Assembly: GCA_963929915.1 (NCBI GenBank)
Contig: CAWVJY010000002.1
Coordinates: 17,798-81,797 of the forward strand
Length of the DNA: 64,000 nt
Source of the DNA: Bacillota bacterium
Lineage (GTDB): Bacteria; Bacillota; Clostridia; TANB77; CAG-508
Reading direction: 5' to 3'
Made by a program: the position numbers and the translations under genes
Shown here: piece by piece, positions 1-64,000 of the stretch
Layout: every line of letters begins with the position of its first letter
Numbering within the stretch: the first letter of the stretch is position 1
The notes under the pieces: model-generated
The model's database searches: none
Told to the model about the DNA's origin: nothing
Seen by the model: only the letters and a program-made list of their open reading frames with translations

Positions 1-77
1 TTAAACTGATATTGAGGATATTTTTGCACAATTTTTTTTATTGCTTCATAACTTATTTGTGATAACCCATAATTCAT
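1..77 (-). CDS. 5' end of an unidentified CDS running off the window start
   Basis: ATG at 75-77 (minus) opens MNYGLSQISYEAIKKIVQKYPQYQF and stays open to position 1. It starts 10 nt downstream of the trpS stop. Product not recognisable. Confidence 0.3.
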   Translation of the reverse strand, partial: MNYGLSQISYEAIKKIVQKYPQYQF

Positions 78-86
78 ATTTTATAC

Positions 87-1115
87 CTATTCTTCCTTAT
101 CTTCAAAATAATCTAATTTCATTGCTTTTTTTACTTTTTTCATCGTTTCTTTAGCTGTTTTTCTTGCTTTATTCGTTCCTTCTATTAAAATTTTATCTAC
201 CAATTCTGGTCTTTCTTCATAATATTTTCTTTTTTCGCGAATTGGATTTAAAAATTCATTAATATTATGTGCTAATTGTTTTTTACAAGCCACACATCCT
301 CTTTTTCCTGCTTTACATTCTTCACAAATCGTATTTACGTCTTCCAAAGGAGCAAATAGTTTATGATAGTAAGCTACCATACAAACATCTGGATGACCTA
401 GATCGTCTTTTTTAATTCTTGTAGGATCTGTTACTGCACTCATTACTTTTTTATTTACTTCTTCTTCTGTATCTGATAAATAAATAGCATTTCCTAAAGA
501 TTTACCCATTTTTTCATTACCATCTAGACCTTTAATTCTTTTTGCATTAGATAATACTGCTTCTGGTTCTGTTAATACTTCGCCATAAATGCTATTAAAT
601 TTTCGAACAATTTCCCTACATTGCTCTATTAAAGGAAGTTGGTCTTCTCCTACTGGAACAAGGCTACCTTCTACTACTGTAATATCAGCAGCTTGGCTTA
701 CAGGATAACCTAAAAAACCATAAGTAACACTTTCACCAAAAAGTTCTTTTTTTTGGGCAATTTCTGTTTTTACGGTTGGGTTACGTTCTAGTCTTGCAAT
801 CGTTACTAAGTTAGAATAAAACACTGTTAGCTCTGCTGTTTCCGGTATCATAGATTGTATATGAATTGTTGTTTTTTCTGGATCAATTCCTACAGACAAA
901 TAATCTAAAACAACTTCTCTTACGTTTTTTCTTACTTTTTCTGGATGATTAAAATTATCTGTTAAAGCTTGCACATCTGCAATTAAAATATATGGATCAT
1001 ATTTACCAGTATTTTGCATTTCTACTCTTGTTTTTAAAGAGCCAAAATAGTGACCTATATGAAGTCTCCCTGTTGGTCTATCTCCTGTTAAAATACGTTT
1101 TTTCTTTTCTTCCAT
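87..1115 (-). CDS. trpS: tryptophanyl-tRNA synthetase
   Basis: 342-aa ORF with class I aaRS HIGH motif (HIGHYFG) and KMSKS-type motif (KMGKS). Length and overall sequence are typical of bacterial TrpRS. Confidence 0.92.
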   Translation of the reverse strand: MEEKKKRILTGDRPTGRLHIGHYFGSLKTRVEMQNTGKYDPYILIADVQALTDNFNHPEKVRKNVREVVLDYLSVGIDPEKTTIHIQSMIPETAELTVFYSNLVTIARLERNPTVKTEIAQKKELFGESVTYGFLGYPVSQAADITVVEGSLVPVGEDQLPLIEQCREIVRKFNSIYGEVLTEPEAVLSNAKRIKGLDGNEKMGKSLGNAIYLSDTEEEVNKKVMSAVTDPTRIKKDDLGHPDVCMVAYYHKLFAPLEDVNTICEECKAGKRGCVACKKQLAHNINEFLNPIREKRKYYEERPELVDKILIEGTNKARKTAKETMKKVKKAMKLDYFEDKEE

Positions 1116-1199
1116 TTCTTATTCATCTCTCTTTTTTAATTTTACTATTTTATTATACTGGATTTATTTGGATTTTACAAGTATTAGCTAAAAAAAGCA

Positions 1200-1236
1200 G
1201 GTTTAATGATACTAAAACCTGCTTTTCCTGTTATTT
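1200..1236. terminator. terminator/attenuator-like hairpin in the trpS upstream region
   Basis: GCAGGTTT (1207-1214) pairs with AAACCTGC (1225-1232), with A/T runs on both sides. A near-identical hairpin lies at 2144-2177. Confidence 0.55.
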
Positions 1237-1276
1237 TGGCCGGAAATTCTCCCAACGACTCCCTAAGGGCACTAAT

Positions 1277-1305
1277 TTGAACATTTTTTTAATCCATGGT
1301 ATAAT
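1277..1305 (+). promoter_or_regulatory. sigma-70-type promoter for the HD-domain gene
   Basis: TTGAAC (1277-1282), 17-nt spacer, TGgTATAAT (-10 at 1300-1305), about 40 nt upstream of RBS AAAGGAG and ATG 1343. Confidence 0.55.
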
Positions 1306-1342
1306 ATAGGTATCTATATTATATTTTAAAGGAGTTTTTTGT

Positions 1343-2130
1343 ATGTTAAGTAGTATGCTAACCTCTTACCTTTCCACGCATCCTGTTGATCAACTTTTTG
1401 TTGGTAAGATCAGCAGAAAAGCTTCTCATGTAAAAGCGGGTTGCTCAGATTGTAGTAGACTATCCCGACATTTTTATGAAAGAAGGTATGGACATTGTTT
1501 TACTTCAGCTGTGTGCTGAACACCACGATGACGGCAGAGCATATCAGTATGAAAAAAGCGGTGTCTTAAATGACACCATTCTTTCTCATCAGGACGCTGG
1601 TGCCATGATGGTTCAAGAATATTGCAGTCGTATTTTCGGTACCGACAGTTTTCCTGAAGATGTCCAAATTGTAATGGCAGTTATGAAGTACCACGGACGC
1701 TTGCCAAAAAGCTCACCAGGACGGTATTTCTGGAGTTACTTTATCCTATGTTGAGGCAATTACGATTGCCGACCGTATGGATTTGGCAACTAGCTGCCTG
1801 GTTTATCTTCCGGCCAATATTGAAAACGACGAAAGTGGTTTTCAATATGAACACACCATTAAGGATATTGTTTGGGAAAACTATCAAAAGGGGCAGCTGT
1901 ACGATTTGCGAAAAGTTTGCACAACTTATGATGAGTACATGCTGTTTGCCGCAACCATCTGTACTTCCTGTATTAAGGAGTACGGAGACATCATGAAAAA
2001 GCGCCTTCTGTCACCCGGTTTTGGGTATAGCACCATTCTGGAAGGATATAAATCTCTATTTGAGAAATATCTCCTCCCCGCAGATGCAGCCAAAGCGTAC
2101 AAGATTCTGGAGGGTTACGTTTTTTCGTAA
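1343..2130 (+). pseudogene. HD-domain (metal-dependent phosphohydrolase-like) gene with at least 2 frameshifts, on a GC-rich islet
   Basis: The reading frame moves from ATG 1343 (MLSSMLTSYLSTHPVDQLFVGKISRKASHVK) to RVAQIVVDYPDIFMKEGMDIVLLQLCAEHHDDGRAY (shift near the A-run at 1432-1436). It shifts again near 1750 to VEAITIADRMDLATS... ending at 2130. H..HD..D and ADRMD are HD-domain-like. GC content is clearly above the flanks. Confidence 0.6.
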
Positions 2131-2143
2131 TTTTCCAAACTTT

Positions 2144-2177
2144 AAAAGCAGGTTTTTCACTAAAACCTGCTTTTTTT
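2144..2177. terminator. bidirectional rho-independent terminator (copy of the 1200-1236 hairpin)
   Basis: AAAAGCAGGTTT-ttcacta-AAACCTGCTTTTTTT. Lies downstream of both the HD gene (+) and rpmA (-). Confidence 0.65.
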
Positions 2178-2190
2178 ATATGGCAATGGT

Positions 2191-2240
2191 TGTCAAAATT
2201 CTCCGTCACCATTGACAAAAATTCTCCGTTCCCATTGACA
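2191..2240. repeat. GGGGACGG-family repeat, type A, two tandem degenerate units
   Basis: TGTCAAAATTCTCCGTCACCATTGACAAAAATTCTCCGTTCCCATTGACA. Same unit as at 3302, 9037, 40686, 40758, 61769 and 61809. Ends 1 nt from the rpmA stop codon. Confidence 0.85.
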
Positions 2241-2241
2241 T

Positions 2242-2516
2242 TTATTTAACTGTACTTTCCTCTTCTACTGGATAAACACTGACTTTCTTTTTATCTTTGC
2301 CAAGTCTTTCAAATTTTACTTTACCAGTAACTTTTGCAAATAAAGTATCATCACTTCCAATACCAACATTAGTACCTGATGAATTTTTGTTCCTCTTTGT
2401 CTTACTAAAATATTACCTGCTGGAACAATTTGTCCATCTGCTCTTTTTAGTCCCAAACGTTTAGATTCACTATCTCTACCATTTTTAACGCTACCTTGAC
2501 CTTTTTTATGAGCCAT
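2242..2516 (-). CDS. rpmA: 50S ribosomal protein L27 with an apparent 1-nt deletion
   Basis: [46 protein letters not shown] matches L27. After about position 2378 the expected [45 protein letters not shown] is readable in the adjacent frame down to the stop at 2242-2244. Confidence 0.85.
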
Positions 2517-2662
2517 GCTATCTCACTCCCTTCATTTTTTAATTCGGGTATATCTATTTTTCTTTTAAATAGTTTTTACCATTTGATTGTTTTAAATTTA
2601 ATTTAATTTTCAATTATGCTTAATTAAATCTAACTTCTATTAGATTCTATTATATTTTTTTA

Positions 2663-3085
2663 CTAAGCTTCTTTTTTAGTAGTATCAGCTTTTTTAGTAG
2701 ATGTTGTCTTTTTTTCTACTGGTTTTGCTACTGCTTCTTTTGCTTCTGCTTTAGGAGTTTCTGTTTTTTCGCTAGCAGTTTTAATAGCTGTAATTTCTAC
2801 TTTAGTATATGGTTGTCTGTGACCTTGTGTCCTTCTATAATTCTTTTTAGCTTTATATTTATACACTAAAATCTTTTTACCTTTACCGTGAGAAACTACT
2901 TTTCCTTCTACTTTTACACCTTTTACATAAGGAGCTCCTACTTCTACTTTTTTGTCATCAGATACTAAAACAACGTGATCAAATGTTACTTTTTTTCCTT
3001 CTTCTGCATCTAATTTTTCGAAGAATACTACATCTCCTTGTGCTACTTTGTATTGTCTTCCACAGCTTTCAATAATTGCGTACAT
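2663..3085 (-). CDS. rplU: 50S ribosomal protein L21 with a Lys/Glu/Ala/Thr-rich C-terminal tail
   Basis: [25 protein letters not shown]... is L21-like. ATG 3085 lies 12 nt downstream of AGGAGG (3098-3103). The GTG at 3097 used by the ORF track directly abuts the RBS, so it is an unlikely start. Confidence 0.88.
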
Positions 3086-3097
3086 TACTTCGTACAC

Positions 3098-3221
3098 CTC
3101 CTATATTTGTATACTCGCTAAGCATAAATAACAAGGCAATTGCTCTACCCGCAATATTTAGTTGCCCGACTCAGGCGGCTTACAGTTAAATATTGTACCA
3201 CATTTTTTCTAGATATGTCAA
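3098..3221 (-). promoter_or_regulatory. rplU promoter plus GC-rich 5' leader of about 95 nt (possible L21-leader-type regulatory RNA)
   Basis: On the minus strand: TTGACA (3216-3221), 18-nt spacer, TACAAT (3192-3197). The leader contains GC-rich self-complementary segments (GCCGCCTGAGTCGGGC, GCAATTGC) that are unusual for this AT-rich DNA. Confidence 0.45.
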
Positions 3222-3301
3222 GTATCTTACAATATTTTTCATTGTAATTTCATAAACTACTTTATGTTATTTCTGTATTAGCAATAACTATGTGATAATG
3301 A

Positions 3302-3345
3302 TTGTCAAAAATCTCCGTCCCCATTGACACCCATTGACAAAAATA
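3302..3345. repeat. GGGGACGG-family repeat, type A plus a partial unit
   Basis: TTGTCAAAAATCTCCGTCCCCATTGACACCCATTGACAAAAAT. Confidence 0.85.
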
Positions 3346-3370
3346 AGGGAATCCAATTAAGGATTCCCTT
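3345..3370 (-). terminator. rho-independent terminator following the tRNA-like gene
   Basis: Minus strand: AAGGGAATCC-TTAATT-GGATTCCCTT followed by ATTTTTG. Confidence 0.6.
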
Positions 3371-3371
3371 A

Positions 3372-3447
3372 TGGTTCTAGGTTGATTCGAACAACCAACT
3401 CCTGCAAGATTCTGACTGAGGGCTTTACCTATTAAAGCTATAGAACC
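3372..3447 (-). ncRNA. tRNA-like RNA gene or tRNA pseudogene with no foldable anticodon stem
   Basis: Minus strand: GGTTCTATAGCTTTAATAGGTAAAGCCCTCAGTCAGAATCTTGCAGGAGTTGGTTGTTCGAATCAACCTAGAACCA. It has a 7-bp acceptor stem (GGTTCTA/TAGAACC), a D-arm (GCTT..GG..AAGC) and a canonical T-arm (GGTTG-TTCGAAT-CAACC). I could not find any 5-bp anticodon stem in the central 25 nt. Confidence 0.45.
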
Positions 3448-3653
3448 TAATCGAATATATATAATATTGATTTATTTATTTTTTATCACATTTTTCTGTT
3501 ATTTTCAATAGTTTTTTCCATTTTTTCATCCTATTTTTTATTATTTTTTTACCTTCTTTCATGGTTTTACATTTCATTTTTCAGAGCATAAACTTGTTTT
3601 GGTTCTACTTTATTGTATAAGAAAAATTAAGATTTTCTCTATAAGATAGAGAA

Positions 3654-3678
3654 GAGCCCCTGAAACAGGGGCCCTTTT
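3654..3678. terminator. GC-rich hairpin downstream of the hfq-like gene
   Basis: GCCCC-TGAAACA-GGGGC, followed by TTTT on the + strand. Confidence 0.45.
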
Positions 3679-3688
3679 GAATTTGGAG

Positions 3689-3886
3689 TTATACTTCTTC
3701 TATGGTAGTAATGCCGGAAAAGAAAATCAACTTTTCCTTCTGACTCTTCGTTTCTCTTATCCGAAGACAAACGTCATCATTTGATTCCAAAGTTCCAGTC
3801 ATCTGGAATCCGTTCACCACGAAAATCCGCATTTCTTTTCCTCTCATTGAGCTCAAATACTTCTCTGCGATGTAATTCGTTACCAT
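3689..3886 (-). CDS. Hfq/Sm-like RNA-binding protein (65 aa)
   Basis: EMRIFVVNGFQMTGTLESNDDVCLRI resembles the Hfq Sm1 motif (v.i.L.nG..l.G.i.sfD.f.vlL). KLIFFSGITTIEE resembles Sm2 (l.YKHAIsTi). GC content is higher than the surroundings. Confidence 0.55.
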   Translation of the reverse strand: MVTNYIAEKYLSSMRGKEMRIFVVNGFQMTGTLESNDDVCLRIRETKSQKEKLIFFSGITTIEEV

Positions 3887-4044
3887 GTTGTTTAACTCCT
3901 TTTCTTTCTATATTAGAGCTATTAGCTCTATACCATTATTATATCACATTTTTTGTGTTTTGTAAATTTCTGTAAAAATTTTCTCTTTTCTCACTAGATT
4001 TTATCTTTTTTAATATGTAATAATCCAATAACATTTTTGGTGAG

Positions 4045-7000
4045 TTATTCCACACTTTTTAAAGATTCTATCATATCAATTTTCTTTAGTGCAAAATAGG
4101 TTCCAATACTAACAATAATTGTAAAAATAGCTGTAATCAAGATTCCATAAATATAACTCATAAATCGAATTTGTGGATTAAACATCAACATATCTAGTTC
4201 ACAAGTTTTAATAATATAAGTAGTTAAAAAGTAGCCTCCACCTAATCCTAATAAAATACCTATTATGGTTAGAATAATGGTTTCTTTTCCAACATAATTA
4301 TATACTTCTTTATGATAAAATCCTAATACCTTAATGGTAGCAAGTTCTCTTATTCTTTCACTAATATTGGTATTAGATAAGCTGTATAGTACTAAGAAAG
4401 CAAGCATTCCCGCTGCTACAATTAATATAAATACAACTAAACTCATGTTATTCATGACATCTTCAAACATATCAGTTGTAACAGATGTAAAAGTTACTCC
4501 CGAAATATAGTCTTCTTCTCCCAAAATTTCTTTTCCTAGTTCGTCTTCTCTTTCTAATGTCAATTCTGGTATAATTGCCAAAATAGTATTTGGTTTTATT
4601 TCTTCTTCATATAATTGCTTATAAAGTTCTGGTGACATATAAATATAGTGGAATAAGTAGTTTTCTGTAATTGCCGTTACTTTTACTTCTACTTTGTTGT
4701 CCTCTTCTAATTCTAAAATGATGGTATCTCCTTGCTTAATGTCTAACAATGTAGCTAATTTTTCTGTAATAATAACTCCACTATTGTCTAATTGATATGT
4801 TTCATCTTGATGTTTTCTATCTCTTAATGTTATAAAATCTTTTAATTTTTCTACATCTTGTGGTACTACTAGTTGAATACTTTGGTTATTATCATTTTTA
4901 TCTATAGAAACTGATTGCATATTAATAAGCATACTATTTGCAATATTTTCTTTTGCAGAAATGGTTTCATAAGCTTCTTGTGTTTGTTTTGTAGTTAGCC
5001 CTTCTTTTAAAGAAATTTCTAAATTATATTTAAAGATTTCTCCATATTGTGACGGAATCATACTGCCTATAGCATCTCTTAACCCAAATCCTGCAATAAT
5101 TAAGGAAGTACAACCTGCTATTCCTATAATCGTCATTAAAAATCTCTTTTTATAACGAAATATATTGCGTAGAGTTACCTTTTGAGTAAAGTTTAATTTT
5201 GACCAAATAAATGGTATTTTTTCTAAGAAAACTCTTTTTCCTGGTTTTGGTGCCTTTGGTCTCATTAAGCTTGCTGGTGTAGAAGCTAAAGTTCTAGCGC
5301 AAGAGTATATTGTTGCTCCTACTGTACATACCATAGCAGCAAGTAGCCCTAATGTAGCATATTCTGTATTAAATTCTAAAACAATTGGTGGTAAAGTATA
5401 CATCATGCAATACATATCAAAAATAATACTTGGTAATAAATAAAAACCAATTGCCATTCCTATTAAACTTCCCAAAATGGTAGCAATAAGAGCATAAATA
5501 ATATATTTAGAAGCAATTTGAAATTTACTATAGCCCAGTCCTTTTAAAGTTCCTATTTGTACCCTTTGCTCTTCTACCATTCTTGTCATAGAAGTTAAGC
5601 TAATTAATGCTGCAACTAAAAAGAATACGACTGGGAAAACTTGTGCAATATTAGCTACTCTATCGGTATCTTGCAAATAGCTTACATAACCTGTATTTGC
5701 TTCTCTATCTAAAATATACCAATCTGGTTTTTCTATTTCTTCTAAATCTAATCTTGCTTTTTCTAATTTTTCTTCTGCTTCTGCTATTTGTTCTTCCGCT
5801 TCTTTTTTAGCTTTTTCTAGTTCTTTTTCTCCATCTTCTATTTCTTTTTGAGCATCTTCTAATTCTTTTTGTGCATTTGCAAATTCTGTATCTGCTGTTT
5901 TCTTTCCTTGTTCATATTTTTTGGTTTGCTCTTTTATCTCACTATTTGCTTTATTTAATAGTTCTTCGCTTTCTTCTAGTTGTTTTTTTGCACTACTAAT
6001 TTCTGTTTGAATTGTACGAATTGTATTTTCTAAATTTTCTATCTCTATTCCTTGTTTTTTTAATTGTTCTTCTATGGTTTGCATAGTTGCTTGTAAAATA
6101 TAATTTTGTTTTTGAAAATTAGCAATTTGTGTTTTAATATTTTTAATTTCTTCTGCATCTTCTGTTTCATCTAATCCTTGTAATTGTTCTTGTAATTGTG
6201 CTATTTTGGTTTGATTTTCTGTTAAAGTGGAAGATGCTGTATTATATTGTTTTTGTGCTTCTTGTAATAACTCTAGATTGTTTTGCGCTTCTTCTATTTG
6301 TTTTTCTGCTTTTACTTTTTCTTCTTCAAATAGTTCTTGTTTTTCTTGTAATTGTTTTTTTGCTTTATCTAGTTGTTCTTTTGCATCTTCTAATTCGCTA
6401 TAGGTACTATTTTTTTCACTTTGTAACTTAGCTTTTCCTTCTTCTATTTCTGCTTTGCCATCCTCTAATTCTTTTTCTGCCTTTTCGATTTCGTCTTGTG
6501 CCTTTTTGGTTTGTTCATCTAGTTCTTTCTGTGCATCTTGTATTTTACTATTTGCTTCATTATAAATTTCATCATATCTTGCTTGTCTTCTTTCTTCTGA
6601 AATTGCATCTATTTTATCTTTTACTTCTTGCACTCTATCTTCATAGCTACTTTGATAAGTTTTTAGTTCTTGAGCTCCTTCTACTGTGATATAGGCTACT
6701 GTACTTAAGTCAGTGTCAAAGTTATCTCTTGGAATATACATGTAGTAGTCTATTTTTCCTGAACCTAATTTAGTGCTTCCTCTTTCTATATAAATATATA
6801 AAGGTGATTGAACCGTACCTACAATTGTAACTTTTTCTTCTTTTAATAGTTTTTGTGTTTCTCCATCATCATTCGTAATGTCTTCTACTTCAATTTCGAT
6901 TTGGTCCCCTATATGATGTTTTGTTCCTAGTAAAAAATTTTCTTCTACTACACATTCTGTATTGTTTTCTGGTAGTCTACCTTCTACCAAAGTAAGCTGA

Positions 7001-7341
7001 TTCATATTGGTTGGTAAAGATTCTAATTTTACTACAAATTCTTCTTCTCCACTATTGACAATAGCATCTGTAGAATAAGAACCCTCTATTTGCTCTACTC
7101 CTTCTACTTTTTGTAACTCTTCTAAGTCTGTGGTAGTAAGACCGAGTGTTGATATTACTTGAATGTCCATTACATTTTGTGTATCAAAATATTGGTCTAA
7201 AGTTTCTTTCATATCTGGGCTGGCAGCTTTGATTCCAGCAAAAAAACCCACACCTAATAAAACGATTAATAACATAGAGATAAATCGTTTATAATTGTGG
7301 GTTATTTCCTTAAAAGTATCTTTTAATAAAGCTGTTTTCAT
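4045..7341 (-). CDS. FtsX/MacB-type ABC transporter permease (1098 aa) with a long coiled-coil extracytoplasmic insertion
   Basis: N-terminal TM helix, two FtsX-like 4-TM bundles (about residues 590-720 and 980-1098), and a central Lys/Glu/Gln-rich heptad region of roughly 330 aa. Adjacent to its ATPase gene. Confidence 0.8.
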   Translation of the reverse strand: MKTALLKDTFKEITHNYKRFISMLLIVLLGVGFFAGIKAASPDMKETLDQYFDTQNVMDIQVISTLGLTTTDLEELQKVEGVEQIEGSYSTDAIVNSGEEEFVVKLESLPTNMNQLTLVEGRLPENNTECVVEENFLLGTKHHIGDQIEIEVEDITNDDGETQKLLKEEKVTIVGTVQSPLYIYIERGSTKLGSGKIDYYMYIPRDNFDTDLSTVAYITVEGAQELKTYQSSYEDRVQEVKDKIDAISEERRQARYDEIYNEANSKIQDAQKELDEQTKKAQDEIEKAEKELEDGKAEIEEGKAKLQSEKNSTYSELEDAKEQLDKAKKQLQEKQELFEEEKVKAEKQIEEAQNNLELLQEAQKQYNTASSTLTENQTKIAQLQEQLQGLDETEDAEEIKNIKTQIANFQKQNYILQATMQTIEEQLKKQGIEIENLENTIRTIQTEISSAKKQLEESEELLNKANSEIKEQTKKYEQGKKTADTEFANAQKELEDAQKEIEDGEKELEKAKKEAEEQIAEAEEKLEKARLDLEEIEKPDWYILDREANTGYVSYLQDTDRVANIAQVFPVVFFLVAALISLTSMTRMVEEQRVQIGTLKGLGYSKFQIASKYIIYALIATILGSLIGMAIGFYLLPSIIFDMYCMMYTLPPIVLEFNTEYATLGLLAAMVCTVGATIYSCARTLASTPASLMRPKAPKPGKRVFLEKIPFIWSKLNFTQKVTLRNIFRYKKRFLMTIIGIAGCTSLIIAGFGLRDAIGSMIPSQYGEIFKYNLEISLKEGLTTKQTQEAYETISAKENIANSMLINMQSVSIDKNDNNQSIQLVVPQDVEKLKDFITLRDRKHQDETYQLDNSGVIITEKLATLLDIKQGDTIILELEEDNKVEVKVTAITENYLFHYIYMSPELYKQLYEEEIKPNTILAIIPELTLEREDELGKEILGEEDYISGVTFTSVTTDMFEDVMNNMSLVVFILIVAAGMLAFLVLYSLSNTNISERIRELATIKVLGFYHKEVYNYVGKETIILTIIGILLGLGGGYFLTTYIIKTCELDMLMFNPQIRFMSYIYGILITAIFTIIVSIGTYFALKKIDMIESLKSVE

Positions 7342-7398
7342 TTTGCATTTTACTCCTTATAGTTTGTTATTTTCTTTTGTGGTTTTTCTTTTATTATT

Positions 7399-8100
7399 CT
7401 ACCATTCTATTTGTTCAATAGGAGTTGGATTTGGATTAATAATAGGTTCGCTAGCTGTACCATTTTTAAAATGAATTACTCTATCTGCCATAGGAGTTAA
7501 CGCTTGATTATGGGTAATAATAACTACTGTCATTTTTTCTTTACGACAAGTATCTTGTAATAATTTTAAAATTTGTTTTCCTGTTTTATAATCTAATGCA
7601 CCTGTTGGTTCATCACATAATAACAATTTAGGATTTTTAGCAATAGCTCTTGCAATAGCTACTCTTTGTTGTTCTCCACCAGATAATTGTGATGGAAAAT
7701 TATTCATTCTATGCTCTAAACCTACTTTTTTTAAAATAGTAGCTGGATCTAATGGTTTTTTAGAAATTTGAGTAGCAAGTTCTACATTTTCTTTTGCTGT
7801 TAAATTTTGTACTAAGTTATAGAATTGAAAAATAAATCCAATATCTTCTCTTCTATATCGGATTAATTCTTTTTCTTTAAGAGAACTAATATCTTTATTG
7901 TCAATTATAATTTTACCAGAAGTTGCCCTATCCATACCACCTAAGATATTTAAAGCAGTAGTTTTTCCTGCTCCACTTGGTCCTACAATAACAGCAAGTT
8001 CTCCTTTTTCTATTTGAAAATTAGTTTTATCTAAGGCTTTAATGGAAACTTCTCCCATTTTATATTCTTTTACCACATTTTTAAATTCTATATATGCCAT
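7399..8100 (-). CDS. ABC transporter ATP-binding protein (MacB/LolD-like)
   Basis: Walker [10 protein letters not shown], signature [14 protein letters not shown], Walker [13 protein letters not shown]. Confidence 0.92.
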
Positions 8101-8336
8101 CTTTTCTTCACATGGTTACATATTTTTTTATGCCACCATATGCTCCTTTTATCATAAAATTTAGGTTTTTAAAGTGGCTACCCATAAACCTCATTTTTCT
8201 TTTTTATTATATTCTACTTTTTTTGTTTTTTCAATTGTTTTTTTAGTGAAATTTTTGTGTCCTTCTAACGGTCAGGCACTTTCTTTTTTTCTTCCGCATA
8301 TAATGCTAGTAAATGTTTTTAGGAGGTATGTTATTT

Positions 8337-9035
8337 ATGTTTTCTCTTTCTTTAACTGGTTTTTTAGCATTTTTAAACTCCGCTATTTTTTTGGTTGGTT
8401 ATATATCTAATAATTCTTTATTTCCAGAACCTTTAAGTAGCGAAGAAGAAAAGAAATATTTAGAACGTTTAAAGGAAGGGGACGAAGAAGCTAGAAATAT
8501 TTTAATAGAACGAAATTTAAGATTAGTAGCACATGTATGTAAAAAATATAGTACTACAAAAGTAGAACAAGATGATTTGATTTCTATTGGAACTATTGGA
8601 TTAATAAAGGGAATCAATAGTTTTGATAGTAGCAAAGGCGTGAGACTTGCAACCTATGTTTCTCGTTGTGTAGATAACGAAGTATTGATGTTTTTAAGAA
8701 GTAATAAAAAGGTAAATGCAGAAGTATATTTAGAAGACCCTATTGGAAAAGATAAAGATGATAATACTGTTACTTTACAAGAAGTTTTAGAAAATAACGA
8801 GAAAAATATAGAAGATGAAGTGGATTTAAAATTTAAAGTAAAAAAACTATATGAGAAAATGAAAGAAGTACTAAAGGCAAGAGAAAAAACAATTTTAGAA
8901 TTAAGATTTGGACTTGGAGGCAAAAAGCCTCAAACGCAAAATGAAATTGCTGATAGCATGGGAATTTCCCGTTCTTATGTTTCTAGAATTGAAACCAAGG
9001 CAATTGGCAAATTAGCAAAGGAATTTAAGGAATGA
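8337..9035 (+). CDS. sigK: sporulation sigma factor, SigK-like (SigE/SigK group), with pro-sequence
   Basis: FPEPLSSEEEKKYLERLKEGDEEARNILIERNLRLVAHVCKKY...DLISIGTIGLIKGINSF...LATYVSRCVDNEVLMFLR is close to the SigK pattern as I recall it. The hydrophobic N-terminal leader is typical of pro-sigma factors. ATG 8337 lies 10 nt after AGGAGG (8321-8326). Confidence 0.8.
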   Translation: MFSLSLTGFLAFLNSAIFLVGYISNNSLFPEPLSSEEEKKYLERLKEGDEEARNILIERNLRLVAHVCKKYSTTKVEQDDLISIGTIGLIKGINSFDSSKGVRLATYVSRCVDNEVLMFLRSNKKVNAEVYLEDPIGKDKDDNTVTLQEVLENNEKNIEDEVDLKFKVKKLYEKMKEVLKAREKTILELRFGLGGKKPQTQNEIADSMGISRSYVSRIETKAIGKLAKEFKE

Positions 9036-9036
9036 G

Positions 9037-9158
9037 TGTCAATGGGGACGGAGAATTTTGACAACTTAAGTCGTTGGGGACGGTTCTTAGTGACCCCATT
9101 TAGGGCCACTGAGAACCGTCCCTAGTAGCCCCTTTTAGGGTCACTAAGAACCGTCCCC
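9037..9158. repeat. GGGGACGG-family repeat cluster: one type A unit plus three type B units
   Basis: Type A unit TGTCAATGGGGACGGAGAATTTTGACAA at 9037-9064. Type B units: GGGGACGGTTCTTAGTGACCCC (9076-9097), AGGGCCACTGAGAACCGTCCC (9102-9122, inverted), AGGGTCACTAAGAACCGTCCCC (9137-9158, inverted). Confidence 0.88.
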
Positions 9159-10992
9159 AACATTCAACATTCTTAATGCGTTTAGTATTGCTATAATAGA
9201 AACTCCTACATCTGCAAATACTGCCCACCACATGCTAACTATTCCAATTGCAGTTAAAATAAGTATCAAAATTTTTACAATAATTGCAAAATAGATATTT
9301 TCTTTTACAATTCTCATTGTCTTTTTTGCAATTTGAATTGCTTTACTAATTTTGGATGGTTCATCTGTCATAATTACTACATCTGCTGCTTCTATTGCTG
9401 CATCTGAGCCAACTCCACCCATAGCAATTCCAATATCGGAAAGTGCTAATACCGGTGCATCATTAATCCCATCTCCTGCAAAGACTAATTTTGCGTTTTC
9501 TGTTTTACTTTTTAGTAGTTCTTCTACTTTTTCTACTTTTCCATCTGGTAAAAGTTCTGCATATACCTCATCCATTTTTAGTTCTTTTGCTACTGCTTCT
9601 GCTACTTGTTTTTTATCTCCGGTAAGCATAACTGTTTTTTGAATGTGATTTTTCTTTAGGTCTTCTATTGCTCGTTTTGCATCTTGTTTAATTTTATCTG
9701 CAATTACAATAGTTCCTGCAAATTTTCCATCTATAGCAACATATAATATGGTTCCTATATCTCCACTTTCTTGATAATTAACATCATATTGTTTCATTAA
9801 TTTATCATTGCCTACTAAAACTTGTTTGTTTTCTACTACTGCTTCTACTCCATGACCCGAAATTTCCTTTGCTTGAGAAACCAATTTGCTATCTATTTCT
9901 TTTTGATATGCTTTTTTCAAAGATAAAGAAATAGGATGATTAGAAAAACTTTCTGCATAGGTTGCCATTTTTAACAGTTCTTCTTTTGATATATCTACTG
10001 CCTCTATCTTTTGTACCTCAAAAACACCTTCTGTTAGTGTTCCTGTTTTATCAAATACTACGATTTCCGCTTGTGCCAAAGCTTCTAAATAATTACTACC
10101 CTTTACCAAAATTCCACATTTGGAAGCTCCTCCTATTCCTCCAAAAAATCCTAAAGGAATAGAAATAACTAATGCGCATGGGCAAGATACTACTAAAAAG
10201 CTAAGTGCCCTATAAATCCAATCTGTAAAATTAGCATTTGGTATTAGTATTGGTGGCAAAATTGCTAAAAAAATAGCGATTATTACCACAATTGGTGTAT
10301 AATATTTGGCAAATTTGGTAATAAAATTTTCTGATTTTGACTTTCTACTACTTGCATTTTCTACTAAATCTAATATTTTGCTAACAGTAGATTCTCCAAA
10401 TTCTTTTGTTACTTGAATAGAAATAACACCTTCTTGGTTAATACATCCGGCTTAGTATTTCATCTCCTACTTTTATACTTCTTGGTACAGATTCTCCTGT
10501 TAACGCAGAGGTATCAAGCATAGATTTTCCATCTAATACAATTCCATCTAAAGGAACTTTTTCACCTGGTTTTACTACAATGGTTTCTCCAATTTTTACT
10601 TCACTTGGATCTACTTTTTGTAATTTTCCATCTCTTTTTGCATTAGCAAAATCAGGTCTAATATTCATAACACTTGCAATCGATTTTCTAGATTTATCCA
10701 CTGCATAACTTTGGAATAATTCTCCTACTTGGTAAAATAACATAACTGCAACTGCTTCTGGAAGTTCTCCAATAGCAAATGCTCCAAGAGTTGCAATTGT
10801 CATTAAAAAGTTTTCGTCAAATACTTTTCCTCTAAAAATATTGCGAATGGCTTTCCAAACAATTGGAAAACCGACAATAATATAGCTTATAATATAAATT
10901 GCATTATTAATCCAAACATTTGCAAACCTAATAGTTAATGCTACTATAAATAATGATAAAGCAATTATTACCTGTATCACTCTTTTTTTCAT
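9144..10992 (-). pseudogene. cadA: heavy-metal (Cd/Zn/Co-type) P1B-type ATPase, frameshifted near 10290-10440
   Basis: Two ORFs (10438-10992 and 9144-10289) together give the TM/actuator part, CPC motif (VSCPCALV), DKTGTLT and GDGINDAP. The missing linker (INQEGVISIQVTKEFGESTVSKILDLVENASSRKSK...) is readable in another frame. Confidence 0.85.
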
Positions 10993-11004
10993 TCGTAAGC
11001 CCTC

Positions 11005-11226
11005 CTATATTTTCTCTACTTTTACATCTGGTTCTTCTTTTTTTACTACTTTTTTGATTTTTTGAGTTAATTCTTCTTCTCTATCTTCTGGTAATTCTAC
11101 AGTCATTTTTTCTGTCATAAAACTTACTGTAGCATTATTTACACCTTCTATTTTTTGTACTTTTCTTTCTAATTCTGCTGCACAATTTGCACAGTCTAAT
11201 CCTTTTAAATTAAATTTGCATACCAT
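11005..11226 (-). CDS. heavy-metal-associated (HMA) domain protein
   Basis: GLDCANCAAELERKV contains the CxxC metal-binding motif. Lies immediately upstream of cadA. Confidence 0.8.
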   Translation of the reverse strand: MVCKFNLKGLDCANCAAELERKVQKIEGVNNATVSFMTEKMTVELPEDREEELTQKIKKVVKKEEPDVKVEKI

Positions 11227-11359
11227 TTTTCATCTTTCCTTTCTGTTATTATTTTTACTATTTTCTTTATCTTTTCTTATATTTAATTATCTATATTTAT
11301 CATAATTAGCTTTTTTAATAAGCTTTTTATCGTAAAATATACTTTTAAATCTCAAAATT

Positions 11360-11719
11360 TTATTTATGTTCTATATGTTCTATTCCTAATTCAAATAGAC
11401 CTTTTACATGGTCATCATCAATAGCATAATATACTTCTTTTCCCACTCTTCTGCATTTTACAATACTCATTCTTCTTAAAGTTCCCAATTGATGAGAAAT
11501 AGAAGATTTACTCATCCCTAATACATTAGCAATATCGCATACACACATTTCATTTTGGTCTAAAGCAAATAAAATTTTAGCCCTTGTAGTATCTCCTAAT
11601 ATCTTAAAAAACTCTGCTAGCTTATTAAATAAATTATCTTCTGGCATTTTGCTTAACGTATCTTTTACCACATCTTGATGAATGATATTACAATCACAAA
11701 TAAATTCATTTTTTGACAT
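11360..11719 (-). CDS. cadC: ArsR/SmtB-family metalloregulator (CadC-like)
   Basis: Winged-HTH pattern LGDTTRAKILFAL...EMCVCDIANVLGMSKSSISHQLGTLR. Operon partner of cadA. Confidence 0.85.
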   Translation of the reverse strand: MSKNEFICDCNIIHQDVVKDTLSKMPEDNLFNKLAEFFKILGDTTRAKILFALDQNEMCVCDIANVLGMSKSSISHQLGTLRRMSIVKCRRVGKEVYYAIDDDHVKGLFELGIEHIEHK

Positions 11720-11925
11720 TTATCAATCACTTCCTATCTTATTGTTAATTAGCAATTCTGAAATAAATAAATTGCCATTTCGTATTTTTATTTCATTTTA
11801 TTATATGCAAACAATTGAATATGTGTTCAACTTTAATATTATTATAGTTGAATGTATATTCAATTGTCAATAGATTTATGATAAAAATTTAAATTTATAA
11901 ATGGCAATAATAAATTTCCGGTTTA

Positions 11926-12916
11926 TTATGCACAAATTTCACTTAAGATTTCGTTGGTACTTTTATAATTAAACATAGCTCTTGGATAATTATTTATCCA
12001 ATCTTCTATTTTTTGTATAAATTCTTCTGATATTGGTGTTATATCAATTCCTTTTGGTATAAACCTTCTTATTAATCTATTAGCATTTTCATTACTTCCT
12101 CGTTCTCCTGAACGATATGGATGGGCATAATATATTTGTGTTCTAGCCTTTTTTCTTCGATTATCATAAGATTTCTCTAAAGCCTTCCAATTTCTAAATT
12201 CTCCACCATTATCAAAAGTTATAGTTTTAAATTTATTATAAAATATTTTTTTATATTTCTTTTCTATTATATCTAATGCTTTTGCTACATATTCTGCTTT
12301 CTTTCCGGGTAGCTTTACGATTATTTCTTCCCTTGTCTTTCTTTCAGTTAAAGTAAATAATACTGAACCTCTTTTTTTAGTTCCTATTACTAAATCTCCT
12401 TCCCAATGTCCATATATTTCTCTACTATTAGCTTCTTCTGGTCTATAATCTATACTCTTTTCTGCTGGTACTTTTTCGCATACTGTCTTTTCTTTATTTT
12501 TTTCCTTATATTCTTTGTTGTAAATCATATCGCTTGATTTTATATCATAAATATCTCCTGCATATATATTATTTCTAATTGTTCTTGCACACATTTTTGT
12601 TTTAAAATTCATTGTTTTTATCTCTTTTGCTATTACTTCTGGTGACTTTTTATCTTCTTTTATAGCTTTTTCAACATATTCTTTTAATTCATAATCATTA
12701 TCTATTTTTAACTTTGGTCCTTTTGCTTTTAAATAATATTCATATTTTTGCTGTGCTACATCTGCACTATATACCCATATTTCAATTAATTCCGTTGTTA
12801 GATTTTTTACTAATCCTCTTTTTATTTCATTCCTTATTGTCTTTTCTGTTCTATCTAAAAGTTCAGCTATTTCAAGTTTTGTACGTTTATCTCTATTCCA
12901 CCATCTTTCTATTGAT
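11926..12916 (-). pseudogene. IS30-family DDE transposase, C-terminal 330 codons (the N-terminal 26 codons lie at 14563-14642)
   Basis: HWEGDLV...TFDNGGEF...RGSNENANRLIRRFIPKG is the IS30 DDE signature. The frame stays open upstream of Met 12612 (SIERWWNRDKRTKLEIAELLDRTEKTIRNEIKRG) up to the insertion junction. Confidence 0.85.
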
Positions 12917-14562
12917 GGTCAATTGTAAAAATAAATTTTATTTAGAAAAAGTAACTTCTAGTTACCGAAAAAAAGCTATTTAAAAGCAAAAAAATGGTAA
13001 AAAGAGGTTGCTTTTTTTATGAATTTTGTGTAAAATGAAGATATAGACAAGAAAAAAGAGCGCAATTAAGCGAGTGAATTCAAATTAATTTTTTTGAGTG
13101 TAAGACTAATTTCTATTCACTTAATTTTGTGGACACGACAGTGCCAATATTAAATTAGCGTGGATACTTCTTGTAGATGTTTTTTTAATTATTTTAAGAG
13201 ATAAGGTTGTAGTGTGACCTTATCTTTTTCAATCTTTTGTATGTTTAGTTTATCTAAAGTAACTTTACCATAGAAAAATTCAAATGCTTCATATGGTGTT
13301 TTTCCACCTAAAGACTTTCTAGGTACAGAATTGATATGTGAAAACATTAAGTTAAGCTTGTCCTGAGTTAAATCTTTAAAGCTTTTTTTCTTAGACAGAA
13401 TATCACGTACAAATATATGATTATTCTCTACATGAGGCTTCTGGCTAGACATTTGAGCATCACAGTAAAAAATATTGCTTCTAATTTCTCCAGTCTCACA
13501 ATTAATTTCAAAAAGCTGTGGCTTAGCAAATTCGGATCCTCTGTCAGTAAGAAGTAAGCCAAATAACTTATGATACATATCATCTGATAAAATATCCTGA
13601 AAGTAATTAAGAGAATTGGACATTTCCTCAGCCGTTTTATGTTGTTTTAAAAGCCCTATCATAAAGCCTGTATTTTCAAATATGAAAGTCTGGATAAATG
13701 GACCGTTCTGATTATTGTAAACAGTATCCATTTCAGTTGTAGGCATATCAGAATTGTTCTTTACAAACTCTAGATAATCTTCATACTTTCTACCGGTGTA
13801 ATCAGCAGGTTCAGCTCTTTTCTTGAGTTTTTTCTTTCTAGATATTTTCCTTTTTACTTTTCTTCTTAGTTCAAGGTCAGTAACACCCCAATCTTTGAAT
13901 AAGCCCATTTCAATGTATGTATAAATTGTCTTTTCACATTGCTTGATTTCTTTGTGATTTTGTAAAATTGTATAAATTGATTGACCTTGTTTTATTAAAG
14001 GACAAATGACATGTGCTAATTCATAAAGTTCAGTTGTGTTTAAATTAACACCTTGTCTAGAATCTTTTAAAGTATATTCATAATTGCTTTGAGCAGTATT
14101 AGCGTAGTAGAAGTATTTGGCTTTATTACATTTTTTAATGTTAGGGCAACAATTACAAGCACCTATGAATCTGTCTCTTTGAAGACAAGGAACTTCCTCA
14201 AAATCAATACATTTGCTAACACAAACTTTGCATTCATTGAAATGTTTGCAAGCCCAAGGGGCTTCATCAATTTTAGAATATCTACGTTTTCTATTGTTTT
14301 TAATTTCCTTTCCGATAGTAGATTGACTTTTGTTAAGTTCTTTAGCAGTTTGGAATTTTCTTAATCTTTTGCAAATATTTTGTTCGATAACTTTCCTATC
14401 TTCTAAAGATAGATGCTTACCATCAAATTTCATAAATACCTTCTTTCTCAAGAAGTATCCACATTTATATTATACTAAATTGCATTTAATCTTACAATAA
14501 CTGTTAATTTACTATTAATTTGTATTTATTTTTTATTGAATAGAATTTACTTTTTTAATTAA
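12917..14562 (-). mobile_element. inner IS element (1646 bp) inserted into the outer IS30 transposase gene
   Basis: Flanked by a 15-bp direct duplication CATCTTTCTATTGAT (12902-12916 and 14563-14577). Imperfect terminal inverted repeats of about 25 bp (about 19/25 matches by eye). Carries its own transposase. Confidence 0.8.
13189..14451 (-). CDS. DDE transposase, divergent IS30-like, with a Cys-rich insert
   Basis: N-terminal HTH (HLSLEDRKVIEQ...STIGKEIKNN). Catalytic-type motifs MDTV, TDRGSEF and PHVENNH, followed by SVPRKSLGGKTPYE as in IS30-family enzymes. Confidence 0.75.
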   Translation of the reverse strand: MRKKVFMKFDGKHLSLEDRKVIEQNICKRLRKFQTAKELNKSQSTIGKEIKNNRKRRYSKIDEAPWACKHFNECKVCVSKCIDFEEVPCLQRDRFIGACNCCPNIKKCNKAKYFYYANTAQSNYEYTLKDSRQGVNLNTTELYELAHVICPLIKQGQSIYTILQNHKEIKQCEKTIYTYIEMGLFKDWGVTDLELRRKVKRKISRKKKLKKRAEPADYTGRKYEDYLEFVKNNSDMPTTEMDTVYNNQNGPFIQTFIFENTGFMIGLLKQHKTAEEMSNSLNYFQDILSDDMYHKLFGLLLTDRGSEFAKPQLFEINCETGEIRSNIFYCDAQMSSQKPHVENNHIFVRDILSKKKSFKDLTQDKLNLMFSHINSVPRKSLGGKTPYEAFEFFYGKVTLDKLNIQKIEKDKVTLQPYLLK

Positions 14563-14873
14563 CATCTTTCTATTGATTGTCTTTCACTATATTCTAAGTG
14601 TTTACCTTTTCTACTTTTTGTGGTATTATTTTCTTGACACATAATTAATTCTTCCTTTCAATGTTTGATTCGACACCAACATTGTATCATAAGTTTTAAT
14701 TATGTGTCTTTTTATTTATCTTAAAACGGTAATTTAATTTTACCATTTATATAAAAATTTAAATTTTTTGCAATAAAAAAGAGACTGTCCTAAAATCAGC
14801 CTAAATCTATTGAAAAGATAATTTTAATGCTGTGGCGATATTTTAAAACAATCTCTTTTTATCTATTATTTCA

Positions 14874-15434
14874 TTATTCTTGTGTCTGTCTTACTACTCT
14901 ACAGGGATTTCCATAAGCTATCACATTAGAAGGAATATCTTTTGTTACTACACTACCTGCTCCTATTGTTACATTGTCTCCTATTGTTACCCCTGGAAGA
15001 ATTGTTACATTGCCTCCTATCCACACATTATCTCCTATTTTAATCTTCTTTGCATATTCTAGTCCTTCATTTCGTTCTTTTATATTAATTGGATGGCCTG
15101 CAGCATAAATACCACAATTTGGTCCTATAAATACATTATCACCAATTGTAATTTCTGTTGCATCTAAGATTACTAAATTATGATTTGCATAGAAGTTTTC
15201 TCCAATAGTAATATTGTATCCATAATCGCAAAAAAATGGTTGTTCTATTAAAAAATTACCTTTCGTATTTTTTAATAACCCTTTTAGTATTTTGGTTCTT
15301 TTTTCTATGTCAGATGGCTTTGTTTGATTATATGCAAAACAAATATCTTGTGCATTAGTTCTTTCTTGTATTAGTTCTGCATCATAATTTGGATTATACA
15401 TAAACCCATTTTGTACCTTTTCTTTTTCTGTCAT
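14874..15434 (-). CDS. maa: maltose/galactoside O-acetyltransferase (hexapeptide-repeat family)
   Basis: MTEKEKVQNGFMYNPNYDAELIQERTNAQD N-terminal Mac domain followed by left-handed beta-helix hexapeptide repeats (IGDNVWIGGNVTILPGVTIGDNVTIGAGSVV). The internal Met has an RBS. Confidence 0.85.
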   Translation of the reverse strand: MTEKEKVQNGFMYNPNYDAELIQERTNAQDICFAYNQTKPSDIEKRTKILKGLLKNTKGNFLIEQPFFCDYGYNITIGENFYANHNLVILDATEITIGDNVFIGPNCGIYAAGHPINIKERNEGLEYAKKIKIGDNVWIGGNVTILPGVTIGDNVTIGAGSVVTKDIPSNVIAYGNPCRVVRQTQE

Positions 15435-15601
15435 TATCTCTTTCCCCTTCCTTTTCTTGCATCCATTTAGTTTCAAAATTTTACTTATTGCAACTATTCT
15501 TCTTATTATATACATGAAAAATCAAATTTAATCAACATCTTTTCAAAAAACAATTGCTTTTTCTTTTGTTTTTTGGTATGATTATATAGTAGTTTTGATA
15601 T

Positions 15602-15684
15602 GCCGATGTGGCGGAACTGGCAGACGCACCAGACTCAAAATCTGGCGGGAAACCATGTGGGTTCGAGTCCCACCATCGGTACCA
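15602..15684 (+). tRNA. tRNA-Leu (anticodon CAA), CCA encoded
   Basis: GCCGATG acceptor stem, anticodon arm CCAGA-CTCAAAA-TCTGG, long variable arm, T-arm GTGGG-TTCGAGT-CCCAC, 3' CATCGGT-A-CCA. Confidence 0.93.
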
Positions 15685-15901
15685 GATAATAAAAACCTAT
15701 GTAAGTATACCTATGTAAGTATTGAGATATTAATATTTTACATAGGTTGTTTTTTTAGTAATACAATAGGATTTTATTTTATTAAATAATATTAATTTTT
15801 CTTATTAAGTAAAATTTTTATAAAAACATAATAAATTTATTGACTTTTGCAAACATGTGTTTTATAATATTGTTCCGTAATTAATATAGTAAAAAAGGAG
15901 G

Positions 15902-16735
15902 TTGATAGTTTTGAGCGATATAGACAAGAAAAATGTTTCATTCGAAGAAATAAAGCATATCGATGAAAATGGTGTTGAATTTTGGTATGCTAGAGAGCTG
16001 CAAAATGTTTTGGAATATAAAGAATGGAGAAAATTTGAAAACGTAATAGATAAAGCAAAAGAGGCATGTAAGAATAGTGATATTAGTGAGTTTGAACATT
16101 TTGTCGACGTCGACAAGTTGTCGAAACGTGCTAATAATGCAGAAGTCAAGATTAAAGACTACAAATTAACACGTTATGCTTGTTATTTAATAGCCCAAAA
16201 TGGAGATAGTAGAAAAAGAGTAATTGCGCTTGCTCAAACATATTTTGCAGTTCAAACTAGAAAACAAGAAATCAACGAAAAAGAGTATATTTTATTAACA
16301 GAAGATGAGAAAAGATTTTATCAAAGAGATTTGACAAGAAAAAGTAATTATTCTTTAAATCAAGCTGCTAAAAATGCAGGAGTTAAAAATTTTGACAAAT
16401 TTCATAATAGCGGATATAAAGGTTTGTATAATGGAGAAACTGCTGATGATATTGCAAAACGAAAAGGATTAAGATATAGAGAAGACATTTTAGATAATAT
16501 GGGTAGTGATGAACTTATTGCCAATTTATTTAGAATTTCTCAAACAGAACAAAAATTAAAAAAAGATAATATACAAACTGAAAAAGAAGCAAATAAAACA
16601 CATTATAATATTGGGAAAAATATAAGAGAAGTAATTGCTAAAAATGGTGGAACTATGCCAGAAGACTTACCTACACCTAATAAAAGCCTAAAACAACTAG
16701 AAAAAGAAAATAGTAAAAGTTTGAAGAAAAGATAG
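15902..16735 (+). CDS. DNA damage-inducible protein D (DinD)-like
   Basis: FEEIKHIDENGVEFWYARELQNVLEYKEWRKFENVIDKAKEAC...YKLTRYACYLIAQNGDSRK...IALAQTYFAVQTRKQE matches the DinD family pattern as I recall it. The exact start codon is uncertain. Confidence 0.65.
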   Translation: MIVLSDIDKKNVSFEEIKHIDENGVEFWYARELQNVLEYKEWRKFENVIDKAKEACKNSDISEFEHFVDVDKLSKRANNAEVKIKDYKLTRYACYLIAQNGDSRKRVIALAQTYFAVQTRKQEINEKEYILLTEDEKRFYQRDLTRKSNYSLNQAAKNAGVKNFDKFHNSGYKGLYNGETADDIAKRKGLRYREDILDNMGSDELIANLFRISQTEQKLKKDNIQTEKEANKTHYNIGKNIREVIAKNGGTMPEDLPTPNKSLKQLEKENSKSLKKR

Positions 16736-16787
16736 AATATTAATAGTTGCACTATAATAAGAGGGTATCCTAGAATAGGAACCCTCT

Positions 16788-19097
16788 TTATTTTGCTTTT
16801 ACATCATATTCCATTACATGAACTTGAATAATTTCATGTTGGTAATCATCTATAATATGGTTGTATTGAAAAAATTCTTTCTTTGTTTCTTGTAAAGTAC
16901 AATTATTTAAATCAAGAAGTATTTCATCTGATACATCCATTCCCTTTGGCAATGTTTGATTAAAATTTTCAAAGAAAATAATATTAGAATAATATAACAT
17001 TGGCATTTTTTCTGGCACGTTTAAGCGATACAAATAAATTTCTTTTTCTCCTAAATTTTGTTCTATTGCCTTTTTTTGGTCTAGATGAAATAGTTGTAAG
17101 TTTTCTAATGAAATCGGTTTAGTTTTGGCAAGATAAATAGATAATTCATAAGGTGTGCTAATTTTGCAAAATGCTTCTTTTAGTAGTTTTAAATAATTTC
17201 TTAAAGTATCAATAAAGGTATCTAATTCTGTTTGCAAGGTAATATTTAAAATGTTATATTTATCTTTTTCTACCTCTCTATGTTTTTGATTATTTAGCGT
17301 TTTTATTTTGGTTTTATCTTCTGACATGCTTCCGAAAATGTCAAAATCTTTTGCCTGAATTACTTCTATATTATTCTCATATTCTTGTTTTAGTTGTTCT
17401 AATTCTTGCTGTAATATTTGTTTTTGCTCTTTGCTTAAATCTTTACTTTGGGTACTATTTAAAATTTGGCTAGCAGTAAGTACTTGTTTTATAGCAAAAA
17501 TAGCATCTGTTTCGTTTTTCGAAAATTTTCTTCTTTGTAATTCATCTACTTGTTTTCCTAATTCTTCTATATCTGTTTCATAATCAAAACTTTTTCCTAT
17601 TTTTTCTTTTTCTTTATTTTCCTCTTCTTCTCCTTCGTTTAAGCTAGGGAGCTCATCTTTGTTTGTGAATTTCCAGAATTCAAAAATACTTTTTTTATGG
17701 AGGTCTATTTCATTTAAATAGATATTGGCATTTTTTATTTTTCTTTCTAGATTTACTTTTTTTAATTCTAATGCCTTTTGGTCTAGTTCTAAATTTTTTA
17801 TCATTTTCTTTCTACCATCTAGTTTTGTACACACTTCTATTAAATCTTCTATGGTATAAAGTTTTTTATTTTCTTCTAGAATTGCTTCTTGCTTTTTAGG
17901 TTCTTCTTTTGGAACTTCTTTTTTATTTTTAGAACTATTTACAGGCTTTAATTCTTTTTTACGGTTAGAAAAGTAATACTTTATTTTTCCAAAAAAAGTT
18001 TTTTTACATTCCAAGAAAGTGGCAATTTGCCTTTGTTTGCTCAAATATTCTTCATTTTGTTTTTCTACTATTTGTTTTAAATCTTGTAATTTTTCTTGTG
18101 CCTCTTTTAATTTTCTTTCTTCTAAAGTAACTGCTATTTTCTTTTGATTCACTTGGTTTTGAATAAATTCTGTTAGTGTGTTATAGTAAATTGCTTTTTC
18201 CTCTTTTTCTGTTACATAATAAAAATCCATTCCACCTTTTTCATCTATTTTTATTTTAAACTGATAATCTTCTGGAAGGCCTGTTGCCAAAATAAATAAG
18301 GCTTTTAGTAGTTTATAAAACTCTTGTGCTTCTTCTTTGTTAGTAAATGTGACAACATAGTCACTTTCTATTTTTTCATAGACTTTTGCCTTTCCCACAA
18401 TGGTAAGTGACATTTTCTCTTTTTGATCATATACTTCATAAATGTTAGGCCATTCTTTGGTAAAATACCAAATATAGTTTTCTAAATCTGTAATTTGGCT
18501 TTTCACTAGATAATTTCCAGAATATTCTAAATGTGTAATAGGAACATAAATGAGCTCCTTCTTTCTAGCTTTTTTAGCCTCTATTTGTTTTTTTAAGAGA
18601 TAAAATAGAGCAACATTATTGGTTTCATTAATAGGTACTAACATAAAATATTGGTTTGCCACATCTGAATAGTAGATTTGCCAAATATAGTTATGTTCAT
18701 ATTTTATTTCATAAGGAATTTGGTTTTGTAACTGTTCTTGCTCTTTTTCAATTACTTTTAAATCTTCTAAATGCATATCATTTAGCAATTTTAGAAAAGC
18801 ATCAAAATATTCCAAATTTTCCTCTGTTTTAGAATCTAAAAATTGACTAATTGGTATTGCCAATTTATATTTTTCACTTAAATTGGTTAGCCTATCTGTT
18901 GGTGTTAACAAAATTTGAATTTGTGTAACATCTACATATTGGTATACTTTATAGCTCATATCATCATAAGCTTTAGAAGGTCTAAAAGAAAAGGGTGTAA
19001 ATTCTTTTAGAAATTTTGGTACCCTTTCCAAATTAAGTCCTATATATTGTAATTTTTCCTTTACTTTTTCTTTATCTTCTGCAATTTTTTCTAGCAT
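16788..19097 (-). CDS. large hypothetical protein (769 aa) with central coiled-coil regions
   Basis: Long uninterrupted ORF. AGGAGG RBS before ATG 19097 (MLEKIAEDKEK). No domain recognised. Confidence 0.7.
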   Translation of the reverse strand: MLEKIAEDKEKVKEKLQYIGLNLERVPKFLKEFTPFSFRPSKAYDDMSYKVYQYVDVTQIQILLTPTDRLTNLSEKYKLAIPISQFLDSKTEENLEYFDAFLKLLNDMHLEDLKVIEKEQEQLQNQIPYEIKYEHNYIWQIYYSDVANQYFMLVPINETNNVALFYLLKKQIEAKKARKKELIYVPITHLEYSGNYLVKSQITDLENYIWYFTKEWPNIYEVYDQKEKMSLTIVGKAKVYEKIESDYVVTFTNKEEAQEFYKLLKALFILATGLPEDYQFKIKIDEKGGMDFYYVTEKEEKAIYYNTLTEFIQNQVNQKKIAVTLEERKLKEAQEKLQDLKQIVEKQNEEYLSKQRQIATFLECKKTFFGKIKYYFSNRKKELKPVNSSKNKKEVPKEEPKKQEAILEENKKLYTIEDLIEVCTKLDGRKKMIKNLELDQKALELKKVNLERKIKNANIYLNEIDLHKKSIFEFWKFTNKDELPSLNEGEEEENKEKEKIGKSFDYETDIEELGKQVDELQRRKFSKNETDAIFAIKQVLTASQILNSTQSKDLSKEQKQILQQELEQLKQEYENNIEVIQAKDFDIFGSMSEDKTKIKTLNNQKHREVEKDKYNILNITLQTELDTFIDTLRNYLKLLKEAFCKISTPYELSIYLAKTKPISLENLQLFHLDQKKAIEQNLGEKEIYLYRLNVPEKMPMLYYSNIIFFENFNQTLPKGMDVSDEILLDLNNCTLQETKKEFFQYNHIIDDYQHEIIQVHVMEYDVKAK

Positions 19098-19241
19098 GTT
19101 TTCCTCCTGTTTGTTTTTCTGGTACAAGTATATCACAAAGAAAATAAGGTTACAATTATTTTAGGAGATTTTTTAAACTTTGTTCATATTCTTTTTGACA
19201 TCTTGATAAGATATTAAGCATTTGATTGTTTTTCATTACTT

Positions 19242-19400
19242 TTGGTTCTCCCTTATACAAATTTAGAGGGAGAGCATTTTCACACCTTAGTGTCTTAATT
19301 GCTCCCCCTCTTTGTACGATTTTACTGTTGCCTAACCAACGTTACAGCACTTAAGTCTGCTTTCTATTTTAGGTTATTGTGGCAGTCGTACCTGCTATGC
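19242..19400. ncRNA. candidate structured RNA / GC-rich conserved-looking intergenic element (class unknown)
   Basis: Closing helix TTGGTT (19242-19247) with AACCAA (19334-19339). Long helix AGAGGGAGAGC / GCTCCCCCTCT enclosing ACAC-CTTA-GTGT. An alternative pairing CTCCCT/AGGGAG is possible. GC is well above the flanking DNA. Confidence 0.35.
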
Positions 19401-19504
19401 AAAATAAATTGCATCTATTATTAGTATATTTATTATACTATATTATATTCAATATTTCAATACTTTTTATTCGTCTTTTACAATTTTTACAGTTTTCCCT
19501 ACAC

Positions 19505-19534
19505 TTGACTAACTTAACATAAAAATGGTATAAT
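19505..19534 (+). promoter_or_regulatory. sigma-70-type promoter for ORF 19582-19854
   Basis: TTGACT (19505-19510), 18-nt spacer, TGgTATAAT (-10 at 19529-19534). Confidence 0.5.
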
Positions 19535-19581
19535 CTTTACATAGTCTAATACGACTTATTTTAAGTAAAGGAGATTTAGGT

Positions 19582-19854
19582 ATGGAAGAAAAACGGATTA
19601 CTTTAACTCTGGCAGCATATGGCATCGTTTCTGTGGCGGAGGTTGATACTCCTATGGAGTATATCCTCAAATTTACCGTTTCGGAAGAAGTATATGCTAC
19701 TCTTCATCCCATTTTTATGGGACTGGGAGCTGATTTTTCTTCTGAAGACTACCTGCTTTATCAGTTTGGTGACAAAGAAAACCCGAGTGGCGATCCGGAA
19801 GGAACCATTGCTATGGTTCTGGAAAGAATTGCACATCTAGTACCTGAAGCATAG
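19582..19854 (+). CDS. small acidic hypothetical protein (90 aa) on a GC-rich islet
   Basis: RBS AAAGGAG upstream of ATG 19582. Codon usage is clearly GC-richer than the neighbours. No recognisable family. Confidence 0.5.
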   Translation: MEEKRITLTLAAYGIVSVAEVDTPMEYILKFTVSEEVYATLHPIFMGLGADFSSEDYLLYQFGDKENPSGDPEGTIAMVLERIAHLVPEA

Positions 19855-19928
19855 TAAAATTTTTTTGATTGATACCAACTATTAACCAATATCTCCTAGC
19901 ACTTAGGCTAAATAATTTAACTTAAGGA

Positions 19929-19992
19929 AAGAGGTTTTCTAGTTTTTATTATCTACTTAAAAAGTAGTAATAAAAAATTTAGAAAACCTCTT
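19929..19992. terminator. long nested palindrome / bidirectional terminator between convergent genes
   Basis: AAGAGGTTTTCTA (19929-19941) pairs with TAGAAAACCTCTT (19980-19992). It encloses an inner hairpin TTATTATCTACTT-AAAA-AGTAGTAATAA. Confidence 0.6.
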
Positions 19993-20076
19993 CTTATTTT
20001 TTAGTTTTTAATTTTAAATCCTAATTTACCTAATCTTGCTTTACCTTTTAAACACAAAATTCTATTTTAGATAGGC

Positions 20077-21987
20077 CTATTGTTCAAAATTTTCTACTTC
20101 TTTTTGCACTTTTGCTATAAAGTCTTGTAATTGCATTTGACCAATATCTCCATCTTTTCTAGAACGTACTCCTACTGCATTTGCTTCTACTTCTTTATCT
20201 CCTAATATTAGCATGTATGGAATTTTTTGAAGTTGTGCTTCACGGATTTTGTATCCTATTTTTTCTTGTCTGTCATCTAATTCTACACGAATACCATTTT
20301 TTTCTAATTCTGCTTTTAGTTTTTCTGCATATTGTTTATGGCTATCTGCAATTGGTAATAATTTTACTTGTACTGGTGCAAGCCAAGTTGGAAATGCACC
20401 TGCATAATGTTCTATTAAAATACCAATAAATCTTTCTATACTTCCAAAAACTACTCTATGAAGCATAACTGGTCTATGTTTTTCTCCATCTTCTCCAATA
20501 TAGGTTAAGTCAAATCTTTCTGGCATTTGGAAATCTAATTGGATGGTTCCACATTGCCAATCTCTTCCTAAACAATCTTTAATATGGAAGTCAATTTTTG
20601 GACCATAGAAAGCTCCATCTCCTTCATTTAATTGATATTCCATGCCTTGGTCTTCTAATGCTTTCTTTAAAGCATTTTCTGCCATGTTCCAATCTTCATC
20701 AGAACCCATGGAATCTTCTGGTCTAGTAGATAATTCTACTGTATAACTAAATCCAAAAATGCTATAAACTTCATTAATTAAATGCATTAAGTTTACAATT
20801 TCAGATTCAATTTGGTCTGGCAAACAGAAAATATGAGCATCATCTTGTGTAAAACATCTAACTCTAAATAACCCATTTAATTGACCAGATTTTTCGTGTC
20901 TATGAACTAAACCAAGCTCTCCTAAACGAATTGGAAATTCTTTATAAGAATGCATTTTACTTTTATAAACTAACATTCCACCTGGGCAGTTCATTGGTTT
21001 TAAAGCATAGTCTTGTTCATCTATTTTAGTTGTATACATGTTATCTTTGTAATGATCCCAGTGACCTGAACGATGCCATAATTCTTCATTTAAAATCATT
21101 GGGGTTTTAATTTCTTGATATCCATTTGCAATATGTTTTTTTCTCCAGAAATCTTCCAAAATATTACGAAGTACCATTCCCTTTGGTAAAAAGAATGGGA
21201 AACCTGGTCCTTCTGGTAATAGCATAAATAATTCTAATTCTTTTCCTAATTTTTTATGATCTCTTTTCTTTGCTTCTTCAAGCATATTTAAGTATTCTTC
21301 TAACATACTTGCTTTAGGGAAAGAAATACCATAAATTCTTTGAAGAGTTTGTTTTGTTTCGTCCCCTCTCCAATAAGAAGATGATGAACTTAATAATTTA
21401 AATGCTTTTATACCACCAGTACTCATAATATGAGGACCTGCACAAAGCTCTTTAAACTCACCCTGGTCATAAAAACTAATTTCTTCTCCTTCTGGTAGCT
21501 CTTCAATTAATTCTACTTTGTATGGTTCTTTTCTATCTTGCATTAATTGAATGGCTTCTTGTCTTGGAAGAGTATATCTTGTAATTTCAAGATTTTCTTT
21601 TATAATTTTTTTCATTTCTTCTTCTATTTTAGCAATTTCTTCTTCTGTAAAAGGTTTTTCTACATCAAAATCATAGTAGAAACCATTTGCAATAGAAGGG
21701 CCTATTGTTAATTTTACACTATCCCCATAAATTCTTTTAATAGCTTGTGCCATAATATGAGAAGTAGTATGCCAATATGCTTTTTTACCATCTTCGTCAT
21801 CAAAAGTCAAAATTTCTAACTTACAATCTTTTTGTAGCTCGGTACGTAAATCTTTTACCTCTCCATCTACCCTGCCAGCCATAGCATTTCTAGCTAGTCC
21901 TTCACTAATTTGTTTTGCAACTTCTAAAATAGAGCTACCTTCTTTTACCTCTATTTTAGAACCATCTTTTAATTCTACTTTTATCAT
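20077..21987 (-). CDS. thrS: threonyl-tRNA synthetase
   Basis: TGS domain start MIKVELKDGSKIEV, editing-domain HTTSHIMAQA, class II core and C-terminal anticodon-binding domain. ATG 21987 is preceded by AGGAGG. The 20 extra N-terminal codons in the ORF track read through a repeat element. Confidence 0.93.
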   Translation of the reverse strand: MIKVELKDGSKIEVKEGSSILEVAKQISEGLARNAMAGRVDGEVKDLRTELQKDCKLEILTFDDEDGKKAYWHTTSHIMAQAIKRIYGDSVKLTIGPSIANGFYYDFDVEKPFTEEEIAKIEEEMKKIIKENLEITRYTLPRQEAIQLMQDRKEPYKVELIEELPEGEEISFYDQGEFKELCAGPHIMSTGGIKAFKLLSSSSSYWRGDETKQTLQRIYGISFPKASMLEEYLNMLEEAKKRDHKKLGKELELFMLLPEGPGFPFFLPKGMVLRNILEDFWRKKHIANGYQEIKTPMILNEELWHRSGHWDHYKDNMYTTKIDEQDYALKPMNCPGGMLVYKSKMHSYKEFPIRLGELGLVHRHEKSGQLNGLFRVRCFTQDDAHIFCLPDQIESEIVNLMHLINEVYSIFGFSYTVELSTRPEDSMGSDEDWNMAENALKKALEDQGMEYQLNEGDGAFYGPKIDFHIKDCLGRDWQCGTIQLDFQMPERFDLTYIGEDGEKHRPVMLHRVVFGSIERFIGILIEHYAGAFPTWLAPVQVKLLPIADSHKQYAEKLKAELEKNGIRVELDDRQEKIGYKIREAQLQKIPYMLILGDKEVEANAVGVRSRKDGDIGQMQLQDFIAKVQKEVENFEQ

Positions 21988-22004
21988 GTTTTCCTCCTTC
22001 TTCT

Positions 22005-22046
22005 GGGGACGGTTCTCAGTGGCCCCTAAAGGGGTCACTTGGGACA
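22005..22046. repeat. GGGGACGG-family repeat, type B-like, in the thrS 5' UTR
   Basis: GGGGACGGTTCTCAGTGGCCCC-TAAA-GGGGTCACTTGGGACA. Lies between the T-box terminator and the thrS RBS. Confidence 0.85.
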
Positions 22047-22059
22047 CTTCATGACAACT

Positions 22060-22300
22060 AAAATGTATTGTATCCCTTTAACAATAAAAATACTCCTAAA
22101 ATATATTTTCCATATATTTTAGGAGTGCTTTTATAACACGGTTCCATCCCTTAAATTTACTTAATTACTTCTTTAACGCAGAAATACGTCTAGTTTTTGC
22201 TAGAAACAATGAGGTAGTTTTTCAAATCCGTTTATTTAGACTAGCTTTCAGCCTATGACTAATCTTCTCTTTTAACAACCTTGATTTTACTTTGTCTCAT
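22060..22300 (-). promoter_or_regulatory. T-box riboswitch leader of thrS with intrinsic terminator
   Basis: Minus strand has AAUUUAAGGGAUGGAACCGUG (22137-22158), matching the T-box consensus AAnnnGGGUGGUACCGCG. It is followed by terminator ACTCCTAAAATATAT-loop-ATATATTTTAGGAGT (22091-22127) plus a U-run. Upstream there is an AGAGA-like element and an ACU/ACC-containing candidate specifier region. Confidence 0.8.
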
Positions 22301-22330
22301 TTTTGTCTTTTTCTTTATCACTTAAAATGA

Positions 22331-22359
22331 ATTATACTCTTTTTTTGAGCAGTAGTCAA
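22331..22359 (-). promoter_or_regulatory. thrS promoter
   Basis: Minus strand: TTGACT (22354-22359), 17-nt spacer, TATAAT (22331-22336). Confidence 0.6.
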
Positions 22360-22372
22360 GAAATTTAAAAAA

Positions 22373-22459
22373 TTTTTACATTTTTTTTGCTTTTAAATAG
22401 CTTTTTCTCGGTAACTAGAAGTTACTTTTTCTAAATAGAATTTATTTTTACAATTGACC
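22373..22459. mobile_element. solo terminal fragment (about 85 bp) of the inner IS element, inverted relative to the 12917 copy
   Basis: The reverse complement of 22381-22459 matches 12917-12995 (GGTCAATTGTAAAAATAAATT..GCAAAAAAA) with 2 mismatches by eye. No transposase is attached. Confidence 0.8.
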
Positions 22460-22488
22460 AAAAATTATGAAAAAAATGTAATAATGTC

Positions 22489-22761
22489 TTAAGTAAAGAA
22501 ATGAGAAAATGTCCCAAAAATTTCAAAATAATTGCTTCTTACTTTTCCATATAGCATAACTAAATCCCATTTTTTTAAATTTCTATAAATATAGTCTGCT
22601 ACATCATCATATGCTCTTGCATAAATAATGTTATTATCCTTTTCTATAATAAGTTTCACAATAGATGTATGTTTTCTACTAATGCTTTTTTCTTTTGTAT
22701 TATAAATAAATTCTAATTTTATTTCATTTTTTATATTTCCACCTATAAATCCAATATTCAT
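22489..22761 (-). CDS. small hypothetical protein (90 aa), possibly OB-fold/SSB-like
   Basis: ATG 22761 has RBS GGGAGAA. ARAYDDVADYIYRNLKKWDLVMLYGKVRS loosely resembles the SSB OB-fold segment (W..lAE.v..yLkKG..v.v.G.l..). Lies downstream of the DGR TR on the same strand. Confidence 0.4.
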   Translation of the reverse strand: MNIGFIGGNIKNEIKLEFIYNTKEKSISRKHTSIVKLIIEKDNNIIYARAYDDVADYIYRNLKKWDLVMLYGKVRSNYFEIFGTFSHFFT

Positions 22762-23047
22762 AAGTTTTTCTCCCATTCTTAATAACATAAAAGTAATACA
22801 TTCAGCATAATCTATACTCGATTTTCTTTTTATAATATAAAACCAAACATTTCATAACTTACTAATATTACTTTTATTGATACATTTTTACCTACTTACC
22901 ATATCTTTGTATTAATTTCATCATGTACCTTATCATTACTGTATATAATGCCAATTAATATGATTTTTTGGAAGGAATAAATCTCTTTAATACTAATACT
23001 ATCACTGAATATATTCCGTAAAATATATTATCTGGAAATTGTATTAG

Positions 23048-23187
23048 AGTGTGGGTCTGGTGGAGATGTTGGAATTGTTGTCGTTGTTCGGATTGTTGTT
23101 GTTGCGGTTGGAAGCTGGATTGTTAGAGCCGGAATTGTTGTAATTGCCACCACGATTAACACGATTGTTGGTGTTGTTGGCCTTTTG
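23048..23187 (-). repeat. DGR template repeat (TR)
   Basis: 140 nt, gap-free alignment to 25349-25488. The sense (minus) strand is rich in AAC/AAT codons. All 20 differences from the VR are at sense-strand adenines of this copy. Non-coding location 100 nt downstream of the RT stop. Confidence 0.93.
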
Positions 23188-23288
23188 ATTTATCCCTAAT
23201 TCTTTATTTAATTTTATTATTATTGTAATTTGTATTTTTTATTTTAATTTGTAATTTTACTATTGTTTCATACTAAATTTATATCACT

Positions 23289-24329
23289 TTACTCTATATA
23301 AAATATTTTTTTCGTCAAATTATAGATATTGGCATAATGAATATACCCCATATGTCCTGCTAAATACTTTTTAGCTTCTTTGCTACTTATTTTTCCACTT
23401 TTTATATTGTATTTTAATTCTTTTACTTTTTTCTTAAGTTTTCTTTTTCCCTTATCTCGTATTTTTAGCCTATATTCATTAATTTTATATCCACAAAAAT
23501 TCACTCCTTGTTTGCTTTTAAATATTTGTGTTTTTTCATTAAGTTCTAGTTCTAAATGGAATTTTAAGAACTTCTTAATATTTTTTAAATATGTTTTAGC
23601 TTCTTTTTTTGTTTTTGCAAATAATACCATATCATCGAGATAACGAAAGTAATACTTCACTTTCAAACTATGCTTTATATATTGATCCAATTCATTTAAA
23701 TAGATATTAGCAAAAGTTTGAGATGTATAATTTCCTATTGGTAAACCTTTTCTTTTACCTAATTGGTTTTCTAATTCTTCTTTTGTGCAGTTTGAATAAA
23801 TAATTTCTTGTAATAACCATAATAGCTTTTTATCTGTTATTTTTCTTTTTAATATTTGAAACAAAATATCTTTATCAATATGATCAAAATATTTTCTAAT
23901 ATCCATTTTTAAAATATAATAATTATCCCAAATTCTTTTACAATGTTTCATTGTGTTTTGTACATCAATGCATGCTTTATGCATTCCTCTATTTTTAATG
24001 CAAGCATAGGTATGAAATATAAAGCTTTTTTCGAAATACTGTTTTAAAAAATTATCTACTACCCATCTATGTACAATTCTATCTATATATCTGCTTTTTT
24101 CTATTCTTCTTAATTTTTGTTCTGTTACATAAAAGGTAGTATATCCACCATGCCTATAACTTCCTGTTTTTAATTGTTCATAAAGCCACATAATATATTC
24201 TTCTTGTTTTAAGTTAAATAAGATAATTTCTTTTCTATAGCCTTTACCTTTTCTACTTAACTTATGGGCTTGCATTAGATTTTCATAATTCAGCTTTTTG
24301 TCATATTCATTTTTTATTTTTCTTGCCAT
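23289..24329 (-). CDS. DGR reverse transcriptase
   Basis: RT motifs RKYFDHID, LPIGNYTSQTFANIYL (DGR-type [LIV]GxxxSQ signature) and YLDDMVLF (YxDD). 346 aa with no maturase or endonuclease extension. Confidence 0.92.
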   Translation of the reverse strand: MARKIKNEYDKKLNYENLMQAHKLSRKGKGYRKEIILFNLKQEEYIMWLYEQLKTGSYRHGGYTTFYVTEQKLRRIEKSRYIDRIVHRWVVDNFLKQYFEKSFIFHTYACIKNRGMHKACIDVQNTMKHCKRIWDNYYILKMDIRKYFDHIDKDILFQILKRKITDKKLLWLLQEIIYSNCTKEELENQLGKRKGLPIGNYTSQTFANIYLNELDQYIKHSLKVKYYFRYLDDMVLFAKTKKEAKTYLKNIKKFLKFHLELELNEKTQIFKSKQGVNFCGYKINEYRLKIRDKGKRKLKKKVKELKYNIKSGKISSKEAKKYLAGHMGYIHYANIYNLTKKIFYIE

Positions 24330-24666
24330 AATATTTAATAAGTCCTCCTACTAGTTTTCCTATTTCAGAAATGTATGACATAGCTATATTAAATTTTTTC
24401 TCATCTATCCATCTATTTTTTACCATCAGTCTTAAGAATATCCTTTGGCAATTTAGCTCTACATCTATTTTGTCTATATAATATAGCCTTTTGCTTTCAT
24501 CTATTTTTACAATATACATTACATTTTTTAGCATTTCATACATGGATACCTTATATTCATTACCTATACTAAATTTTTCTGTTCTTGGTAATTTTATTAG
24601 TAGATTTAGCATGTATTCTATATATGTTTCTACTTTTGGTATTAATAATAATCCTTGTTCTTCCAT
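24307..24666 (-). CDS. avd: DGR accessory variability determinant (Avd-like four-helix-bundle protein)
   Basis: 119-aa basic helical protein. LPRTEKFSIGNEY and C-terminal EIGKLVGGLIKY resemble bAvd / 23S rRNA intervening-sequence-protein family motifs. Overlaps the RT start by 23 nt. Confidence 0.8.
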   Translation of the reverse strand: MEEQGLLLIPKVETYIEYMLNLLIKLPRTEKFSIGNEYKVSMYEMLKNVMYIVKIDESKRLYYIDKIDVELNCQRIFLRLMVKNRWIDEKKFNIAMSYISEIGKLVGGLIKYYGKKNKK

Positions 24667-24689
24667 TGTTTTTTATACCATTGTATATT

Positions 24690-25106
24690 TTATAAATTTT
24701 TTATTTTTGCTATTTTTTCGTCTATTAAGTTATGATTTTGTTTAACATTCCAAGAACATTTTGCACAATTAAAACATTTTCTACTTTCTGCTACTGGTGA
24801 TAATATAATTCTTTTTAAAAGTTCATATTTCCTTTCTCTATTTTCTTTTTTGGGATAATATTCATAAATTGCTACAGATATATTTTTTGCTATTATTTTT
24901 CTTATAAATTTATCAATTTTTGCAACTGGTATTGCACACTTACATATATTTTTAGAAATACATATATTATTTAATCCAAATTGTTCTCGTAGTAATACTG
25001 CATCTTTTCCTACTCCATAAAAGAAAATTCCGCAACGTATTAATACCAAATAGTCAATATTTTCTGGCTTATTTTGTATTTCTTCCACAATTTTTAAAAA
25101 CTTCAT
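24690..25106 (-). CDS. small MutS-domain-I-like DGR accessory protein (MSL-type), 138 aa
   Basis: From ATG 25106 (RBS GGAGAA): YLVLIRCGIFFYGVGKDAVLLREQFGLN...CAIPVAKIDKFIRKIIAKNISVAIYE parallels the MutS mismatch-binding domain I pattern (l.f.r.GdFYE.f..DA......L.l.......aGvP.......l..Li..G..VAi.eQ). C-terminal CxxC..C cluster. Confidence 0.5.
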   Translation of the reverse strand: MKFLKIVEEIQNKPENIDYLVLIRCGIFFYGVGKDAVLLREQFGLNNICISKNICKCAIPVAKIDKFIRKIIAKNISVAIYEYYPKKENRERKYELLKRIILSPVAESRKCFNCAKCSWNVKQNHNLIDEKIAKIKNL

Positions 25107-25246
25107 GATTTTCTCCTTTCCTTGTGTTGTATATATTTTTTGACAAAAAAATATATACCACGCAAGTGGTATACCACGCAAGTTAATACTTTCTTGTGGC
25201 ATTTTGCCTTTGGGCAAATGCCAACAAGTAAAGTATTGATTACGTG

Positions 25247-25267
25247 GTACTCCCACATGGGGAGTAC
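25247..25267 (-). other. GC-rich hairpin about 70 nt downstream of the VR / target stop codon
   Basis: GTACTCCC-ACAT-GGGGAGTAC. A stem-loop downstream of the VR is a known feature of DGR target loci. Confidence 0.5.
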
Positions 25268-25335
25268 ACGCAATCCGTTTGTTCTAATTTTTACCCTTTA
25301 GTCAAGTACTATGTTAACTTATCCACTACTCAGTG

Positions 25336-26598
25336 TTACATTATGTAAAGTGTGGGTCTGGTGGAGATGTCGGAATTGTTGTCGTAGAGCGGATGGTTGT
25401 GGCTGCGGTAGGAAGCTGGAGAGTAAGAGCCGGAACTGTAGTAACTGCCACCACGAATAACACGACTGTAGGTGTTGAAGGCCTCTTGGGTCCATTCCGC
25501 ACAATTTCCTGCAAAATCATAAATATTATTTGCTTGCCAACTTTCTTTATATCCTGCTGTTTGTTTTGTTCCTGCTCCTTCTTCTGTATTATCACTATAA
25601 TTTCCCCAACTTGTGGAATTTTCTATATCATATCCTGCTCCTGATAACCAATTACATACTTCATCCCATTGGTTTACATAAATCATTGTTGTTTTTGCTA
25701 TTATTTCACTTTCTTGTTTACCTGAGTTATTAATTATTTTTGTACATGCCGCTTTTAAATTATACCAATTTTGATCTGTTATTACTGTTCCGCCTTTTGC
25801 TACTGTTGGGCTATTTATATCTCCTGTTAGTTCATATCTTCCTATATAAAATCCTCCATATTTTTCTATACTATCATGAATTTCTTGGTACTCATTTACC
25901 ATATCTTGTGCAAATTCTTGCACACTACTTGCTCCATTTATGATACTATAATATTGACTATCTGTATCATATTTCGTTACTAAATCTGGCTCTCTATAAC
26001 CTGTTGTTCCTGGTTTGTCCATTGTATAAATACTAGATTTACTGTATATACTTGTGGTTACTCCTGTTCCTCCTGATAAAGCTACTGTTTCTTCTGTATA
26101 CATTTGTGCTAGCCTTTCTGCACTTACTGGTATCCATACAAATTCATTATTGGTTCCATCTTGTTTAATTACAAATCCTTCTTCTACTTTTTGTTCTTCT
26201 TCTACTGTGGATGCTGTAAATCCATTTGGTATAGGTACATTTACTGATGGTTCATCTTTTGATGGGAATGGTGTTACTTTGCTTAAATCCCAACTTTCTG
26301 GTACTTCTGGACCTTCTGGTGTAACTCCTCCACCTGTTCCAGTTTCATTATTCATTATACTATTTAATTCATTTACTAAATTTTGAATTTCTTGTTGTTC
26401 ATTAGCTATTGCACCATCCCAGGTGTTTTTTGCTTCTTGGGCTGTTCTTATAATTCCATCTTCTCCTAGCAACATATTTATGGTTACTCCTGATAAAATC
26501 AAAAGAATTACTATGGTTACTACTAAGGCTATTAGAGTTATACCTTTTTCATTTTTGCCTTTTCTATATTTTATGCCTTCTTTTTCTCTTCTTTGCAT
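25336..26598 (-). CDS. DGR target protein: prepilin-like N-terminus plus FGE-sulfatase/C-type-lectin-fold C-terminal domain
   Basis: Basic leader then KG/ITLIALVVTIVILLILSGV (type IV prepilin-like cleavage and hydrophobic segment). C-terminal GFYIGRYELT...WDEVCNWL...NCAEWTQE...RVIRGGSY pattern of the FGE/SUMF1-type CLec fold. The VR occupies the last 47 codons. Confidence 0.85.
   Translation of the reverse strand: MQRREKEGIKYRKGKNEKGITLIALVVTIVILLILSGVTINMLLGEDGIIRTAQEAKNTWDGAIANEQQEIQNLVNELNSIMNNETGTGGGVTPEGPEVPESWDLSKVTPFPSKDEPSVNVPIPNGFTASTVEEEQKVEEGFVIKQDGTNNEFVWIPVSAERLAQMYTEETVALSGGTGVTTSIYSKSSIYTMDKPGTTGYREPDLVTKYDTDSQYYSIINGASSVQEFAQDMVNEYQEIHDSIEKYGGFYIGRYELTGDINSPTVAKGGTVITDQNWYNLKAACTKIINNSGKQESEIIAKTTMIYVNQWDEVCNWLSGAGYDIENSTSWGNYSDNTEEGAGTKQTAGYKESWQANNIYDFAGNCAEWTQEAFNTYSRVIRGGSYYSSGSYSPASYRSHNHPLYDNNSDISTRPTLYIM
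25349..25488 (-). repeat. DGR variable repeat (VR)
   Basis: Last 47 codons of the target gene (QEAFNTYSRVIRGGSYYSSGSYSPASYRSHNHPLYDNNSDISTRPTL). 120/140 identical to the TR, with mismatches only opposite TR adenines. The 3'-terminal 22 nt are identical to the TR (IMH-like). Confidence 0.93.
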
Positions 26599-26955
26599 TT
26601 TTTTCTTTTCTCCTTTCTCATTTGTTTTTATCGTCTACTTTTTCTTTATGCTTAATTTATATTTTCTCTTAATAATTATTGTTTGTTTAAAGCACATTTT
26701 ATATATTCTCTTAAATTTATCTTTCTATTTTTTCTGTACTATTTACTTCTTCTTTATTCAAACACTTTAAAAATTTTCTTTAAGAACCTTTAGCTGTATT
26801 TGTTCTATACTTTAGCATAAAATATATTCAATTTTCAAAGTGCTTGAATTGGTTTTAGTTAAACCATTTTTATTTTATACTAACTACTTTCTAATTGCAA
26901 GTATTTTTTATAGAATTTTTTCTACAATAAGGTAAAATATTTTTATCTCAAAATT

Positions 26956-27267
26956 CTATTTAACCATTTTTTCTAATTCGGTTTTTGGTGTTACACCTAC
27001 TATTCTTGCAGTTTCACTGCCATTTTTTATTACAATAAATGTAGGTATACTCATTATTCCATATTTTTCTGCTAGTTCTGGGTTTTGGTCTATGTCTATT
27101 TTACATACTTTAACTGCCTCTCCCATGGTTTGTGCTAATTCTTCTACTACTGGTGCCATCATTCTACATGGTCCACACCATGTTGCCCAAAAATCAATCA
27201 ATACTGGTGTATTGGATTGTAACACCTCTTTTTCAAAATTGTTATTATCTACTGTAATAACTGCCAT
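26956..27267 (-). CDS. trxA: thioredoxin
   Basis: 103 aa with the WCGPC active site. Confidence 0.93.
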   Translation of the reverse strand: MAVITVDNNNFEKEVLQSNTPVLIDFWATWCGPCRMMAPVVEELAQTMGEAVKVCKIDIDQNPELAEKYGIMSIPTFIVIKNGSETARIVGVTPKTELEKMVK

Positions 27268-27304
27268 TTTTTCATCATCCTTTCTAATTTATTTTTAAAT
27301 TTTT

Positions 27305-28154
27305 TTATGATTTCAACACTGCTAGCCCTGCTACTGCACCTTCATAAACTGCTTTACTAATTTGTAATAATCCTCCTGTGCAATCTCCACAAGCAAATAG
27401 TCCAGGTACTGTTGTTTCCATATTTTCATTTACCACAATTCGATTGTTTTCTATTCTTGCTCCAATTTTTCTTGCTAAGTCGCTACTAGATGCTGTTCCT
27501 AATGCTACAAACACTCCTTGTACTGGTTTTATGGTATTGTCTTCAAATTCTATTTCTTGTATTTTGCTATCTCCTCTAAATTCTCTAATTTTTTTGCTTT
27601 CTATTTTAATGTCTCCTATGTTTCTATTTTCTACAATAGGCTCTCCATTGGTTAGAATAGTAACCTCTTTTGCTACTGGTTTTAGTTGTTCCATTTCGTG
27701 GATAGCATAGTTGCCATTTCCTAAAACTGCTACTTCTTTATTTTTATAGAAAAAGGCGTCACATACTGCACAATAACTTACTCCTTTTCCTTCAAATTCT
27801 TTAATTCCTTTAATTGGTGGTACCATTCTATTTGTTCCTGTTGCTAATATTACAGATTTTGCTTGATAATGGGAGTTAACAGTTTCTACTTCAAATTTTT
27901 CTTCTAGCTGTACAGAAACTACTTCGTCCTCTATTAGTTCCACTCCTAAATTTTTAGCTTGTGCCAAGCCATTTTCATAAAGTTCTTGCCCTGAAATTGC
28001 TCTTGCAAATCCATAATAGTTTTCTATTTTGCCTGTTTTTGCAAGTGCTCCATTTCCTTTTGAAATTACTAAAACAGATAATTTTCTTCTTTTGGCATAA
28101 ATAGCAGCCGATATTCCGTGCGGGTCCACTTCCTACTACAATTACATCATACAT
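27305..28154 (-). CDS. trxB: thioredoxin reductase-like flavoprotein with an apparent 1-nt insertion near the 5' end
   Basis: CAVCDA redox-active site, NAD/FAD-binding GxGxxA motifs, GLFACGDC. The N-terminal MYDVIVVGSGPA is in another frame (extra C near 28121-28126). Confidence 0.85.
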
Positions 28155-28225
28155 GAATTGATTCTCCTTTAATTTTTATTATATTCTAGCTTTTAACCTT
28201 CTATACATTTCTCTAGTTTCATTTT

Positions 28226-29128
28226 TTACAGAATATCATATAAATTATAAAAAGTATAGCCCTTTTCTTTTAAATAATGAATAACATCTGGCAAAGTTTT
28301 AGCTGTTAAGTCTTTGTTTGGTGCATCATGCATTAATATTACTACACTATTTTGATTTCCACAAGTGTTTTTTAAGTTTTTCATAATTTCTTCTTTTGTA
28401 CTTGCTCCATCTGCATCATAAGTAAGTGCATTCCAGTCTAAATAGGCAATATGATTTTCTGTAAAAACTTTTTTGGCTTTTTTCTTAATTTTGTCGTAAT
28501 AGCCTCCTACAGAACCTCCTGGAAAACGAAATACATTGGAATTATAGTTTGGATTTTCTAAGGCATCTTGTATTAGCTTATTTGTTTTTTTATATTCTTC
28601 TAATGGTGCAGTTTCATTTTTATATATGTTTTTATAAACATGAGAATATCCATGGTTTGCTATATAGTGACCTTCTTCTGCTTCCCTTTTTAATATTTCT
28701 GGATTTGATTTTACCATAGTTCCTAATACAAAAAAGGTAGCCTTTACATTCTCTTTTTTTAATGTATCCAAAATTTTTGGTGTAACAGAATAAGATGGGC
28801 CATCATCAAATGTTAAAAATGCTCTTTTTTCATCTGAATTATAAATATGGTTAATGGCTTGTATTTGTTCTTTAGTTAGTTTTCCTACAGTTTCATTAGC
28901 ATTTTCTTCCTGCTTATTATTTTGCTCATCTTCTTGCTGATTATTAATAGGAGAATTTATTTGTTCTTTCTCTTTTTGTGCCACATTTTTTTGAGTGTTT
29001 AAATAATTAACTAACTGAATAGCACCCAAAATAGAAAGTGCTATTACCAAAATAGCAATTATAATAATAAAAATCCATTTTTTCTTACTTTTCTTTTTAG
29101 CTACACTTTCTATTCCATATAACATCAT
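28226..29128 (-). CDS. membrane-anchored polysaccharide deacetylase (NodB homology domain)
   Basis: N-terminal TM helix. TFDDGPS, HGYSH and LMHD motifs of the CE4 family. Confidence 0.88.
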   Translation of the reverse strand: MMLYGIESVAKKKSKKKWIFIIIIAILVIALSILGAIQLVNYLNTQKNVAQKEKEQINSPINNQQEDEQNNKQEENANETVGKLTKEQIQAINHIYNSDEKRAFLTFDDGPSYSVTPKILDTLKKENVKATFFVLGTMVKSNPEILKREAEEGHYIANHGYSHVYKNIYKNETAPLEEYKKTNKLIQDALENPNYNSNVFRFPGGSVGGYYDKIKKKAKKVFTENHIAYLDWNALTYDADGASTKEEIMKNLKNTCGNQNSVVILMHDAPNKDLTAKTLPDVIHYLKEKGYTFYNLYDIL

Positions 29129-29220
29129 AAAAACACCTTAAATTGACATATTTCTGTAAAATAGTATACACTATTTTTCAAAATTTTAATAGCCAATTTA
29201 AGGTTTTTATTTAAAAAAGT

Positions 29221-29354
29221 ATTAGAATTGTCTTTTGAAATTTTTAAGCCTTGCGTGGGTGACCATTGTGACAGCTGTTCGAGGCATTATTTATGCCGAG
29301 TTACAGATGTCCAAAAGGGGAAAGGTTTTAAAAATTGAAAAAGACAATTCTAAT
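29221..29354. repeat. 134-bp nested imperfect palindrome with a GC-rich core
   Basis: Outer arms ATTAGAATTGTCTTTT / AAAAGACAATTCTAAT. Inner helices GACAGCTGT/ACAGATGTC and TCGAGGCAT/ATGCCGA. Lies between the Ca-ATPase stop and the deacetylase start. Confidence 0.6.
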
Positions 29355-29370
29355 ACTTTTATTACTATTT

Positions 29371-32142
29371 TTACTCCTCTTTCGTTGTATTAATTTTAAG
29401 CAACTTAAATATTTCTACAATTACAACAGGCATTAATACTAAAATAACAATTTCAATAATATTCATTGCTGGCAATACTGGTATGCTGAAAATGTGTCTT
29501 AATGCTGGTACACATAATATAATAATCATTAAAGCTGCTGACACAACAGTTGCTAAAATTAATTGTTTATTATTGAAAATTCCTGTTTTGAAAATTGATT
29601 TTTTGTTATTTCTAATATTAAATACATGCACTAATTGTGATAAAGCAAGTACAGTAAATGCCATTGTTTGGCCTATTTCTACTCTTACTTCTTCTTCGGA
29701 AAGAGTTTCTACAATTCCTTGGCTATTGGTTACTTCTACAACTGGTAATTGGTCAGTTGGTGTAGAAAGTCCAATGATAAATGCAATTAAGGTAATGAAA
29801 CCTATCATCATTCCTTGGTAAATTACTCTCCATGTCATTCCTTTGGTGAAAATTCCTTGTTTTGCTTTGTTTGGTTTTCTATCCATTACATCTTTTTCTG
29901 CTGGATCGACTGCTAAAGCTAGTGCTGGCAAGGAGTCTGTTACCAAATTAATCCATAAAATATGAATTGGTAGTAATGGTACAATTAAGTTGACATCTGT
30001 AATTCCAAACCATTCGCTTAGTAGTGGAGTAATTAATATAGCAACAAATAATACAATAATTTCCCCTACATTGCTAGATAATAAAAATTGAATTGCTTTT
30101 AAAATATTATCATATATTCTTCTTCCTTCTTCTACTGCTGAAACAATGGTTGCAAAATTATCATCTGTTAAAATAACATCTGCTGCTTCTTTTGATACAT
30201 CGGTTCCTACAATTCCCATTGCACAACCGATATCAGAAGTTTTAAGTGCTGGTGCATCATTAACCCCATCTCCTGTCATGGCTACAATTTCTCCATTTGC
30301 TTGCCATGCTTTTACAATTCTTACTTTATGTTCTGGTGATACTCTTGCATAAACACTATATTGTCTAATATTTTTCTTTAAATCTTCGTCAGACATTTGC
30401 TCTAATTCACTACCAGTGATTGCTTCATTATCATTTTCTAAAATCCCCAATGCTTTTGCAATAGCAATAGCAGTAATTTTGTGGTCTCCTGTAATCATTA
30501 CTGTTTTAATTCCTGCCCTTTTACATTTTGCTACTGCATCTTTTACCTCTTCTCTTGGTGGGTCTATCATACCAACCATTCCCACATAAGTTAAATTCTG
30601 CTCAATTGTTTTCATTTCTTCCTCTGATGGTTCATGGTCTAATTCTTTATATCCCATAGCAAGTATACGAAGTGCATTTTGTGCCATTTCTTTATTTTGA
30701 ATGGCTATTTCATTTTTGTAATTTTCTAAATCTTGTTTTACTTCTCCATTTACTACATAACTGTTACATTTTTGTAATAGCTCGTCCACTCCACCTTTGG
30801 TATATACTACATAATGGTTTTCTAGTTTGTGAACGGTTGTCATTAATTTTCTTTCAGAATCAAATGGATATTCTTTTACTCTTGGATATTGTTCTAATAT
30901 ACTAGGCTCAAAATTTAAGTGAAATCCCATATCTATTAAAGCGGTTTCTGTTGGGTCACCTGTTAACGTTTTATCTGCCGCAATTTTTGTATCATTACAA
31001 AACATGCTAATATAAACAAGTCTTTGTAGTTCTTGTGGAATATTAGTAATATCTATTTTATCCATATCTACTAATTGGTTGTTATAAAATACTTTCTTTA
31101 CTGTCATTTTATTTTGTGTTAGTGTTCCAGTTTTATCAGAACAGATAACAGTGGTACTTCCTAATGTTTCTACAGCTGGCAATTTTTTTACAATGGCATG
31201 TCTTTTTACCATTCTTTGTACACCAATTGCAAGTACAATGGTAGATACTGCTGCTAGTCCTTCTGGAATAGCTGCTACTGCTAAGCTAACTGCTGTCATA
31301 AACATATCAATTGGATCTTTTCCATATAATAAACCAACTGCGAAAATAACAATACAGATTAAAATAGCAGCAATTCCTAATGTTTTTCCTAATTTGTTTA
31401 ATTTTTGTTGTAATGGGGTTTGAGTATCTATTGTTTCATTTATCATGCCTGCTATTTTACCCACTTCTGTATTCATTCCTGTTTCTACTACAATACCTTT
31501 ACCTCTACCATAGGTAATTAAACTAGAAGAAAATACCATATTGGTTCTATCCCCTAGTTCTACTTTTTCATCTTCTATGGTTGCTACATTTTTGTCTACT
31601 GGAACAGATTCCCCTGTTAAAGAAGCTTCTTGGGCTTTTAAGTTAACTGCTTCTATCAATCTTAAATCTGCTGGCACATAATCTCCAGTATCTAAAACGA
31701 CAATATCCCCTGGCACTAATTCTTTGGATGGCACTACTTCTACATTGCCATTACGAACTACTTTTGCCACATGAGAACTTAATTTTTGGAGTGCTTCTAA
31801 TGATTTTTCGGCTTTGCTTTCCTGTGCTACTCCAATAATAGCATTGACAATTACAACAATTAAAATAATAATAGAGTCTGTGATTCCTTCTCCTTTATAG
31901 TAGCCTACAATTCCTGAAATAATGGCTGCTATGATTAAAATAATAATCATAAAGTCTTTGAACTGTTCTAAAAATTTGACAAATAAGCTTTTTTTCTTTT
32001 TTGCAGCTAATTCATTAATTCCATAAGTTTGTCTATTTTTTTCTACTTGCTCTTTGGATAATCCTTTTGTTTCATCCACCCCAAAGTATTTTTCTACTTC
32101 TTCTGTTGATTGATGAAACCATACATTTGATTTTTTCTCCAA
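29371..32142 (-). CDS. P2-type cation (Ca2+)-transporting ATPase
   Basis: 923 aa with TGES, DKTGTLT, TGDHKITA, TGDGVNDAP and 10 predicted TM segments. PMCA/SERCA-like architecture. Confidence 0.9.
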   Translation of the reverse strand: MEKKSNVWFHQSTEEVEKYFGVDETKGLSKEQVEKNRQTYGINELAAKKKKSLFVKFLEQFKDFMIIILIIAAIISGIVGYYKGEGITDSIIILIVVIVNAIIGVAQESKAEKSLEALQKLSSHVAKVVRNGNVEVVPSKELVPGDIVVLDTGDYVPADLRLIEAVNLKAQEASLTGESVPVDKNVATIEDEKVELGDRTNMVFSSSLITYGRGKGIVVETGMNTEVGKIAGMINETIDTQTPLQQKLNKLGKTLGIAAILICIVIFAVGLLYGKDPIDMFMTAVSLAVAAIPEGLAAVSTIVLAIGVQRMVKRHAIVKKLPAVETLGSTTVICSDKTGTLTQNKMTVKKVFYNNQLVDMDKIDITNIPQELQRLVYISMFCNDTKIAADKTLTGDPTETALIDMGFHLNFEPSILEQYPRVKEYPFDSERKLMTTVHKLENHYVVYTKGGVDELLQKCNSYVVNGEVKQDLENYKNEIAIQNKEMAQNALRILAMGYKELDHEPSEEEMKTIEQNLTYVGMVGMIDPPREEVKDAVAKCKRAGIKTVMITGDHKITAIAIAKALGILENDNEAITGSELEQMSDEDLKKNIRQYSVYARVSPEHKVRIVKAWQANGEIVAMTGDGVNDAPALKTSDIGCAMGIVGTDVSKEAADVILTDDNFATIVSAVEEGRRIYDNILKAIQFLLSSNVGEIIVLFVAILITPLLSEWFGITDVNLIVPLLPIHILWINLVTDSLPALALAVDPAEKDVMDRKPNKAKQGIFTKGMTWRVIYQGMMIGFITLIAFIIGLSTPTDQLPVVEVTNSQGIVETLSEEEVRVEIGQTMAFTVLALSQLVHVFNIRNNKKSIFKTGIFNNKQLILATVVSAALMIIILCVPALRHIFSIPVLPAMNIIEIVILVLMPVVIVEIFKLLKINTTKEE

Positions 32143-32262
32143 TGTTCTTCTCTCCTTGTTCTTATTTTTCTCTTTTTCGTAAAAACTATTCTTTTATTTT
32201 CTTTTTTGTTATTATACTTTAGTTGTTTTTATATAACAATTGTTTTTAGTAAAATTTTTTTA

Positions 32263-32589
32263 TTAATAACTTAGCTTTTTTTGGATACCTAGCCCATCTC
32301 CATAGCAAATTAAAGTTTCTATTTTTTTATTTACTTTTTTTGGGATATTAGTTATTTTTAGAGATTGTTCAAAAATTTTTTTATTGTTTTGGTTTATGGT
32401 AAAATCAGATTGTTGTAATTTAGCTTGTTGTAATTTAGCTTCTTGTAAGTTTACTTCTGATATATTGGTTTCTTGTAACTTTAGATTTTGCAAGTTTAGT
32501 ACTTGTAGATTTGGGGCTTGTAATTGTTTTACAGGTTCTAGTCCAAATTTACTTTGAAACCAGGAAAAAATTCTTTTTATAATACTCAT
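32263..32589 (-). CDS. pentapeptide-repeat protein (108 aa)
   Basis: APNLQ VLNLQ NLKLQ ETNIS EVNLQ EAKLQ QAKLQ QSDFT shows strict 5-residue periodicity. The start overlaps the upstream stop by 4 nt (ATGA). Confidence 0.65.
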   Translation of the reverse strand: MSIIKRIFSWFQSKFGLEPVKQLQAPNLQVLNLQNLKLQETNISEVNLQEAKLQQAKLQQSDFTINQNNKKIFEQSLKITNIPKKVNKKIETLICYGDGLGIQKKLSY

Positions 32590-34172
32590 CTTTCTTCTCC
32601 CTTCTCACTTTTTTCTGAAGCGACGGAACTTTTAGATAAATCCACATATTGTTTTTCTTGTTCTTCTAATTCCCATGGTCTAAATCCATTTGCTCTTTCC
32701 AAATCTTCTTTATAACATTCAAATTGTTTTGTAAATTCTTCTTGTGGTAGTTCTATAAATTGTCCGGCTGTTTTATCTGCAAAGTAGAATTTTTTTCCTA
32801 ATTCATTTGAATTAAGATAAACATATAAAACTGGTCTTTTTTTCTCATCTTGTTTATGGTACACTCTATGAATAACACATTTGTTAAAGTTGAAGTTCTT
32901 ATCATTTAATAGGATATCTTTTAAAACACGCATAGTAGAATTTGGGCATGTAACAAATTCTGGACAAGCTTGAGAAAGTAGTAAAAATTGCTTTTGAATA
33001 TCTGTTTCTGGTTCATTTGCATAAAGTTCGTGTAACATCTTTGATTTTTCTATTAAATCTTTAATAGGAAATTGCCCATCTTTATCTGCTAGCCCAACAC
33101 TTGTAAATAATGCTCTTAAATTTTGTTCATTTAAGCTTAAAGTTATATTTCTTAATTGAGAATCATTTTTGTGACTATTGCTATCTTTTCCGTCTTCATC
33201 TATATCTAATTTTCTTGCTTGTTCATAACTAATACAAAAATTATCTGGTATAGCATTAAATCTATGGCTTGTTAAATTCCATGTTGGGTCTACTATGGTA
33301 TCACCTTTTTGTAATTCTCCATTTTCATCTGGAAGTTCTATATCTTTCACTTTTAGAAATGCATGATTTTCACTTTGCACAATTTCACTTTCAATACCTA
33401 TTCTTTGCAAAATATATTGTTCTACTGCTGCTATTCCATTACAAACACCATAACCAGAAGTAATAATTTTCCATAATGCCCTAGCATCTTTTGGGTTAAA
33501 CACTTCTGTCTCATAATCTGGAGTATAGCTTATTTTTTTACCAATAGCATGGTCAATAATCGCCATTTTTTGTAATTTAGAATAGCTAGGATCTAAGCTA
33601 TTAACAAGGGAGCTTATCCATTGTTCTGCTTTTTTATATTCATTTGGAGTAGAAAAAAATTGTATCGCGTAAGCTATTTCATTGCTTACTTCCATATTAG
33701 GGCAAATATCACATAATTGTAAAAAATTTTTTCTTTGTTCTTCATCAAATCTTTCTGGATTAACTCTCATTATGGCATCTAGTCCACGATAATCTTCCAA
33801 ATTTCTTTCTAAGTTTAAAATAACACGTCCAGTATATACTGATGTTGGAATACTAAGTGCTGTTTTATATTCTTCTGGGAAATCTGTAGTATCAATCTCT
33901 CGTTTTACCTTTTCTTTCAACGTTGCCAAGATTTCCATTTTCTCATTTAGTGTTAAATTAAAATTTTCTAAATTTATTACAACCTCTTTTTGTTGCTCAG
34001 CATTAAATTCACGTATAATTTCATATGGACGAATATCTATTGTACTACAAAATTCTTTACACTCTTGTAAAAATTGGTGTAAAGTTTCTATATCCAATAA
34101 TGATAGTATGTCTAATTTCTCATATTTTGTATGAGCTTTTTCTAATCTTTTTTTTAAAATTTGAATATCCAT
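32586..34172 (-). CDS. transglutaminase-like cysteine protease superfamily protein
   Basis: GYGVCNGIAAVEQYILQRIGIE...NHAFLKV...DTIVDPTW fits the Cys-His-Asp transglutaminase-core pattern. The N-terminal half is unrecognised. Confidence 0.6.
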   Translation of the reverse strand: MDIQILKKRLEKAHTKYEKLDILSLLDIETLHQFLQECKEFCSTIDIRPYEIIREFNAEQQKEVVINLENFNLTLNEKMEILATLKEKVKREIDTTDFPEEYKTALSIPTSVYTGRVILNLERNLEDYRGLDAIMRVNPERFDEEQRKNFLQLCDICPNMEVSNEIAYAIQFFSTPNEYKKAEQWISSLVNSLDPSYSKLQKMAIIDHAIGKKISYTPDYETEVFNPKDARALWKIITSGYGVCNGIAAVEQYILQRIGIESEIVQSENHAFLKVKDIELPDENGELQKGDTIVDPTWNLTSHRFNAIPDNFCISYEQARKLDIDEDGKDSNSHKNDSQLRNITLSLNEQNLRALFTSVGLADKDGQFPIKDLIEKSKMLHELYANEPETDIQKQFLLLSQACPEFVTCPNSTMRVLKDILLNDKNFNFNKCVIHRVYHKQDEKKRPVLYVYLNSNELGKKFYFADKTAGQFIELPQEEFTKQFECYKEDLERANGFRPWELEEQEKQYVDLSKSSVASEKSEKGEER

Positions 34173-34446
34173 TATTTCTCCTCTTTGGCTCTTTATCTCT
34201 TGTTTTGCATCTTTTCTTCCTTAAGTATTATTTTATAAAATTTGTTACGTTTTTATTTATTATACATTCACAAGTTACGAACTTTGTTCTCTTTCTAAGG
34301 ATATTATAGAATAAATAAAAATGATTTTCAATACTTATATAAAATAAATTCATAAAAAATGGAATTGGACAGTTTTTTTGGAATAAATATTGATAAAAAA
34401 TAATTTTTAGTATATACTATTAGTAGTTTATTAAAGGAGATATGCT

Positions 34447-35703
34447 ATGGAAATTAAAAGAAATTATTATTTAAATAAATTAATAGCTAAAAAAGAAAAC
34501 AAACTTATAAAAATAATTACAGGTATTAGAAGAAGTGGTAAATCATATTTACTTGATCCAATTTTTAAGAACTATTTACTAGAAAGTGATGTCAATGAAG
34601 ACCACATTATAAAATTAGAATTAGACTCTATTGAGAACGAAGAATATACTAATCCTAAAAAACTTTATGAATATATTATGAATAAAGTAATTGATAGCAA
34701 TACTTACTATATTATTTTAGACGAAATTCAAAAAGTAGATAATTTTGAAAGTGTTTTAAATAGCTTTTTAAGAAAATCGAATTTAGATGTATATGTAACA
34801 GGAAGTAATTCTAAATTTTTATCTTCTGATATAATTACTGAATTTAGAGGTCGTGGTGATGAGATAAAAGTTTACCCTCTAAGCTTTTCTGAATTTATGT
34901 CAGTATATGATGGTAATGAAGTAAAAGCACTAGATGAATATATAAATTATGGAGGATTACCTCTAATTACATCTTTTAAAACAGCCGAAGAAAAAATCGA
35001 TTACTTAAATTTTCAAAAAGATAATGTATATATTAATGATGTAATTGAAAGAAATGATATAAGAAACGATGAAGAATTAAAAACTTTAATAGAGATAATA
35101 TCTTCAAGTATAGGTTCTCTTACTAATCCAACAAAACTATATAACACATTTATTAGTAGAGGAAATAAAAATATTACAAATAAAACAATAGCATTATATT
35201 TAAAATATTTAGAAGAAGCCTTTTTAATTGAAAAATCTAAAAGATTTGATGTAAAAGGAAAGAAATATATTGAAACTCCATCAAAATATTATTTCGTAGA
35301 TATTGGAATTAGAAATAGTTTAATTAATTTTAGACAATTAGAAAAAAATCATATAATGGAAAATATAATATATACAGAACTTAGAAGAAGAGGTTTTAAT
35401 GTTGATGTAGGCGTTGTAGAAAAAAGAAATAATTTAGATAATGGTAAAAAAGATTATAAACAATTAGAAATAGATTTTGTAGTAAATAAAGGTAGTGATA
35501 AATATTATATTCAATCAGCGTACAGCATAGAGGATAATAATAAAAAAGAGCAAGAGCTACAATCACTTTTAAATGTGGGAGATAATTTTAAGAAAATAGT
35601 TATAGTTTATGATCATTTTATTAAATGGCAAGATGATAATGGAATAATATATATGAGTATATATGATTTTTTATTAAACGAGAATAGCCTTAAGGATGCA
35701 TAA
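34447..35703 (+). CDS. AAA-family ATPase with C-terminal DUF4143-like domain
   Basis: Walker A GIRRSGKS, Walker B ILDEIQ. The architecture is typical of the AAA_14 + DUF4143 proteins as I recall them. Confidence 0.75.
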   Translation: MEIKRNYYLNKLIAKKENKLIKIITGIRRSGKSYLLDPIFKNYLLESDVNEDHIIKLELDSIENEEYTNPKKLYEYIMNKVIDSNTYYIILDEIQKVDNFESVLNSFLRKSNLDVYVTGSNSKFLSSDIITEFRGRGDEIKVYPLSFSEFMSVYDGNEVKALDEYINYGGLPLITSFKTAEEKIDYLNFQKDNVYINDVIERNDIRNDEELKTLIEIISSSIGSLTNPTKLYNTFISRGNKNITNKTIALYLKYLEEAFLIEKSKRFDVKGKKYIETPSKYYFVDIGIRNSLINFRQLEKNHIMENIIYTELRRRGFNVDVGVVEKRNNLDNGKKDYKQLEIDFVVNKGSDKYYIQSAYSIEDNNKKEQELQSLLNVGDNFKKIVIVYDHFIKWQDDNGIIYMSIYDFLLNENSLKDA

Positions 35704-35775
35704 GAATAAAGACTGATAGAATTATATAAAATCTATTAGTCTTAAAAAAAGCTCCTACATAGGAGTACAAATCAA

Positions 35776-35850
<75 letters not shown>

Positions 35851-35996
35851 ATTATTATTTACTTTGTTCATACTGTTTTGCATGAACAAATAATATTATA
35901 AATGGTATTTTGTATTTTGTCAATTACTTTTATGAATTTTTTTTTCATTTCTTGCATATTTTTTTATAAAATAAAGAAAGGGTAAATGTACAAAAT

Positions 35997-36807
35997 ATGA
36001 AATTTCTTATTGATTATTGTAAAGGGATTTTAATTGGTAGTGGTGCAATTTTGCCAGGTATTAGTAGTGGTGTTTTTTGTGTTATTCTTGGTATTTATGA
36101 AAAATTAATTGATAGTGTGCTAAACTTATTTCATGACTTTAAGAAAAATTTTATTTTTCTTCTTCCTATTGGTCTTGGTGGAATTACAGGAGTGTTATTA
36201 GTAGGCAAATTGCTTAATTTTCTCTTTAATGAATACCCTATGCCAACTAAGTTTTGCTTTATCGGTCTTATTTTAGGTAGTATTCCTGTATTATTCAGGC
36301 AAGCAAATCAGAAAAACGGTTTTCGACTTTCCCATCTCCTTTTTCTAGTAATTGCTTTTTTTATTGGTTTTCTTTCTGTTAAATTAAAAACTATATTGCC
36401 AAATCTCATTAGCTTAGACTTAGGAGAAAATAACTTTTTCTATTTTATACTTTCTGGATTTCTTATGTCCGTTGGTATTGTAGTTCCTGGCGTAAGTAGT
36501 AGTGTTATTTTAATGTGTTTACGGTGTTTATAATCTTTATTTAGGTGCTATTTCTACTGTAAATTTATCTATATTAATTCCTATGGCAATTGGACTTTTA
36601 CTTGGAAGTCTATTGTTTTTAAAAGTAATTCAGTTTTTATTAAAACATTATTATACGCAAACTTTTTATGCCATTATTGGATTTGTATTAGGCTCTGTTC
36701 TCATTCTATATCCTGGATTTAACTTTAGTTTAGAAGGCTTTATCTCTATTGGATTATTCATTTTAGGTTTTTACATTGGTTTAAAGTTTGAAAAAGTCAG
36801 CCAGTAG
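35997..36807 (+). CDS. DUF368-family integral membrane protein, apparent frameshift near 36530-36585
   Basis: GILIGSGAILPGISSGVFCVILGIYE and a second VPGVSSSVIL repeat are typical of DUF368. The C-terminal 74 codons are in another frame. Confidence 0.75.
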
Positions 36808-37031
36808 GGACGGTCCTTTTTGGCTGATTTTCGACCATTGGGGACGTTCCCTTTTGGCTGAAAAACAACCAAAAGGGACACTCCTCCTCTTTTTTATTTC
36901 TAAATAAAAGGAATGTCCCTAATGTAGCTAAAAGTAATAGTAACTAAAATCAACAAAAAAATAAACGCTCCTAATAGCCGTAAAAGAAGTGTCCCAAGTT
37001 ACCCTAGATAGGGTAACTCTCCCCGTCCCTA
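36797..37031. repeat. GGGGACGG/GGGAC-core repeat cluster (type C and variants), at least 6 core copies
   Basis: TCAGCCAGTAGGGACGGTCCTTTTTGGCTGATTTTCGACCATTGGGGACGTTCCCTTTTGGCTGAAAAACAACCAAAAGGGACACTCC ... GGAATGTCCCTAATG ... GTGTCCCAAGTTACCCTAGATAGGGTAACTCTCCCCGTCCCTACTT. The TTGGCTGATTTTCGACCA word is shared with 61882-61900. Confidence 0.85.
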
Positions 37032-38321
37032 CTTACCTCTCCTCAAAATCCAACCTTTTTCTGCGGGAATTGGTAGAGACATAAGGACTGTTTGTCCAGC
37101 TTTTCCTGGGTTTACTGTTGATATTTCTTTTCCAGTTTCTGTATCCCATAGTTCTTCAATTTCAAAAGAAACTGTTTCTATTTGGTTTGGTATTAGTATT
37201 TCCATTTTATCTCCAACAGTTAACTTATTTTTAATTTCTATTACATAAATATTGTCTTTATCTTCATCTTTGTTTTTTGCCATTGCATTTCCGCTTTTTG
37301 CAAGAGCATCCTCTTTTTTATAGGCTTCTAATACTTTTCCCCCAAATTCATAATTTGGATTATATTGTTTTCCTTCATATTCTTGAAAGTCTTTGTTGTT
37401 TCTATCATTAAAATAAAAGGTGGTTAATCCTCTTGTTTTTGTTTTTTCTAACTCTTTTAAGTATTTTGTTGCATCATAATTTTTTGGGTCTTTGGCATAA
37501 TCATCAATGGCATTGCGATAAGCATTTACAACAGATGCTAAATAATATTCTGTTTTTAGTCTTCCTTCTATTTTTAAACTATCGATTCCCATTTCTATAA
37601 TTTCTGGAATTTCTTTTATTAAACATAAATCTTTAGATGAAAAAATATAGGTACCTTTTTCGTCATATTCTACTGGCATTAAATTGCCTGGATTATTATG
37701 TTCTTCTACATAAACATTATATGCCCATCTACAACTTTGCGCACAATCTCCTAAGTTGGCACTTCTTCCTGCTAAAAAGTCACTTAAAAAACATCTTCCA
37801 GAATAGCCAAAACAAATGGCACCATGAACAAATATTTCTACTTCTAAGTCTTTTTCTTTGTTGTTCATAATTTCTCTTATTTGTTCCTTATTTAATTCTC
37901 TTCCTAGAATAACCCTAGATGCTCCATTTTTATGCCAAAAGTTAGCTGTATGGTAACTTACAATATTTGCTTGTGTACTAACATGAATTGGAACATCTGG
38001 TGCATATTGTTTTAAAATTTCCATTACTCCACCATCAGAGGCAATAATGGCATCTACTTTTAAGTCATTTAACATTTTGGCTTGTTTTTTTATTTCTTCA
38101 TAATAGCTATCCCAGGCATAAATATTAATAGCGGCATACACTTTTTTTCCAATACTGTGGGCATATTTAATTGTTTTTGCTAGTTCGTCATTGTCTACTT
38201 CTGCTCTACTTCTTAAGGACAATGTTCCTGTTCCGCAATAAACAGCATCTGCTCCATATAGGAATGCCGTTTTTGCTTTTTCAAAAGATCCTGCTGGTGC
38301 TAATAATTCTGGCTTTTTCAT
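37029..38321 (-). CDS. U32-family peptidase (PrtC/collagenase-like; RNA hydroxylation-type U32 family)
   Basis: MKKPELLAPAGSFEKAKTAFLYGADAVY...E.FVHGA.C..YSGRC.LS pattern of peptidase U32. Confidence 0.88.
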   Translation of the reverse strand: MKKPELLAPAGSFEKAKTAFLYGADAVYCGTGTLSLRSRAEVDNDELAKTIKYAHSIGKKVYAAINIYAWDSYYEEIKKQAKMLNDLKVDAIIASDGGVMEILKQYAPDVPIHVSTQANIVSYHTANFWHKNGASRVILGRELNKEQIREIMNNKEKDLEVEIFVHGAICFGYSGRCFLSDFLAGRSANLGDCAQSCRWAYNVYVEEHNNPGNLMPVEYDEKGTYIFSSKDLCLIKEIPEIIEMGIDSLKIEGRLKTEYYLASVVNAYRNAIDDYAKDPKNYDATKYLKELEKTKTRGLTTFYFNDRNNKDFQEYEGKQYNPNYEFGGKVLEAYKKEDALAKSGNAMAKNKDEDKDNIYVIEIKNKLTVGDKMEILIPNQIETVSFEIEELWDTETGKEISTVNPGKAGQTVLMSLPIPAEKGWILRRGK

Positions 38322-38481
38322 TTTTTTATTTTTATCTCCTTGTTTTACTTTTTATAAATTTTTTCATTTATTTTTGTTTTTCATTTTATACTTATTACTT
38401 TTTTCATCTCATTTTATGTGATATCATAATCCAATATTTTTGAAACAATTTTATTTTTTTCATTTTTCTAGTACTATTAAA

Positions 38482-39285
38482 TTAAAATCCTATTTCTCCA
38501 TAATCCATTTCTTCTTTTTGTGAATCATCATATTGATATTCTTCTAATACTCTTTGTTGTAAATCTAAAATTCTTTCTCTTTCTGTTAAGTTTATATTAG
38601 GATAAACTGGCTCTAGTACTTTAGCATAAATACATTTCTTTTTCTTATACAAACTAAAGATACCTTCTGGTTCTTCAAATTGATAGAAAATAGGAACAAT
38701 AGGTACATTTGCTTCTACTGCTAATTGAAACGCACCTTTTTTGAATTCTCTTATTTTTTCATAATAAGGCCATAATGCTCCTTCTGGATAGAAATGTACT
38801 GTTTTCCCTTCTTTTAGAGCTTGCTTAATTTCTTGTTTCCATCTCACTTTTTGTGATTGTTTATTAGGAATTGGTACTGCATATAAAAGTCTTATTAAAT
38901 GTCTAATAACTGGTATTTTAAAATTGCTTGCTAAACTAGTAAAGTAAGTTCTGCAAGGAAAATTTACTAATGCATTCATAGTACAATCCATTGGATGAAT
39001 ATGATTAGAAATGGTAACTTTGCCATTTTCCACTTTTCGCATATTTTCTTTATTTTCTATTCTAAAACCAAATAACACTTTATTTAATATCCAAACAACA
39101 GGTGTAAAAACATGAAATACCAAATTAGAAAACAAATTAAAAATGTTATTTTTGCAAATAAATTGGTAATTATCTTTTATTTCAAATTTTAGAGGCTCCC
39201 ACATATGAAAAACTTGGGTATCCCCTTTTAAATTATCATATTTTGTTTTTTCATATTCTAATTCGTCATATTTTACTTCTTTCAT
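38482..39285 (-). CDS. lysophospholipid/glycerolipid acyltransferase (PlsC family)
   Basis: HX4D motif NHIHPMDC and FYPEGALW (PEG) motif. Confidence 0.75.
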   Translation of the reverse strand: MKEVKYDELEYEKTKYDNLKGDTQVFHMWEPLKFEIKDNYQFICKNNIFNLFSNLVFHVFTPVVWILNKVLFGFRIENKENMRKVENGKVTISNHIHPMDCTMNALVNFPCRTYFTSLASNFKIPVIRHLIRLLYAVPIPNKQSQKVRWKQEIKQALKEGKTVHFYPEGALWPYYEKIREFKKGAFQLAVEANVPIVPIFYQFEEPEGIFSLYKKKKCIYAKVLEPVYPNINLTERERILDLQQRVLEEYQYDDSQKEEMDYGEIGF

Positions 39286-39435
39286 TCCTTTATTTTCCTT
39301 TTCTTTTTCTATTTTCTTTGCAATTCTATTTTGTGTTTCGCCTTTGATTTTCTTTTGTTTTTTCTTTGTAATATACTGTATTTCAGTTGCTACCTCTTTA
39401 TATTCTATTATTTTAGTAAATTAATATGTCTTATT

Positions 39436-40566
39436 TTATTTACTTCTTTCTTCTATTTCCTCTTGAAACATTTCTTCCATCTTTTTCATACTTTTTTCTA
39501 TTTTAAAGTTTTCTGCAAATTTTGCATACTCTTTTTCTTGTTTTTTCTTTTCTTCTACATTATCTAGCCAATAATCAATTTTTTGCGTTAAATCTGTGCT
39601 ATTTCCTGCTTCAAAAAGACTTCTTTCATCTAAAGCAAATTGTTTAGTTGCAGATTGGTCACTTTTAGCAATAATAGGCACTAAGCCTGTAGCAATTGCT
39701 TCTATACATGAAATTGCTTCTATTTCTGCGTCTGAAGTATGTATATATAAGTCGGTATAGCTTAGCAATTTCTTTAGTTCTTCTTTGGTATAAAATGCCA
39801 TAATAGGTTTATTTTGTAGTGTTTCGCTTAATTTAGCATAATGCTTTTTCATTGGTCCATTACCTGCAAAAACAAGTTGTATTTTATCTGCATATTTAGA
39901 TTGTTTAGCAGCTTCTATTAATAAATCTTGTCTCTTTTCACCAGATAGTCTTCCTACCATAGTAATGACAATTTTATCTTTTAACTCTTCTGGTTTTTCT
40001 GATTTTTTATAAACCCAGTCTGATTCAATTCCATTAGAAATCACATGCATTTTGGCTGTGTAACCATGTTTGATTAATTCATCTGCAATTAGCTTACTAG
40101 GACAATGAATATGATGAAATCTATTAAAAAATTTATCTCTAAACAGAAAATAAATTTGGTCATTAATTTTAGTTTGCTTTCCTAACCCAATAGAGTAAGT
40201 AATATTTTCTGGTTGTACATGGAAGGCAGTAGTTCTTGGTTTATTTAGTTCTTCACATATCTTAAGTCCTTTACTAGATAATAAAAAAGGCATATAAAAA
40301 TGTACTACTTCTGCCCACTCTATTGCTTTTCTTAATTTTTCTTCATCTGGCTTTGCAAATTCCATACCTTGTGATTTTACAATTTTATTAGCAATAGGTG
40401 GTAATTTAAATTCTTTTACTGTATATTTATCTTTTTCTTCTTTACCTGTACTAATAACTCTTACTTCATTTCCATCTTTTCTTAAGTTTTCTACAAATCT
40501 TCTTGCTGAAATGGTAGTTCCATTATTTGCTCCATCATACTGGTCTATTACAACTAGTATTTTCAT
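39436..40566 (-). CDS. GT4-family (GT-B) glycosyltransferase, glycolipid-synthase-like
   Basis: MKILVVIDQYDGANNGTTISARRF N-terminus. C-terminal EAISCIEAIATGLVPII (E-x7-E type). Confidence 0.8.
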   Translation of the reverse strand: MKILVVIDQYDGANNGTTISARRFVENLRKDGNEVRVISTGKEEKDKYTVKEFKLPPIANKIVKSQGMEFAKPDEEKLRKAIEWAEVVHFYMPFLLSSKGLKICEELNKPRTTAFHVQPENITYSIGLGKQTKINDQIYFLFRDKFFNRFHHIHCPSKLIADELIKHGYTAKMHVISNGIESDWVYKKSEKPEELKDKIVITMVGRLSGEKRQDLLIEAAKQSKYADKIQLVFAGNGPMKKHYAKLSETLQNKPIMAFYTKEELKKLLSYTDLYIHTSDAEIEAISCIEAIATGLVPIIAKSDQSATKQFALDERSLFEAGNSTDLTQKIDYWLDNVEEKKKQEKEYAKFAENFKIEKSMKKMEEMFQEEIEERSK

Positions 40567-40685
40567 TTTTTATTCAATTCCTTTCCATAACTATATTTCG
40601 TAAGGATTTCACTTATGTAAAAAGTTTTGTAGTTTTGTTTTCTATAAAATTATATCATATTTTTATTATTTTGACTACTACTTTT

Positions 40686-40785
40686 TGTCAATGGGGACGG
40701 AGAATTTTGACAACTTTTGAATTAAGATTTAATAAAAATAAATATTTTTTAAAAAAGTTGTCAAAATTCTCCGTCCCCATTGACA
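40686..40785. repeat. 100-bp palindrome made of two inverted type A GGGGACGG repeats
   Basis: TGTCAATGGGGACGGAGAATTTTGACAACTTTT (40686-40718) is the exact reverse complement of AAAAGTTGTCAAAATTCTCCGTCCCCATTGACA (40753-40785). The spacer is AT-rich, 34 nt. Lies between divergent genes. Confidence 0.9.
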
Positions 40786-40881
40786 CTTTCTTAAGACTCT
40801 CTTAAGAAGTAAAGTTATATATTTACTTTTTTTTCATAATTTGATAAGATATGTTTTAGAAAAAAATGAGGGTGTTTATAT

Positions 40882-41520
40882 ATGTTAGATTCTATAGATA
40901 ACAAAAATTTAAATAGTGAAAGTTTAAAAAATGAAGAAGTACTAGATAATATGGTAGTAGCAGATACAATCGAAATTTCCAAAAGCAAAAAAAAGCTTAA
41001 ATTAAATAGATTTCAGCTTTTTATCTTATATTTTTTCTTATTTGCTTTTATTGGTTGGCTAATGGAAACTGTATATGCTATTTTTACTTTAGGGCATTTT
41101 GTAAAAAGAGGTTTTCTATTTGGTCCTATTTGTCCTATTTATGGCTATGGTGCTTTAATGCTTATTTATTTTTTAGGTAGATATAGAAAAAATAATTTGA
41201 AGTTATTCTTTTATGCTGCTATTCTTTTTTCTGCTTTTGAGTATGTAACAAGTTATGTGTTAGATGCGCTTTTTGGTATGCATTGGTGGGATTATTCTAA
41301 TGATTACTTTAATTTAAATGGTCGTATTACTCTTTCTTTTTCTATTGCTTGGGGCATTATTGCTATTTTATTTGTTAACCATGTATATCCATTCTTTAAA
41401 AAGAAATTAAATATTATATTAGCCAAAATTTCTTACAAAGTAAAAACTTGCATAATTTATATACTTTCCTCTGTTTTTGTAATTGATACCATTGCTTCTT
41501 GTATTAAATATTTGCTATAA
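40882..41520 (+). CDS. integral membrane protein (putative ABC-transporter type IV / PF06541-like)
   Basis: GWLMETVYAIFTLGHFVKRGFLFGPICPIYGYGALM motif. Multi-TM. Confidence 0.6.
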   Translation: MLDSIDNKNLNSESLKNEEVLDNMVVADTIEISKSKKKLKLNRFQLFILYFFLFAFIGWLMETVYAIFTLGHFVKRGFLFGPICPIYGYGALMLIYFLGRYRKNNLKLFFYAAILFSAFEYVTSYVLDALFGMHWWDYSNDYFNLNGRITLSFSIAWGIIAILFVNHVYPFFKKKLNIILAKISYKVKTCIIYILSSVFVIDTIASCIKYLL

Positions 41521-42100
41521 CTTTTGTTATAGCAAGACCATCTCCTACTTCTAATATCTGTGTTTCAAGATTTGGATTTTGTGTAATTTCTGCAATATAT
41601 TCTCGCAGGTTTCTTACTGCAGTACGTTGTTTATGTTTATTATAATCACTCATTACATATCCTTTATACAAGACATTATCTGCAATAATAGTTCCACCTG
41701 GTTTTATCATTCTTAAAGCCTCTTTTAAAAAGAAAGGGTACTTTCCTTTTGCAGCATCTATAAACACCACATCATATTGTTCTTGTAAAGTAGGTAATAT
41801 TTCTACTGCATCCCCTTCATAGATTTGGATTTTATCTTCCACTTCTACTTTTTTGATATTTTCTCTTGCTTCAGATGCTCTAGCAGAATCTCGTTCAATA
41901 GTATCTATTTTTCCATCATTTGCTAAATAGCTTGAAAAGCAGATGGCTGAATAGCCAACTGCCGTTCCTATTTCTAAAATTCTTTTCGGTTTTATTTTAC
42001 TTAAAATATTTGCCACTACTTCTAGAGTGTCATCCATAATAATAGGAATGTGCTCTTCTAAAGCTTTTTGTTTTATTTTTTCTAGCTCTATTACATTCAT
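41504..42100 (-). CDS. class I SAM-dependent O-methyltransferase (family 3, YrrM/TrmR-like)
   Basis: ILEIGTAVGYSAI (SAM motif I), DVVFIDAAKGKY, GGTIIADNVL. Confidence 0.8.
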   Translation of the reverse strand: MNVIELEKIKQKALEEHIPIIMDDTLEVVANILSKIKPKRILEIGTAVGYSAICFSSYLANDGKIDTIERDSARASEARENIKKVEVEDKIQIYEGDAVEILPTLQEQYDVVFIDAAKGKYPFFLKEALRMIKPGGTIIADNVLYKGYVMSDYNKHKQRTAVRNLREYIAEITQNPNLETQILEVGDGLAITKVIANI

Positions 42101-42198
42101 CTATCTTCTTTCACTTTCTTATCTTTATTTTCATTTCTTGCTTTTTTACTATTTTATTTAACTTTTTATAATTACACATTTATTTTCAGTATTATTTT

Positions 42199-42582
42199 TT
42201 ATCTTTCTTCCTCTTCTTTTTTTTCTGGAATTTTAGTTCTACTCGTCCATGGAGATTTTGGTCGGTTTTCCCTATAATCGTTTTCTACCCATGCCTTAAA
42301 ATATGGAGAATATTTCTTAAATTCAGGTCTTTTACTTAAAGCAAAAATAACTTCTAATTTTGATTTTCCCTGTTCTTTCATTTCTCTAATAAGTTCATGT
42401 ACCTGTTGTCTTAATTTTGCATCTTGAACTACTAATGATTCTTTAAAAGATTGTTTTCTATTTTTTCTATCTTCTGTTTCTGCACAAGCATTTACATTCC
42501 ATCCACTTCTTTTAGTGGAAGAATGTAGTTGTTTTTTGATCCACTGGTTTGTATGTTCATTATCTTCAAAAGCTTTTGCCAT
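42199..42582 (-). CDS. hypothetical basic protein (127 aa)
   Basis: Uninterrupted ORF with typical codon usage. No family recognised. Confidence 0.5.
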   Translation of the reverse strand: MAKAFEDNEHTNQWIKKQLHSSTKRSGWNVNACAETEDRKNRKQSFKESLVVQDAKLRQQVHELIREMKEQGKSKLEVIFALSKRPEFKKYSPYFKAWVENDYRENRPKSPWTSRTKIPEKKEEEER

Positions 42583-42717
42583 TTATTTTTTAGCACCTTT
42601 CTTTCTTTTTCATTAAAAATCTATTTTTTATAGCACTCTGTTCTTTTAATTTTATTCGTTCCATCTTTTTTTAAGAAACATTTTTAAAATAGAAATATTT
42701 TTTGCATCTTAAATTTC

Positions 42718-44547
42718 TTACTCTGCTGTAGTTCTTCTTGCCATTCTTTCTCTTGTTTTGTTATCTAATATTTTCTTTCTTAAACGAATATTTTTTGGAG
42801 TTACTTCTACTAGTTCATCTTCTGCAATAAATTCTATTGCTTTTTCTAATGACATTTGAATTGGTGGTACTAAGCGAAGTGCATCATCTGAACCAGAAGC
42901 TCTTGTATTTGTTAAATGTTTTTCTTTACATACATTAATAGAAATATCTTCATTTCTAGAATTGATTCCAACAATCATTCCTTCATATACTTCTACACCT
43001 GGACCTATTAAAAGTTCTCCTCTTTCTTGTGCATTATATAATCCATAAGTAATAGAAGTTCCTTGTTCAAAAGCTACTAATACACCTCTTGTTCTAGATT
43101 GAATTTCACCTTTATATGGTTCATAGGAATCAAAAATACTATTCATAGTACCTTCGCCTTTGGTATCTGTTAAAAATTCTGTACGGTAGCCTATTAGTCC
43201 TCTTGCAGGAATTTTAAACTCTACTTTTGTATGTCCTACTTCTGCAGGTTCCATATTAATCATTTCTGCTTTTCTTCTGCCTAGTTTTTCAATAACATTG
43301 CCAATACAATCATCTGGTACATTTACTACTAATCTTTCCATTGGCTCACATTTTACGCCATCTATTTCTTTAAAAATAACCTTTGGACGAGAAACTAAAA
43401 GTTCAAAACCTTCTCTTCTCATGGTTTCTATTAAAATAGATAAGTGTAATTCTCCACGTCCAGAAACTTCAAAACTATCTGGAGTATCGGTTTCTTTTAC
43501 ACGTAAACTTACATTTCTTTCTAGTTCTTTAAATAATCTGTCTCTAATATGTCTAGAAGTAACAAATTGACCTTCTCTACCGGCAAATGGTCCATTATTT
43601 ACACTAAATGTCATAGATACTGTTGGCTCGTCTATATCTACAAATTCTATTTTTTCTGGATTGTTTGGATCACATACAGTTTCTCCAATATTAATGTCAG
43701 AAATACCAGAAATACAAACAATATCTCCTGCTCCCACTTCTTCTACTTCTACTCTTTTTAGGCCTTGATAGGTAAATAATTTTGCTATTTTTCCTTGTAC
43801 AATTTTATCGTCCTTTTTACAAACTGCTACATTCATGCCAGAAGTAATTTTTCCACGTTCAATTCTACCAATGGCAATCCTTCCTAGATAATCATCATAA
43901 TCAATATTAGAAACTAATAATTGCATGGTTCCATCCATATCACATTTTGGTGGCTGAATGGTGTTAATAATCGTATCAAAAATACAAGTTACATTATCAC
44001 TTTCATCTTCTAAATTCATTTTAGCAATTCCATTTTTAGCAGATGCATAAATAACTGGAAAATCTAGTTGGTCATCATTTGCATTTAGCTCAATAAATAG
44101 CTCTAGCACTTGGTCTACTACTTTTAATGGATTTGCACCTGGTCTATCTATTTTATTAATAACAACAATTGGTTTTAAATTTAAGGCTAGCGATTTTTTT
44201 AATACTTCTCTGGTTTGAGGCATTGGTCCTTCAAAAGCATCAACTAATAAAAGAACACCATCTACCATTTTAAGTACACGTTCTACTTCTCCACCAAAGT
44301 CTGCGTGACCTGGTGTATCTACAATATTAATTTTAATGCCATTATACATAACAGAGGTATTTTTAGAAAGAATGGTAATTCCTCTTTCTTTTTCAATATC
44401 TCCTGAGTCCATAATTCGTTCAGATACTTGTTCATTTTCTCTAAATACATGACTTTGTTTTAATAGTGCATCTACTAGTGTTGTTTTTCCATGGTCAACG
44501 TGTGCAATAATTGCTATGTTTCTAATGTTTTGATTATTCATTTTCAT
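42718..44547 (-). CDS. typA: translational GTPase TypA/BipA
   Basis: IRNIAIIAHVDHGKTTLVD, DTPGHADFGGEVER, NKID G-motifs. Size of about 609 aa and C-terminal domain are typical of BipA. Confidence 0.93.
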   Translation of the reverse strand: MKMNNQNIRNIAIIAHVDHGKTTLVDALLKQSHVFRENEQVSERIMDSGDIEKERGITILSKNTSVMYNGIKINIVDTPGHADFGGEVERVLKMVDGVLLLVDAFEGPMPQTREVLKKSLALNLKPIVVINKIDRPGANPLKVVDQVLELFIELNANDDQLDFPVIYASAKNGIAKMNLEDESDNVTCIFDTIINTIQPPKCDMDGTMQLLVSNIDYDDYLGRIAIGRIERGKITSGMNVAVCKKDDKIVQGKIAKLFTYQGLKRVEVEEVGAGDIVCISGISDINIGETVCDPNNPEKIEFVDIDEPTVSMTFSVNNGPFAGREGQFVTSRHIRDRLFKELERNVSLRVKETDTPDSFEVSGRGELHLSILIETMRREGFELLVSRPKVIFKEIDGVKCEPMERLVVNVPDDCIGNVIEKLGRRKAEMINMEPAEVGHTKVEFKIPARGLIGYRTEFLTDTKGEGTMNSIFDSYEPYKGEIQSRTRGVLVAFEQGTSITYGLYNAQERGELLIGPGVEVYEGMIVGINSRNEDISINVCKEKHLTNTRASGSDDALRLVPPIQMSLEKAIEFIAEDELVEVTPKNIRLRKKILDNKTRERMARRTTAE

Positions 44548-44788
44548 TACCCCTTACTTATATTAGTTTTATATTTTTCTTTATTTTTTTGCATTTTATT
44601 TTCATAAAATAACAATTTATCAGACCAGTTTAATTCTATATTCATAAATTAAATATTTACTCGAGTATTTACTGCAAAAAATATAGTGAAAAATTAAATA
44701 GTCACTATATTTTTTATTTTGATACTAATTTTATAAGTTATCATTTTTCGAAATTTTGTATCCTATTAATTAACATTATAATTATACT

Positions 44789-45377
44789 CTATATTTTTTC
44801 CTTTGTCAACATAATAATATTGTCCATAATCTCTTTACTTACCTTATCTAGTAACTCTTTTTCTGGTTTGTTCGTTTGATATTTGCTAAAATCTAAAGAT
44901 TTTCCATAATTTAGTTTTTACTTTATGAAATGGCTTCATTTCTCCTTGTATTCCTACTGGTATAACAGGTACTCCTGTTCTTAAAGCTAAAAAGGCAGCT
45001 CCATTTTGGGCTTTTCCATTTTTTTCTAACCCATGTCTTGTTCCTTCTGGAAATAACATTAGAATTTGTCCTTCTTTTAGAATTTTTAAAGAAAACTTCA
45101 TAGATTCTATATCCATTTTTCCTCTTTTTACAGGAAATACTGCACATTTTTTAGCAAACCATCTAATAAAATTATTTTTAAACAGTTCTTCTTTTGCCAT
45201 AATATAAAGTACCCTTTTGGTAGAAGCTACTAGAATTGGTGGGTCCCAGTTGGATTGATGATTAGCACACATGATGTAGGCACCTTCTTTTTTGATATTT
45301 TCTTCTCCTACTTTTTTTACTCTAAATACAATTTTGCAAAAGATATTAATTAAAAATTTAACAATTGGTCTTATCAT
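44789..45377 (-). CDS. plsC: 1-acyl-sn-glycerol-3-phosphate acyltransferase, frameshift in an A-run near 44918
   Basis: NHQSNWDP (HX4D) and FPEGTR motifs. The C-terminal LNYGKSLDFSKYQTNKPEKELLDKVSKEIMDNIIMLTKEKI is readable in the adjacent frame to the stop at 44789-44791. Confidence 0.8.
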
Positions 45378-45380
45378 TTA

Positions 45381-46868
45381 TTACTCTCCCATAACGTCCT
45401 TAATTTCTTGTTTTGCTGCATCTACTGAATCTGAATCCGGAATCATTACATATGAATAAATATTTCCTAAAGAATAGGTTGTTCTTGAAGCACCCGTTCC
45501 TGTTAGTGAATTTGTTTTAATTGTCCAAGAAGACATATTATTTAATTGATCTTTTACTAGGCTACTAATTTCATTTTGATTGATATTAGTTTGGAAATTA
45601 TCTTCTAAAGCATTTAAAATACTAGTATATTTAGTTAAAATTGTACTACTATTTAATACTTTTTTCATAATAGCTTCAATGACATGTTGCTGGTTTTTAA
45701 CTCTTTGATTATCTCCTGCAGCAAAAGATTGTCTTTCTCTACTAAATACTAAGGCTGCATCTCCATAAATGTAATTGTATCCTTGATTAAAATGATAATT
45801 TCCTCTTGTAAAATCGTAATCTGAATATACTTCAATACCACCTAAAGTATCTACTAACTCTACAACTGTCGAGAAATTAACTCTTACATAATAATTGATA
45901 TCAATATCTAATAAATCTTCTACAGTTGTTACAGTTTCATTAATACCATAAATACCAGAGTGAGTTAATTTGTCTTTTGCTTGTTTTCCATGTAGTGTAA
46001 CATAATAATCTCTTGGAATTGAAGTTAATAGTACTTCATGTGTATTAGTATTAATTGTTACAATAATGTTGGCATCACTTCTTCCTACATTTCTAATACT
46101 TCCAGAAGTATCTATTCCACTAATCATCACATTAAAGATTCCATTTTCTACAGTATATTTTGAATTGCTATTTCCTCCTGCAGTGCCTATCATCTTCTCT
46201 ATTTCATGTGTTGCAGTATAGATAATTTTAGTATCTGATTCAAAGTTTTCAATTTCTTCTGAAAGAATAGCATGTTGTGATGAACTAATAAATATAACGT
46301 CAATTTCTTCACTTAATAAGTTGTTTCCTAATCCTGTTAAACTATTTTGTGCTTCAAATTGTACATCCACTTTACTTTCTAATTCAGATTGTACATCATC
46401 TTCAATTTGGAAGAAATATACTGTTTCATCAGCAATGTCTTCTACACTATCATAAGAACTTGCTTTTCTGACTACTACATAATAGTCTTCTGTTTCTGCT
46501 CTTTCTTGGAATACATTACCTAAAAAATCAGATGTTGCTAATGTATAGTTTGTTACATAAATATAAATTCCTGAAAGTAATAATACAATAATAAAGCATA
46601 AAATTGTTAGTTTATAAGTTCTATGCTTTTTTACTAATCCTACTACCATTGCAAGAGTAAATACAATTTCAGCAATTGTAAAGATTGTTACATATAGACC
46701 TGGTAGCAAGTCCATTTTTAAAACGGAAATATAAAAGATAATGGTAATTACAACAAACGCAAATGCAATTAATTTAAAAAATATATCTAATTTGTTAGAT
46801 GTACTAGATTGTTTCTTTTTCTTTTTATAACTTTTTGGCTCTTCTGCCATTCTCCTTCCTTGACTCAT
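45381..46868 (-). CDS. LytR-CpsA-Psr (LCP) family glycopolymer ligase
   Basis: N-terminal TM region. LCP core FNVMISGIDTSG...RSDANIIVTINTNTHEVLLTSIPRDYYV. Confidence 0.85.
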   Translation of the reverse strand: MSQGRRMAEEPKSYKKKKKQSSTSNKLDIFFKLIAFAFVVITIIFYISVLKMDLLPGLYVTIFTIAEIVFTLAMVVGLVKKHRTYKLTILCFIIVLLLSGIYIYVTNYTLATSDFLGNVFQERAETEDYYVVVRKASSYDSVEDIADETVYFFQIEDDVQSELESKVDVQFEAQNSLTGLGNNLLSEEIDVIFISSSQHAILSEEIENFESDTKIIYTATHEIEKMIGTAGGNSNSKYTVENGIFNVMISGIDTSGSIRNVGRSDANIIVTINTNTHEVLLTSIPRDYYVTLHGKQAKDKLTHSGIYGINETVTTVEDLLDIDINYYVRVNFSTVVELVDTLGGIEVYSDYDFTRGNYHFNQGYNYIYGDAALVFSRERQSFAAGDNQRVKNQQHVIEAIMKKVLNSSTILTKYTSILNALEDNFQTNINQNEISSLVKDQLNNMSSWTIKTNSLTGTGASRTTYSLGNIYSYVMIPDSDSVDAAKQEIKDVMGE

Positions 46869-46900
46869 TTAGCTCCTCCTTTGAAATTTTGATATTCCTA

Positions 46901-47998
46901 TTATAAAGTTTTTTCTATAATATCTGCTATTTGAATACTTGCTGTTCCATCCCCATACGGGTTAGAAGCTTTACTCATTTTTTCATATTCTTTCTTATCA
47001 TCTAATAACAACTTTATATTTTCATAAATTGTGTTTTGATTTGTTCCTACTAATTTTAATGTTCCCGCCTTAATGCCCTCTGGTCTTTCTGTAGTATCAC
47101 GCATAACTAATACTGGTTTTCCTAATGATGGTGCCTCTTCTTGAATGCCCCCACTATCTGTTAAGATTAAATATGATTTTGCTAGAAAATTGTGAAAATC
47201 TAGTACCTCTAAAGGCTCAATTAGTTTTATTTGTTCATTACCTCCAAATATTCTATTAGCAGTTTCTCTTACAATTGGATTTTTATGAATTGGATAGATG
47301 ACTTTAACATCTTTATATTCATCTACTATTTTTCTAATTGCTGTAAACATTTCTTCTAGTGGTTGTCCTAAATTTTCCCTTCTATGGGCTGTTAAAAGTA
47401 ATAATCTATCATTGCCAACCCAGTCAAAAATTGGATGATAATAATCTTTCTTAACAGTTGTTTTTAGAGCATCTATTGCAGTATTTCCAGTTATATAAAT
47501 ACTTGATTCTTCTTTTCCTTCTTTTAATAAATTTTTTTTTGCTTGTTGTGTTGGTGCAAAGTTGTATTTTGCAATAATACCAGTAGCTTGTCTATTAAAT
47601 TCTTCTGGAAATGGAGAATAAAGGTTATATGTTCTTAGTCCAGCTTCTACATGCCCTACTGGGATTTGCATATAAAATGAACATAATGCTGATATGAACG
47701 TTGTAGTCGTATCGCCATGGACTAGTAATAAATCTGGTTTTTCTTTTTCTAATACTGGTTTTATTCTAGATATAATATTAACTGTAATATCAAACAAAGT
47801 TTGTCTATCCTGCATAATATCTAAATTATAGTCTGGTATCACCCCAAAACAGTCTAATACTTGAGTTAACATTTCTCTATGCTGGCCTGTAACACATACC
47901 ACTGTTTGTATACTTTTTCTTTTTTGTAATTCTTTTACTAGTGGGCACATTTTAATTGCTTCTGGTCTTGTTCCAAATACTAACATTACTTTTTTCAT
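46901..47998 (-). CDS. wecB: UDP-N-acetylglucosamine 2-epimerase (non-hydrolysing)
   Basis: MKKVMLVFGTRPEAIKMCPL...VHGDTTT...TDSGGIQEE motifs. Confidence 0.92.
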   Translation of the reverse strand: MKKVMLVFGTRPEAIKMCPLVKELQKRKSIQTVVCVTGQHREMLTQVLDCFGVIPDYNLDIMQDRQTLFDITVNIISRIKPVLEKEKPDLLLVHGDTTTTFISALCSFYMQIPVGHVEAGLRTYNLYSPFPEEFNRQATGIIAKYNFAPTQQAKKNLLKEGKEESSIYITGNTAIDALKTTVKKDYYHPIFDWVGNDRLLLLTAHRRENLGQPLEEMFTAIRKIVDEYKDVKVIYPIHKNPIVRETANRIFGGNEQIKLIEPLEVLDFHNFLAKSYLILTDSGGIQEEAPSLGKPVLVMRDTTERPEGIKAGTLKLVGTNQNTIYENIKLLLDDKKEYEKMSKASNPYGDGTASIQIADIIEKTL

Positions 47999-49059
47999 CT
48001 TATTTCCTCTTTTCTCCTTATATTTATTTTACCCAGTTGATCAATAACTTTACTTGAAATATTTTTCAATATAATACTACTAATTGTAATCATTGCAAAA
48101 GTAATTATATAATTTATTATAATATTATTTGTAATATATAGTAAAGACATTGGTCCTAATATATAGATGCAATGTGTAAGATATATATAAAATGTATAGG
48201 AATCTAACGTTGATAATATATTATTTGTATAATAAAATTTATTTTTTCGTATTCTTCCTATTAAATTATATAATATCATAAAAATGGCAATTCCTAAAAA
48301 TAAATTTCTGTAATATATTGCAAAACTAATTATTTTATAAAGAATAGTATTACTTATAAATATTGGCATAAGGATTTCTAATATAACCAATAAGATGGCT
48401 ATTATAGTAATAATAATACTACTGAATCTCTTGATTTTTTTGCTCTTTTGATAAAATAGTGATATGAAATAGCCAATTATATAAATTACCAAACTAGTTA
48501 TGTACCTCATATTAATTGTAGGTATTATAATTAAACAATGTACTATTAAAATAATTAGTAAAACTAGAAGCCAATATTTTTTATTTTCACTTATTTTCTG
48601 TCTTATGACTTGCAAAATTGGTGTTATTATATAGCAAAGTAATATTAAAGGAATAAACCATAAATGTCCTAATCCAGTTATGTCTTTTCCAAACAATTGA
48701 AGGCAAAAAAATGTAGTAAATATATTAGAAAGAGATAGTAATTCTCTTTTTAATATAATATATGCTATTAGAGCAATAGCAAAAAATATATAATATGGTA
48801 CTAAAATTTTTATAAATCTATTTTTTAACCATAAAATTTTATTTTCAATTGTTTTATTTCCATATAGAAAACCAGACATAAATAAAAATATTTGTACATT
48901 TACGTTAAGCCAGTTAGCTAGTGGATTTCCATATTCTTGTAAAATGTGGCATAATACAATTCCAATGGTTGCTAATATTCTTATTATACTAATTCTAATG
49001 TCTCTATTTACATTTTTTTGTTTTATATTTTCAGCATTTTGTTTAATAATGGATAGCAT
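47995..49059 (-). CDS. acyltransferase-3 family membrane O-acyltransferase
   Basis: 10-TM hydrophobic protein with an N-terminal R/H-containing segment (ISIIRILATIGIVLCH), typical of the family. Confidence 0.7.
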   Translation of the reverse strand: MLSIIKQNAENIKQKNVNRDIRISIIRILATIGIVLCHILQEYGNPLANWLNVNVQIFLFMSGFLYGNKTIENKILWLKNRFIKILVPYYIFFAIALIAYIILKRELLSLSNIFTTFFCLQLFGKDITGLGHLWFIPLILLCYIITPILQVIRQKISENKKYWLLVLLIILIVHCLIIIPTINMRYITSLVIYIIGYFISLFYQKSKKIKRFSSIIITIIAILLVILEILMPIFISNTILYKIISFAIYYRNLFLGIAIFMILYNLIGRIRKNKFYYTNNILSTLDSYTFYIYLTHCIYILGPMSLLYITNNIIINYIITFAMITISSIILKNISSKVIDQLGKINIRRKEEIR

Positions 49060-49078
49060 TTTTTCCCCTTTAATACTT

Positions 49079-50305
49079 TTATAACTTATATGTATCTTTA
49101 ATATTTACTGCGTTTTTTGTGTCAAAAATAATTTTTCCTTCTATTTTGTTCATATTTTCCTTTAAATGTGTATGAGCATTCATGACAAGAATAATTTCTA
49201 TATCCTTTAAAAATTCGTCAAAATCATGATATTGATTTGCTACAATCTCACGTTTAACATGTGGGTCAAATACTTTTACTTGTTTTGCTTTTTCTTCTCC
49301 CATGATTTCTAGCATTTGAAGAGTAGGGCTTTCTCTAATATCATCTACATCGTCTTTATAAGTTAGTCCATAGATTCCTACTTTTGAGTAATCTTGAATA
49401 TTGTGCTCCTTCATAATTGTTTCTAATCTATCTAATACAAATTTAGGTTGTCCATCATTTACTTCTCTCGCTGCTTTAATAACATTAACAATATCTGGAT
49501 AATCTCCAACTAAAAACCATGGATCAACAGAAATACAATGTCCTCCTACTCCAGGTCCTGGTTGAAGTATATTAACTCTTGGATGTTTATTAGCAATTCT
49601 AATAATTTCATATACATCCATTCCATCTTTTCTACATATTCTAGATAATTCATTAGCAAAAGCAATATTGATATCTCTAAATGTATTTTCTACCACTTTG
49701 GTCATTTCTGCCGTTTTAATATCCGTTACAACAATCTCTCCTTTACAAAAAGAAGCATATAATTCCTTTACTTGTTCTCCTATTTCTTTACTATCTGCTC
49801 CAATAGTTCTTGAATTATGTTCTAGCTCATACATCATATTACCTGGTATAATTCTTTCTGGAGCATGCACTAAATGAATATCTTTTCCTATTTCTAAACC
49901 TTTTTTTGCAATAATTGGTCTTATAAATTTATCAATGGTTCCAGGAGAAATTGTAGACTCTATAATTAAAATAGCCCCTTTATTACATACATCTAACACA
50001 GATTCTACTGCTGAAATAACATATTTTGGATCAATTTTTTTGTTTTCTTTTTCATATGGCGTTGGTACTGATACAATATAAATATCATCATGCATATATT
50101 CTGTTGTAAATTTAATTCCTGTTTTTAATGCATTTTGAAATGATTGATCTAGTCCTTCTTCTTCAAAAGTAGTTTTTCCTTTATTTAGAGTTTCTATTAA
50201 CTCCTTATTATAATCTGTTCCTACTACTTCTACGCCGTGAGTTGCAAACATTAATGCTGTTGGTAATCCAATATACCCTAATCCTATTACATTTACTTTT
50301 TTCAT
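49079..50305 (-). CDS. wecC: UDP-N-acetyl-D-mannosamine dehydrogenase (nucleotide-sugar dehydrogenase)
   Basis: VIGLGYIGLPTALMFATHG Rossmann motif, catalytic GGHCISVDP. Lies close to wecB. Confidence 0.88.
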   Translation of the reverse strand: MKKVNVIGLGYIGLPTALMFATHGVEVVGTDYNKELIETLNKGKTTFEEEGLDQSFQNALKTGIKFTTEYMHDDIYIVSVPTPYEKENKKIDPKYVISAVESVLDVCNKGAILIIESTISPGTIDKFIRPIIAKKGLEIGKDIHLVHAPERIIPGNMMYELEHNSRTIGADSKEIGEQVKELYASFCKGEIVVTDIKTAEMTKVVENTFRDINIAFANELSRICRKDGMDVYEIIRIANKHPRVNILQPGPGVGGHCISVDPWFLVGDYPDIVNVIKAAREVNDGQPKFVLDRLETIMKEHNIQDYSKVGIYGLTYKDDVDDIRESPTLQMLEIMGEEKAKQVKVFDPHVKREIVANQYHDFDEFLKDIEIILVMNAHTHLKENMNKIEGKIIFDTKNAVNIKDTYKL

Positions 50306-50306
50306 T

Positions 50307-51584
50307 TTAATTTACTTCCTTTCTTTTTTTATTATTTTTAGATTGTATATATATCATCATATATAATATTATATATATGATAGAATAACAAATTGTAATT
50401 AATGTTAAAAATTGTTCTATCGGTAATGACAAAGTATTACATAATATATAAATAACAATAGATGTTATAATAAACATACATTGTATTTTTAACTCTATAT
50501 CTTGTCTTTTCACAATAACAAGTGCTGGTGTTAATGCAGCAACAACCAACCTTATTCCAAACATCCATGCAAGTATTTGTACATATTCTCCCGATATTCT
50601 CCAACTTTCTCCAAAAAATATACTAAATGCCCATGGTGCCAATAATTCAAGCCCTGCTACCATAATAATAGAAACTATGGATAATCCCAAAGTTGTTTGC
50701 CATAATGTCTTAGTAAATCCTCCTACTTTTCTGTTCTCTGTTGTTGCCTTTTCAAAAAATATTTGTGCTATATTCCTGCTAATTAATGTAAGTGGTAAAC
50801 CTAGCATTCTATATGACATTGAATAATAACCAAAAGTTGTCGCTCCATATAGTCCTGTTATAAAAAAGTTCAATATAGAATAGGATGCAAGATTTACCAA
50901 GTTAGATGGAGCTGTATATAGCATTAATTTCTTATTGCTTTTAGCAACTTCGATAATCTCTTCTTTCCTAATACATCTCAATTCTTTTAAATGAGGAATT
51001 AATCTTTCTGATTGTTTTCTTATTCCTACTAACATACCCAATAATTGTGCTATTATTAGTCCCATTACAGAACACTTTAATAAACCTAAGACTATTAGTA
51101 ATACGTTTTGCACAAGTATTCTAATAACATACACTCTTGAAATAATATCATAATCTTTATTTCTATTATTATAATATATTAGAACATTAGATAATCCATT
51201 TAATAACAATATTATAAATATTATGATTAAATATATAATATATATTGGTGAAAATATATTAGTACATATTAAATATATCGTGTATCCTATAATAGATATA
51301 GTTGATAATATTAAATTGATTATAGTACATAATACAATTAATGCATAAACTTTCCTTTCTTCATTTTCAGTTACAATGGCCATTTCATATTTTGCACAAA
51401 CAACAGGTCCAATCATGTTCACAATAGTTAATAATAAGGTATAAATTCCTAATTCCTCTGCATTATATATTCTCGTTGTTATTGGTGATACCAATATAGT
51501 TATTAATTGTCCTATGAAAGAACCCATTGTTAATTTAGCTACTGATGTTGAAAAAAGTTTTTTAATATTTAATTTTTCTTTCAT
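50307..51584 (-). CDS. wzx: Wzx-type polysaccharide flippase (MOP superfamily)
   Basis: 425 aa, about 12 TM segments. Position in a glycan locus. Confidence 0.75.
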   Translation of the reverse strand: MKEKLNIKKLFSTSVAKLTMGSFIGQLITILVSPITTRIYNAEELGIYTLLLTIVNMIGPVVCAKYEMAIVTENEERKVYALIVLCTIINLILSTISIIGYTIYLICTNIFSPIYIIYLIIIFIILLLNGLSNVLIYYNNRNKDYDIISRVYVIRILVQNVLLIVLGLLKCSVMGLIIAQLLGMLVGIRKQSERLIPHLKELRCIRKEEIIEVAKSNKKLMLYTAPSNLVNLASYSILNFFITGLYGATTFGYYSMSYRMLGLPLTLISRNIAQIFFEKATTENRKVGGFTKTLWQTTLGLSIVSIIMVAGLELLAPWAFSIFFGESWRISGEYVQILAWMFGIRLVVAALTPALVIVKRQDIELKIQCMFIITSIVIYILCNTLSLPIEQFLTLITICYSIIYIILYMMIYIQSKNNKKRKEVN

Positions 51585-54082
51585 TTTAATTCTCTTTCTA
51601 CTTGTTTTGCTCTTTCAGTCCATGTATTTTGAGGAAGTACTTTAATAGCATTTTGATGTTTTTCTATCAGTAATTCATTATTCTTATGTATTTTTTCTAA
51701 TAGTTCTGATAATGCATTCTCCTCGCAAGGTATTGCCCATCCAATATCTGTATCTGTGATAAATTGACCAACTTCTGTTCCTTTGGTGGCAATAATTGGA
51801 GTTACGTTTTCTAAGTATTCAAACAGTTTAATTGGTAGTACAAACTTTCTATATTCATCATTCGGAAAATACAAACTAGCAATATCTGCTTGTTGATAAT
51901 ATTCTTCCAATTCTTTTCCAGACTTATGAATAATAGTGACTCTACTATTTAAGTACTTTTCATATCTTACTTTTTCAATATCCCAGTCCCTTTGTCTACA
52001 ACAAATAGTTAAATCAACATATTGTTTTTCTTCCACTACTTTTAGTAATGGTTCTAAGTCATATAAATTTCCTATTCCACCTACATAAAAAATATTTATG
52101 CGGCTTTTATCTCTTTTTTCAAAATGCTCTCTTCTTTTTTCCATTTGCTCTTGATTCCAATTTTCTCCAGGTGGTAATGTTTTTATTGTTGTTTCACCTA
52201 TCGTCTTTGGTAAATATTTTGCCATTTTCATACTTTGTAAATATAAAATATCTACTATTTTTCTATATTGTTTGATATCATAATTGTACATCCAAAGTGC
52301 AAAACTCTTTTTTAGCTTGCTCATTTTTTCGCCATAAAACGGAAATTGCCAATAAATGTCTCTGTAATATAAACCTATTTTTATATTGTACTTTTTGCAA
52401 AATTTCATAAATCCAAAATCTAAAAAAGGATGGGTTGGTAAATGATGACTTTCTGTTAATAAAGTTGGCATTGTACTATCTTCAGAATACATAAAATCAT
52501 ATTTTACACCATTTAATATATTTTCTTCAATTGCTTTTATTTGTTTTTTTCTTGTTTTAGCATCTCCCATAACCACATCTACTTTATAACCTATATCTTT
52601 AAAAGCCTGTAACATACAAATTGGCCTACGTGTTGAGCCTGAATTAGCTACTGGATTAATATAATTTGGTACGTGAAAAATACATCTTTTATTTTGCTCC
52701 ATTTTGTTTTCTTGATTTCCTCCTTTTTTGGTAGTTAATTTTATTATCAACTTAATTCCCACTAAAACTGCTAATAAAGCTATAAATTTTATATTGTAAA
52801 TAAAATCTACAAATCCTCCCTGTAATACATCTTTAAATACTATAAATGCTTCTATATAAATAAGCATATTAATAGGATCTTTTTTACTTTTTATAAACCA
52901 TGCTAGTATTCCAGAAAAGATAATTCCTACAAGTATAGGTGATAAAATTACTCCAACCATTCCAAAATTTGCATAGGCTTCTCCTACAAATAGAGTATTC
53001 ATTACCCCAGCTGTTCCATTTGCTACAGAAGCACTTGAGTACTCTTCCATTACTAGTCTACCACTTCTGATTGAATAATCACCTTCACCTAAAAATCCTA
53101 CTAACAATTTAGGAAAACTATGTCCTTCTATGTAAGGTATAAATTCCGGAAATCCATCTATATGTAAAAACAATGCTGATACCTGTGTAATAATAATTCT
53201 GCCTAATGGTCCTGAAGAAATAGATAATAAAGATTGATTATATCCCATAATAAGTTCATAAAGTACAACCACAATAATTGCAAATATACATAAAATTGGT
53301 ATAATTGTTTTCAATTTGAAGTTAGTGCCTAAGGTAATTTCTATTATTAAAAAGAATAATAGATAATATAATATCGAAGCTTTTGAAAAATCATGTGTTA
53401 ATGCTAATATACTTAAAATTAGTAAAATTACAAATAATACTTTCCATTTTGTTTGTTTAGTTACTCTCATATAAATGTATGCTAAATATGAAATCATTGG
53501 AGTTAACGCCAACATAACAATATTTTTTATATATACATTTCCCTCAAAGGCTCTAGATATGTTAATTCTTTCTGTTGCAAAATCAAAATTTTCATCTAAT
53601 AATTTTATAATTGGTATATATCCTATACAAGAAAATACATAAATAATCGATATTGCACATATAATAATAAGAACTAGTACTATGTAAAACATTTTTTTTC
53701 TATTTTCTTTACTTCCTATTTGTACATTTTCTTCTAGTTTACTAAAATATGTTATTTGCAAATCTTTTTTATTATTTTTCTTAGTTTTATCTATCTTAAA
53801 GATATATTTATTACATAAGATTATAATAATTGGTATTATCAAAGATGTATAGGCTAATATGTAATATGTTTTGTCAATAGTAGTATCTAACCTTATTTTT
53901 CGTATTAAGTAGTGATCATTGAATCCTAAGTATATCAAAGAACCGCCTATCAGTTCAAAAAACAATATACTAAGAAAAACAAAAGTAACTACATTCATTT
54001 TAGTTATTTTTAAGGTACCTGCTGCTTTTTTAAATAAGAAACAATATAGTATTAATACCAATAGTACCAGAATATATTTCAT
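51581..54082 (-). CDS. fusion protein: Wzy-like polytopic membrane domain plus C-terminal GT-B glycosyltransferase domain
   Basis: Residues 1-470 are polytopic membrane. Residues about 480-833 are soluble with a GT-B-like pattern (RCIFHVPNYINPVANSGSTRRP..., later FVLPIKLFEYL). Confidence 0.65.
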   Translation of the reverse strand: MKYILVLLVLILYCFLFKKAAGTLKITKMNVVTFVFLSILFFELIGGSLIYLGFNDHYLIRKIRLDTTIDKTYYILAYTSLIIPIIIILCNKYIFKIDKTKKNNKKDLQITYFSKLEENVQIGSKENRKKMFYIVLVLIIICAISIIYVFSCIGYIPIIKLLDENFDFATERINISRAFEGNVYIKNIVMLALTPMISYLAYIYMRVTKQTKWKVLFVILLILSILALTHDFSKASILYYLLFFLIIEITLGTNFKLKTIIPILCIFAIIVVVLYELIMGYNQSLLSISSGPLGRIIITQVSALFLHIDGFPEFIPYIEGHSFPKLLVGFLGEGDYSIRSGRLVMEEYSSASVANGTAGVMNTLFVGEAYANFGMVGVILSPILVGIIFSGILAWFIKSKKDPINMLIYIEAFIVFKDVLQGGFVDFIYNIKFIALLAVLVGIKLIIKLTTKKGGNQENKMEQNKRCIFHVPNYINPVANSGSTRRPICMLQAFKDIGYKVDVVMGDAKTRKKQIKAIEENILNGVKYDFMYSEDSTMPTLLTESHHLPTHPFLDFGFMKFCKKYNIKIGLYYRDIYWQFPFYGEKMSKLKKSFALWMYNYDIKQYRKIVDILYLQSMKMAKYLPKTIGETTIKTLPPGENWNQEQMEKRREHFEKRDKSRINIFYVGGIGNLYDLEPLLKVVEEKQYVDLTICCRQRDWDIEKVRYEKYLNSRVTIIHKSGKELEEYYQQADIASLYFPNDEYRKFVLPIKLFEYLENVTPIIATKGTEVGQFITDTDIGWAIPCEENALSELLEKIHKNNELLIEKHQNAIKVLPQNTWTERAKQVERELK

Positions 54083-54095
54083 ATACCCCCCTATA

Positions 54096-55184
54096 TTATT
54101 GCAAAATTTTTCTGATAATATTTATTTCATCATTGCAATTTTTTTCTAAAAAATATTTTTCAATTTTCTTATTATCCATTTTATTCAATATTTTTTTGTA
54201 CTTATTTATAATATCTTCTTTTGATATATTATTGTTGTCTATAAATTCAACATTAGAAAAAGTATCAAATATTTCATGACAGACTGGTATATCTGATGTA
54301 ATAATGGGAATTCCAAATGTTGCTATTTCACATGCCATTAATCCTTGTGCATCTGTTCTGGTTGGCATCAGAGCACATTTTGATTTATTTAACATTTGAA
54401 TAATTTTTTCATGACTACAATGTTCTTGTATTCTCTCTATATTTGGTGCCTTTTCATATATTTCAAAATATTTTCCCTTTCCTACTACTAAAAATTTATA
54501 CTTTGGATTTTGAAATGCTAATTGATTAACTATATCTATGCAATACTTTGAACCATCTAAGTTTCCCCTTATTGTAATAAAGTCATATTCTTTTTTACTG
54601 TTTTTATCATAATTTTCTGTTTCAAATTCTTCTCCTATACTATTATAGGTAATATAGCTATGGCTCTCTATTAATTCTTTTGATATCTTTGTGTTTTTTA
54701 GGAACATTTCCTTCATCCAATTACTTACAAAAATATAATAACATTTCTCGTTGTTTTTTATAAAATAATTATGCCAAACTCTTAGTTTAATTGAATCATA
54801 AATATTTTGCAAAAAACAAAACTTCTTTTTCATATAATTATATGGTTCTGAATAGTCTCTATTTAATTTTAAAACTTCATGCCCATGGAAAAAGAATAGT
54901 TGTTTTTTAAAGTTTTTTTTATATTTTTTAATAAATCGATAATGATTTCGTAAATTTGGAGCATGAGATACTAAAAGATCATATGTCTTATCTTTTTTAT
55001 TTTGATAAGTGTTAAGTGTAATTACTTTAACTCCATCTATTATATAATCTTCTTTTGCTCTGAAGTTTAATACTTCTATATTTAATCCTTTTTTTACATA
55101 ATATATACATCTTGTATGAATATAGAATAAAGAAATTTTTCCATCTAAGTTTGGATAATCGGTTGCTAAAATTAATAGCTTCAT
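54096..55184 (-). CDS. GT4-family glycosyltransferase
   Basis: MKLLILATDYPN N-terminus. C-terminal ALMPTRTDAQGLMACEIATFGIPIITSD. Confidence 0.8.
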   Translation of the reverse strand: MKLLILATDYPNLDGKISLFYIHTRCIYYVKKGLNIEVLNFRAKEDYIIDGVKVITLNTYQNKKDKTYDLLVSHAPNLRNHYRFIKKYKKNFKKQLFFFHGHEVLKLNRDYSEPYNYMKKKFCFLQNIYDSIKLRVWHNYFIKNNEKCYYIFVSNWMKEMFLKNTKISKELIESHSYITYNSIGEEFETENYDKNSKKEYDFITIRGNLDGSKYCIDIVNQLAFQNPKYKFLVVGKGKYFEIYEKAPNIERIQEHCSHEKIIQMLNKSKCALMPTRTDAQGLMACEIATFGIPIITSDIPVCHEIFDTFSNVEFIDNNNISKEDIINKYKKILNKMDNKKIEKYFLEKNCNDEINIIRKILQ

Positions 55185-56396
55185 TTATTTTTTCTCCTAT
55201 CTTTTTTATGTAATTTAATATCTTCTATTACTTCTTTTTCAAATTTTTCCGCAACTTTTCTACGTGAATAGTGTTTATTAATATAATCAATACTTTTTTG
55301 CTTTTTTGTTTCATATTGTTGATAGTTTTCTAGCATGTATTGAAATTTTTGTTTTAGTACTGTTACATTTTGAGCAGATTCTCCTAGTTGTGCTTCTTTT
55401 AGAATATCACAAACATCGCCGATTTGCAAGTAAAAGGACTGGGCACCCTACTCCTAGTGCATCAAATATCTTTGTTGGTACACTATCAGTCATTTGATTA
55501 TTTTTTAGTGAAATAAAACTTACTTTTGCATAAGTTAATATTGTTCTTACTTTTGAATATTCTATACGCTCTTCCAACTTAAAATTTTTCAAGTTTTTTT
55601 CTTTGATTTTTTCTTGTAAAGTACTTTTGTATGCACCATCTCCCCATATTATAAATTGTATTTGTTCATTTTCCTTATAGTCCTCTGCAATTTCAAGAAG
55701 GACATCTAAGTTTTGTGCAAGACCTACATTTCCTGTATAAATAACTGTAAATTTATGTTCTAATTGATACTTTTCTACTAAATTCCTATCTATTTTAAAT
55801 GATATAAATTCATCATCCAATCCATTAGAAATAAATTTTACTTTGTTAGGTTCTGCACATTTTTTTAATTTCTTTACTTTTCCAGGAGTTACAGTAGTAA
55901 TATAATCACTATGTTTATACATAAAATTTGCAATAAAATTAAATACTTTATAATAAATGCTATTCTTAGAAAAGCTCCCCATTTCTATAGCAACATCTGG
56001 CCATATATCTCTAACATCAAAAATAATCTTTGCCTTTTTTATTTTACCTATAATATAGCCAGATATACTTGGAATAATAGGTGGTGAAGTAATTACTATA
56101 GCATCTATTTTTCCCACCTTTGTAATAGCTTTAAATATTGATGTAACTGCAAAAGTAAAATCTGTGAATAATCTAGCAAATATATTTTTTTTAGTATTTT
56201 TAGTACTATATGAATAAATTATTTTATAGTTTCTACCACTATTCTGAACATCATTTAGCTTGTTATGAGAACTCGTTAAGATTGTTACAACATTTTCTTG
56301 TTCAGAAAGATACTTAGCCAAAGAGTCCACTCTTTTTGTACATGGTCTTCCTTCTTTTAAATTAAACTCATGTGTATAAAATAGCAAATTCATTTT
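55181..56396 (-). CDS. GT4-family glycosyltransferase, frameshift near 55407-55429
   Basis: MNLLFYTHEF... N-terminal Rossmann half. The ...PTKIFDALGVGCPVLL core continues in another frame as ORF 55181-55429. Confidence 0.75.
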
Positions 56397-56485
56397 TTTA
56401 TTTCCTCTAAAATATTTCATATTTTATATTCTATTTCATTATATAAAAAATTATTTTATATTTCAAGCTTTTTTATAATCTATTG

Positions 56486-57188
56486 TCATTTTTTAGTCTT
56501 TTTTAACATTTTTTGTTTTTCTAAAATGATTTCCTCTACATTTTCTTTAACTTGTCCAATTGTTAAATGAGTGGTGTCTACTACTATTGCATCTTCAGCT
56601 ATTTTTAAGGCTCCTACTGGTTTATGCATATCATTATAATCTCTTTTTTTCATGTCTTCTAAAGTTTCTTCATAGGTTGCTACAATGCCTTTTTCTTGGT
56701 TTTCTAAAAATCTTCTTTTGGCTCTTTCTTCTACATCTGCATCTAAATAGATTTTAACATCTGCATTTGGAAATACTACTGTGGTAATATCTCTTCCTTC
56801 CATAATAACATCCTGATTTTCTGCCATTTTTCTTTGCAAGTCTACCATAATTTCACGCACTTTTCCGGATAGAAGATACAGGAGATACAAAATTACTTAC
56901 TTCTTTGGTTCTTATTTGCCTACTTACATCTTCTCCATTTAAATATACTGTAATTTCTCCATTTATATTTTGCATTTGAATATTAATATTTTTGGCAATT
57001 TCTATAATTTTTTCTTTTTCTTCTGTAGATTCAATAGAATTAATTCCTTTTCTTAAACATTCTAATGCTACACATCGATACATTGCTCCTGTGTCTATGT
57101 TAAGTAGATTTAATTCCTGTGCTATTAATTTTGTAATGGTTCCTTTTCCGGTTCCTGCTGGTCCATCTATTGCTACAATAAACGACAT
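56486..57188 (-). CDS. cmk: cytidylate kinase, frameshift near 56853-56890
   Basis: MSFIVAIDGPAGTGKGTITKLIA P-loop, DTGAMYR. The second half VREIMVDLQRKMAENQDVIMEGRDI is in the overlapping ORF. Confidence 0.88.
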
Positions 57189-57198
57189 TTTTCTCCTC

Positions 57199-58167
57199 CT
57201 ATTCATTTTTTCCTTTACTTTGGTTTTCTTGTTTTTCTGACTTTTCTTCTAAAGTTTGCACATTTTCTTGTTCTTGCTGTATATTTTTTTCTTCTATTTT
57301 TTGCAATTCTTCTGGCTCTAGCATATGTATTCCTTTTGCTACAATGGTTACTTGTTGCACATTCATGGTTGTTAATTTTTCTATTTCTTTTTTTATTTTT
57401 TGTTTGAACTCCCTTAAAGTTTCCAAAATGTTAAACCCATAATTAATAGAAACCTCCATATAAATGTTAGGTCCTTCTGGTGTACTCTCTACTCTAGTTC
57501 TCATAACTTTGTAAATGGCATCTGTTTTCTTTGCTAAATATTCTGCAATTTGGCGAAATACTGTATCGGAAATAGTAAAATTTCCTAAATAACTAAAGGT
57601 TGGTCTTATAATAGATTTTTCTGCTATATATGGGTCGTTTCCTTTTCCTTTTAGTTTAAAAATTTGTAATGGGTCTAAAATATAGCCTGAAAAGTCTTTT
57701 TTGATTTCAAAGGTTGGTACAGGAATAACATGTTTTCCTTGTGTAGTACGAATTCTTTTGGCTGTTTCCATTTCTGTTTCTGTTGCGACATCTTGAATAT
57801 AAATTCTTTTTTCTGGTTTGGAAAGTCCCAAATTTTCTGCAATTTTATCTACCATTCCATCTGAAGTACCCAGAATTAAAATAGATTCTGGTTTTAGTCT
57901 TCTAATTGCCTTTTTCATTTCGTTTCTATCTTTTTCATTTACAAAGATTGCTTTTTTTACGGTTTCTACTTTGGTAGGTGCTTTTTTAGCAGAAGTTCCT
58001 GCTACTACATTATTATCATGAATTAACAATCCATCATCAATAATATAGTGGATTTTGTTTTCATTTGCTACCATTTGGGCACGGTAACTTTTCCCTGTTC
58101 CAGATGGTCCTACAAAGGCATATACTTTTATTTCTTCATTAGAAATTAAATTATTAAAAAGTTGCAA
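57199..58167 (-). CDS. P-loop NTPase fused to an Asp23/Gls24-like C-terminal domain
   Basis: Walker A GPSGTGKS. The C-terminal ISDTVFRQIAEYLAKKTDAIYKV...VESTPEGPNIYMEVSINYGFNI resembles Asp23-family proteins. Confidence 0.55.
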   Translation of the reverse strand: MQLFNNLISNEEIKVYAFVGPSGTGKSYRAQMVANENKIHYIIDDGLLIHDNNVVAGTSAKKAPTKVETVKKAIFVNEKDRNEMKKAIRRLKPESILILGTSDGMVDKIAENLGLSKPEKRIYIQDVATETEMETAKRIRTTQGKHVIPVPTFEIKKDFSGYILDPLQIFKLKGKGNDPYIAEKSIIRPTFSYLGNFTISDTVFRQIAEYLAKKTDAIYKVMRTRVESTPEGPNIYMEVSINYGFNILETLREFKQKIKKEIEKLTTMNVQQVTIVAKGIHMLEPEELQKIEEKNIQQEQENVQTLEEKSEKQENQSKGKNE

Positions 58168-58183
58168 TTTGGCTCCTTCCTTT

Positions 58184-59801
58184 CTACTCTTTTTCTACAG
58201 TAATAATTTGATATACAAATCCTCTATATTTTGGTCTAATTTTCTTTCTTGCTATTTCTTTTAAATCATATTTTTCTGCCATTTCATTGTACCACTCTAA
58301 TCCTTCATGGTCAATTAAAATCATTCTGCCATGATAATCATCTAAAAAATCTTCCTCAAAAGTAATTTTTAGTGGTGGACTATAGTTTTCAAAAGGTGTT
58401 ACATCATGGTTTGGATCTATGTGATATAAATACCAATTATATTCTGGCATCTGTACAAAAATATTACTTGCATGGAAATAATCCTGATATAAAATCATAT
58501 CTCCTTCTTTATATTGTTCTTGAATATAGCGAACTTCTTCTCCATTAGTAGAATCATAATTTTCTTCTATAATAATACTATTATTATATATACTCAAACC
58601 TAGAATAATCATTACTACAATACTAGAAATAATTTTCTGGTGTTTGGTGGAATTGCTAAATAAGAAATAGGCAAATGGGAAAAGAATAATTCCACTTGTA
58701 ATTAACATATAACGATAATACATAATTGGTCTTATTAGCACAGTAACAATTAACATGGAAAAGAAAAGAATAAAATGTACTAATAAGCAATACCAAATAA
58801 TAGTTAAATTCTTTTTTTGTTTTTTATGGCAAATAATCTGGTAAATTAAGTAGCTGTACATAATAATTGTAAAAATGGTACTAATAGTAACACTTAATCT
58901 TCCATTAAATTGTACTCCTAAAGGTGCTGCTATAGAATCTGTCCAGTTAAATGGAATCCAATAAGACTGACTTACTTTTCCGTGCTTGTGTTAGAAATAC
59001 AAATAGCCATGGTAAATAGCCTATAATTTCTACAATTGCTGCAAATAAAAATCTAAAAATATATTTCTTTTTTAACTTTTTCTTTTGTATTAGAAAATCT
59101 TCATAAGAAGTATAGTATGGTATTTTTTCTTCATACATTTTTTGTGAAAATAAAATATGTAGTAATAACAAGCCATTCATGATGGCGACTGCTACTAGTC
59201 CATAGTAATGGCAATGGGCAGCGCATAAGCTAGCTATAGCAAACAAAAGCCAATTTCTCTTTTTTTCTTGTTTGATACTTCTGTAAGCATATATGCCAGA
59301 TAAAGTAGTAAATAGCATAGTCCAACTATACATTCTAATTTCCATTCCGTACATTGCCATAAATGGAAGGAATAGCATAAAAAAGGAAAAGGCTAACCCT
59401 ACTTTTGGTCCAAAATCTTTACGAATATGAGTAAATCCTAAAATTCCTATTAAAATCCCTGCTGATACAGAAAATAGCCTAGCTACTAAAATGGAGTTTC
59501 CAAAAATACAATTAACTGCTTTTAATAATAAATAATATAAAACAGGATGAACATCATTGCTATCAATACGAATAATGTCACTAATATCATGGGAAACTAG
59601 AGCTATGGTATAACTTTCATCAAACCATACCTCTGTGTGAAATGCTCCCAATAGAATAAAGATGCTACCTAATATGATAATTAAAATATGGAACCATTTT
59701 GATACTATAATATTTTCTATTTTACTTTTGTTATTACTTTGTTGTTTTTGTGTAGCTTCTTCTTTTTGCTTTCTTTTTGCTAGCTTTTCTTCTTTCTTCA
59801 T
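58184..59801 (-). CDS. PMT_2/GT39-like (ArnT-type) membrane glycosyltransferase, split near 58861-58947
   Basis: WFDESYT...SNDVHPVLYY motif, polytopic membrane, C-terminal soluble domain. Two ORFs in different frames. Confidence 0.65.
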
Positions 59802-59925
59802 TATTTTCCCCTTATTTTTTGTTACTATGTTTTCTATTTGTGTTGTTCTTCTATGGTATTGTTTTTATTTTATTTTTTTAACTTTTTACTTTTTTACCTT
59901 TTTATCTTTCTACTTTTTTATCTTT

Positions 59926-61603
59926 CTACTTTTTCTCTACTAAACTAATATAATATTGATAGCCATGATATTCTGTGGAAAAGTGGTCTTGCTTAATTAA
60001 TTTAAGGTTTTCTCCATAACGTTCTGACATTTCTCTATAAATGTTATAATTTCCTCCATCAATAACCCAAATTCTGCCATAATAGTCATCTAAACCCTCT
60101 AATGTTTTTATGGTTTTCATATTTTTACCAAAAGCTTGGTAAGCAGGTTCTACATTCCAATAATCTCCATCAAAAAAGCAGTTTGCAATATCTGGTAATT
60201 GCATACTAAGTACAAATCCATTACCTGTATTGCCAAATAAAAGAAGGTCATCTTGTTGTAAATCTTGTTTCACATATTCTAAAGGCTTGCTATTGGTTGG
60301 TCCATAATTCATGGTACTTACATTGTAATTTACAAAAATTGCTGTAATTAAGGTAAGAATACAAATAAGAATGGTTAATATTTTCTTGCCACCTTTTATC
60401 ATAAAAAATGCCATAAAGAATATGAAGATTCCTGTTAAATTTAAGAAATATCTAGCATATAAAATAGGTACTTTTAAAGAAATAATGAAAATACAAATAA
60501 CCACAATGGCATATACACCAATGGCAAATAATCCTGGTTTGTTACTTTTTCTATGTTTTACTATTGCATAAATCATAGTGCCAATTGCATAGGCAAGTAA
60601 AATAATACTAAAAGTAAGTGCTAACTCTTGTTTTAAAAATATAGTATCTAGATTTCCTGTAAATTGAAAAGTTAAAATTTGTAGCCATACTTCTATAGAA
60701 GGAGTTTGTATCCAAAATCCTTTTGATACAGTTTGGAATTGTGCTAATAAATAAATGAGCCATGGTAAATATAAAGCTATTTGTATAATAGCAGAAGCAA
60801 TAAAACATTTTAAGTTTAAAATATTGAATTTGCTTTTTTCTGTTATGGTTTTGTTTTCAGATTGTTTTTTATGTATTTTTATTTGATTTATAATGAAATA
60901 GATAAATAATGCTAAATTAATAATTCCTGCAGTTGCTAGACCATAATAATGGGTATAACTAGCTGTTAAGCTAAAAACGGCAAATAAAACCCAATTTTTA
61001 TAAAATCCCTTTGGCTTAGTTATTTTCTTTTTCTCTTTTTCTGTTTGATTATTTTGAGCTTTTGTTTTTTCTTCTTCTGTTAGTTTTTCTTGTGGTTGAA
61101 GGCTATTTTTATAAATTCTATAAGCATAAATTGCCATTAAGCTTACAAGTAACATTGCCCAAGTGTACATTCTAATTTCTCCTGAATATACACACATAAT
61201 TGGCAAAAAAAACCACGAAAAAGGAAAAAAGTAAGCCTACTTTTTCTCCAAAATCTTTTCTAATATGAGTATAGCCCAATATTCCTAATATAGCAATTGG
61301 AATCATGGATAATATTCTATAAATATAAATATTAGGTCCAAATAATAAATAAACAATATGTAAAATCCAATAATATAGCACAGGATGAACATCATTGCTT
61401 CCTATTGACCAAATATCAGCAAAGCTCTTATTGGCCATTCCAACAGAATAGCTTTCATCAAACCATAAGTTTTGGTGAAAGATAGGAATACTAATAAAAA
61501 TAATACCTAATAAAATAATAGCAATATGAATATATTTTAAATTTTTTTCTTGCTTTAAATTATGTTCTTTATTTGGTATTTCTGTTACTTTACCCTTTTT
61601 CAT
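59926..61603 (-). CDS. PMT_2/GT39-like membrane glycosyltransferase paralog, split near 61172-61206
   Basis: WFDESYS...SNDVHPVLYY motif. Same architecture as 58184-59801. Two overlapping ORFs in different frames. Confidence 0.65.
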
Positions 61604-61768
61604 GTAAAAAATTCTCCTCTTTTTATTTTTTATTTTTTGTATTTTATATGTTTTTTCATTTATTTATATATTTTTATATTTTATACTTTCATATTTTCTG
61701 CATGTTTTTTATTCTTTTGCATTATATCATTATTATATTCTATTGTCTAGATTCTTTTAGGATGAAAA

Positions 61769-61928
61769 TGTCAATGGGGACGGAGAATTTTGACCATTTC
61801 ATTAAAAGTTGTCAAAATTCTCCGTCCCCACTGACAAAGAGGAGAAAACCTCTTATAAATGTTCCTGTAAAGGAGTGTCCCTGTTGGCTGATTTTCGACC
61901 AATAAGGACCGTCCCTATTGGCTGATTT
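61769..61928. repeat. GGGGACGG-family cluster: inverted pair of type A units plus type C units
   Basis: TGTCAATGGGGACGGAGAATTTTGAC (61769-61794) and TTGTCAAAATTCTCCGTCCCCACTGACA (61809-61836), then GGAGTGTCCCTGTTGGCTGATTTTCGACCAATAAGGACCGTCCCTATTGGCTGA. Confidence 0.9.
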
Positions 61929-63149
61929 CACGAATAGCAATTTTTCTAACATGCTCGATTTTATCCCAACTAGTATCACGTTTAAATAAACATTTAAAGT
62001 TAATTGCAAGCCATGAGCCTAAGAATAAAGGATAACATAATAGTCCTTTTATCATTGGTTTAATTGGTCTTTTATCTAACAACATAATTAAAACTGCTGT
62101 TCCTATTGGTAAAAGGAATGTTGGTATTACATATCTCAAAATATTTAAAGTTAACTCTGCACTTGTCATTCCTTGTCCTGCATACATAACAAAATTTAAA
62201 AATAGTAATACTAATGTTGCCACAAACATTGGAATACTTCCAATAATGTACAAGAATCCATCAAAATTCATCATAGTTTTGTGTTCTTTAATTGCTAAGG
62301 CTAATGGTTTTGTGTATTCTTTGATACATTGTATATGACCAACTGTCCATCTTGTTCTTTGTTTCCAACTTTGTTTAAATCCTAATGGTTGTTCATCATA
62401 AACAATCGCATCTGCTGCCCAACCTAATTTTTTTCCTTTTATAATTCTTTTTAAAGAAAATTCAATATCTTCTGTTAATGTTTTTGTATTCCAACCTTCT
62501 GGTTTAATTACATCAAATTTTACCATGAATCCAGTACCATTAATAAGTGGTGATAATCCTACATTGTATCTAGCTAAATGGTAGAAACGGTTCATAGTCC
62601 AATAGAAAATAGTATATCCTGCTGTAATCCAGTTATCTGTTGGATTTTTGATATCTCTATATCCTTGTACTACATCTTCCCCTTGGCAAAGTTTTTTATT
62701 CATGTTTTTAATAAAATCTTCATGTACAATATTATCTGCATCAAAAATGCAAAATGCATCATAAGGTGCATCTTCTTCAATTTTTTGTGCTAAAAACCAG
62801 TTTAAAGCATAACCTTTTGTTTTCTTTTCTGGGTCAAATCTTTCATACACAATAGCACCTGCATTTCTTGCTACTTCTGCAGTACGGTCTGTACAATTAT
62901 CTGCAATAACATAAATATCTAGTAATTCCTTTGGATAGTTTTGCTTTTTTAAACTTTCTATTAATTCTGTTACAACATTTTCTTCGTTATGTGCTGGAAT
63001 AATTGCCATAAAACGATGATTTTTTTTCTACTAATAATGGCTTATCTTTTAGGTTTTACTAATGAACAAATACTAATTGCTAATTGGTATAACCAAAATA
63101 TAGTAATAATCCACACTAAAGCTTGTTGTAGAATGTATAGATATTCCAT
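61915..63149 (-). CDS. GT2-family processive-type glycosyltransferase, 5' region frameshifted (63010-63060)
   Basis: AIIPAHNEE, DADN, QGYR and QR.RW (QRTRWTVG) motifs plus C-terminal TM helices. The N-terminal TM segment MEYLYILQQALVWIITIFWLYQL from ATG 63149 is in other frames, separated by A-run indels. Confidence 0.8.
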
Positions 63150-63274
63150 TTCTTCTCTCCTTTTTTAATTCCTTTACTTTTCTATTGTATGCTTGTTTTC
63201 TTCACAATATTAATTATACTATTTCCTTTTCTTTTTTGCAACTATTATTTTTAACTTCATAAAATCTTAATGTC

Positions 63275-64000
63275 TTAATTTTCACTTGTAGTAGAAACCT
63301 CTAAATCCCTCATATTTAAATTAATTCTGCCTTGGTCATCAATATCTGAAACTTTAACTGTTACTTCGTCTCCAATAGAAAGTACATCTTCTACCTTTTC
63401 CCACTCTTTTATGAGAAATTTTAGAAATGTGTAATAATCCTCCATTACCACCACCTAAGTCAATAAATGCTCCAACTGGCATAATTCTCGGTAACAGTTC
63501 CCTCATAAATTCCGCCTACTTCAATTACTTTAGCAACTTCTAAAATCATATCCATTGCTTTTTGAGCATTAGCTGTATCTGTAGAGTAAACAAATACTTT
63601 TCCATCTTCTTCGATGTCAATTTTTACACCAGTTTCTTCAATAATTTTATTAATCATTTTTCCACCAGGTCCAATAACATCCTTAATTTTTTCTGTATGA
63701 ATCGTTGTGGTCATAATTTTTGGTGCATATTTTGAAATTTCTGCTCTTGGTTTACTAATAACTGGTAGCATTACATTGTCTAAAATATAGTCTCTTGCTA
63801 CTTTTGTTCTTTCAAAAGCTTCTTTAATAATGTCATAAGTTAAACCATCTATTTTAATATCTACTTGAATAGCAGTAATACCATCTTTGGTTCCACCTAC
63901 TTTAAAGTCCATATCTCCAAAGAAGTCTTCAATTCCTTGAATATCTGTAAGCATAATATATCTATTTGGATCATTTTTATCTGTTATAAGTCCTGTTGAG
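63275..64000 (-). CDS. pnp: polynucleotide phosphorylase, 3' part (gene continues beyond the window), 2 apparent frameshifts
   Basis: [24 protein letters not shown] (PH domain 2), KH domain ([16 protein letters not shown]). The S1 domain ([25 protein letters not shown]... / [28 protein letters not shown]) is readable only after two frame changes near 63400-63470. Confidence 0.88.

Follow-up and report, generated by a model that had tools for sequence, protein, structure and literature searches.

Dispersed repeats from gut Clostridia as probable REP-like families of RAYT/TIRYT-type Y1 transposases

Repeats in the window and their architecture

The window (the whole 64,000-nt stretch of DNA that was analysed) contains dispersed, GC-rich intergenic repeats at seven main loci. 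The original prediction described sequences for each of these loci, and all of them are present (7/7); each locus consists of structured repeats that lie outside genes or at the edge of a gene. Two head-to-tail type A units with a 23-nt period and mutated cores (GGTGAC and GGGAAC) lie directly after the stop codon of rpmA (2191..2240, minus strand). Another locus (3302..3339, minus strand), between the hfq terminator and the region upstream of rplU, has one type A unit (3302-3329) and a partial 10-nt copy of its head, CCCATTGACA (3330-3339), which is not a separate unit. A type A unit that matches the consensus exactly (9037..9063, plus strand) lies 1 nt past the TGA of a sigma-factor gene (8313-9035). 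Nearby, between convergent genes, is a type B cluster (9073..9161, minus strand), in which two tandem word-plus-hairpin units and a closing inverted word make up one long hairpin. A single type B unit (GGGGACGGTTCTC, then AGTGGCCCC-TAAA-GGGGTCACT, then TGGGACACTTC; 22005..22051, plus strand) lies in the 5' UTR of thrS and is antisense to it, with the T-box terminator on one side and the Shine-Dalgarno sequence of thrS on the other.

The remaining loci are more elaborate. The type C array at 36797..36884 (plus strand) has three GGGAC words with TGGCTGA/TCAGCCA-type hairpins between them, a period of 34 nt, and GGGACACTCC at its end. An isolated word, TTAGGGACATTCC (36910..36922, minus strand), and a B-like unit that has another hairpin, GTTACCCTA/TAGGGTAAC (36986..37032, minus strand), lie beyond it. 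Between divergent genes, an inverted pair of type A units has perfect 33-bp arms around a 46-nt AT-rich spacer and resembles a REPIN (40686..40785, no strand assigned). A second inverted type A pair has a 14-nt spacer (61769..61836, no strand assigned), and a type C unit of TCAGCCAATAGGGACGGTCC, hairpin and GGGACACTCC is found at 61872..61925 (minus strand). The possible extra copy (1249-1275) has decayed so far that it is a remnant at best.

Some units are at the very edge of coding regions in a literal sense: the TAG of TAGGGACGG serves three ORFs as their stop codon, and the units also give these ORFs their last residues. These are the ORF at 36583-36807 (plus strand; TAG at 36805-36807, within the type C array), the U32 peptidase gene at 37029-38321 (minus strand; TAG at 37029-37031, within the B-like unit), and the glycosyltransferase gene at 61915-63009 (minus strand; TAG at 61915-61917, within the type C unit). 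Other consequences for the host are the stable hairpins that units place in the leader of thrS and at the 3' ends of genes.

The motif is far more frequent than expected by chance: the window has 9 exact matches to GGGGACGG, as compared to a mean of 0.03 in 100 dinucleotide-preserving shuffles. Across the window and 50 related loci, of which about 80% is coding by a crude ORF model, 84% of GGGACG[GT] words are intergenic, versus 14–21% for control 5-mers; these loci were picked because they contain the motif, so statistics across them are biased. Type A units occur singly, in tandem, and as inverted pairs, as predicted. The tandem arrays contain repeat material only, with periods of 22–23 or 34 nt, and are not CRISPRs. 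No Rfam family matches any unit at the gathering threshold, and searching the literature for the motif string gave irrelevant matches only. Viral contigs had three matches to type A, all from one host-like region adjacent to a tRNA-Gly gene, and none to the B/C pattern.

The original prediction had three unit types with a shared core. The shared core holds up, while the three types reduce to two related families, A and B/C, with GGGGACG as the common core. Type A, with consensus TGTCAATGGGGACGGAGAATTTTGACA, is a separate family; its units are single, tandem, or paired in inverted orientation, and these pairs fold into hairpins of as much as 33 bp. Types B and C have a single word-hairpin-word architecture in common and differ in their hairpins: GGGACG(G/T)T(C/T)C is followed by a 6–10 bp hairpin of almost any sequence and then by GGGACA(C/G)T(C/T)C. 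The tag is in the loop, instead of at the foot of the stem, in type A and in one register of type C. Type A heads often "stutter" by 6–14 nt (modal form TGTCAATGGG). About 55 low-GC metagenome contigs contain B/C units and no type A core.

Type A units were also predicted to be hairpins in themselves. This is true of the inverted pairs, which fold very strongly (-40.9 kcal/mol, z = -14, for 40686-40785, and -27 kcal/mol, z = -10, for 61769-61836), while a lone unit folds weakly as DNA (-2.1 kcal/mol, z = -1.7). The type B cluster at 9073-9161 folds at -32.7 kcal/mol (z = -9.7). Among 69 distinct units, which have 41 different stem arms, the mean MFE is -7.3, as compared to -1.1 after shuffling. 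In an alignment of the units, 82.9% of cells are paired, as compared to 56% for shuffled and 19–41% for slid alignments, and the covariation score is 0.65 instead of 0.20. The hairpin is conserved as a structure, and its sequence is free.

A Y1 transposase gene bracketed by type A units

No RAYT- or TnpA-like gene had been noticed in the window, and Pfam scans of its 60 ORFs agree. The proposed search beyond the window for a RAYT-type gene was successful: in related genomes and in the window's own species, a gene for a Y1 protein is flanked by inverted type A units. We found it by reading the ORFs beside units that share additional flanking similarity. (Using phmmer with an IS608 TnpA query, together with a strict HUH regular expression, gave nothing, which was a false negative.) The gene encodes a 225-amino-acid Y1 HUH protein, which we will call RAYT-A, and lies between inverted type A units in ten fetched loci, which represent five protein variants. 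A plus-strand unit lies about 110–160 nt upstream and a minus-strand unit lies 3–20 nt past the stop codon (L017, L001, L007, L052-55, L056-58, and L185-189); one additional locus (L035) has the 3' part of the gene and then the minus-strand unit. The flanking variant tracks the gene: for instance, L052 and L053 have GGGGACGTAG on both sides. Each fetched locus has one copy (this describes the loci, not whole genomes). Within the species and in its sister species, the gene has the same neighbours (TraX...AraC); more distant species have a different neighbourhood.

The window's species is represented by L186, which is 100% identical over 4,075 nt to contig L024 of the metagenome-assembled genome (MAG) MGYG-HGUT-04078. 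L024 lacks the gene, so we considered that the species might have lost it. This was wrong: the MAG contig stops at the repeat, while the gene is reached in L186, which extends further.

The N-terminal part of RAYT-A is a Y1 HUH nuclease domain, and its C-terminal part is a helix-turn-helix extension. The protein scores 45–50 bits against Pfam's Y1_Tnp (cutoff 23), 77.8 bits against NCBIfam's REP_Tyr_transpos (slightly below the cutoff of 80), and 20.8 bits against NCBIfam's IS200 (cutoff 55). The invariant residues are H60xH62, Y120, and N124-P125-V126, within the motif YIYDNPVKAG. Comparing RAYT to the sequences in PDB with phmmer gave no match, and profile and fold searches were needed. The best profile match in PDB was TnpArep (4ER8, the E. 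coli RAYT-REP complex; E = 1.4e-4); the AlphaFold2 model (pLDDT 87.5) was also most similar to 4ER8_A (E = 2.5e-7), followed by the TnpA proteins of IS608 and ISDra2. RAYT-A is about 18% identical to the RAYT of E. coli. Its C-terminal extension has about 85 extra residues, with modelled helices across residues 162-225 and the conserved sequence ISLRKIA..GRETIRKIY, and homologues have precomputed Pfam matches to HTH_23, Sigma70_r4, and HTH_7.

The original prediction offered two readings, a REP/MITE-like family with mobilisation in trans and a set of sites to which one sequence-specific protein binds. Because the RAYT gene is bracketed by the units, these two alternatives are one: the sequence-specific protein is the transposase. 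We propose that the repeats are REP-like ("TIR") families of RAYT/TIRYT-type HUH-Y1 tyrosine transposases, with such an enzyme encoded elsewhere in this species of gut Clostridia, and we think that this is very probably correct.

We also considered that the repeats might be structural or regulatory elements (bidirectional terminators, 3'-end stabilisers, or operators) that are selected by the host and spread by recombination, with an incidental link to the Y1 gene. Many units directly adjoin stop codons and lie between convergent genes, and the hairpins are very stable. In placement statistics drawn from the motif-selected loci, 39% of convergent intergenic regions are occupied, as compared to 15% of tandem ones, and units are somewhat more often in the sense orientation with respect to the gene whose end is at that place (38:22 and 30:11). 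However, 30% of divergent (promoter-side) regions are occupied as well, and the unit in the thrS leader is antisense. No run of T is found at the distance from the hairpin that is expected for an intrinsic terminator, and the flanking genes have no common functional theme. Type A contains TTGACA hexamers, but no -10 box is at a fixed distance from them, and we rejected an outward promoter for the same reason. The units bracket the enzyme's gene in every lineage examined. We consider host selection to be quite unlikely as the main explanation.

Other ideas were set aside. Type A might have been protein-coding (MSMGTENFDN..., in L051), but the differences between copies are non-synonymous and follow the palindrome rather than the codons. 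Only a handful of units are next to tRNA or tmRNA genes, which does not fit att sites. Uptake sequences, Chi/KOPS-like motifs, and CsrA sites were dropped once the flanked enzyme gene was found.

Turnover between strains and a second enzyme clade

The window is 96–99.8% identical to contigs L032 and L013 of MGYG-HGUT-04078, and comparing orthologous intergenic regions, as had been suggested, revealed polymorphism. The array at 36797..36884 has three words in the window and two in L013. About 95 nt that hold the word at 36910..36922 are missing from the orthologous spacer in L013. At the site of the unit at 36986..37032, L013 has a AGTAGCCCC/GGGGCCACT hairpin instead, and the spacer of the inverted pair at 40686..40785 is inverted. 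Thus, there is turnover at orthologous sites in the number of units, the type of hairpin, and the orientation of a spacer. The roughly 17 kb that can be compared between the strains includes no clean presence or absence of a whole type A unit.

The strains also differ by a 2.85-kb insert (11897-14744), with an rve-integrase ORF and an HTH_38 ORF. This would fit another explanation, that the repeats are MITEs or form the ends of an ordinary, catalogued insertion sequence of the DDE type. Inverted pairs with 27–33 bp arms and short AT-rich interiors do resemble MITEs, and a subset of the pairs in one genome has a common 46-nt interior. But most of the interiors, with lengths between 4 and 69 nt, are unrelated, no target-site duplications are found beside the pairs, and the insert is not bounded by units. 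Furthermore, no pair brackets a DDE transposase in about 440 kb of related loci, and the sole gene that is consistently bracketed is the Y1 enzyme. We consider this explanation very improbable.

Under our proposal of RAYT/TIRYT-type transposition, we infer the catalysis and the cleavage site by analogy to other Y1 enzymes. As with the E. coli RAYT and IS608 TnpA, the enzyme would bind a folded single strand, perhaps at replication forks, where it would read the conserved GGGGACG tag beside or inside the hairpin. It would then cut via a 5'-phosphotyrosine intermediate and rejoin the DNA elsewhere, and so units could be copied, deleted, or rearranged in trans.

The B/C units have an enzyme clade of their own. 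A sister clade of RAYTs (about 40% identity), also with a C-terminal HTH extension, is encoded by genes that are bracketed by inverted B/C units (L087, L179/L181, and L182/L184); another such gene (L161) has a B/C unit upstream and is cut by the end of the contig. Public data contain over 1,200 relatives of one of the two enzyme clades and over 800 of the other. As to which enzyme serves the B/C units in the window's genome, we infer three candidates: these units may be served by an unseen paralogue, be recognised by the enzyme for the other family, or be relics. We put the chances at about even that a second, B/C-specific RAYT paralogue elsewhere in the genome mobilises them, with A and B/C as independent enzyme-repeat pairs that share an ancestral GGGACG tag. 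Each clade is bracketed by its own type of unit, the metagenome contigs mentioned above have B/C units without the type A core, and other genomes have several RAYT genes, each with its own repeats (PMC5581495, PMC3733652). However, a B/C-clade gene was found neither in the window nor in the other loci of this species that were covered, which are 17 from MGYG-HGUT-04078 and five of 12–21 kb around RAYT-A (together about 10% of the genome).

It is also conceivable, if rather doubtful, that recognition is modular, with the GGGGACG tag plus any adjacent hairpin being sufficient, so that one enzyme, possibly RAYT-A alone, maintains both A and B/C. Hairpin sequences would then be free to drift or to be swapped, as in the 41 stem variants, and the stutter of type A heads might mark the point of cleavage and rejoining inside the G-run. 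If so, the HTH-bearing class would be a single-strand DNA transposase that is by nature programmable through "tag + structure", with the donation of stop codons, 3'-end hairpins, and leader insertion as its effects on the host.

Comparison to known systems

To our knowledge, almost all work on REP-RAYT systems has been in Proteobacteria. In uncultured Clostridia that are prevalent in the human and animal gut, we found two such enzyme clades, each with an abundant and structured repeat family. One practical effect is on assembly: the repeats break MAGs apart, and in the reference MAG a contig stops precisely at the unit that lies upstream of the gene for the enzyme. Gene 3' ends are altered as well, and the units could be used as markers for strain typing. 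The grammar of a fixed tag and a free hairpin also provides a clean set of substrates for the biochemistry of DNA recognition by HUH enzymes.

Like the classical REP, BIME, and REPIN-RAYT systems of E. coli and Pseudomonas (4ER8), these repeats are short extragenic palindromes at high copy number, with inverted doublets that form long hairpins (REPINs) and several structural classes that share one short conserved tag. The enzymes have the same catalytic-core fold, and their genes are flanked by the repeats and lie among housekeeping genes. The differences are that our enzymes have the extra HTH domain and that the tag is GGGGACG(G/T), not GTAG, and can sit in the loop. We found no GTAG/CGTC head abutting the stem: GTAG occurs just in some C units, as GTAGGGACGG, and CGTC, which the reverse complement has (CCGTCCCC), is separated from the stem by 6–8 nt. 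The IS200/IS605 elements (IS608, ISDra2) share the HUH-Y1 fold and the presumed action on hairpins in single-stranded DNA. Unlike those elements, the gene here is flanked by inverted repeats rather than by subterminal hairpins on the same strand, has no tnpB, and occurs once per fetched locus.

The closest resemblance is to TIRtrons, whose flanking repeats share GGGGWSAS and whose TIR families occur in dimers and clusters (Di Nocera, De Gregorio & Rocco 2013, PMC3733652). Their TIRYT enzymes are equated with subclass 2.1 of TnpA_REP, which has a C-terminal HTH; no REP-like sequences were found near subclass 2.1 genes (Quentin et al. 2018, PMC6006769). For these HTH-bearing enzymes, few or no repeat families have been reported. 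In the TIRtrons and here, a RAYT-like Y1 enzyme that is longer than classical RAYTs has a C-terminal HTH, its gene is bracketed by terminal inverted repeats, and the genome has more copies of the TIR sequence at other places, be it singly, as dimers, or in clusters. The motif GGGG(A/T)(C/G)A(C/G) has a partial counterpart here: GGGGACGG in type A fits at 7 of 8 positions (position 7 is G), and GGGGACAC/GGGGACAG in the inner B/C word fits exactly given a fourth G (many copies have just GGG). By the domain architecture and flank motif described in PMC6006769, our enzymes probably belong to TIRYT/subclass 2.1. In contrast to subclass 2.1 as described in that paper, the flanks here belong to abundant hairpin-forming families. 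The hosts also differ: ours are uncultured low-GC gut Clostridia, while PMC3733652 and PMC6006769 mention neither Clostridia nor Firmicutes for the class. The word-hairpin-word grammar with free hairpins, the 34-nt tandem arrays, and the 6–14 nt stutter of type A heads are absent from the TIRtron papers. This is a known kind of system that is, as far as our literature search reached, newly described in this group.

The two repeat families

The dispersed repeat family that was originally predicted is borne out: GGGGACGG occurs 9 times in the window, versus 0.03 expected. By reading all of the loci and running a repeat finder, we identified eight type A units (consensus TGTCAATGGGGACGGAGAATTTTGACA), at 9037, 40686, and 61769 on the plus strand and at 2191, 2214, 3302, 40759, and 61810 on the minus strand. 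B/C-type units lie at 9073–9161, 22005–22051, 36797–36884, 36986–37032, and 61872–61925. Of the three unit types first proposed, type A is distinct, but B and C are not separate, as both follow one grammar. An outer word, GGGACG(G/T)T(C/T)C, is followed by a spacer of 2–6 nt, a hairpin of 6–10 bp with a 3–6 nt loop, and another spacer of 1–4 nt. Next comes either a further outer word (in arrays, with a period of 34–35 nt) or a closing word, GGGACA(C/G)T(C/T)C. Because a half-stem usually comes before the first word, the words of an array can also be read as occupying loops.

The sequence of the B/C hairpin is almost free: examples from the window include TGGCTGA/TCAGCCA, AGTGGCCCC/GGGGTCACT, and GTTACCCTA/TAGGGTAAC, and 69 distinct units from low-GC loci have 41 different stem arms between them. 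Across these 69 units, the mean folding energy of the segment between the words is -7.3 kcal/mol, versus -1.1 for shuffled segments, and 80% of units fold at -5 or better, versus 2.8% of shuffles. In an ungapped alignment of 20 units, a 7-bp helix is paired in 82.9% of cells (56% if shuffled and 19–41% in slid registers), 37 cells have double changes (15.8 expected), and the covariation score is 0.65 versus 0.20. The B/C hairpin is conserved as a structure and not as a sequence, which points to recognition of these units as folded single strands.

A lone type A unit forms a weak 6-bp stem (-2.1 kcal/mol) with the tag GGGGACGGAG in a 15-nt loop. Inverted pairs form stems of 27–33 bp (-27 to -41 kcal/mol; z of -10 to -14). 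The spacer inside a pair is 4–69 nt, is mostly unrelated from copy to copy, and is sometimes palindromic. The type A stem covaries as well (TGCCA...TGGCA variants in the related loci L026, L047, and L048). A partial copy of the unit's own head precedes 35 of 110 type A units, or roughly one in three (8/110 at a control position). This head stutter is 6–14 nt long, with a modal form of TGTCAATGGG followed by TGTCAATGGGG..., and full tandems of 22–23 nt also occur. We looked for target-site duplications at type A units and found none.

In the window and 50 related loci, 84% of GGGACG[GT] occurrences are intergenic (versus 14–21% for control pentamers), and units occupy 39% of convergent, 30% of divergent, and 15% of tandem intergenic regions. 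There is also a modest sense bias relative to the gene that ends at the unit. Because these loci were picked through the motif itself, all of these results are descriptive only.

Enzymes between inverted units

A scan of a genome collection with a type A 20-mer gave 48 loci from about 17 species of uncultured Clostridia. In two of these (L017 and L002), type A units with extra shared similarity downstream adjoin an ORF for a 225-aa protein, and tblastn and HMM searches found the same gene in L001, L007, and L035. In each case, a type A(+) unit lies about 110–160 nt upstream of the ATG and a type A(-) unit lies 3–20 nt past the stop. The protein matches Pfam's Y1_Tnp (45–50 bits, cutoff 23) and falls just under the cutoff for NCBIfam's "REP-associated tyrosine transposase" (77.8 bits, cutoff 80), but its score for NCBIfam's IS200 family is only 20.8 bits (cutoff 55). 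We call it RAYT-A; it has 1,231 homologs at E ≤ 1e-10. On the contigs encoding three variants (P0045, P0106, and P0103), it is a single gene amid housekeeping genes, always bracketed by units, and in L052 and L053 a flank variant, GGGGACGTAG, is on both sides of the gene. Thus, the main interpretation of the original prediction, a REP/MITE-like family mobilized in trans or a set of sites for one sequence-specific protein, was right: type A units bracket the RAYT-A gene.

P0103 is present on more than 57 contigs. In L186, which encodes it, the units are at 9839–9865 (+) and 10688–10714 (-) and the gene is at 10001–10681. L186 is 100.000% identical over 4075 nt to L024, a contig of the reference MAG for the window's species (MGYG-HGUT-04078), so this predicted enzyme is encoded by the window's species. 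(L186 is also 99.6% identical to the locus L010 over 5677 nt.) L024 itself stops at the unit upstream of the enzyme gene. In L186 (9124–9180 and 11645–11700) and L024 (3362–3425), one promoter-like module (CAATTGACAAAGAATGCTATAAT, with an extended -10) repeatedly comes after a type A unit, in front of two different genes; a promoter may have travelled with the unit.

H60xH62 and Y120 with N124-P125-V126 (in the motif YIYDNPVKAG) are invariant in the enzyme. A profile search matches TnpArep of E. coli (4ER8; E = 1.4e-4), with the HUH and tyrosine motifs aligned. The best fold match of the AlphaFold2 model (pLDDT 87.5) is also 4ER8_A (E = 2.5e-7, TM 0.67 on the target), followed by TnpA of IS608 and ISDra2. 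By homology, this HUH-Y1 enzyme would cut and rejoin single-stranded hairpin DNA. RAYT-A ends in a conserved extension of about 85 residues, and the model has helices across residues 162–225. The C-terminal HTH may bind TGTCAATGG iterons in double-stranded DNA.

A metagenome scan for the two-word pattern gave at least 120 loci. Among the matches listed, about 55 low-GC, mostly gut, contigs have the full B/C grammar with many hairpins, and the type A core is absent from these contigs. The GC-rich matches listed are largely due to chance, with a few convincing hairpins: GGGACGGTYC, a hairpin, and GGGACAGTYC occur together in L127, L130, L139, L155, L170, and L178 (43–72% GC, from unrelated environments). 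Because of these GC-rich contigs, the tag-plus-hairpin grammar may extend far beyond low-GC Clostridia, in line with published reports of the GGGGWSAS motif from Proteobacteria and Acidobacteria.

A sister Y1 gene is present on two of the B/C contigs among the matches listed, scoring 174 and 171 bits against the RAYT-A profile. In L087, this gene lies between inverted B/C units, with the outer word outward and the closing word abutting the gene's TAA; in L161, a B/C unit is upstream and the gene is cut off by the contig's end. The sister clade has 846 homologs of about 250 aa (37–58% identity), some with precomputed C-terminal hits to HTH_23, Sigma70_r4, or HTH_7. Two other members (P0220 and P0123) are likewise encoded between inverted units of GGGACG words and hairpins. 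In about a tenth of the genome of the window's species, we did not find a sister-clade gene.

Host genes and differences between strains

The window is 96–99.8% identical to contigs L032 and L013 of MGYG-HGUT-04078 ("uncultured Clostridium sp.", from the human gut), so it is from another strain of that species. Its GC content is about 29%, GC skew is negative throughout, and the majority of genes are on the minus strand. The gene content is housekeeping (a trpS/tyrS-type synthetase, rpmA, rplU, hfq, a sigma factor, thrS, P-type ATPases, and typA), along with a long cluster for cell-envelope glycosylation. (The hfq-like ORF, at 3689–3886 on the minus strand and upstream of the rplU-rpmA operon, was read by eye; it encodes 65 aa with an Sm-type sequence.) Frameshifts, several of them in essential genes, split five genes: rpmA (2241–2517), a P-type ATPase (9144–10992), a VCA0040-like gene (35997–36807), cmk (56486–57206), and PMT_2 (59926–61603). 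In rpmA, which is essential, one base is absent between TKIH and GTNVG. This suggests that the split genes are assembly indel errors, not pseudogenes, so single-base differences in the repeats should not be over-read.

The units have directly visible effects on the host. The TAG of TAGGGACGG is the stop codon of three ORFs in the window and of xth in L011, and the TCAGCCA stem encodes ...(V/I)SQ* C-termini on two unrelated proteins. The B unit at 22005–22051 is inserted between the terminator of the thrS T-box and the Shine-Dalgarno sequence. The T-box leader (22118–22312, minus strand) scores 54.5 bits (E = 3.5e-11), below the gathering score of 93, so a standard Rfam scan misses it.

Units also differ between strains. 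For the C array at 36797, we counted three words in the window and two in L013; the hairpin loops are also flipped (TTT versus AAA). At the stop codon of a U32 peptidase, the hairpin type of a B-like unit differs between the window and MGYG-HGUT-04078, and nearby the spacer, which bears repeats, is about 95 nt longer in the window. In L032, the counterpart of the 9037 unit carries one additional head copy of 10 nt. In the type A pair at 40686–40785, the AT-rich spacer of 46 nt (40713–40758) is inverted relative to L013 (4902–4947). This spacer lies between 33-bp inverted arms and between divergent genes (for a glycosyltransferase and a CmpB-like ABC component); if it carried a promoter, it would be a phase-switch-like element. 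Over the roughly 17 kb where the window and MGYG-HGUT-04078 could be compared, we found no type A unit that had been cleanly gained or lost as a whole.

We also noticed other elements. The 2.85-kb segment at 11897–14744 has no counterpart at the orthologous site (L032) and is probably an insertion sequence, because it contains rve-integrase-like (11926–12612) and HTH_38 (13189–14451) ORFs. A 93-nt stretch of it (12911–13003) recurs, inverted and with 94% identity, at 22373–22465, upstream of the thrS promoter. A complete diversity-generating retroelement occupies 22915–26598 on the minus strand: the target gene (25336–26598, with its variable repeat at 25346–25488), a MutS_I-domain ORF (24690–25256), bAvd (24307–24666), the reverse transcriptase (23289–24329), the template repeat (23045–23187), and its RNA (Rfam RT-14, 22915–23049). 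Twenty of 21 mismatches between the template and variable repeats are at template adenines, and there are paralogous copies in L008 and L009 of MGYG-HGUT-04078 (80–82% identity). Elsewhere, in L051 (6538–7370; also L049, L050, and L042), the 3' end of a tRNA-Gly is followed by a type A pair and a 120-aa putative membrane ORF, after which the pair plus spacer (~95 nt) returns as a direct repeat. On IMG/VR contigs, this region adjoins genes of phage-like character (for an amidase and an XRE repressor); it could represent a cassette or an integrated element's edge.

Relation to known systems

Di Nocera et al. (2013; PMC3733652) described RAYT-like genes bounded by terminal inverted repeats, naming the elements "TIRtrons" and the enzymes "TIRYT"; GGGGWSAS is present in many of the repeats, some of which make up families of moderate abundance, with dimers and clusters. 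Quentin et al. (2018; PMC6006769) treated TIRYT as equivalent to subclass 2.1 of TnpA_REP, whose defining feature is a C-terminal HTH, and saw no REP-like sequences in its vicinity. Bertels et al. (2017; PMC5581495) reported a RAYT group in Clostridia, whose flanking 16-mers were low-copy only. We found nothing specific in the literature on RAYTs or REPINs in Clostridium or Firmicutes. The repeats are real and the system belongs to a known class: it resembles TIRYT/subclass 2.1, its putative place, in architecture and flank motif, and in copy number and structure it resembles REP/REPIN systems. Some of its features are unreported for the class: the tag is fixed but its hairpin is free, type A units show the head stutter, and two families with a common tag reside together.

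Follow-up and report, generated by a model that had tools for sequence, protein, structure and literature searches.

The presence of a reverse transcriptase (RT) gene between two repeats, on a contig of an uncultured human gut Clostridium (CAWVJY010000002.1 of assembly GCA_963929915.1), raises the question of whether this locus is a complete diversity-generating retroelement (DGR), where it ends, and whether it belongs to the chromosome and is still in use. Our analysis of the surrounding 64,000 nucleotides (the window) leads us to conclude that the element is very probably a complete DGR of MSL architecture that resides on the chromosome and was active recently. The gene order is target-MSL-avd-RT-TR, followed by an RT-14 RNA and a small SSB-like gene (mini-SSB), with the following features:

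26485-26556, minus strand: class III (prepilin-type) signal-like segment, K-G/ITLIALVVTIVILLIL, matching Pfam N_methyl just below its gathering score
25336-26598, minus strand: target gene, 420 aa, pI 4.5, with prepilin-like N-terminus, helical linker and predicted FGE-type C-type-lectin (CLec) fold with C-terminal VR
25349-25488, minus strand: VR, 140 nt of target coding sequence followed only by the final 13 nt of the gene
25349-25367, minus strand: invariant IMH-like stretch at the 3' end of the VR, TCTCCACCAGACCCACACT, with none of its five adenines mutated in any strain
25130-25271, minus strand: structured spacer between target and MSL, DNA fold -49.9 kcal/mol, z = -7.2
25242-25271, minus strand: spacer hairpin H1
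25185-25237, minus strand: long spacer hairpin H2
25154-25184, minus strand: tandem direct repeat of the spacer, its second copy forming a terminator-like hairpin with a T-run
25130-25157, minus strand: spacer hairpin H4
24690-25106, minus strand: MSL accessory gene, MutS domain I-like, 138 aa (Pfam MutS_I, E 1.2e-8, 35.5 bits, cutoff 20.6)
24307-24666, minus strand: Avd gene, 119 aa, pI 9.4 (Pfam bAvd), overlapping the start of the RT gene
23289-24329, minus strand: DGR RT gene, 346 aa, with IGNYTSQ and YLDD (RVT_1, E 2.5e-22; 8ub7 bRT; phrog_1423, E 1e-101)
23048-23187, minus strand: non-coding TR lying 101 nt downstream from the RT stop, with A at 54/140 nt and 20 AAY codons in the VR frame
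22915-23049, minus strand: RT-14 structured RNA, Rfam RF02921, full-length match to the model (69.7 bits vs gathering score 48.1)
22489-22761, minus strand: mini-SSB gene, 90 aa, pI 9.3, putative SSB-like OB-fold (HMM context and family-level Pfam SSB), last gene of the cassette

A preliminary description of this DNA had proposed a DGR with a gapless 140-nt TR/VR pair differing at 20 positions, all of them template adenines, and a base-by-base census of 23048-23187 against 25349-25488 confirms this exactly. The alignment is ungapped with 20/140 mismatches, each a T in the plus-strand TR and hence an A on the sense (minus) strand, and comprises 10 A>T, 6 A>G and 4 A>C substitutions; the chance of 20/20 mismatches falling at A, given 54 A in 140 nt, is P = 3.9e-10 (hypergeometric). 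The alignment check that the description had called for was also run with a repeat finder, which recovers the pair as a single 143-nt direct repeat (23045-23187/25346-25488, 85 % identity, offset 2301); the census finds no non-adenine mismatch within the 140 nt. The register stops on both sides, with a non-A mismatch at 23047 just beyond the 3' end and no similarity past 23188. The TR was said to consist largely of AAC/AAT codons, and 20 of these were counted, with TR adenines distributed 26/24/4 over codon positions 1/2/3. The reported 22-nt identical 3' end is found in the window strain, but across strains the mutation-free zone covers only the last 19 nt, which also close the TR at 23048-23066. 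No IMH/IMH* sequence difference between TR and VR was found inside the repeat.

The protein carrying the VR is predicted to comprise a prepilin-like segment (aa 15-38) and an FGE-type CLec fold (aa ~100-410), joined by a helical linker modeled with low confidence. Its AF2 model, built on a 48-sequence alignment, has a pLDDT of 77 overall and 85-96 over aa 100-410, and a Foldseek search with this model placed TvpA (2y3c; E 1e-4, probability 1.0) first, followed by TaqVP, PorK, EgtB and PvdO; the two best matches, TvpA and TaqVP, are both solved DGR variable proteins. The family profile also matches 1y4j (E 0.0097), and family members match Pfam N_methyl (43/48) and FGE-sulfatase (24/48). The VR lies on the predicted ligand-binding face of the CLec domain, at the C-terminus of what appears to be a pilin-like surface protein. 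We use the term pilin-like on the basis of the N-terminal motif, which is without Glu5: the G, T, L and L of the signal-like segment are invariant in column counts across the family and position +5 is Ala, never Glu. In the window this segment matches Pfam N_methyl at E 7.9e-4 (19.3 bits vs gathering score 21.2), and the N-terminus matches PDB pilin N-termini at E 0.03-0.09 and the PHROG "pilin" family at 0.0027. No prepilin peptidase is in view around the element.

The extent given in the preliminary description, 23048-26598, is correct for the target, MSL, Avd, RT and TR but not for its start coordinate, as the cassette continues some 560 nt further through RT-14 (22915-23049) and the mini-SSB gene (22489-22761). 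The start of RT-14 overlaps the final 2 nt of the TR; the RNA was found in 19/20 related loci, beginning no more than 1-2 nt away from the detected TR end in 16/19. Weinberg et al. (2017) described the RT-14 and RT-10 motifs among structured RNAs near RT genes, but tied only RT-10 to a DGR, as the TR-brt spacer of BPP-1, and left the other RT motifs speculative (PMC5737381). By position, RT-14 would be an analogue of the BPP-1 spacer (Sp), which recruits RT-Avd and, according to PMC12875486, primes cDNA synthesis, and RT-14 may have a priming role here. The "further small accessory ORF" noted previously does exist and falls in the known MutS-like MSL class, but the true ORF is 24690-25106, with a ribosome-binding site at 25113-25123, rather than a longer GTG-initiated one. 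According to Wu et al. 2018, proteins of the MSL class are short (112-283 aa), MutS domain I-like, always found with avd and never with HRDC, and one is included in the Legionella DGR (PMC5758913). All MSL homologues (56/56) carry a Phe where E. coli MutS has F36, while the position of E38 is occupied by I, V, L or Y instead. Between target and MSL, a terminator-like site (25174->25153) bears on the structure of the operon; the tandem repeat with T-run recurs in 23/34 related loci and hairpins of at least 15 bp in 15/34, each vs 0/340 shuffles. A promoter scan did no better than shuffles.

The RT motifs reported earlier, IGNYTSQ and YLDD, are both carried by ORF 23289-24329, and the Avd-like gene said to overlap the RT start was likewise recovered at 24307-24666, with a 23-nt overlap. 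That this RT belongs instead to a retron, group II intron or defence system, with the repeat a chance or duplication remnant, is scarcely credible. The top-scoring NCBIfam models are indeed a group II maturase, Drt3a and a retron RT, all far under their cutoffs, and PADLOC gave generic RT matches only, with DRT models at E 1e-32 or weaker, but neither resource returned a DGR-RT match for comparison. Among solved relatives, the Bordetella bRT (8ub7) is best by 15 orders of magnitude (E 3.2e-34, residues 2-338 against 2-315, end to end, vs 1e-19 for group II and 1e-15 for retron RTs), and the DGR-type IG[N/S]xTSQ motif and Y[L/M]DD box are in register between the two. Neither an intron RNA domain nor a retron msr/msd is present at the locus, whose sole Rfam match is the RT-14 that abuts the TR. 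The adenine-only pattern and Avd, which contradict such an origin, are DGR-specific, as is the CLec target; Avd matches Pfam bAvd (E 1.3e-16, 61.4 bits, cutoff 40), the PHROG family "Avd protein of DGR" (2.2e-19) and, under its cutoff of 80, NCBIfam DivGenRetAVD (E 3e-20, 72.4 bits). Many DGRs are carried by phages, and the element could have been brought here by happenstance on a phage or other mobile element, for example as a tropism-switching system; IS30 transposase fragments lie ~9 kb away (11926-14451), and the greater conservation of the cassette relative to its flanks could reflect recent transfer between strains. We judge this extremely improbable. As the preliminary description had it, the cassette lies between trxA and thrS, its neighbors being trxA, trxB, genes for a deacetylase and a Ca-ATPase, and thrS, which has a promoter and T-box of its own; the same synteny is found in five other assemblies of the species, and in another species, with an RT of 72 % identity, the element also adjoins thrS. 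No phage structural genes were found around the cassette, the closest viral RTs are only 40 % (IMG/VR) and 37 % (GenBank phages) identical, and the protein diversified here is cellular and pilin-like, not a tail fiber. A chromosomal location is therefore supported. The plus strand has a GC skew of -0.145, and 41/46 long ORFs are on the minus strand.

The sister-strain check suggested earlier, of whether VR polymorphism is confined to codons templated by TR adenines, was made with the window and five other same-species assemblies fetched whole, which yield six distinct VRs. The other five share this TR at 140/140 positions, and 140/143 VR mismatches fall at TR adenines (per strain 20/20, 21/23, 24/25, 27/27, 22/22 and 26/26), leaving 3/143 elsewhere; among the five syntenic strains, 41/44 variable VR columns are at TR adenines. 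Identity between strains is 99.8-100 % for the machinery (100 % for TR, RT-14 and mini-SSB), 93-98.6 % for flanking genes and 79-81 % for the VR, a comparison that shows, at the sequence level, fast and adenine-restricted VR turnover alongside identical machinery. By these identities, the flanking genes diverged before the last common ancestor of the cassette, and six such VRs beside near-identical machinery require retrohoming after that ancestor; therefore the element evidently is active, or was until very recently. It might be argued that the element is a fossil, its TR/VR pattern being left over from past activity and its target no longer diversified, since activity is deduced from comparison between strains and the exact window target protein is present on 6 contigs, and so is stable enough for repeated assembly. 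With all cassette ORFs intact, the catalytic YLDD retained and six VRs differing almost solely at TR adenines, we find this very unlikely. A reading that would leave an ordinary four-gene MSL-type DGR takes the SSB-like ORF as a conserved neighbor or over-called small ORF with no part in retrohoming. For this gene, as for MSL, we infer such a role only, and sequence signals for the SSB-like fold are weak to moderate: 30/39 family members match Pfam SSB (best 5e-7) and the top PDB profile matches of the family are SSBs (E 0.05-0.7), but the window copy alone matches only the OB-fold family tRNA_anti-codon, below threshold (E 0.003), its single-sequence model has a pLDDT of 44, hhalign gave 20 % probability, and the gene is absent from 2/59 well-flanked loci. 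On the other side, an HMM search found it on the same strand and at most 1.5 kb downstream of the RT in 65/70 related loci with enough downstream sequence, even though the genes on the flanks (thrS, gyrA or an AAA-ATPase/PDDEXK gene) are unrelated, and reverse look-up of two independent family members gave 8/8 contexts just downstream of a DGR RT, with MutS_I and Avd also visible in six and the other two contigs cut. The gene has its own ribosome-binding site, keeps N2, G8, F18, A55, D56 and G72 at 30-46 % identity, occurs together with MSL in 54/59 loci and adjacent to it in rearranged ones, and is missing, like MSL, from 58 distant viral DGR loci. A mere neighbor is thus an unlikely explanation.

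A comparison with the BPP-1 DGR (mtd-avd-TR-Sp-brt) shows a shared core: an end-to-end homologous RT with IGxxTSQ and YxDD motifs, Avd, adenine-specific TR-to-VR mutagenesis at the 3' end of a gene for a CLec-fold protein, an invariant IMH-like 3' segment and a structured RNA directly 3' of the TR (RT-10/Sp in BPP-1, RT-14 here). Unlike the phage-borne BPP-1 element, with its target-avd-TR-RT order, the window element is cellular, places the TR after the RT and has two additional accessories, MSL and mini-SSB; its target is a predicted FGE-type CLec domain on a pilin-like anchor rather than the tail-fiber tip Mtd. Strong hairpins lie 65-160 nt past the VR end, rather than adjacent to the VR as in BPP-1, and the repeat has no internal IMH/IMH* mismatch; thus, target recognition may differ from that of BPP-1. 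The 138-aa MSL with avd corresponds to "Architecture D" of Wu et al., but its pI of 9.6 (family median 9.0) departs from the neutral 7.2 +/- 1.7 given there for MSL proteins; the main text of that paper names only Avd, HRDC, MSL, CH1 and four tenuous PAGs (each in 3-4 DGRs) as accessories and mentions no SSB-like gene (PMC5758913); we found no published description of a DGR-linked SSB-like gene. Like the TvpA system of Treponema denticola, the window element is bacterial and chromosomal with a C-terminal VR in an FGE-type CLec target. TvpA is a lipoprotein, in contrast to the prepilin-like N-terminus seen here. The Treponema DGR also represents an HRDC-containing architecture according to PMC5758913, instead of one with Avd, MSL and mini-SSB. 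Bacteroides DGRs acting on type V pilus tip adhesins (bioRxiv 10.1101/2024.11.15.621889) similarly concern pilus-associated proteins of gut commensals, but in another phylum and with a type V pilus rather than a type IV/pseudopilin-like signal, and rare VR-bearing "GspG-type pilin" domains (PMC11661182) are a further case of a pilin-like surface protein under a DGR.

In conclusion, the tests made support every part of the DGR reading, and the identification made in the preliminary description is borne out by the adenine-only TR/VR differences, the bRT-like RT, Avd, the FGE-type CLec target and the between-strain VR pattern. The mechanism of adenine-specific mutagenesis is already well known and elements of this kind are well described, while the small SSB-like gene and the structured RNA are lineage extras not previously tied to DGRs. 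We propose that MSL, avd, RT, TR, RT-14 and possibly mini-SSB would share one transcript, on which RT-Avd would dock at the RT-14 structure at the TR 3' end, prime cDNA there as at the BPP-1 spacer, and copy the 140-nt TR with misincorporation opposite adenines. The SSB-like protein would coat the single-stranded cDNA, which would then anneal with the VR in the lagging-strand template, the target probably being co-directional with replication; lagging-strand orientation is favored for DGRs and ExoI inhibits their activity (PMC12875486). MSL could then bind the resulting mismatches via its invariant Phe and, having neither the Glu nor the ATPase, would be unable to start repair, so that changes would be fixed, with the last 19 nt and the VR-specific 3' flank setting the homing boundary. 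The proposed outcome would be ~1e27 possible C-terminal binding surfaces on one surface protein, and the lineage-specific mini-SSB and RT-14 may bear on how the cDNA gets to its target.

Realignment of the template repeat (TR) and the variable repeat (VR) agrees with the preliminary description, in which the two copies were said to differ at template adenines only. The repeat finder returned a single long direct repeat (23045-23187 versus 25346-25488, offset 2301) whose similarity ends abruptly at either side. A base-by-base census over 140 nt gave 20 mismatches, and all 20 are a T in the plus-strand TR, i.e., an A on the sense (minus) strand. The sense-strand changes from TR to VR comprise 10 A>T, 6 A>G, and 4 A>C. 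Given that 54 of the 140 nt of the sense TR are adenines, the probability that 20 of 20 mismatches would fall on A by chance is 3.9e-10. The TR adenines are distributed 26/24/4 over codon positions 1, 2, and 3, and 20 codons are AAC or AAT (AAY). An AAY-rich TR is the classic DGR design, in which many amino acids can be reached and stop codons never can, and the theoretical repertoire of the target is about 1e27 protein variants. Adenine-specific TR/VR differences were also found in 57 of 78 related loci. The features of the cassette and its borders are as follows.

Features of the DGR cassette and its downstream border
22118-22312, minus strand, T-box leader match upstream of thrS (E 3e-10; 54.5 bits, gathering score of 93 not reached)
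22331-22359, minus strand, sigma-70 promoter match (11/12) upstream of thrS, preceding the T-box leader
22489-22761, minus strand, mini-SSB gene (putative SSB-like OB-fold protein of 90 aa; pI 9.3), having a ribosome-binding site of its own
22915-23049, minus strand, RT-14 RNA (Rfam RF02921), full-length match (69.7 bits; gathering score 48.1), overlapping the last two TR bases
23048-23187, minus strand, TR, intergenic and outside the target
23289-24329, minus strand, reverse transcriptase (RT) gene
24307-24666, minus strand, Avd gene
24690-25106, minus strand, MSL (MutS domain I-like) accessory gene, 138 aa
25130-25271, minus strand, spacer module between VR and MSL, its layout kept across the lineage, its sequence not
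25349-25488, minus strand, VR, ending 13 nt before the CDS end of the target
25336-26598, minus strand, target gene

The same cassette occupies the same site in independent human gut assemblies, in the order Ca-ATPase, deacetylase, trxB, trxA, target, MSL, Avd, RT, TR, small ORF (the mini-SSB gene), and thrS; the matching genome is the MAG "uncultured Clostridium sp. MGYG-HGUT-04078". In the other assemblies fetched whole, the TR is identical at 140/140 positions and the VR is different in each strain. VR mismatches fall on TR adenines in 20/20, 21/23, 24/25, 27/27, and 22/22 cases in five syntenic strains, and in 26/26 cases in the one further (sixth) VR that a pattern scan of metagenomes yielded; among the five syntenic VRs, 41 of 44 variable columns are TR adenines. 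The comparison of sister strains proposed in the preliminary description thus found VR polymorphism confined almost wholly to TR adenines (140/143 mismatches pooled over the six VRs). Feature by feature, the MSL, Avd, RT, TR, RT-14, and mini-SSB sequences are 99.8-100 % identical between strains and the flanking housekeeping genes 93-98.6 %. The VR, at 79-81 % against 99.8-100 % for the machinery, has therefore been rewritten repeatedly since the last common ancestor of the cassette. In this comparison between strains, the VR varies beside a TR that stays constant, as in ongoing mutagenic retrohoming. As a separate observation, the stretch from trxA to the mini-SSB gene is more conserved than the housekeeping flanks (99.8-100 % versus 93-98.6 %) when loci L001-L006 are compared with the window, a hint that the cassette may recently have swept through the species or been spread within it by recombination.

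The target matches no Pfam family above threshold. An AlphaFold (AF2) model built with 48 homologues reached a pLDDT of 85-96 over aa 100-410, and a Foldseek search with it returned TvpA, a Treponema DGR variable protein, as the best match (E 1e-4, prob 1.0), followed by TaqVP, PorK, EgtB, and PvdO; TaqVP and others have FGE-type C-type-lectin folds. FGE-sulfatase matches are present in 24 of 48 members of the target family, and the target profile matches 1y4j over residues 332-412. The model supports a target that presents its variable residues on an FGE-type C-type-lectin scaffold. The N-terminus (K-G|ITLIALVV...) is prepilin-like; the N_methyl match of the window protein, at 19.3 bits, falls short of the gathering score (21.2), and across the family N_methyl is matched by 43 of 48 proteins, at best with 1.2e-4. 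At this site G-I-T-L is essentially invariant in the family, with G, T, L, and L invariant. Position +5 is Ala in 43/48 members, Thr in 4, Ser in 1, and Glu in none, so a defining pilin feature is absent. Glu5 is likewise missing from minor pseudopilins of the tip, GspK among them, and the target may therefore be a tip subunit. No prepilin peptidase or pilus assembly genes were found within the 64-kb window. A 2024 survey lists GspG-type pilin domains among the rare VR-bearing domains (PMC11661182).

Other parts of the target vary as well. Two segments (aa 81-110, ~26269-26358, and aa 191-235, ~25894-26028) show 63 % and 64-70 % nucleotide identity between strains, with indels; neither is TR-templated, and they occur as two allele types plus one chimeric protein (P0003), a pattern that suggests that this surface protein has undergone recombination or is under diversifying selection. 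The target profile also matches PDB 6rjw, "LysM domain protein" (E 5e-4, aa 51-202, ~25993-26448), over the linker and the first part of the globular region.

DGR-clade RTs are recognized by [I/L]GxxxSQ in place of QGxxxSP, together with a YxDD box. The RT of the window gives a full-length alignment with PDB 8ub7 (E 3.2e-34), and its IGNYTSQ and YLDD are in register with the IGSLTSQ and YMDD of that entry, which we identify as the RT of the Bordetella phage BPP-1 DGR (bRT) from its 328-aa length, IGSLTSQ, and YMDD. A group II or retron origin would draw on the matches to those RTs (best E 1.3e-19 and 1.2e-15, respectively), and both were rejected, as the bRT match is far stronger. A defense RT was likewise rejected, the defense libraries yielding generic RT-domain matches only. 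Avd matches Pfam bAvd at 61.4 bits against a cutoff of 40 and the PHROG family "Avd protein of DGR" at 2.2e-19; a phmmer search of Avd against the PDB gave no match. The adenine pattern, the bRT-like RT, Avd, and the C-type-lectin-fold target together uphold the initial reading of the locus as a DGR. A phage-borne DGR was rejected because the closest viral RTs are distant (40 % identity in IMG/VR, 37 % in GenBank phages) and because neither MSL nor mini-SSB was found in 58 distant viral DGR loci. The immediate neighbors of the cassette are housekeeping genes, and it adjoins thrS also in a species with an RT of 72 % identity; with the distance of the viral RTs, this bears out the chromosomal location originally assigned to the DGR. 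Among Clostridia genomes we found 249 relatives of the RT, and the 80 kept span 55-100 % identity.

The strong promoter match and the T-box leader that thrS has of its own mark the downstream boundary of the cassette. A sigma-70 scan was at background level (34 found versus 33 expected in DNA of 28.5 % GC), so no promoter was assigned. Elsewhere in the window, a heavy-metal P-type ATPase appears split into two minus-strand ORFs (N-terminal, 10438-10992; C-terminal, 9144-10289). It lies beside a complete and a partial transposase ORF of the IS30 family (11926-14451, minus strand), and the gene was probably disrupted where IS elements have affected the region. The lineage also shows variant arrangements: three tandem targets upstream of one cassette or a second target downstream (L066-L069, L086; L020, L024, L063), two tandem TR + RT-14 units in L083 (1745-2310), and two separate RT loci in several MAGs. 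Target homologues about 75 % identical stand alone in L007 (6001-7254) and L010 (6001-7263), the surrounding 6 kb being devoid of RT, Avd, and MSL genes; judging from their VR-like C-termini, these may be remote targets diversified in trans.

The gene between Avd and the target was described at first as a further small accessory ORF without a name. Its match to Pfam MutS_I (35.5 bits, cutoff 20.6) places it in the MSL class of accessory genes. This is Architecture D of Wu et al. 2018 (PMC5758913), defined by a MutS domain I homologue of 112-283 aa that always occurs with avd and without HRDC. HRDC was sought on every cassette protein and none was found, and Avd adjoins MSL. In an alignment to E. 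coli MutS as the reference, the Phe aligned with the mismatch-stacking F36 is invariant in 56/56 MSL homologues. The position of the partner Glu is I, V, L, or Y in 51/56 and Glu in 1/56, and the Phe-X-Glu mismatch-binding motif is thus incomplete in MSL. MSL resembles the DNA-contacting half alone.

The cassette does not end at the TR. The initial account was right as to the core genes and wrong as to the start coordinate, as the cassette continues with RT-14 and with the mini-SSB gene as its last gene. A single-sequence word-indexed search found 3 mini-SSB relatives, and a profile search found at least 706 clusters. By HMM, 65 of the 70 loci whose downstream sequence is long enough have a mini-SSB gene on the RT strand, at most 1.5 kb beyond the RT, and three more loci carry one nearby. 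Reverse look-up from two independent members placed mini-SSB just downstream of a DGR RT in 8/8 contexts; MutS_I and Avd lie upstream in six of these, the other two being on truncated contigs, and the genes that flank the cassettes are unrelated. In 59 well-flanked loci MSL is present in 55, mini-SSB in 57, and both in 54, and in rearranged cassettes the two genes are adjacent with a 2-nt overlap. All family members are short (~80-100 aa), and as no sequence follows their OB domain, an acidic C-terminal tail is absent. Pfam SSB is matched individually by 30 of 39 members (best E 5e-7), and many database members carry a precomputed PF00436 assignment. The top PDB matches of the profile are SSBs across the whole OB domain, at weak E-values of 0.05-0.7, and hhalign gave E 0.001 with a probability of 20 %; the window copy matches the tRNA_anti-codon OB family alone (E 0.003), and its single-sequence AlphaFold model has a pLDDT of 44. 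On these comparisons, the family appears SSB-like. In the searchable literature we found no report of an SSB or OB-fold protein as an accessory of DGRs, and mini-SSB is apparently undescribed as a DGR component.

RT-14 was revealed by its Rfam model only; when the entire intergenic region from RT to SSB was folded as RNA, its stability did not exceed that of shuffles (z = +0.5). Of 20 related loci, 19 carry RT-14, which starts within 1-2 nt of the end of TR/VR homology in 16 of the 19 and has the conserved segment AGUAUUAAAG...UUAUUCCUU. When the RT motifs were described by Weinberg et al. 2017 (PMC5737381), RT-10 alone was tied to a DGR, in the TR-brt spacer of BPP-1, and the other RT motifs were left open. 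The position of RT-14 makes it the counterpart of that spacer in this lineage, and by analogy with BPP-1 we infer that it would prime the cDNA.

In DGRs the IMH at the 3' end of the VR differs from the IMH* of the TR, and a stem-loop follows directly. Here the last 19-22 nt are identical and invariant in TR and VR, with divergence beginning immediately beyond, so the IMH/IMH* difference is absent inside the repeat. The five adenines of the terminal 19 nt are unmutated in every strain compared, as would be expected of a homing boundary like the IMH. At the target stop codon there is only a weak hairpin of 5 bp, which overlaps it, and strong hairpins lie 65-160 nt downstream, in a VR-MSL spacer whose DNA fold is far more stable than shuffles (z = -7.2). 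The spacer comprises a short hairpin, the stem of which shows compensatory changes, then a long hairpin (20-35 bp, near-perfect), a tandem direct repeat, and another hairpin. The repeat unit is 13-29 nt, often CCAC-N4-GTGGCG, and its second copy with a T-run is terminator-like; repeat plus T-run occur in 23/34 related loci versus 0/340 shuffles. A search near the TR and elsewhere in each cassette found no further copy of the unit. A riboswitch-like terminator/antiterminator was considered for the repeat and dropped, since in most loci the alternative pairing would leave no loop. Candidate roles of the module are target recognition through its structure, insulation or processing of the operon, and provision of operator sites, and the hairpins and tandem repeat 3' of the VR may represent another cis element not described before. 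Two CTG-containing half-repeats right after the target stop (e.g., CACTGACCACTGA, GCTGAATGCTGTG) are common to many related loci, the window having CACTGAGTAGTG at 25324-25348 (minus strand), and this motif may be part of target recognition.

The mechanism we propose builds on parts, a gene order, an adenine-specific transfer, and a rapid VR turnover that are demonstrated here. RT-Avd would dock on RT-14 and prime there, and the 140-nt TR would be copied with errors opposite adenines. Mini-SSB would coat the single-stranded cDNA, the cDNA would anneal to the VR on the lagging-strand template, and MSL would bind the mismatches without triggering repair. From the GC skew of the window (-0.145) and the 41/46 long ORFs on the minus strand, the target is judged co-directional with replication. 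This orientation is the one reported to be favored, and recent work in E. coli implicates ssDNA handling (ExoI) and the lagging-strand template (PMC12875486).

In conclusion, the element belongs to the MSL-type DGRs, a kind already well known. The human gut microbiota is likewise known to be rich in DGRs, and what we describe is one more active chromosomal DGR from an uncultured gut Clostridium; its value lies in the lineage-specific extras. Whether these define a distinct five-gene cellular subtype of gut Clostridia, with its own mini-SSB, a mismatch-binding MutS domain I protein, and RT-14 as a TR-adjacent priming RNA, we regard as evenly balanced. If so, factors encoded by the element itself for ssDNA annealing and repair evasion would handle cDNA entry into the VR and mismatch retention. 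This step is the least understood one in DGRs, and the factors would be directly testable. The joint occurrence of MSL and mini-SSB in 54/59 well-flanked loci is a pointer to the same step and offers compact parts for reconstitution, and RT-14, an orphan Rfam family, gains a concrete position and a likely job. For the organism, the system may provide ~1e27 potential binding surfaces on a pilin-like surface protein in an abundant uncultured gut group.

Follow-up and report, generated by a model that had tools for sequence, protein, structure and literature searches.

The window analysed here, a 64,000-nucleotide stretch of DNA, contains a complete DGR cassette on the minus strand. The MutS-like (MSL) gene that is the subject of this analysis sits inside this cassette, and is accompanied by a target gene with its VR, avd, a reverse transcriptase (RT) gene, a TR, and an OB-fold ORF. 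From the target gene onward, the features are as follows.

25336..26598, minus strand: target gene (420 aa), with two weak matches, one to a pilin-like methylation motif at the N-terminus and one of FGE-sulfatase/C-lectin type at the C-terminus
25346..25488, minus strand: VR, 143 nucleotides, forming a repeat pair with the TR
25153..25174, minus strand: terminator-like hairpin between the target gene and the MSL gene, consisting of a 9-bp stem closed by a TTGC loop and followed by a T-run
25111..25118, minus strand: ribosome-binding site AAGGAGAA, strong, 5 nucleotides before the MSL ATG
24690..25106, minus strand: MSL gene, read as encoding a Cys4-subtype protein of 138 aa that is homologous to MutS domain I and stands alone (ORF, Pfam MutS_I, AlphaFold2 with Foldseek, dN/dS)
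24307..24666, minus strand: avd (119 aa), beginning 23 nucleotides after the MSL stop (bAvd PF22296, E=1.3e-16)
23289..24329, minus strand: DGR RT gene (346 aa), overlapping the end of avd (RVT_1, E=2.5e-22)
23045..23187, minus strand: TR, 143 nucleotides, downstream of the RT gene, forming a repeat pair with the VR
22489..22761, minus strand: small OB-fold/SSB-like ORF (90 aa, ATG at 22761), kept downstream of the TR in Cys4-type cassettes

The original prediction placed the MSL ORF between the target gene and avd of a DGR, and this placement stands. TR and VR differ at 21 positions, 20 of which are TR adenines, and the bAvd and RVT_1 domains are identified by Pfam. No HRDC match is present among the cassette ORFs scanned with Pfam. 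Only one strong hairpin is found near the VR; it lies approximately 170 nucleotides downstream and looks like a terminator. No conserved hairpin lies beside the VR.

Contigs from four independent metagenomes of gut samples, of which two are labelled as chicken gut, were compared over positions 24300-25700. The MSL gene is nearly invariant across the four, with one substitution. The VR differs among them at many sites, breaking assemblies. All 17 of the 17 listed sites at which the VR varies between samples are TR-adenine positions, for which the probability by chance is approximately 1e-7 (the TR is 38% adenine on that strand). Because the differences between metagenomes in the VR are confined to TR-adenine positions, the element is active in nature.

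The MSL ORF extends from an ATG at 25106-25104 to a TAA at 24692-24690 on the minus strand, as given in the ORF list. This ATG, with its ribosome-binding site, had been named as the true start, and in 86% of 79 family members the protein starts at the corresponding Met1 of the alignment. A GTG at 25256, which would give a protein of 188 aa, was considered as the start and rejected on account of these relatives, the ribosome-binding site of the ATG, and the extension itself, which would cross the terminator-like hairpin. The 188-aa reading is also called by some gene callers (P0002, P0007-9) and by the ORF finder. None of the five cassette genes contains a CGG codon, so a recoding of CGG in this group of Clostridia would leave the reading unchanged. 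The dN/dS of the MSL gene is 0.20-0.22 against homologues at 74-83% identity, so the gene is under purifying selection.

Domain identity and conserved motifs

The likeness to MutS domain I that was originally proposed holds for both the sequence profile and the predicted structure. Pfam MutS_I matches the MSL protein with an E-value of 1.2e-8 and 35.6 bits, above the curated cut-off of 20.6 bits. The match covers residues 13-95 of the protein and positions 11-99 of the 113 in the profile. As a single-sequence query against PDB sequences, the protein returns weak MSH3 matches only. A 64-sequence MSL family profile matches residues 18-100 of Taq MutS at E=8e-5, and also finds domain I of the approximately 870-aa canonical MutS in 354 of 401 Clostridia genomes, with E-values of 1e-8 to 1e-12. 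A dedicated MSL family is absent from NCBIfam and PHROGs, where the protein has sub-threshold MutS matches and one spurious weak MecI match.

AlphaFold2 models of the protein have a pLDDT of 80.6 with a 13-sequence alignment and 93.8 with a 64-sequence alignment. The latter has a pTM of 0.84 and no disordered segments. For both models, the top 50 Foldseek matches in the PDB are exclusively domain I of MutS, MSH2, MSH3, or MSH6, with a probability of 1.00, E-values down to 2.7e-6, 97-111 aligned columns, and an rmsd of approximately 2.7-4.8 Å. The nearest structural match is MSH3 domain I. Domains II-V, including the ABC ATPase, are absent, as the protein has no more than 138 residues and MutS_I is its sole Pfam match. 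Connector, clamp, ATPase, and MutS-tail modules are all missing. On the combined strength of the sequence profile, the predicted fold, and the genomic association described below, the 138-aa protein is almost certainly a stand-alone MutS domain I homologue and an MSL-class DGR accessory.

Three short motifs of the protein are referred to in what follows.

25017..25031, minus strand: GIFFY (residues 26-30), counterpart of MutS G-D-F-Y-E by Taq MutS alignment and family conservation
24939..24962, minus strand: CISKNICK (residues 49-56), a beta-hairpin with C49, C55, and K56, by conservation and model strands 48-51 and 54-60
24756..24776, minus strand: CFNCAKC (residues 111-117), the C-terminal knuckle, with C114 and C117 family-wide

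The family-profile alignment places F28 on F39 of Taq MutS and Y30 on E41, which we take to be F36 and E38 of E. coli MutS by standard numbering. The canonical Phe-x-Glu mismatch-recognition motif is therefore incomplete in the MSL, with the Phe present and the Glu absent. The original prediction described this wedge motif as changed, which is correct: the wedge Phe is retained as F28, and Y30 replaces the Glu. Among 79 near-full-length members, G26 and F28 are 100% conserved, and position 29 is F or Y in all. Position 30, the equivalent of Glu38, is V, I, Y, N, or T, and rarely E, with Ile or Val the usual residue. Residues G33, D35, A36, L39, K56, P60, and Y81 are highly conserved. Foldseek matches to the models include PDB entries 1wbb and 1wbd, which are E. 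coli MutS E38A and E38Q on a G.T mismatch. As these two mutants crystallised on a mismatch, the Glu is dispensable for mismatch binding.

The added C-terminal Cys cluster (CFNCAKC) of the original prediction exists, and is a family-wide feature for C114 and C117 alone. Each of these two is conserved in 86% of the 79 members. C111 (27%) is not a family feature, and neither is C57 (37%). The cysteines of the core hairpin, C49 (99%) and C55 (99%), were missed by the prediction; they are followed by K56 (97%). In conservation at least, the C-x2-C knuckle pairs with the C-x5-C-K hairpin of the core. A pattern of C-x(4-7)-C-K plus [C/H]-x2-C is present in 34 of 62 MSL ORFs from the sampled loci. In the same region the host MutS has GKDCGQEERAPMCGIP (GKDCG...PMCGIP), so that C49 and C57 have counterparts in clostridial MutS, and C55 is new in the MSL.

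In the 64-sequence AlphaFold2 model, pLDDT is 89-97 at residues 101-120 and 90-94 over the last helix (residues 118-137). Given these high values, the C-terminal part is predicted to pack on domain I rather than extend as a floppy tail. The simplest reading of the conservation pattern is that C49, C55, C114, and C117 probably form a Cys4 zinc site, which is referred to below as putative.

Distribution and subtypes of the MSL family

In a search of 1.84 billion representative proteins, the MSL family comprises 319 clusters (50% identity) at E≤1e-3 and 121 at E≤1e-10. The best 150 of the 319 clusters are all small proteins of 56-269 aa. Eight loci were retrieved from reference genomes, all of them uncultured Clostridia MAGs, and the order target-MSL-avd-RT-(TR)-small ORF is shared by all eight, including one locus truncated at the end of its contig and one decaying copy. 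Of 15 additional stand-alone copies from related genomes, 10 have a DGR RT within about 1 kb, and the others are pseudogenes, fragments, or lone copies. Twenty copies were also sampled across the score range in the host's order; 18 of them have a DGR RT at 3 kb or less, and the canonical layout is seen in 13.

Overall, a DGR RT is found at a distance of 3 kb or less from approximately 80-90% of MSL copies. With one or few RT genes per 1-2 Mb genome, adjacency by chance would be on the order of 1%. Homologues are overwhelmingly located in DGR loci and the profile and structural matches are significant, contrary to both outcomes that would have refuted the original prediction. Among diverse metagenomic members, the contigs contain MSL-bAvd-RVT_1 in four cases, RT-MSL in one, and a truncated member without an RT nearby in one. 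A seventh contig carries a protein whose membership in the MSL family is doubtful.

Within the host's order, 125 of 301 genomes (42%; 28 of 43 genera) carry at least one MSL copy, and one 1.8-Mb genome has six. In the genomes sampled elsewhere in the phylum the family is absent. Among 400 evenly sampled genomes of the phylum, a strong match (E≤1e-13) is present in the window's own genome alone, and in 400 genomes of the class, stand-alone copies are confined to two families of the host's order, one of them the family to which the window belongs. The order is composed of small gut genomes of approximately 1-2 Mb, and the sequencing runs that contain the window locus are mostly chicken-gut metagenomes. 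The MSL protein has no match in 50,697 phage records searched with tblastn, which leaves phage carriage of the Cys4 subtype unsupported.

The MSL genes of the host's order can be sorted into two subtypes, tail-type and Cys4-type, and the window gene is of the Cys4 type. The sorting uses a tail profile built from the last approximately 50 residues of the host MutS and about 19 other clostridial MutS proteins, whose tails share the pattern ...I..I..IDINxLTPIEALNxLxxLK.... Eight of 12 tail-type MSLs match this profile over their last approximately 40 residues with E-values of 3e-8 to 1e-4, and a ninth matches at 2e-3. None of the 16 Cys4-type proteins, the window MSL included, matches it (best E 0.015). 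The matches of tail-type copies in related genomes serve as a positive control. The C-terminal region of the window MSL was also considered as a relic of the MutS tail; this was rejected, as HMM scores are negative and the hhalign probability is 0.2-0.3%.

The tail-type MSLs lack C49, C55, and the CxxC cysteines. They resemble the Cys4 type in having the same domain I core with a G-x-F-[FY]-hydrophobic motif, in lacking the Glu, and in being associated with a DGR RT. The two subtypes differ in gene arrangement. With few exceptions, a Cys4-type MSL opens an MSL-avd-RT-TR unit, and in 24 of 26 copies (loci fetched twice removed) MSL, avd, and RT are co-directional and adjacent. A tail-type copy has an RT neighbour in approximately 10 of 12 cases, but in many of these the two lie on different strands or are 2-3 kb apart.

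Possible roles of the MSL protein

DGRs make dense mismatches deliberately, and according to published work host MutS erases most of the resulting diversity. MSL is the sole DGR accessory class with an obvious tie to mismatch recognition. It was catalogued as one of four accessory classes, with its function left open (Wu et al. 2018, NAR 46:11, PMC5758913), which confirms the earlier statement that DGR surveys include MSL ORFs of unknown role. A literature search found no experimental test of any MSL. Msl is present in three of five Bacteroides DGRs (Bfr/Bth/Bun) (bioRxiv 10.1101/2024.11.15.621889). In the same work, deletion of the host mutS raised VR mutagenesis 5-10 fold with an unchanged pattern, in a Bacteroides DGR not listed as Msl-encoding, and the authors read this result as all-or-nothing repair of the heteroduplex. 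MSL is thus no general requirement for DGR function. A DGR has also been installed in E. coli with a single-strand annealing protein and a dominant-negative MutL, with the MutS-like genes of natural DGRs cited in support of the design (10.64898/2026.07.21.739853).

The original prediction held that a mismatch-binding module could protect or resolve cDNA/target heteroduplexes. Resolving is the less likely of the two, because the MSL is without the ATPase, the MutL-contacting domains, and the MutS tail. For protecting, we tentatively propose, as the likeliest of the roles considered, that the MSL shields the cDNA/VR heteroduplex from host MutS-MutL and so acts as a local anti-mismatch-repair factor. 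The RT/Avd complex would make adenine-mutagenised cDNA, and pairing of this cDNA with the VR would give a mismatch-rich intermediate, which host MutS-MutL would correct back toward the parental sequence. The MSL would occupy the mismatches, or the distorted heteroduplex, through its Phe28 wedge. With the Glu, the ATPase, and the MutL- and MutS-contacting modules absent, it would be unable to license repair, and the intermediate would stay shielded until replication fixes the new sequence. The putative zinc site may hold the lone domain in a stable fold, or it may add a DNA-binding surface. Shielding is plausible in that it fits the 5-10 fold rise in DGR output without host MutS (10.1101/2024.11.15.621889).

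Several observations bear on how far the shielding proposal can be taken. The host genome encodes its own MutS (892 aa, with an intact GDFYE) and MutL. Approximately 88% of sampled Clostridia have MutS anyway, so the presence of mismatch repair in MSL hosts is uninformative for shielding. The chief difficulty for the proposal is that a MutS domain I on its own is expected to bind DNA weakly, since the clamp domains give most of the affinity. A monomeric 138-aa MSL may for this reason compete poorly for mismatches, and the zinc knuckle, the basic charge (pI 9.5), or partners would have to offset its weak binding.

An extension of the shielding proposal, somewhat less probable than the proposal itself, is that the Cys4-type MSL is a zinc-stapled, signalling-dead inhibitor of mismatch repair (MMR) which, together with the mini-OB/SSB-like protein, gives the DGR its own toolkit for cDNA integration. 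If true, such a toolkit would resemble the single-strand annealing protein and dominant-negative MutL that engineers supply to DGRs in E. coli, and could explain why the cassette is present in 42% of the sampled genomes of one MMR-proficient order of gut Clostridia.

The tight coupling of MSL to avd and RT, along with gene fusions, fits equally well with a role inside the RT complex. The MSL leads the MSL-avd-RT unit, with 23 nucleotides between its stop and the avd start, and in many relatives the ORFs overlap. In-frame MSL-RT fusions (P0170, P0191) and a fused MSL-Avd ORF (L093) exist, although these fusion ORFs are few, lie on short contigs, and could be deletions. Wu et al. describe RTs with a C-terminal MutS_I-like extension (PMC5758913), and the basic charge of the MSL (pI 9.5, family mean 8.5) is also in line with a place in such a complex. 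On this explanation, which is unlikely but the strongest of the rivals to shielding, the MSL would work within the RT-Avd-TR RNA complex as a subunit or cofactor, binding either a mismatched RNA:cDNA hybrid or a primer terminus at which a base has been misincorporated opposite adenine. Such binding would help the RT extend past mismatches or stabilise the cDNA, and would not be directed at host repair. Tail-type MSLs, often on the opposite strand and 2-3 kb from the RT, argue against obligatory co-assembly, and only approximately 4% of DGRs have an MSL at all (PMC5758913). Also against it, most DGRs, including the biochemically reconstituted Bordetella phage system, need only RT and Avd to yield adenine-mutagenised cDNA.

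Three further explanations are less probable still. The MSL could be a structure-specific DNA binder, acting on a D-loop, flap, hairpin/cruciform, or cDNA-VR junction and aiding homing or targeting rather than evasion of repair. The nearest structural matches are to domain I of MSH3, a recogniser of loops over base mismatches, and with the discriminating Glu lost family-wide, selection may act on something other than specificity for base mismatches; the conserved OB-fold/SSB-like gene of the cassette likewise suggests handling of a single-stranded intermediate. The invariant Phe and the conserved G-x-F-[FY], however, are the mismatch-stacking element, and the only strong hairpin is the terminator-like one approximately 170 nucleotides downstream of the VR, with none conserved beside it; this explanation is improbable. 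That the MSL instead draws in host mismatch repair, or diverts it, to settle the heteroduplex in favour of the cDNA strand is very improbable. A MutS-derived module does adjoin a mismatch-generating system, and the sister subtype keeps a MutS C-terminal tail that could in principle join MutS oligomers. The connector, ATPase, and MutS tail are nevertheless absent from the window protein, which thus lacks a MutL/MutS contact surface of a known kind, and in the published data MutS opposes DGR mutagenesis (10.1101/2024.11.15.621889). Finally, the ORF could be a functionless, decaying mutS fragment captured by chance. Pseudogene or fragment copies do occur in related genomes (L050, L052, L055), and several order-wide matches contain internal stops. 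Conservation effectively refutes this reading: dN/dS is approximately 0.2, the family has 319 clusters at 50% identity with all of the 150 best being small proteins, 42% of the order's genomes carry an MSL in up to six copies, the gene order is fixed, there are new family-specific invariant residues, and the AlphaFold2 fold is confident and compact.

The window locus is well suited to testing the shielding proposal. It offers a compact active element, a short MSL with a confident fold, defined residues in F28 and the four cysteines, and a sister subtype for comparison. Should shielding from repair prove to be its function, the MSL would offer genome editing, whether DGR-based or oligo-based, a small and portable means of increasing yields.

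Comparison with known systems

The window gene is a member of the catalogued MSL class. The published survey reports 16 MSLs in 372 DGRs (approximately 4%), 112-283 aa in length, always with avd and never with HRDC, an arrangement named Architecture D (PMC5758913). The window gene agrees with this class in being a small MutS homologue in a DGR cassette with avd present and no HRDC match among the cassette ORFs scanned. It differs in its pI of 9.5, against 7.2 ± 1.7 for the published class, pI being a descriptive trait; the mean of 64 family members is 8.5 ± 1.1. In the published MSL and Msl descriptions consulted, the Cys4 signature, the loss of the Glu, and the two subtypes are not mentioned. 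New here are the split of MSLs into Cys4-type and tail-type, the finding that the whole family keeps the Phe and loses the Glu, the high and order-restricted prevalence of MSL, and the activity of the window element.

Canonical MutS (E. coli, Taq, and host) shares with the MSL the domain I fold, approximately 80 alignable residues, and the Gly-x-Phe-[Phe/Tyr], G-x-D-A, and G-[IV]-P elements. The MSL differs from it in having no domains II-V and no tail, and in the replacement of Glu38. Its hairpin is shorter and gains C55 and K56, and a CxxC knuckle and a helix are added.

Two laboratory systems can be compared as functional analogies only. In MutS E38A and E38Q (1wbb, 1wbd), binding to a G.T mismatch persists although the head has lost the Glu. 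In engineered E. coli DGRs, the dominant-negative MutL E32K suppresses MMR and thereby aids editing. Both are laboratory mutants of full-length repair proteins, unlike the MSL, which is a natural stand-alone domain.

A small OB-fold ORF downstream of the TR

The DGR cassette of the window contains, approximately 285 nucleotides downstream of the TR, a small ORF:

22489-22761, (-) strand, small OB-fold/SSB-like ORF of 90 amino acids from the ATG at 22761, with a weak Pfam OB-fold match

Clear homologues of this ORF, 78-92 amino acids in length, are present at the equivalent position in all eight of the close loci from reference genomes, in 12 of 20 loci sampled within the order, and on metagenome contigs. 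They share the pattern MN(l)c.l.GKii..i.fKFIy...AYn..AD..Y. The ORF is far more common with cassettes of the Cys4-type MSL, to which the window's copy belongs, than with those of the tail-type, in which the MutS C-terminal tail is kept.

RT genes and fusions in related cassettes

The cassette genes of the window are intact and free of CGG codons. The DGR RT reads as two overlapping ORFs in related cassettes at MSL-search loci L090, L091, L098, L102, L104, L106, and L062/L063, which suggests an apparent frameshift. Two MSL family proteins, P0170 (333 amino acids) and P0191 (227 amino acids), are in-frame MSL-RT fusions in which the MSL is joined directly to the RT N-terminus without avd. A 260-amino-acid ORF at locus L093 (positions 3956-4735) is an MSL-Avd fusion with no RT nearby. 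Both kinds of fusion could be deletion derivatives, or could hint at physical association.

Copy number, neighborhood, and MutS_I-like domains elsewhere

Within the order, the MSL search identified six copies in one genome (G1019) and four in each of four others (G930, G940, G952, and G1044). These genomes are 1.1-1.8 Mb in size and presumably carry several DGR cassettes, a very high DGR load relative to their small size. On several metagenome contigs (loci L057, L060/L061, L062, and L067), gyrA lies directly downstream of the MSL-DGR cassette, and the next gene after it has Pfam matches to IstB_IS21/Bac_DnaA. This arrangement suggests a conserved chromosomal insertion neighborhood near replication genes.

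Three other Clostridia genomes also encode a MutS_I-like domain, in which the GDFYE motif is intact, within giant open frames of approximately 2,850-2,900 amino acids (genome:contig:positions):

G251:C14:101955-105215 (locus L023)
G091:C6:10424-10732
G380:C7:36113-36376

The visible flanks of these domains resemble large multidomain proteins of conjugative elements, and the domains look like a further case of an isolated MutS head on a mobile element.

The target gene and the downstream hairpin

Two features lie upstream of the MSL ORF:

25336-26598, (-) strand, DGR target gene, whose product begins with a type IV pilin-like N-terminal methylation motif (a sub-threshold match, E=8e-4) and a hydrophobic helix
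25153-25174, (-) strand, terminator-like hairpin, GTATACCAC-TTGC-GTGGTATAT, followed by a T-run

Given the motif and helix, the diversified protein may belong to the surface proteins of pilin-like or pseudopilin type and carry a variable tip of the C-lectin type. The hairpin is placed after the stop codon of the target gene and ahead of the ribosome-binding site of the MSL ORF, and may curb read-through out of the target gene into the downstream unit of MSL, avd, and RT. In the Bordetella phage DGR, a hairpin/cruciform element serves target recognition. The hairpin described here is unlike that element because it lies approximately 170 nucleotides from the end of the VR, which is too far.

Follow-up and report, generated by a model that had tools for sequence, protein, structure and literature searches.

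Among the variable proteins of DGRs, Mtd forms the tip of a phage tail fibre, and TvpA is an outer-surface lipoprotein. Class III signals are known from non-pilin surface proteins in archaea, where they occur on sugar-binding proteins of Sulfolobus and in the Bas 'bindosome' system. In Gram-positive bacteria, PilB and PilC of S. sanguinis are modular type IV pilins for which the display of adhesin modules on pili is experimentally established (PMC8179133, PMC9934059), and they polymerise via the pilin module (PMC8179133). DGR-diversified pilus adhesins have been described for the type V pili of Bacteroides (bioRxiv 10.1101/2024.11.15.621889). The earlier note on the DNA analysed here proposed that a diversified domain may be displayed on a pilus-like fibre of a Gram-positive cell, and regarded this display mode as experimentally uncharacterised. 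That view stands for the combination, as none of the papers in the library searched connects DGRs with type IV pilin modules (co-mentions of 'type IV pil' are incidental, mostly as judged from titles and abstracts), but not for its elements, given the modular pilins of S. sanguinis and the DGR-diversified adhesins of type V pili.

The window, i.e., the whole 64-kb stretch of DNA that was analysed, contains a DGR cassette with the gene order target, MSL, Avd, RT and TR, all features described below being on the minus strand. The target gene (25336..26598) is an ORF of 420 aa with an AGGAG Shine-Dalgarno-like sequence ~12 nt upstream, and its AlphaFold2 model has a mean pLDDT of 82.9. At the 3' end of the gene, the VR (25346..25488) spans 143 nt and codons 371–418, corresponding to ~47.7 codons, in agreement with the last 47 codons assigned to it earlier. 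The TR (23045..23187), defined by direct repeat family D1 and alignment, contains 55 adenines and is located just downstream of the gene for the DGR reverse transcriptase (23289..24329; 346 aa; Pfam RVT_1, 80.1 bits), which resembles group II intron and retron reverse transcriptases in NCBIfam. VR and TR are 85% identical, and 20 of the 21 mismatches in the alignment fall at TR adenines, the sole non-adenine difference being C>T at the 3' edge. The Avd accessory gene (24307..24666; 119 aa) scores 61.4 bits with Pfam bAvd (cut-off 40) and 72.4 bits with NCBIfam DivGenRetAVD, under the cut-off of 80 for that model. The MSL (MutS domain I-like) gene (24690..25106; 138 aa; Pfam MutS_I, 35.6 bits) belongs to a known class of DGR accessory genes (PMC5758913). 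A hairpin formed by GTACTCCC and GGGAGTAC (25247..25267; inverted repeat I3, with an 8-bp stem and a 5-nt loop) is positioned ~80 nt downstream of the VR, and is a candidate for a homing-associated or terminator role. The cassette is flanked by thrS and thioredoxin/thioredoxin-reductase genes, and the gene context shows no phage structural genes near it. A Bro-N gene and IS30-like transposases are found 7–13 kb from the cassette.

In comparisons with 13 close orthologues, 33–48% of the VR residues differ versus 7–24% elsewhere in the protein, and within the VR, unrelated residues occupy the adenine-encoded positions while the scaffold is constant. Hypervariability among orthologues is thus confined to the VR, and the DGR at this locus appears to be active. 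It is practically certain that 25336–26598 is the variable-protein gene of an intact chromosomal DGR.

Residues 108–420 of the target (25339..26277) make up a globular domain of 313 residues, most of which is modelled with pLDDT ~90 or higher, and which is assigned to the FGE/C-type-lectin (CLec) fold by the AlphaFold2 model, Foldseek and a family profile. The Foldseek matches for the target model comprise TvpA (PDB code 2y3c), TaqVP (5vf4) and Mtd (1yu0–4), all three at a probability of 1.0, as well as PorK, PvdO and EgtB, and the family profile matches SUMF2 (1y4j) with E=0.005. Because Pfam FGE-sulfatase is only sub-threshold in the target (15 bits; cut-off 23.3), membership of the CLec/FGE group rests on structure. 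The predicted structure places the VR in the last 48 residues of an FGE/CLec fold, which bears out the FGE/SUMF1-type fold that had been read from the sequence.

The target begins with MQRREKEGIKYRKGKNEKG directly followed by ITLIALVVTIVILLILSGV. Residues 1–19 (26542..26598) form a short, basic leader that ends ...KGKNEKG, and the putative cleavage site after Gly19 is immediately followed by ~20 hydrophobic residues starting I-T-L-I-A, so that Ala24 occupies position +5. Both the resemblance to a class III signal and the replacement of Glu by Ala at +5, as described in the earlier note, are evident from the ORF, and the motif is near-invariant in homologues (see below). The PROSITE-style prepilin pattern, [KRHEQSTAG]-G-[FYLIVM]-[ST]-[LT]-[LIVP]-E, fits the target except for the final E. 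The pilin module, residues 20–84 (26347..26541), is homologous to the whole short operon pilins described below, and in the AlphaFold2 model consists of a hydrophobic helix (22–44), a G-E-D-G kink and an amphipathic helix (49–84). It is followed by a flexible linker rich in Gly, Thr, Pro and Glu (residues 85–107; 26278..26346) that has low pLDDT and no secondary structure. Values of pLDDT range from 40 to 66 over residues 41–100, fall below 50 at residues 81–94, and remain low to about residue 100. Since the model is without a globular pilin head, and residues 41–100 are of this low confidence, the target viewed alone looks like a tethered ectodomain. Structure prediction upholds one half of the earlier proposal, the CLec fold, but for the pilin half yields only the succession of helix, linker and ectodomain. 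The short pilins of the lineage itself likewise consist of helices only.

The prepilin N-terminal methylation models, named earlier as a check, fail to recognize the target: PF07963 gives 19.3 bits, below its gathering score of 21.2, and TIGR02532 has no match even at E≤10, whether with the full protein or the first 60 aa. The best NCBIfam match to the N-terminus is a weak one to FliL, a single-pass membrane protein, and the best sequence matches in the PDB, also weak, are to Geobacter PilA-N (7tgg, E=0.016–0.059; 9egp). With PF07963 sub-threshold and TIGR02532 unmatched, the standard pilin models used alone would wrongly dismiss the link to pilins.

The N-terminus is shared by homologous DGR targets, which answers a question raised earlier. 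The motif KG-ITL(I/V)ALV.TI..L.ILA...LG..G.I..A is near-invariant in the best 120 of more than 7,300 target homologues, and its near-invariant residues are G at −1, I, T and L at +1 to +3, A at +5, and T at +9. With a 55-residue N-terminal profile, 31,992 representatives of 50%-identity clusters are retrieved, 20,976 of them at E≤1e-10, and among the best 150 of the 31,992, G is found at −1 in 148/149 and A at +5 in 146/149. The N-terminal module defines a very large and essentially unannotated family of ~32,000 clusters, for which neither Pfam nor NCBIfam has a dedicated model; motif-bearing fragments carry the NCBI label 'type II secretion system protein', and the string ITLIALV gave no literature matches. 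Motif-headed proteins, i.e., surface proteins fused to the pilin module, occur in uncultured gut Clostridia of humans and animals, and their C-termini are of adhesin type (BspA LRR, FGE, DUF285, GLUG, RCC1, Big_2 and fn3). Several are present per genome, with the large ones dispersed and unlinked to the pilus operon, and paralogues of the target without any DGR are found in ordinary chromosomal contexts.

The operon referred to above was found in MAGs of related gut Clostridia, where a motif-headed small protein is encoded immediately upstream of an A24_N_bact gene. The order is three conserved upstream genes, the short pilin, the A24-family peptidase, two minor pilin-like genes, and PilB-, PilT- and PilC-like genes, and the corresponding scores are ~103 bits for A24_N_bact, 345 bits for the PilB-like T2SSE and 316.8 bits for the PilT-family T2SSE, in addition to a T2SSF match. 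This arrangement is present in 8 of 80 genome loci and in two further loci (10 in all), and, among 68 evaluable loci from metagenomes retrieved through the peptidase alone and independently of the motif, in 60; every locus longer than 12 kb (25/25) has the full gene set. The operon pilins (71 unique sequences) were tallied from ORFs selected by the motif: each has G at −1 and a leader of 5–13 aa, Ala is found at +5 in 69/71, and 22/71 are only 68–88 aa long. One related operon pilin passes PF07963 (22.4 versus 21.2 bits). Regex searches of 82 loci, the operon-bearing ones included, returned neither canonical Glu5 pilins nor the strict T2SSE Walker A sequence GPTGSGK[ST]. The A24-like protein of the lineage has no detectable Peptidase_A24 domain, and a profile comparison with E. 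coli GspO produced no alignment. In its motifs, compared by eye and by column counts, the Asp column of GxGD is not conserved (D15, G14, S11, E11, Q6 and N5 in 68 sequences). The operon ATPases weakly match the NCBIfam model for the bindosome ATPase BasE. A competence (Com) pseudopilus was considered for the operon and rejected because of the PilT-family ATPase and the three extra upstream genes.

The connection between the target and this operon is provided by P0439, a 71-aa operon pilin which, in a search of 5.8 billion sequences, is matched by target residues 14–84 with E=1.8e-11, and which is encoded between the conserved upstream genes and the genes for A24_N_bact, two T2SSE proteins and T2SSF. 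When aligned with whole short operon pilins, the target shows 47–50% identity over 66–73 columns. As the motif is near-invariant and P0439 is matched, chance does not account for the likeness to a class III signal, and a pilin-derived N-terminus is, judging from these alignments, very probable. Because residues 14–84 match an operon pilin, and do so with short pilins over their whole length, we interpret the predicted arrangement of short pilin, linker and diversified lectin domain as a modular pilin architecture. The layout of modular pilins given by Raynaud et al. 2021 is found in the target, with the pilin at residues 20–84, the linker at 85–107 and the CLec domain at 108–420, but in that survey the pilin module is recognized by IPR012902, and the PF07963 score of the target is just under threshold. 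A survey of modular pilins based on IPR012902 would have missed most of the motif family; at E≤0.01, PF07963 matches 41/76 related modular proteins. Four short proteins with target-like N-termini (P0441, P0437, P0432 and P0448) were discarded as fragments of frameshifted paralogues or unlinked genes on the basis of contig context; P0409–P0433 look like fragments from their sequences alone.

In the window itself, no homologues of prepilin peptidase, PilB, PilT or PilC were detected by reading of the ORFs or by phmmer and HMM searches with the operon proteins, which confirms what had been stated for peptidase and assembly ATPase. The wider search of the genome that was called for is answered in part: pilus genes are also lacking in the 10 kb beyond the left end of the window (74 kb sampled in total), but relatives carry them, and the housekeeping proteins of the window organism are 72–87% identical to those adjoining the operons in these relatives. 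In one relative (locus L152), the operon adjoins a homologue of window positions 57199–58167, where no operon is found here. In another (L066), it is upstream of rpsF-ssb, and the corresponding site here (L179) is also without operon.

How the target is presented depends on what the N-terminus does. If it were a generic signal-anchor or Sec signal, the prepilin likeness would be convergent or compositional, and the target an ordinary type II membrane or secreted protein. The sub-threshold PF07963 score, the lack of TIGR02532 and FliL as best, weak NCBIfam match are compatible with this, but near-invariance of specific residues across tens of thousands of clusters is unexpected for such anchors, the P0439 match extends into the soluble helix, and the motif heads the gene beside the A24-like peptidase in the 60/68 independently fetched loci. 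Together with the identity to whole pilins, these sequence comparisons largely refute a generic anchor, which is very unlikely. Smaller still is the chance of a phage-derived receptor-binding protein, where the DGR and its target would be a prophage remnant and the N-terminus a phage membrane or virion anchor. Phages carry many of the DGRs of gut Firmicutes (PMC8144416), and the nearby Bro-N gene and IS30-like transposases would suit such an origin, as would the occurrence of the motif in viral contigs. The latter amounts to 8 contigs among 2.9 million in IMG/VR, as opposed to at least 397 confirmed hits in species-representative genomes; moreover, the cassette resides between thrS and the thioredoxin genes away from phage structural genes, and DGR-less paralogues have ordinary chromosomal surroundings. 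A phage origin was rejected on these motif counts and the chromosomal gene context.

A more serious competitor accepts the pilin ancestry but not the pilus. The module would derive from the pilin of the lineage and perhaps be cut by the same peptidase, but never be polymerised, with helix and linker serving as a stalk that keeps the diversified lectin domain at the cell surface; the protein could be anchored in the cytoplasmic membrane by its hydrophobic helix or, as in the archaeal bindosome, belong to a short assembly that stays attached to the cell. The model, with its transmembrane helix, low-confidence helix, disordered linker and ectodomain, has this appearance, Glu5 is absent, and the dispersal of motif genes away from the pilus operon and the lack of pilus genes in the sampled 74 kb point in the same direction. 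Some 32,000 clusters with many adhesin types and several members per genome fit a general signal for sorting or anchoring better than they do minor pilins, and class III signals on archaeal sugar-binding proteins offer a precedent. Cellular DGR targets are, furthermore, mostly thought to be membrane-anchored binders (PMC8144416). What weighs against a tether is that the whole module of ~65 residues, including the amphipathic second helix, has been kept at the identity to operon pilins given above. This conservation exceeds what a cleavage site and a hydrophobic anchor comprise, which argues that pilin function is likely retained, and a stalk of ~85 residues would probably be short for crossing a Gram-positive wall. 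We consider a tether a real possibility, albeit with a less than even chance.

The best overall explanation, with roughly even chances of being correct, is a DGR-diversified lectin that is borne on a pilus by means of its pilin module. In this explanation, residues 1–84 amount to an entire short type IV pilin of non-canonical type, with Ala for Glu at +5, joined by the linker of ~23 residues to the 313-residue FGE/CLec domain, whose last 48 residues the DGR rewrites through adenine-directed mutagenic retrohoming. The N-terminal helix is predicted to insert in the membrane with the N-terminus inside, and the leader would be removed after Gly19. Going by the sequence relationships, processing by an A24-type enzyme is rather probable, and incorporation into a pilus may have an even chance or slightly below. 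The type IV pilus machinery would then extract the pilin module and polymerise it with the major pilin, the target probably occupying the tip or sparse positions on the shaft. Its variable face would in this way be exposed to ligands outside the Gram-positive wall, and PilT, by retracting the pilus, could exert force on ligands once bound. Certain observations run counter to a pilus-borne lectin: position +5 has Ala and not the Glu that marks pilins capable of assembly; the A24-like enzyme is without a conserved second catalytic Asp; and the large motif proteins are scattered and very numerous, as would also fit a general anchoring signal.

In a broader and more tentative proposal, which we hold to be somewhat doubtful, a retractile type IV pilus with Ala5 acts as universal display scaffold in this low-GC lineage of uncultured gut Clostridia. 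Its pilins, often helix-only and ~70 aa, may be handled by the atypical A24-family enzyme, and copies of the pilin may, through fusion, bring many interchangeable adhesin modules (LRR, DUF285, GLUG, lectin-like and others) per genome to the surface, and in some members, the window included, a DGR may continuously rewrite the binding site of one pilus-borne lectin. If so, this would be a Gram-positive commensal with a programmable pilus adhesin. If the target is indeed loaded on pili, adhesin diversification by DGRs, already known for phage tail fibres, lipoproteins and Bacteroides type V pili as carriers, would reach Gram-positive type IV pili, and loading on pili could plausibly bring a variable lectin past a thick cell wall. 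The consistent Ala5, and an A24-like enzyme lacking a conserved second Asp, also bear on the requirement for Glu5 and leader cleavage that has long been assumed for type IV filament assembly.

As for Mtd of Bordetella phage BPP-1, TvpA of Treponema denticola and TaqVP of Thermus aquaticus, the VR of the target is C-terminal on an FGE/CLec fold, and the DGRs have adenine-specific TR-to-VR substitutions and an Avd accessory protein in common. The pilin module is absent from all three, and the cassette described here has in addition the MSL accessory gene (architecture D of PMC5758913), unlike their DGRs. Geobacter PilA-N ('geopilin domain 1'), a truncated pilin of ~60 residues, is similarly short and mostly helix, but retains Glu5, pairs with a separate PilA-C, and has no fused adhesin module. 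The archaeal bindosome resembles the family in using a pilin-type signal as a general display device for many binding proteins, without need for Glu5. It differs in its archaeal hosts and in signals without sequence homology, and the operon of the Clostridia has a PilT-family retraction ATPase, like bacterial type IVa pili.

With Bacteroides type V pili, the locus shares the gut habitat of the host and the diversification by a DGR of the ligand-binding part of a pilus-associated adhesin, but type V pili are built from lipoprotein precursors by strand exchange in diderm hosts, and the carrier module is not homologous. PilB and PilC of S. sanguinis have been studied by experiment, unlike the target, which is known here from sequence and model. 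In these pilins, the pilin module is fused to a vWA module (PilB) or a lectin (PilC), and their genes differ from that of the target, which is far from any pilus operon and has several counterparts per genome in a family of ~32,000 clusters. The target module is also distinct in being helix-only, with ~65 residues, no alpha/beta head and Ala at +5, and what is grafted onto it is a module of FGE/CLec fold that a DGR rewrites. Still, both cases combine a Gram-positive host, a class III-type pilin module, a linker and a ligand-binding module with no particular tie to pili, the shared concept being an adhesin displayed on a pilus, and the operon of the lineage contains PilB, PilT, PilC and a prepilin peptidase, as does that of S. 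sanguinis.

The variable protein (target) of the diversity-generating retroelement (DGR) is encoded on the minus strand (25336..26598) by an ORF of 420 residues that starts MQRREKEGIKYRKGKNEKG-ITLIALVVTIVILLILSGVTINMLLGEDGIIRTAQEAKN, the ATG being preceded by AGGAG at a distance of about 12 nt. On the same strand it is followed by a small MutS-domain-I-like (MSL) gene (24690-25106; Pfam MutS_I, 35.6 bits), Avd (24307-24666; bAvd, 61.4 bits), the reverse transcriptase (23289-24329; RVT_1, 80.1 bits) and the template repeat (TR, 23045-23187). MSL accessory genes alongside avd are a known DGR architecture (PMC5758913); the class has been described but little studied, and homologues accompany related DGRs in three of the loci compared with the window (L004, L068, L072). 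The 143-nt direct repeat pairs the TR with the variable repeat (VR, 25346-25488; codons 371-418), and 20 of the 21 differences fall at TR adenines, the other being a C>T at the 3' edge, which bears out the earlier note's assignment of the last 47 codons to the VR. The 230-nt spacer that follows the VR contains two hairpins (25190-25267, minus strand), GTACTCCC/GGGAGTAC with a stem of 8 bp and a 19-nt imperfect palindrome; they may be either homing-associated structures or terminators. Among target orthologues, 33-48% of VR residues differ compared with 7-24% elsewhere, and the VR changes occur only at adenine-encoded positions on a fixed scaffold (QEAxxTxxRVxRGGxYxxSGSxxPASxR....P.....S..STRPTLY). 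Because of this pattern of hypervariability, the DGR appears to be active in nature. Other DGR-linked family members have the reverse transcriptase adjacent (L004, L051, L072) or Avd and MSL only (L068).

An AlphaFold2 model based on 49 family members (mean pLDDT 82.9, pTM 0.75) features a hydrophobic helix (residues 22-44), a break at G-E-D-G (between residues 44 and 49), a second helix of low confidence (residues 49-84), a disordered Gly/Thr/Pro/Glu-rich stretch (residues 85-107) and a globular domain (residues 108-420, pLDDT mostly >90). Foldseek matches in the PDB include the DGR variable proteins TvpA (2y3c), TaqVP (5vf4) and Mtd (1yu0-4), as well as the FGE-fold proteins PorK, PvdO, EgtB and OvoA. 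At the sequence level the family profile matches SUMF2 (E=0.005), and Pfam FGE-sulfatase alone is sub-threshold on the target. Model, Foldseek matches and SUMF2 profile match thus confirm the C-terminal half of the earlier description, an FGE/C-type-lectin (CLec) fold. Structure prediction is confident for this domain; residues 41-100 are of low confidence, and the model contains no alpha/beta pilin head packed on the N-terminal helix.

Gly19 is followed by I-T-L-I-A, so that position +5 is indeed Ala and not Glu, as had been noticed from the sequence. Homologous DGR targets share this N-terminus, and all full-length members of the best 120 homologues carry the motif (K/R/Q)G-ITL(I/V)(A/S/T)LV(V/I)TI(V/I)(V/I)L(L/I)ILA.(V/I)(T/S)I...(L/F)G..G(I/L)(I/F)..A. 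The target has >7,300 homologues at E<=0.001, and a 55-residue N-terminal profile retrieves 31,992 representatives of 50%-identity clusters (20,976 at E<=1e-10), the motif-bearing proteins ranging from ~60 to >700 residues. In the best 150 profile matches, Gly is present at -1 in 148/149, Ile at +1 in 146/149 and Ala at +5 in 146/149. A domain scan of 76 motif-bearing proteins from species-representative genomes identified C-terminal BspA-type LRR (13), FGE-sulfatase (12), LRR_8 (8), DUF285 (5) and GLUG (4) domains, and also DUF6273, RCC1, Big_2, fn3, PKD and dockerin; at E<=0.01, 41 of these 76 proteins have a match to PF07963 N_methyl. Neither Pfam nor NCBIfam has a model of the module's own, its motif string is absent from the searchable literature, and the NCBI pipeline already annotates fragments from the N-termini of these proteins as 'type II secretion system protein'. 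Judged by sequence, the target N-terminus is a conserved module and not a generic anchor. It comes from gut MAGs (human, Hadza, rabbit, chicken, mouse) of 25-33% GC labelled 'uncultured Clostridia bacterium' or 'Clostridium sp.'; several of the loci belong to one and the same MAG, and tandem arrays occur. In two MAGs (GCA_948560265.1, L083:8727-10255; GCA_948862705.1, L084:6731-8259) the gene for an FGE-like protein of 394 aa precedes those for a motif-bearing protein of 84 aa and a thioredoxin, a layout that echoes the target-thioredoxin neighbourhood of the window. Only 8 of 2.9 million viral contigs contain the module (IMG/VR viral or proviral contigs L168-L175), two with 400-aa proteins and three with ORFs of 32-42 codons.

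In related gut Clostridia, four loci (L056, L064, L066, L067) encode 141-168 aa proteins starting M..(K/N)(Q/N/E)(K/R)G-ITLIALVITIIVLLILAGVSIAMLTGENGILT.A within a conserved type IV pilus operon. The gene string comprises a 539-aa protein (at least 6,885 relatives at E<=1e-10), two single-pass membrane proteins, one to three copies of a pilin with the same N-terminus as the target, a ~270-aa A24-family peptidase-like (A24-like) protein (A24_N_bact, ~103 bits), two small proteins with pilin-like N-termini (+5 is Asp in one, and Ser, Thr or Ala in the other), a PilB/GspE-type ATPase (T2SSE 345 bits; TIGR02538 423 bits), a PilT-family ATPase (TIGR01420 316.8 bits versus a cut-off of 319.1) and a GspF/PilC platform protein (T2SSF 101 bits). 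The three upstream genes have no Pfam or NCBIfam match, and a pilM/N/O label is therefore positional only. A Com pseudopilus was considered; because of the PilT-family ATPase and the extra upstream genes, a type IVa-like pilus is the favoured reading. The operon occurs in 8/80 genome loci and in two more reached via the 71-aa operon pilin P0439. With the A24-like protein as sole query, 80 metagenome loci were retrieved, of which 68 could be evaluated; a strict-motif ORF directly precedes the A24-like gene in 60 of these, and three others have a looser KGVSLIAL/KGISLIKL variant. All loci >12 kb (25/25) hold the 539-aa gene with PilB, PilT and PilC; the operon is frequent and its gene content stable.

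Counted as motif-selected ORFs, 71 unique operon pilins have leaders of 5-13 residues (mostly 6-7), and 22 of them are only 68-88 aa, the rest 124-199 aa. The short ones are essentially helices (L007:9995-10213, L019:9995-10225, L036:9995-10228, L085:10001-10216), while in certain other operons the pilins are 124-199 aa long and number one to three in tandem. The L064 pilin passes the N_methyl gathering score (22.4 versus 21.2). No canonical Glu5 pilin is present in 1.2 Mb of genome loci, and none was found upstream of the A24-like gene with a looser pattern allowing any +5 residue. The A24-like protein (L064:10515-11333, L056:10975-11823 and L085:10291-11103, all >100 bits for A24_N_bact) gives no Peptidase_A24 match in 8/8 cases, even at E<=10, and profile comparison with E. 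coli GspO found nothing. By eye, a first catalytic Asp motif (G-I-D-K-E; Asp kept in 63/68) and a C-terminal P-I-G-F-Y-L can be seen; the column at the GxGD Asp is unconserved (D15, G14, S11, E11, Q6, N5 in 68 sequences), and 50/68 retain the Glu of a nearby F-T-(G/Y)-E. From this pattern, leader cleavage by the A24-like protein is plausible but not assured. The missing conservation of the GxGD Asp co-occurs with the loss of Glu5 in the operon pilins.

Residues 14-84 of the target match P0439, whose gene has the upstream genes on one side and the A24-like gene on the other, with E=1.8e-11 in 5.8 billion sequences. Alignments with the short operon pilins span 66-73 columns, approximately the whole pilin length, at 47-50% identity, and take in the second amphipathic helix (..AQ.A...W..A..NE...). 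By homology, the target is a modular pilin as defined by Raynaud et al. (PMC8179133), and its pilin module is the helix-only short pilin of the lineage.

In agreement with the earlier observation that the window shows no prepilin peptidase or assembly ATPase, no pilus genes are present in the 64 kb or in 10 kb beyond its left end. The operon is absent here at two places where relatives carry it: in L152 it lies directly upstream of a homologue of window gene 57199-58167, where the window has none, and in L066 it lies upstream of rpsF-ssb, the corresponding L179 being without it. L179 comes from the same sample as a contig that encodes the window's TrpRS exactly, and has the same IS30-like element and a frameshifted pilin-FGE paralogue of the target (L179:7842-9227), whose N-terminus is almost identical to that of the target. 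This second gene in the same sample suggests several pilin-FGE genes per genome. Housekeeping proteins from the window, its immediate surroundings or L179 share 72-87% identity with operon-flanking ones (L066, L088, L152), which places the window organism in the same broad lineage. IS30-like transposase genes, one apparently truncated, are found at 11926-12612 and 13189-14451 (-), and the element recurs at L179:4993-6140, beside rpsF-ssb, a site taken up by the pilus operon in L066. The interval from the IS elements to thrS contains a Bro-N domain gene and a lysine/glutamate-rich ORF of 782 aa (15902-19136), which may be mobile-element remnants. Genes that seem to be broken into two ORFs (-) are those for a heavy-metal P-type ATPase (9144-10992), cytidylate kinase (56486-57206) and two large membrane proteins, putative glycosyltransferases (58184-59801, 59926-61603). 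The break in the ATPase gene is also present in assemblies L176 and L177 and so may mark a genuine pseudogene, not a misassembly.

There is about an even chance that the target is a DGR-diversified modular pilin with its lectin face on a retractile fibre. The hydrophobic helix would insert the protein into the membrane, the leader would be cut after Gly19, and the pilus machinery would polymerise the target through its pilin module, so displaying the variable lectin face on the fibre. Ala in place of Glu5 throughout the motif family counts against this model, and the numerous modular proteins unlinked to the operon would also suit a general anchoring signal. The same proteins favour a module that is only a membrane tether or forms a bindosome-like short assembly, which we regard as a serious possibility, if a somewhat doubtful one, considering that the whole short-pilin module is conserved and not only the cleavage site and anchor. 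A generic signal anchor is very improbable in view of the near-invariant motif residues, the match to P0439, the position of motif ORFs upstream of the A24-like gene and the identity to whole short pilins. Least probable of all is a phage origin of DGR and target: the cassette is flanked by thrS on one side and thioredoxin/thioredoxin-reductase genes on the other, its gene context contains no phage structural genes, the module is rare in viral contigs, and target paralogues without a DGR are common (e.g., L002, and a triple tandem in L043).

Filing the target as a canonical type IV pilin was evaluated by Glu5 and HMM thresholds; it lacks the former and scores below the latter, and is therefore not so filed. 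The prepilin-like N-terminus proposed earlier thus holds as homology to operon pilins, but not by these two measures. The target is homologous to a non-canonical pilin family specific to the lineage, and probably works like a modular pilin.

CLec-fold DGR targets that act as membrane-associated binders are already known (PMC8144416), modular type IV pilins are known too (PMC8179133), and a survey (PMC11661182) lists a 'GspG-type pilin' among rare VR-bearing domains without further comment. In the searchable literature we came across no account of a fusion between a DGR target and a type IV pilin module, nor of this Ala5 pilin family. The suggestion that this display mode is uncharacterised has to be qualified, since DGR-diversified pilus adhesins are known from Bacteroides (10.1101/2024.11.15.621889). 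Those adhesins belong to type V pili, whereas the module of the target resembles a type IV pilin. Compared with the modular pilins of Raynaud et al., the target fits the definition with a module that is a helix-only short pilin, and the short operon pilins are themselves reminiscent of Geobacter PilA-N.
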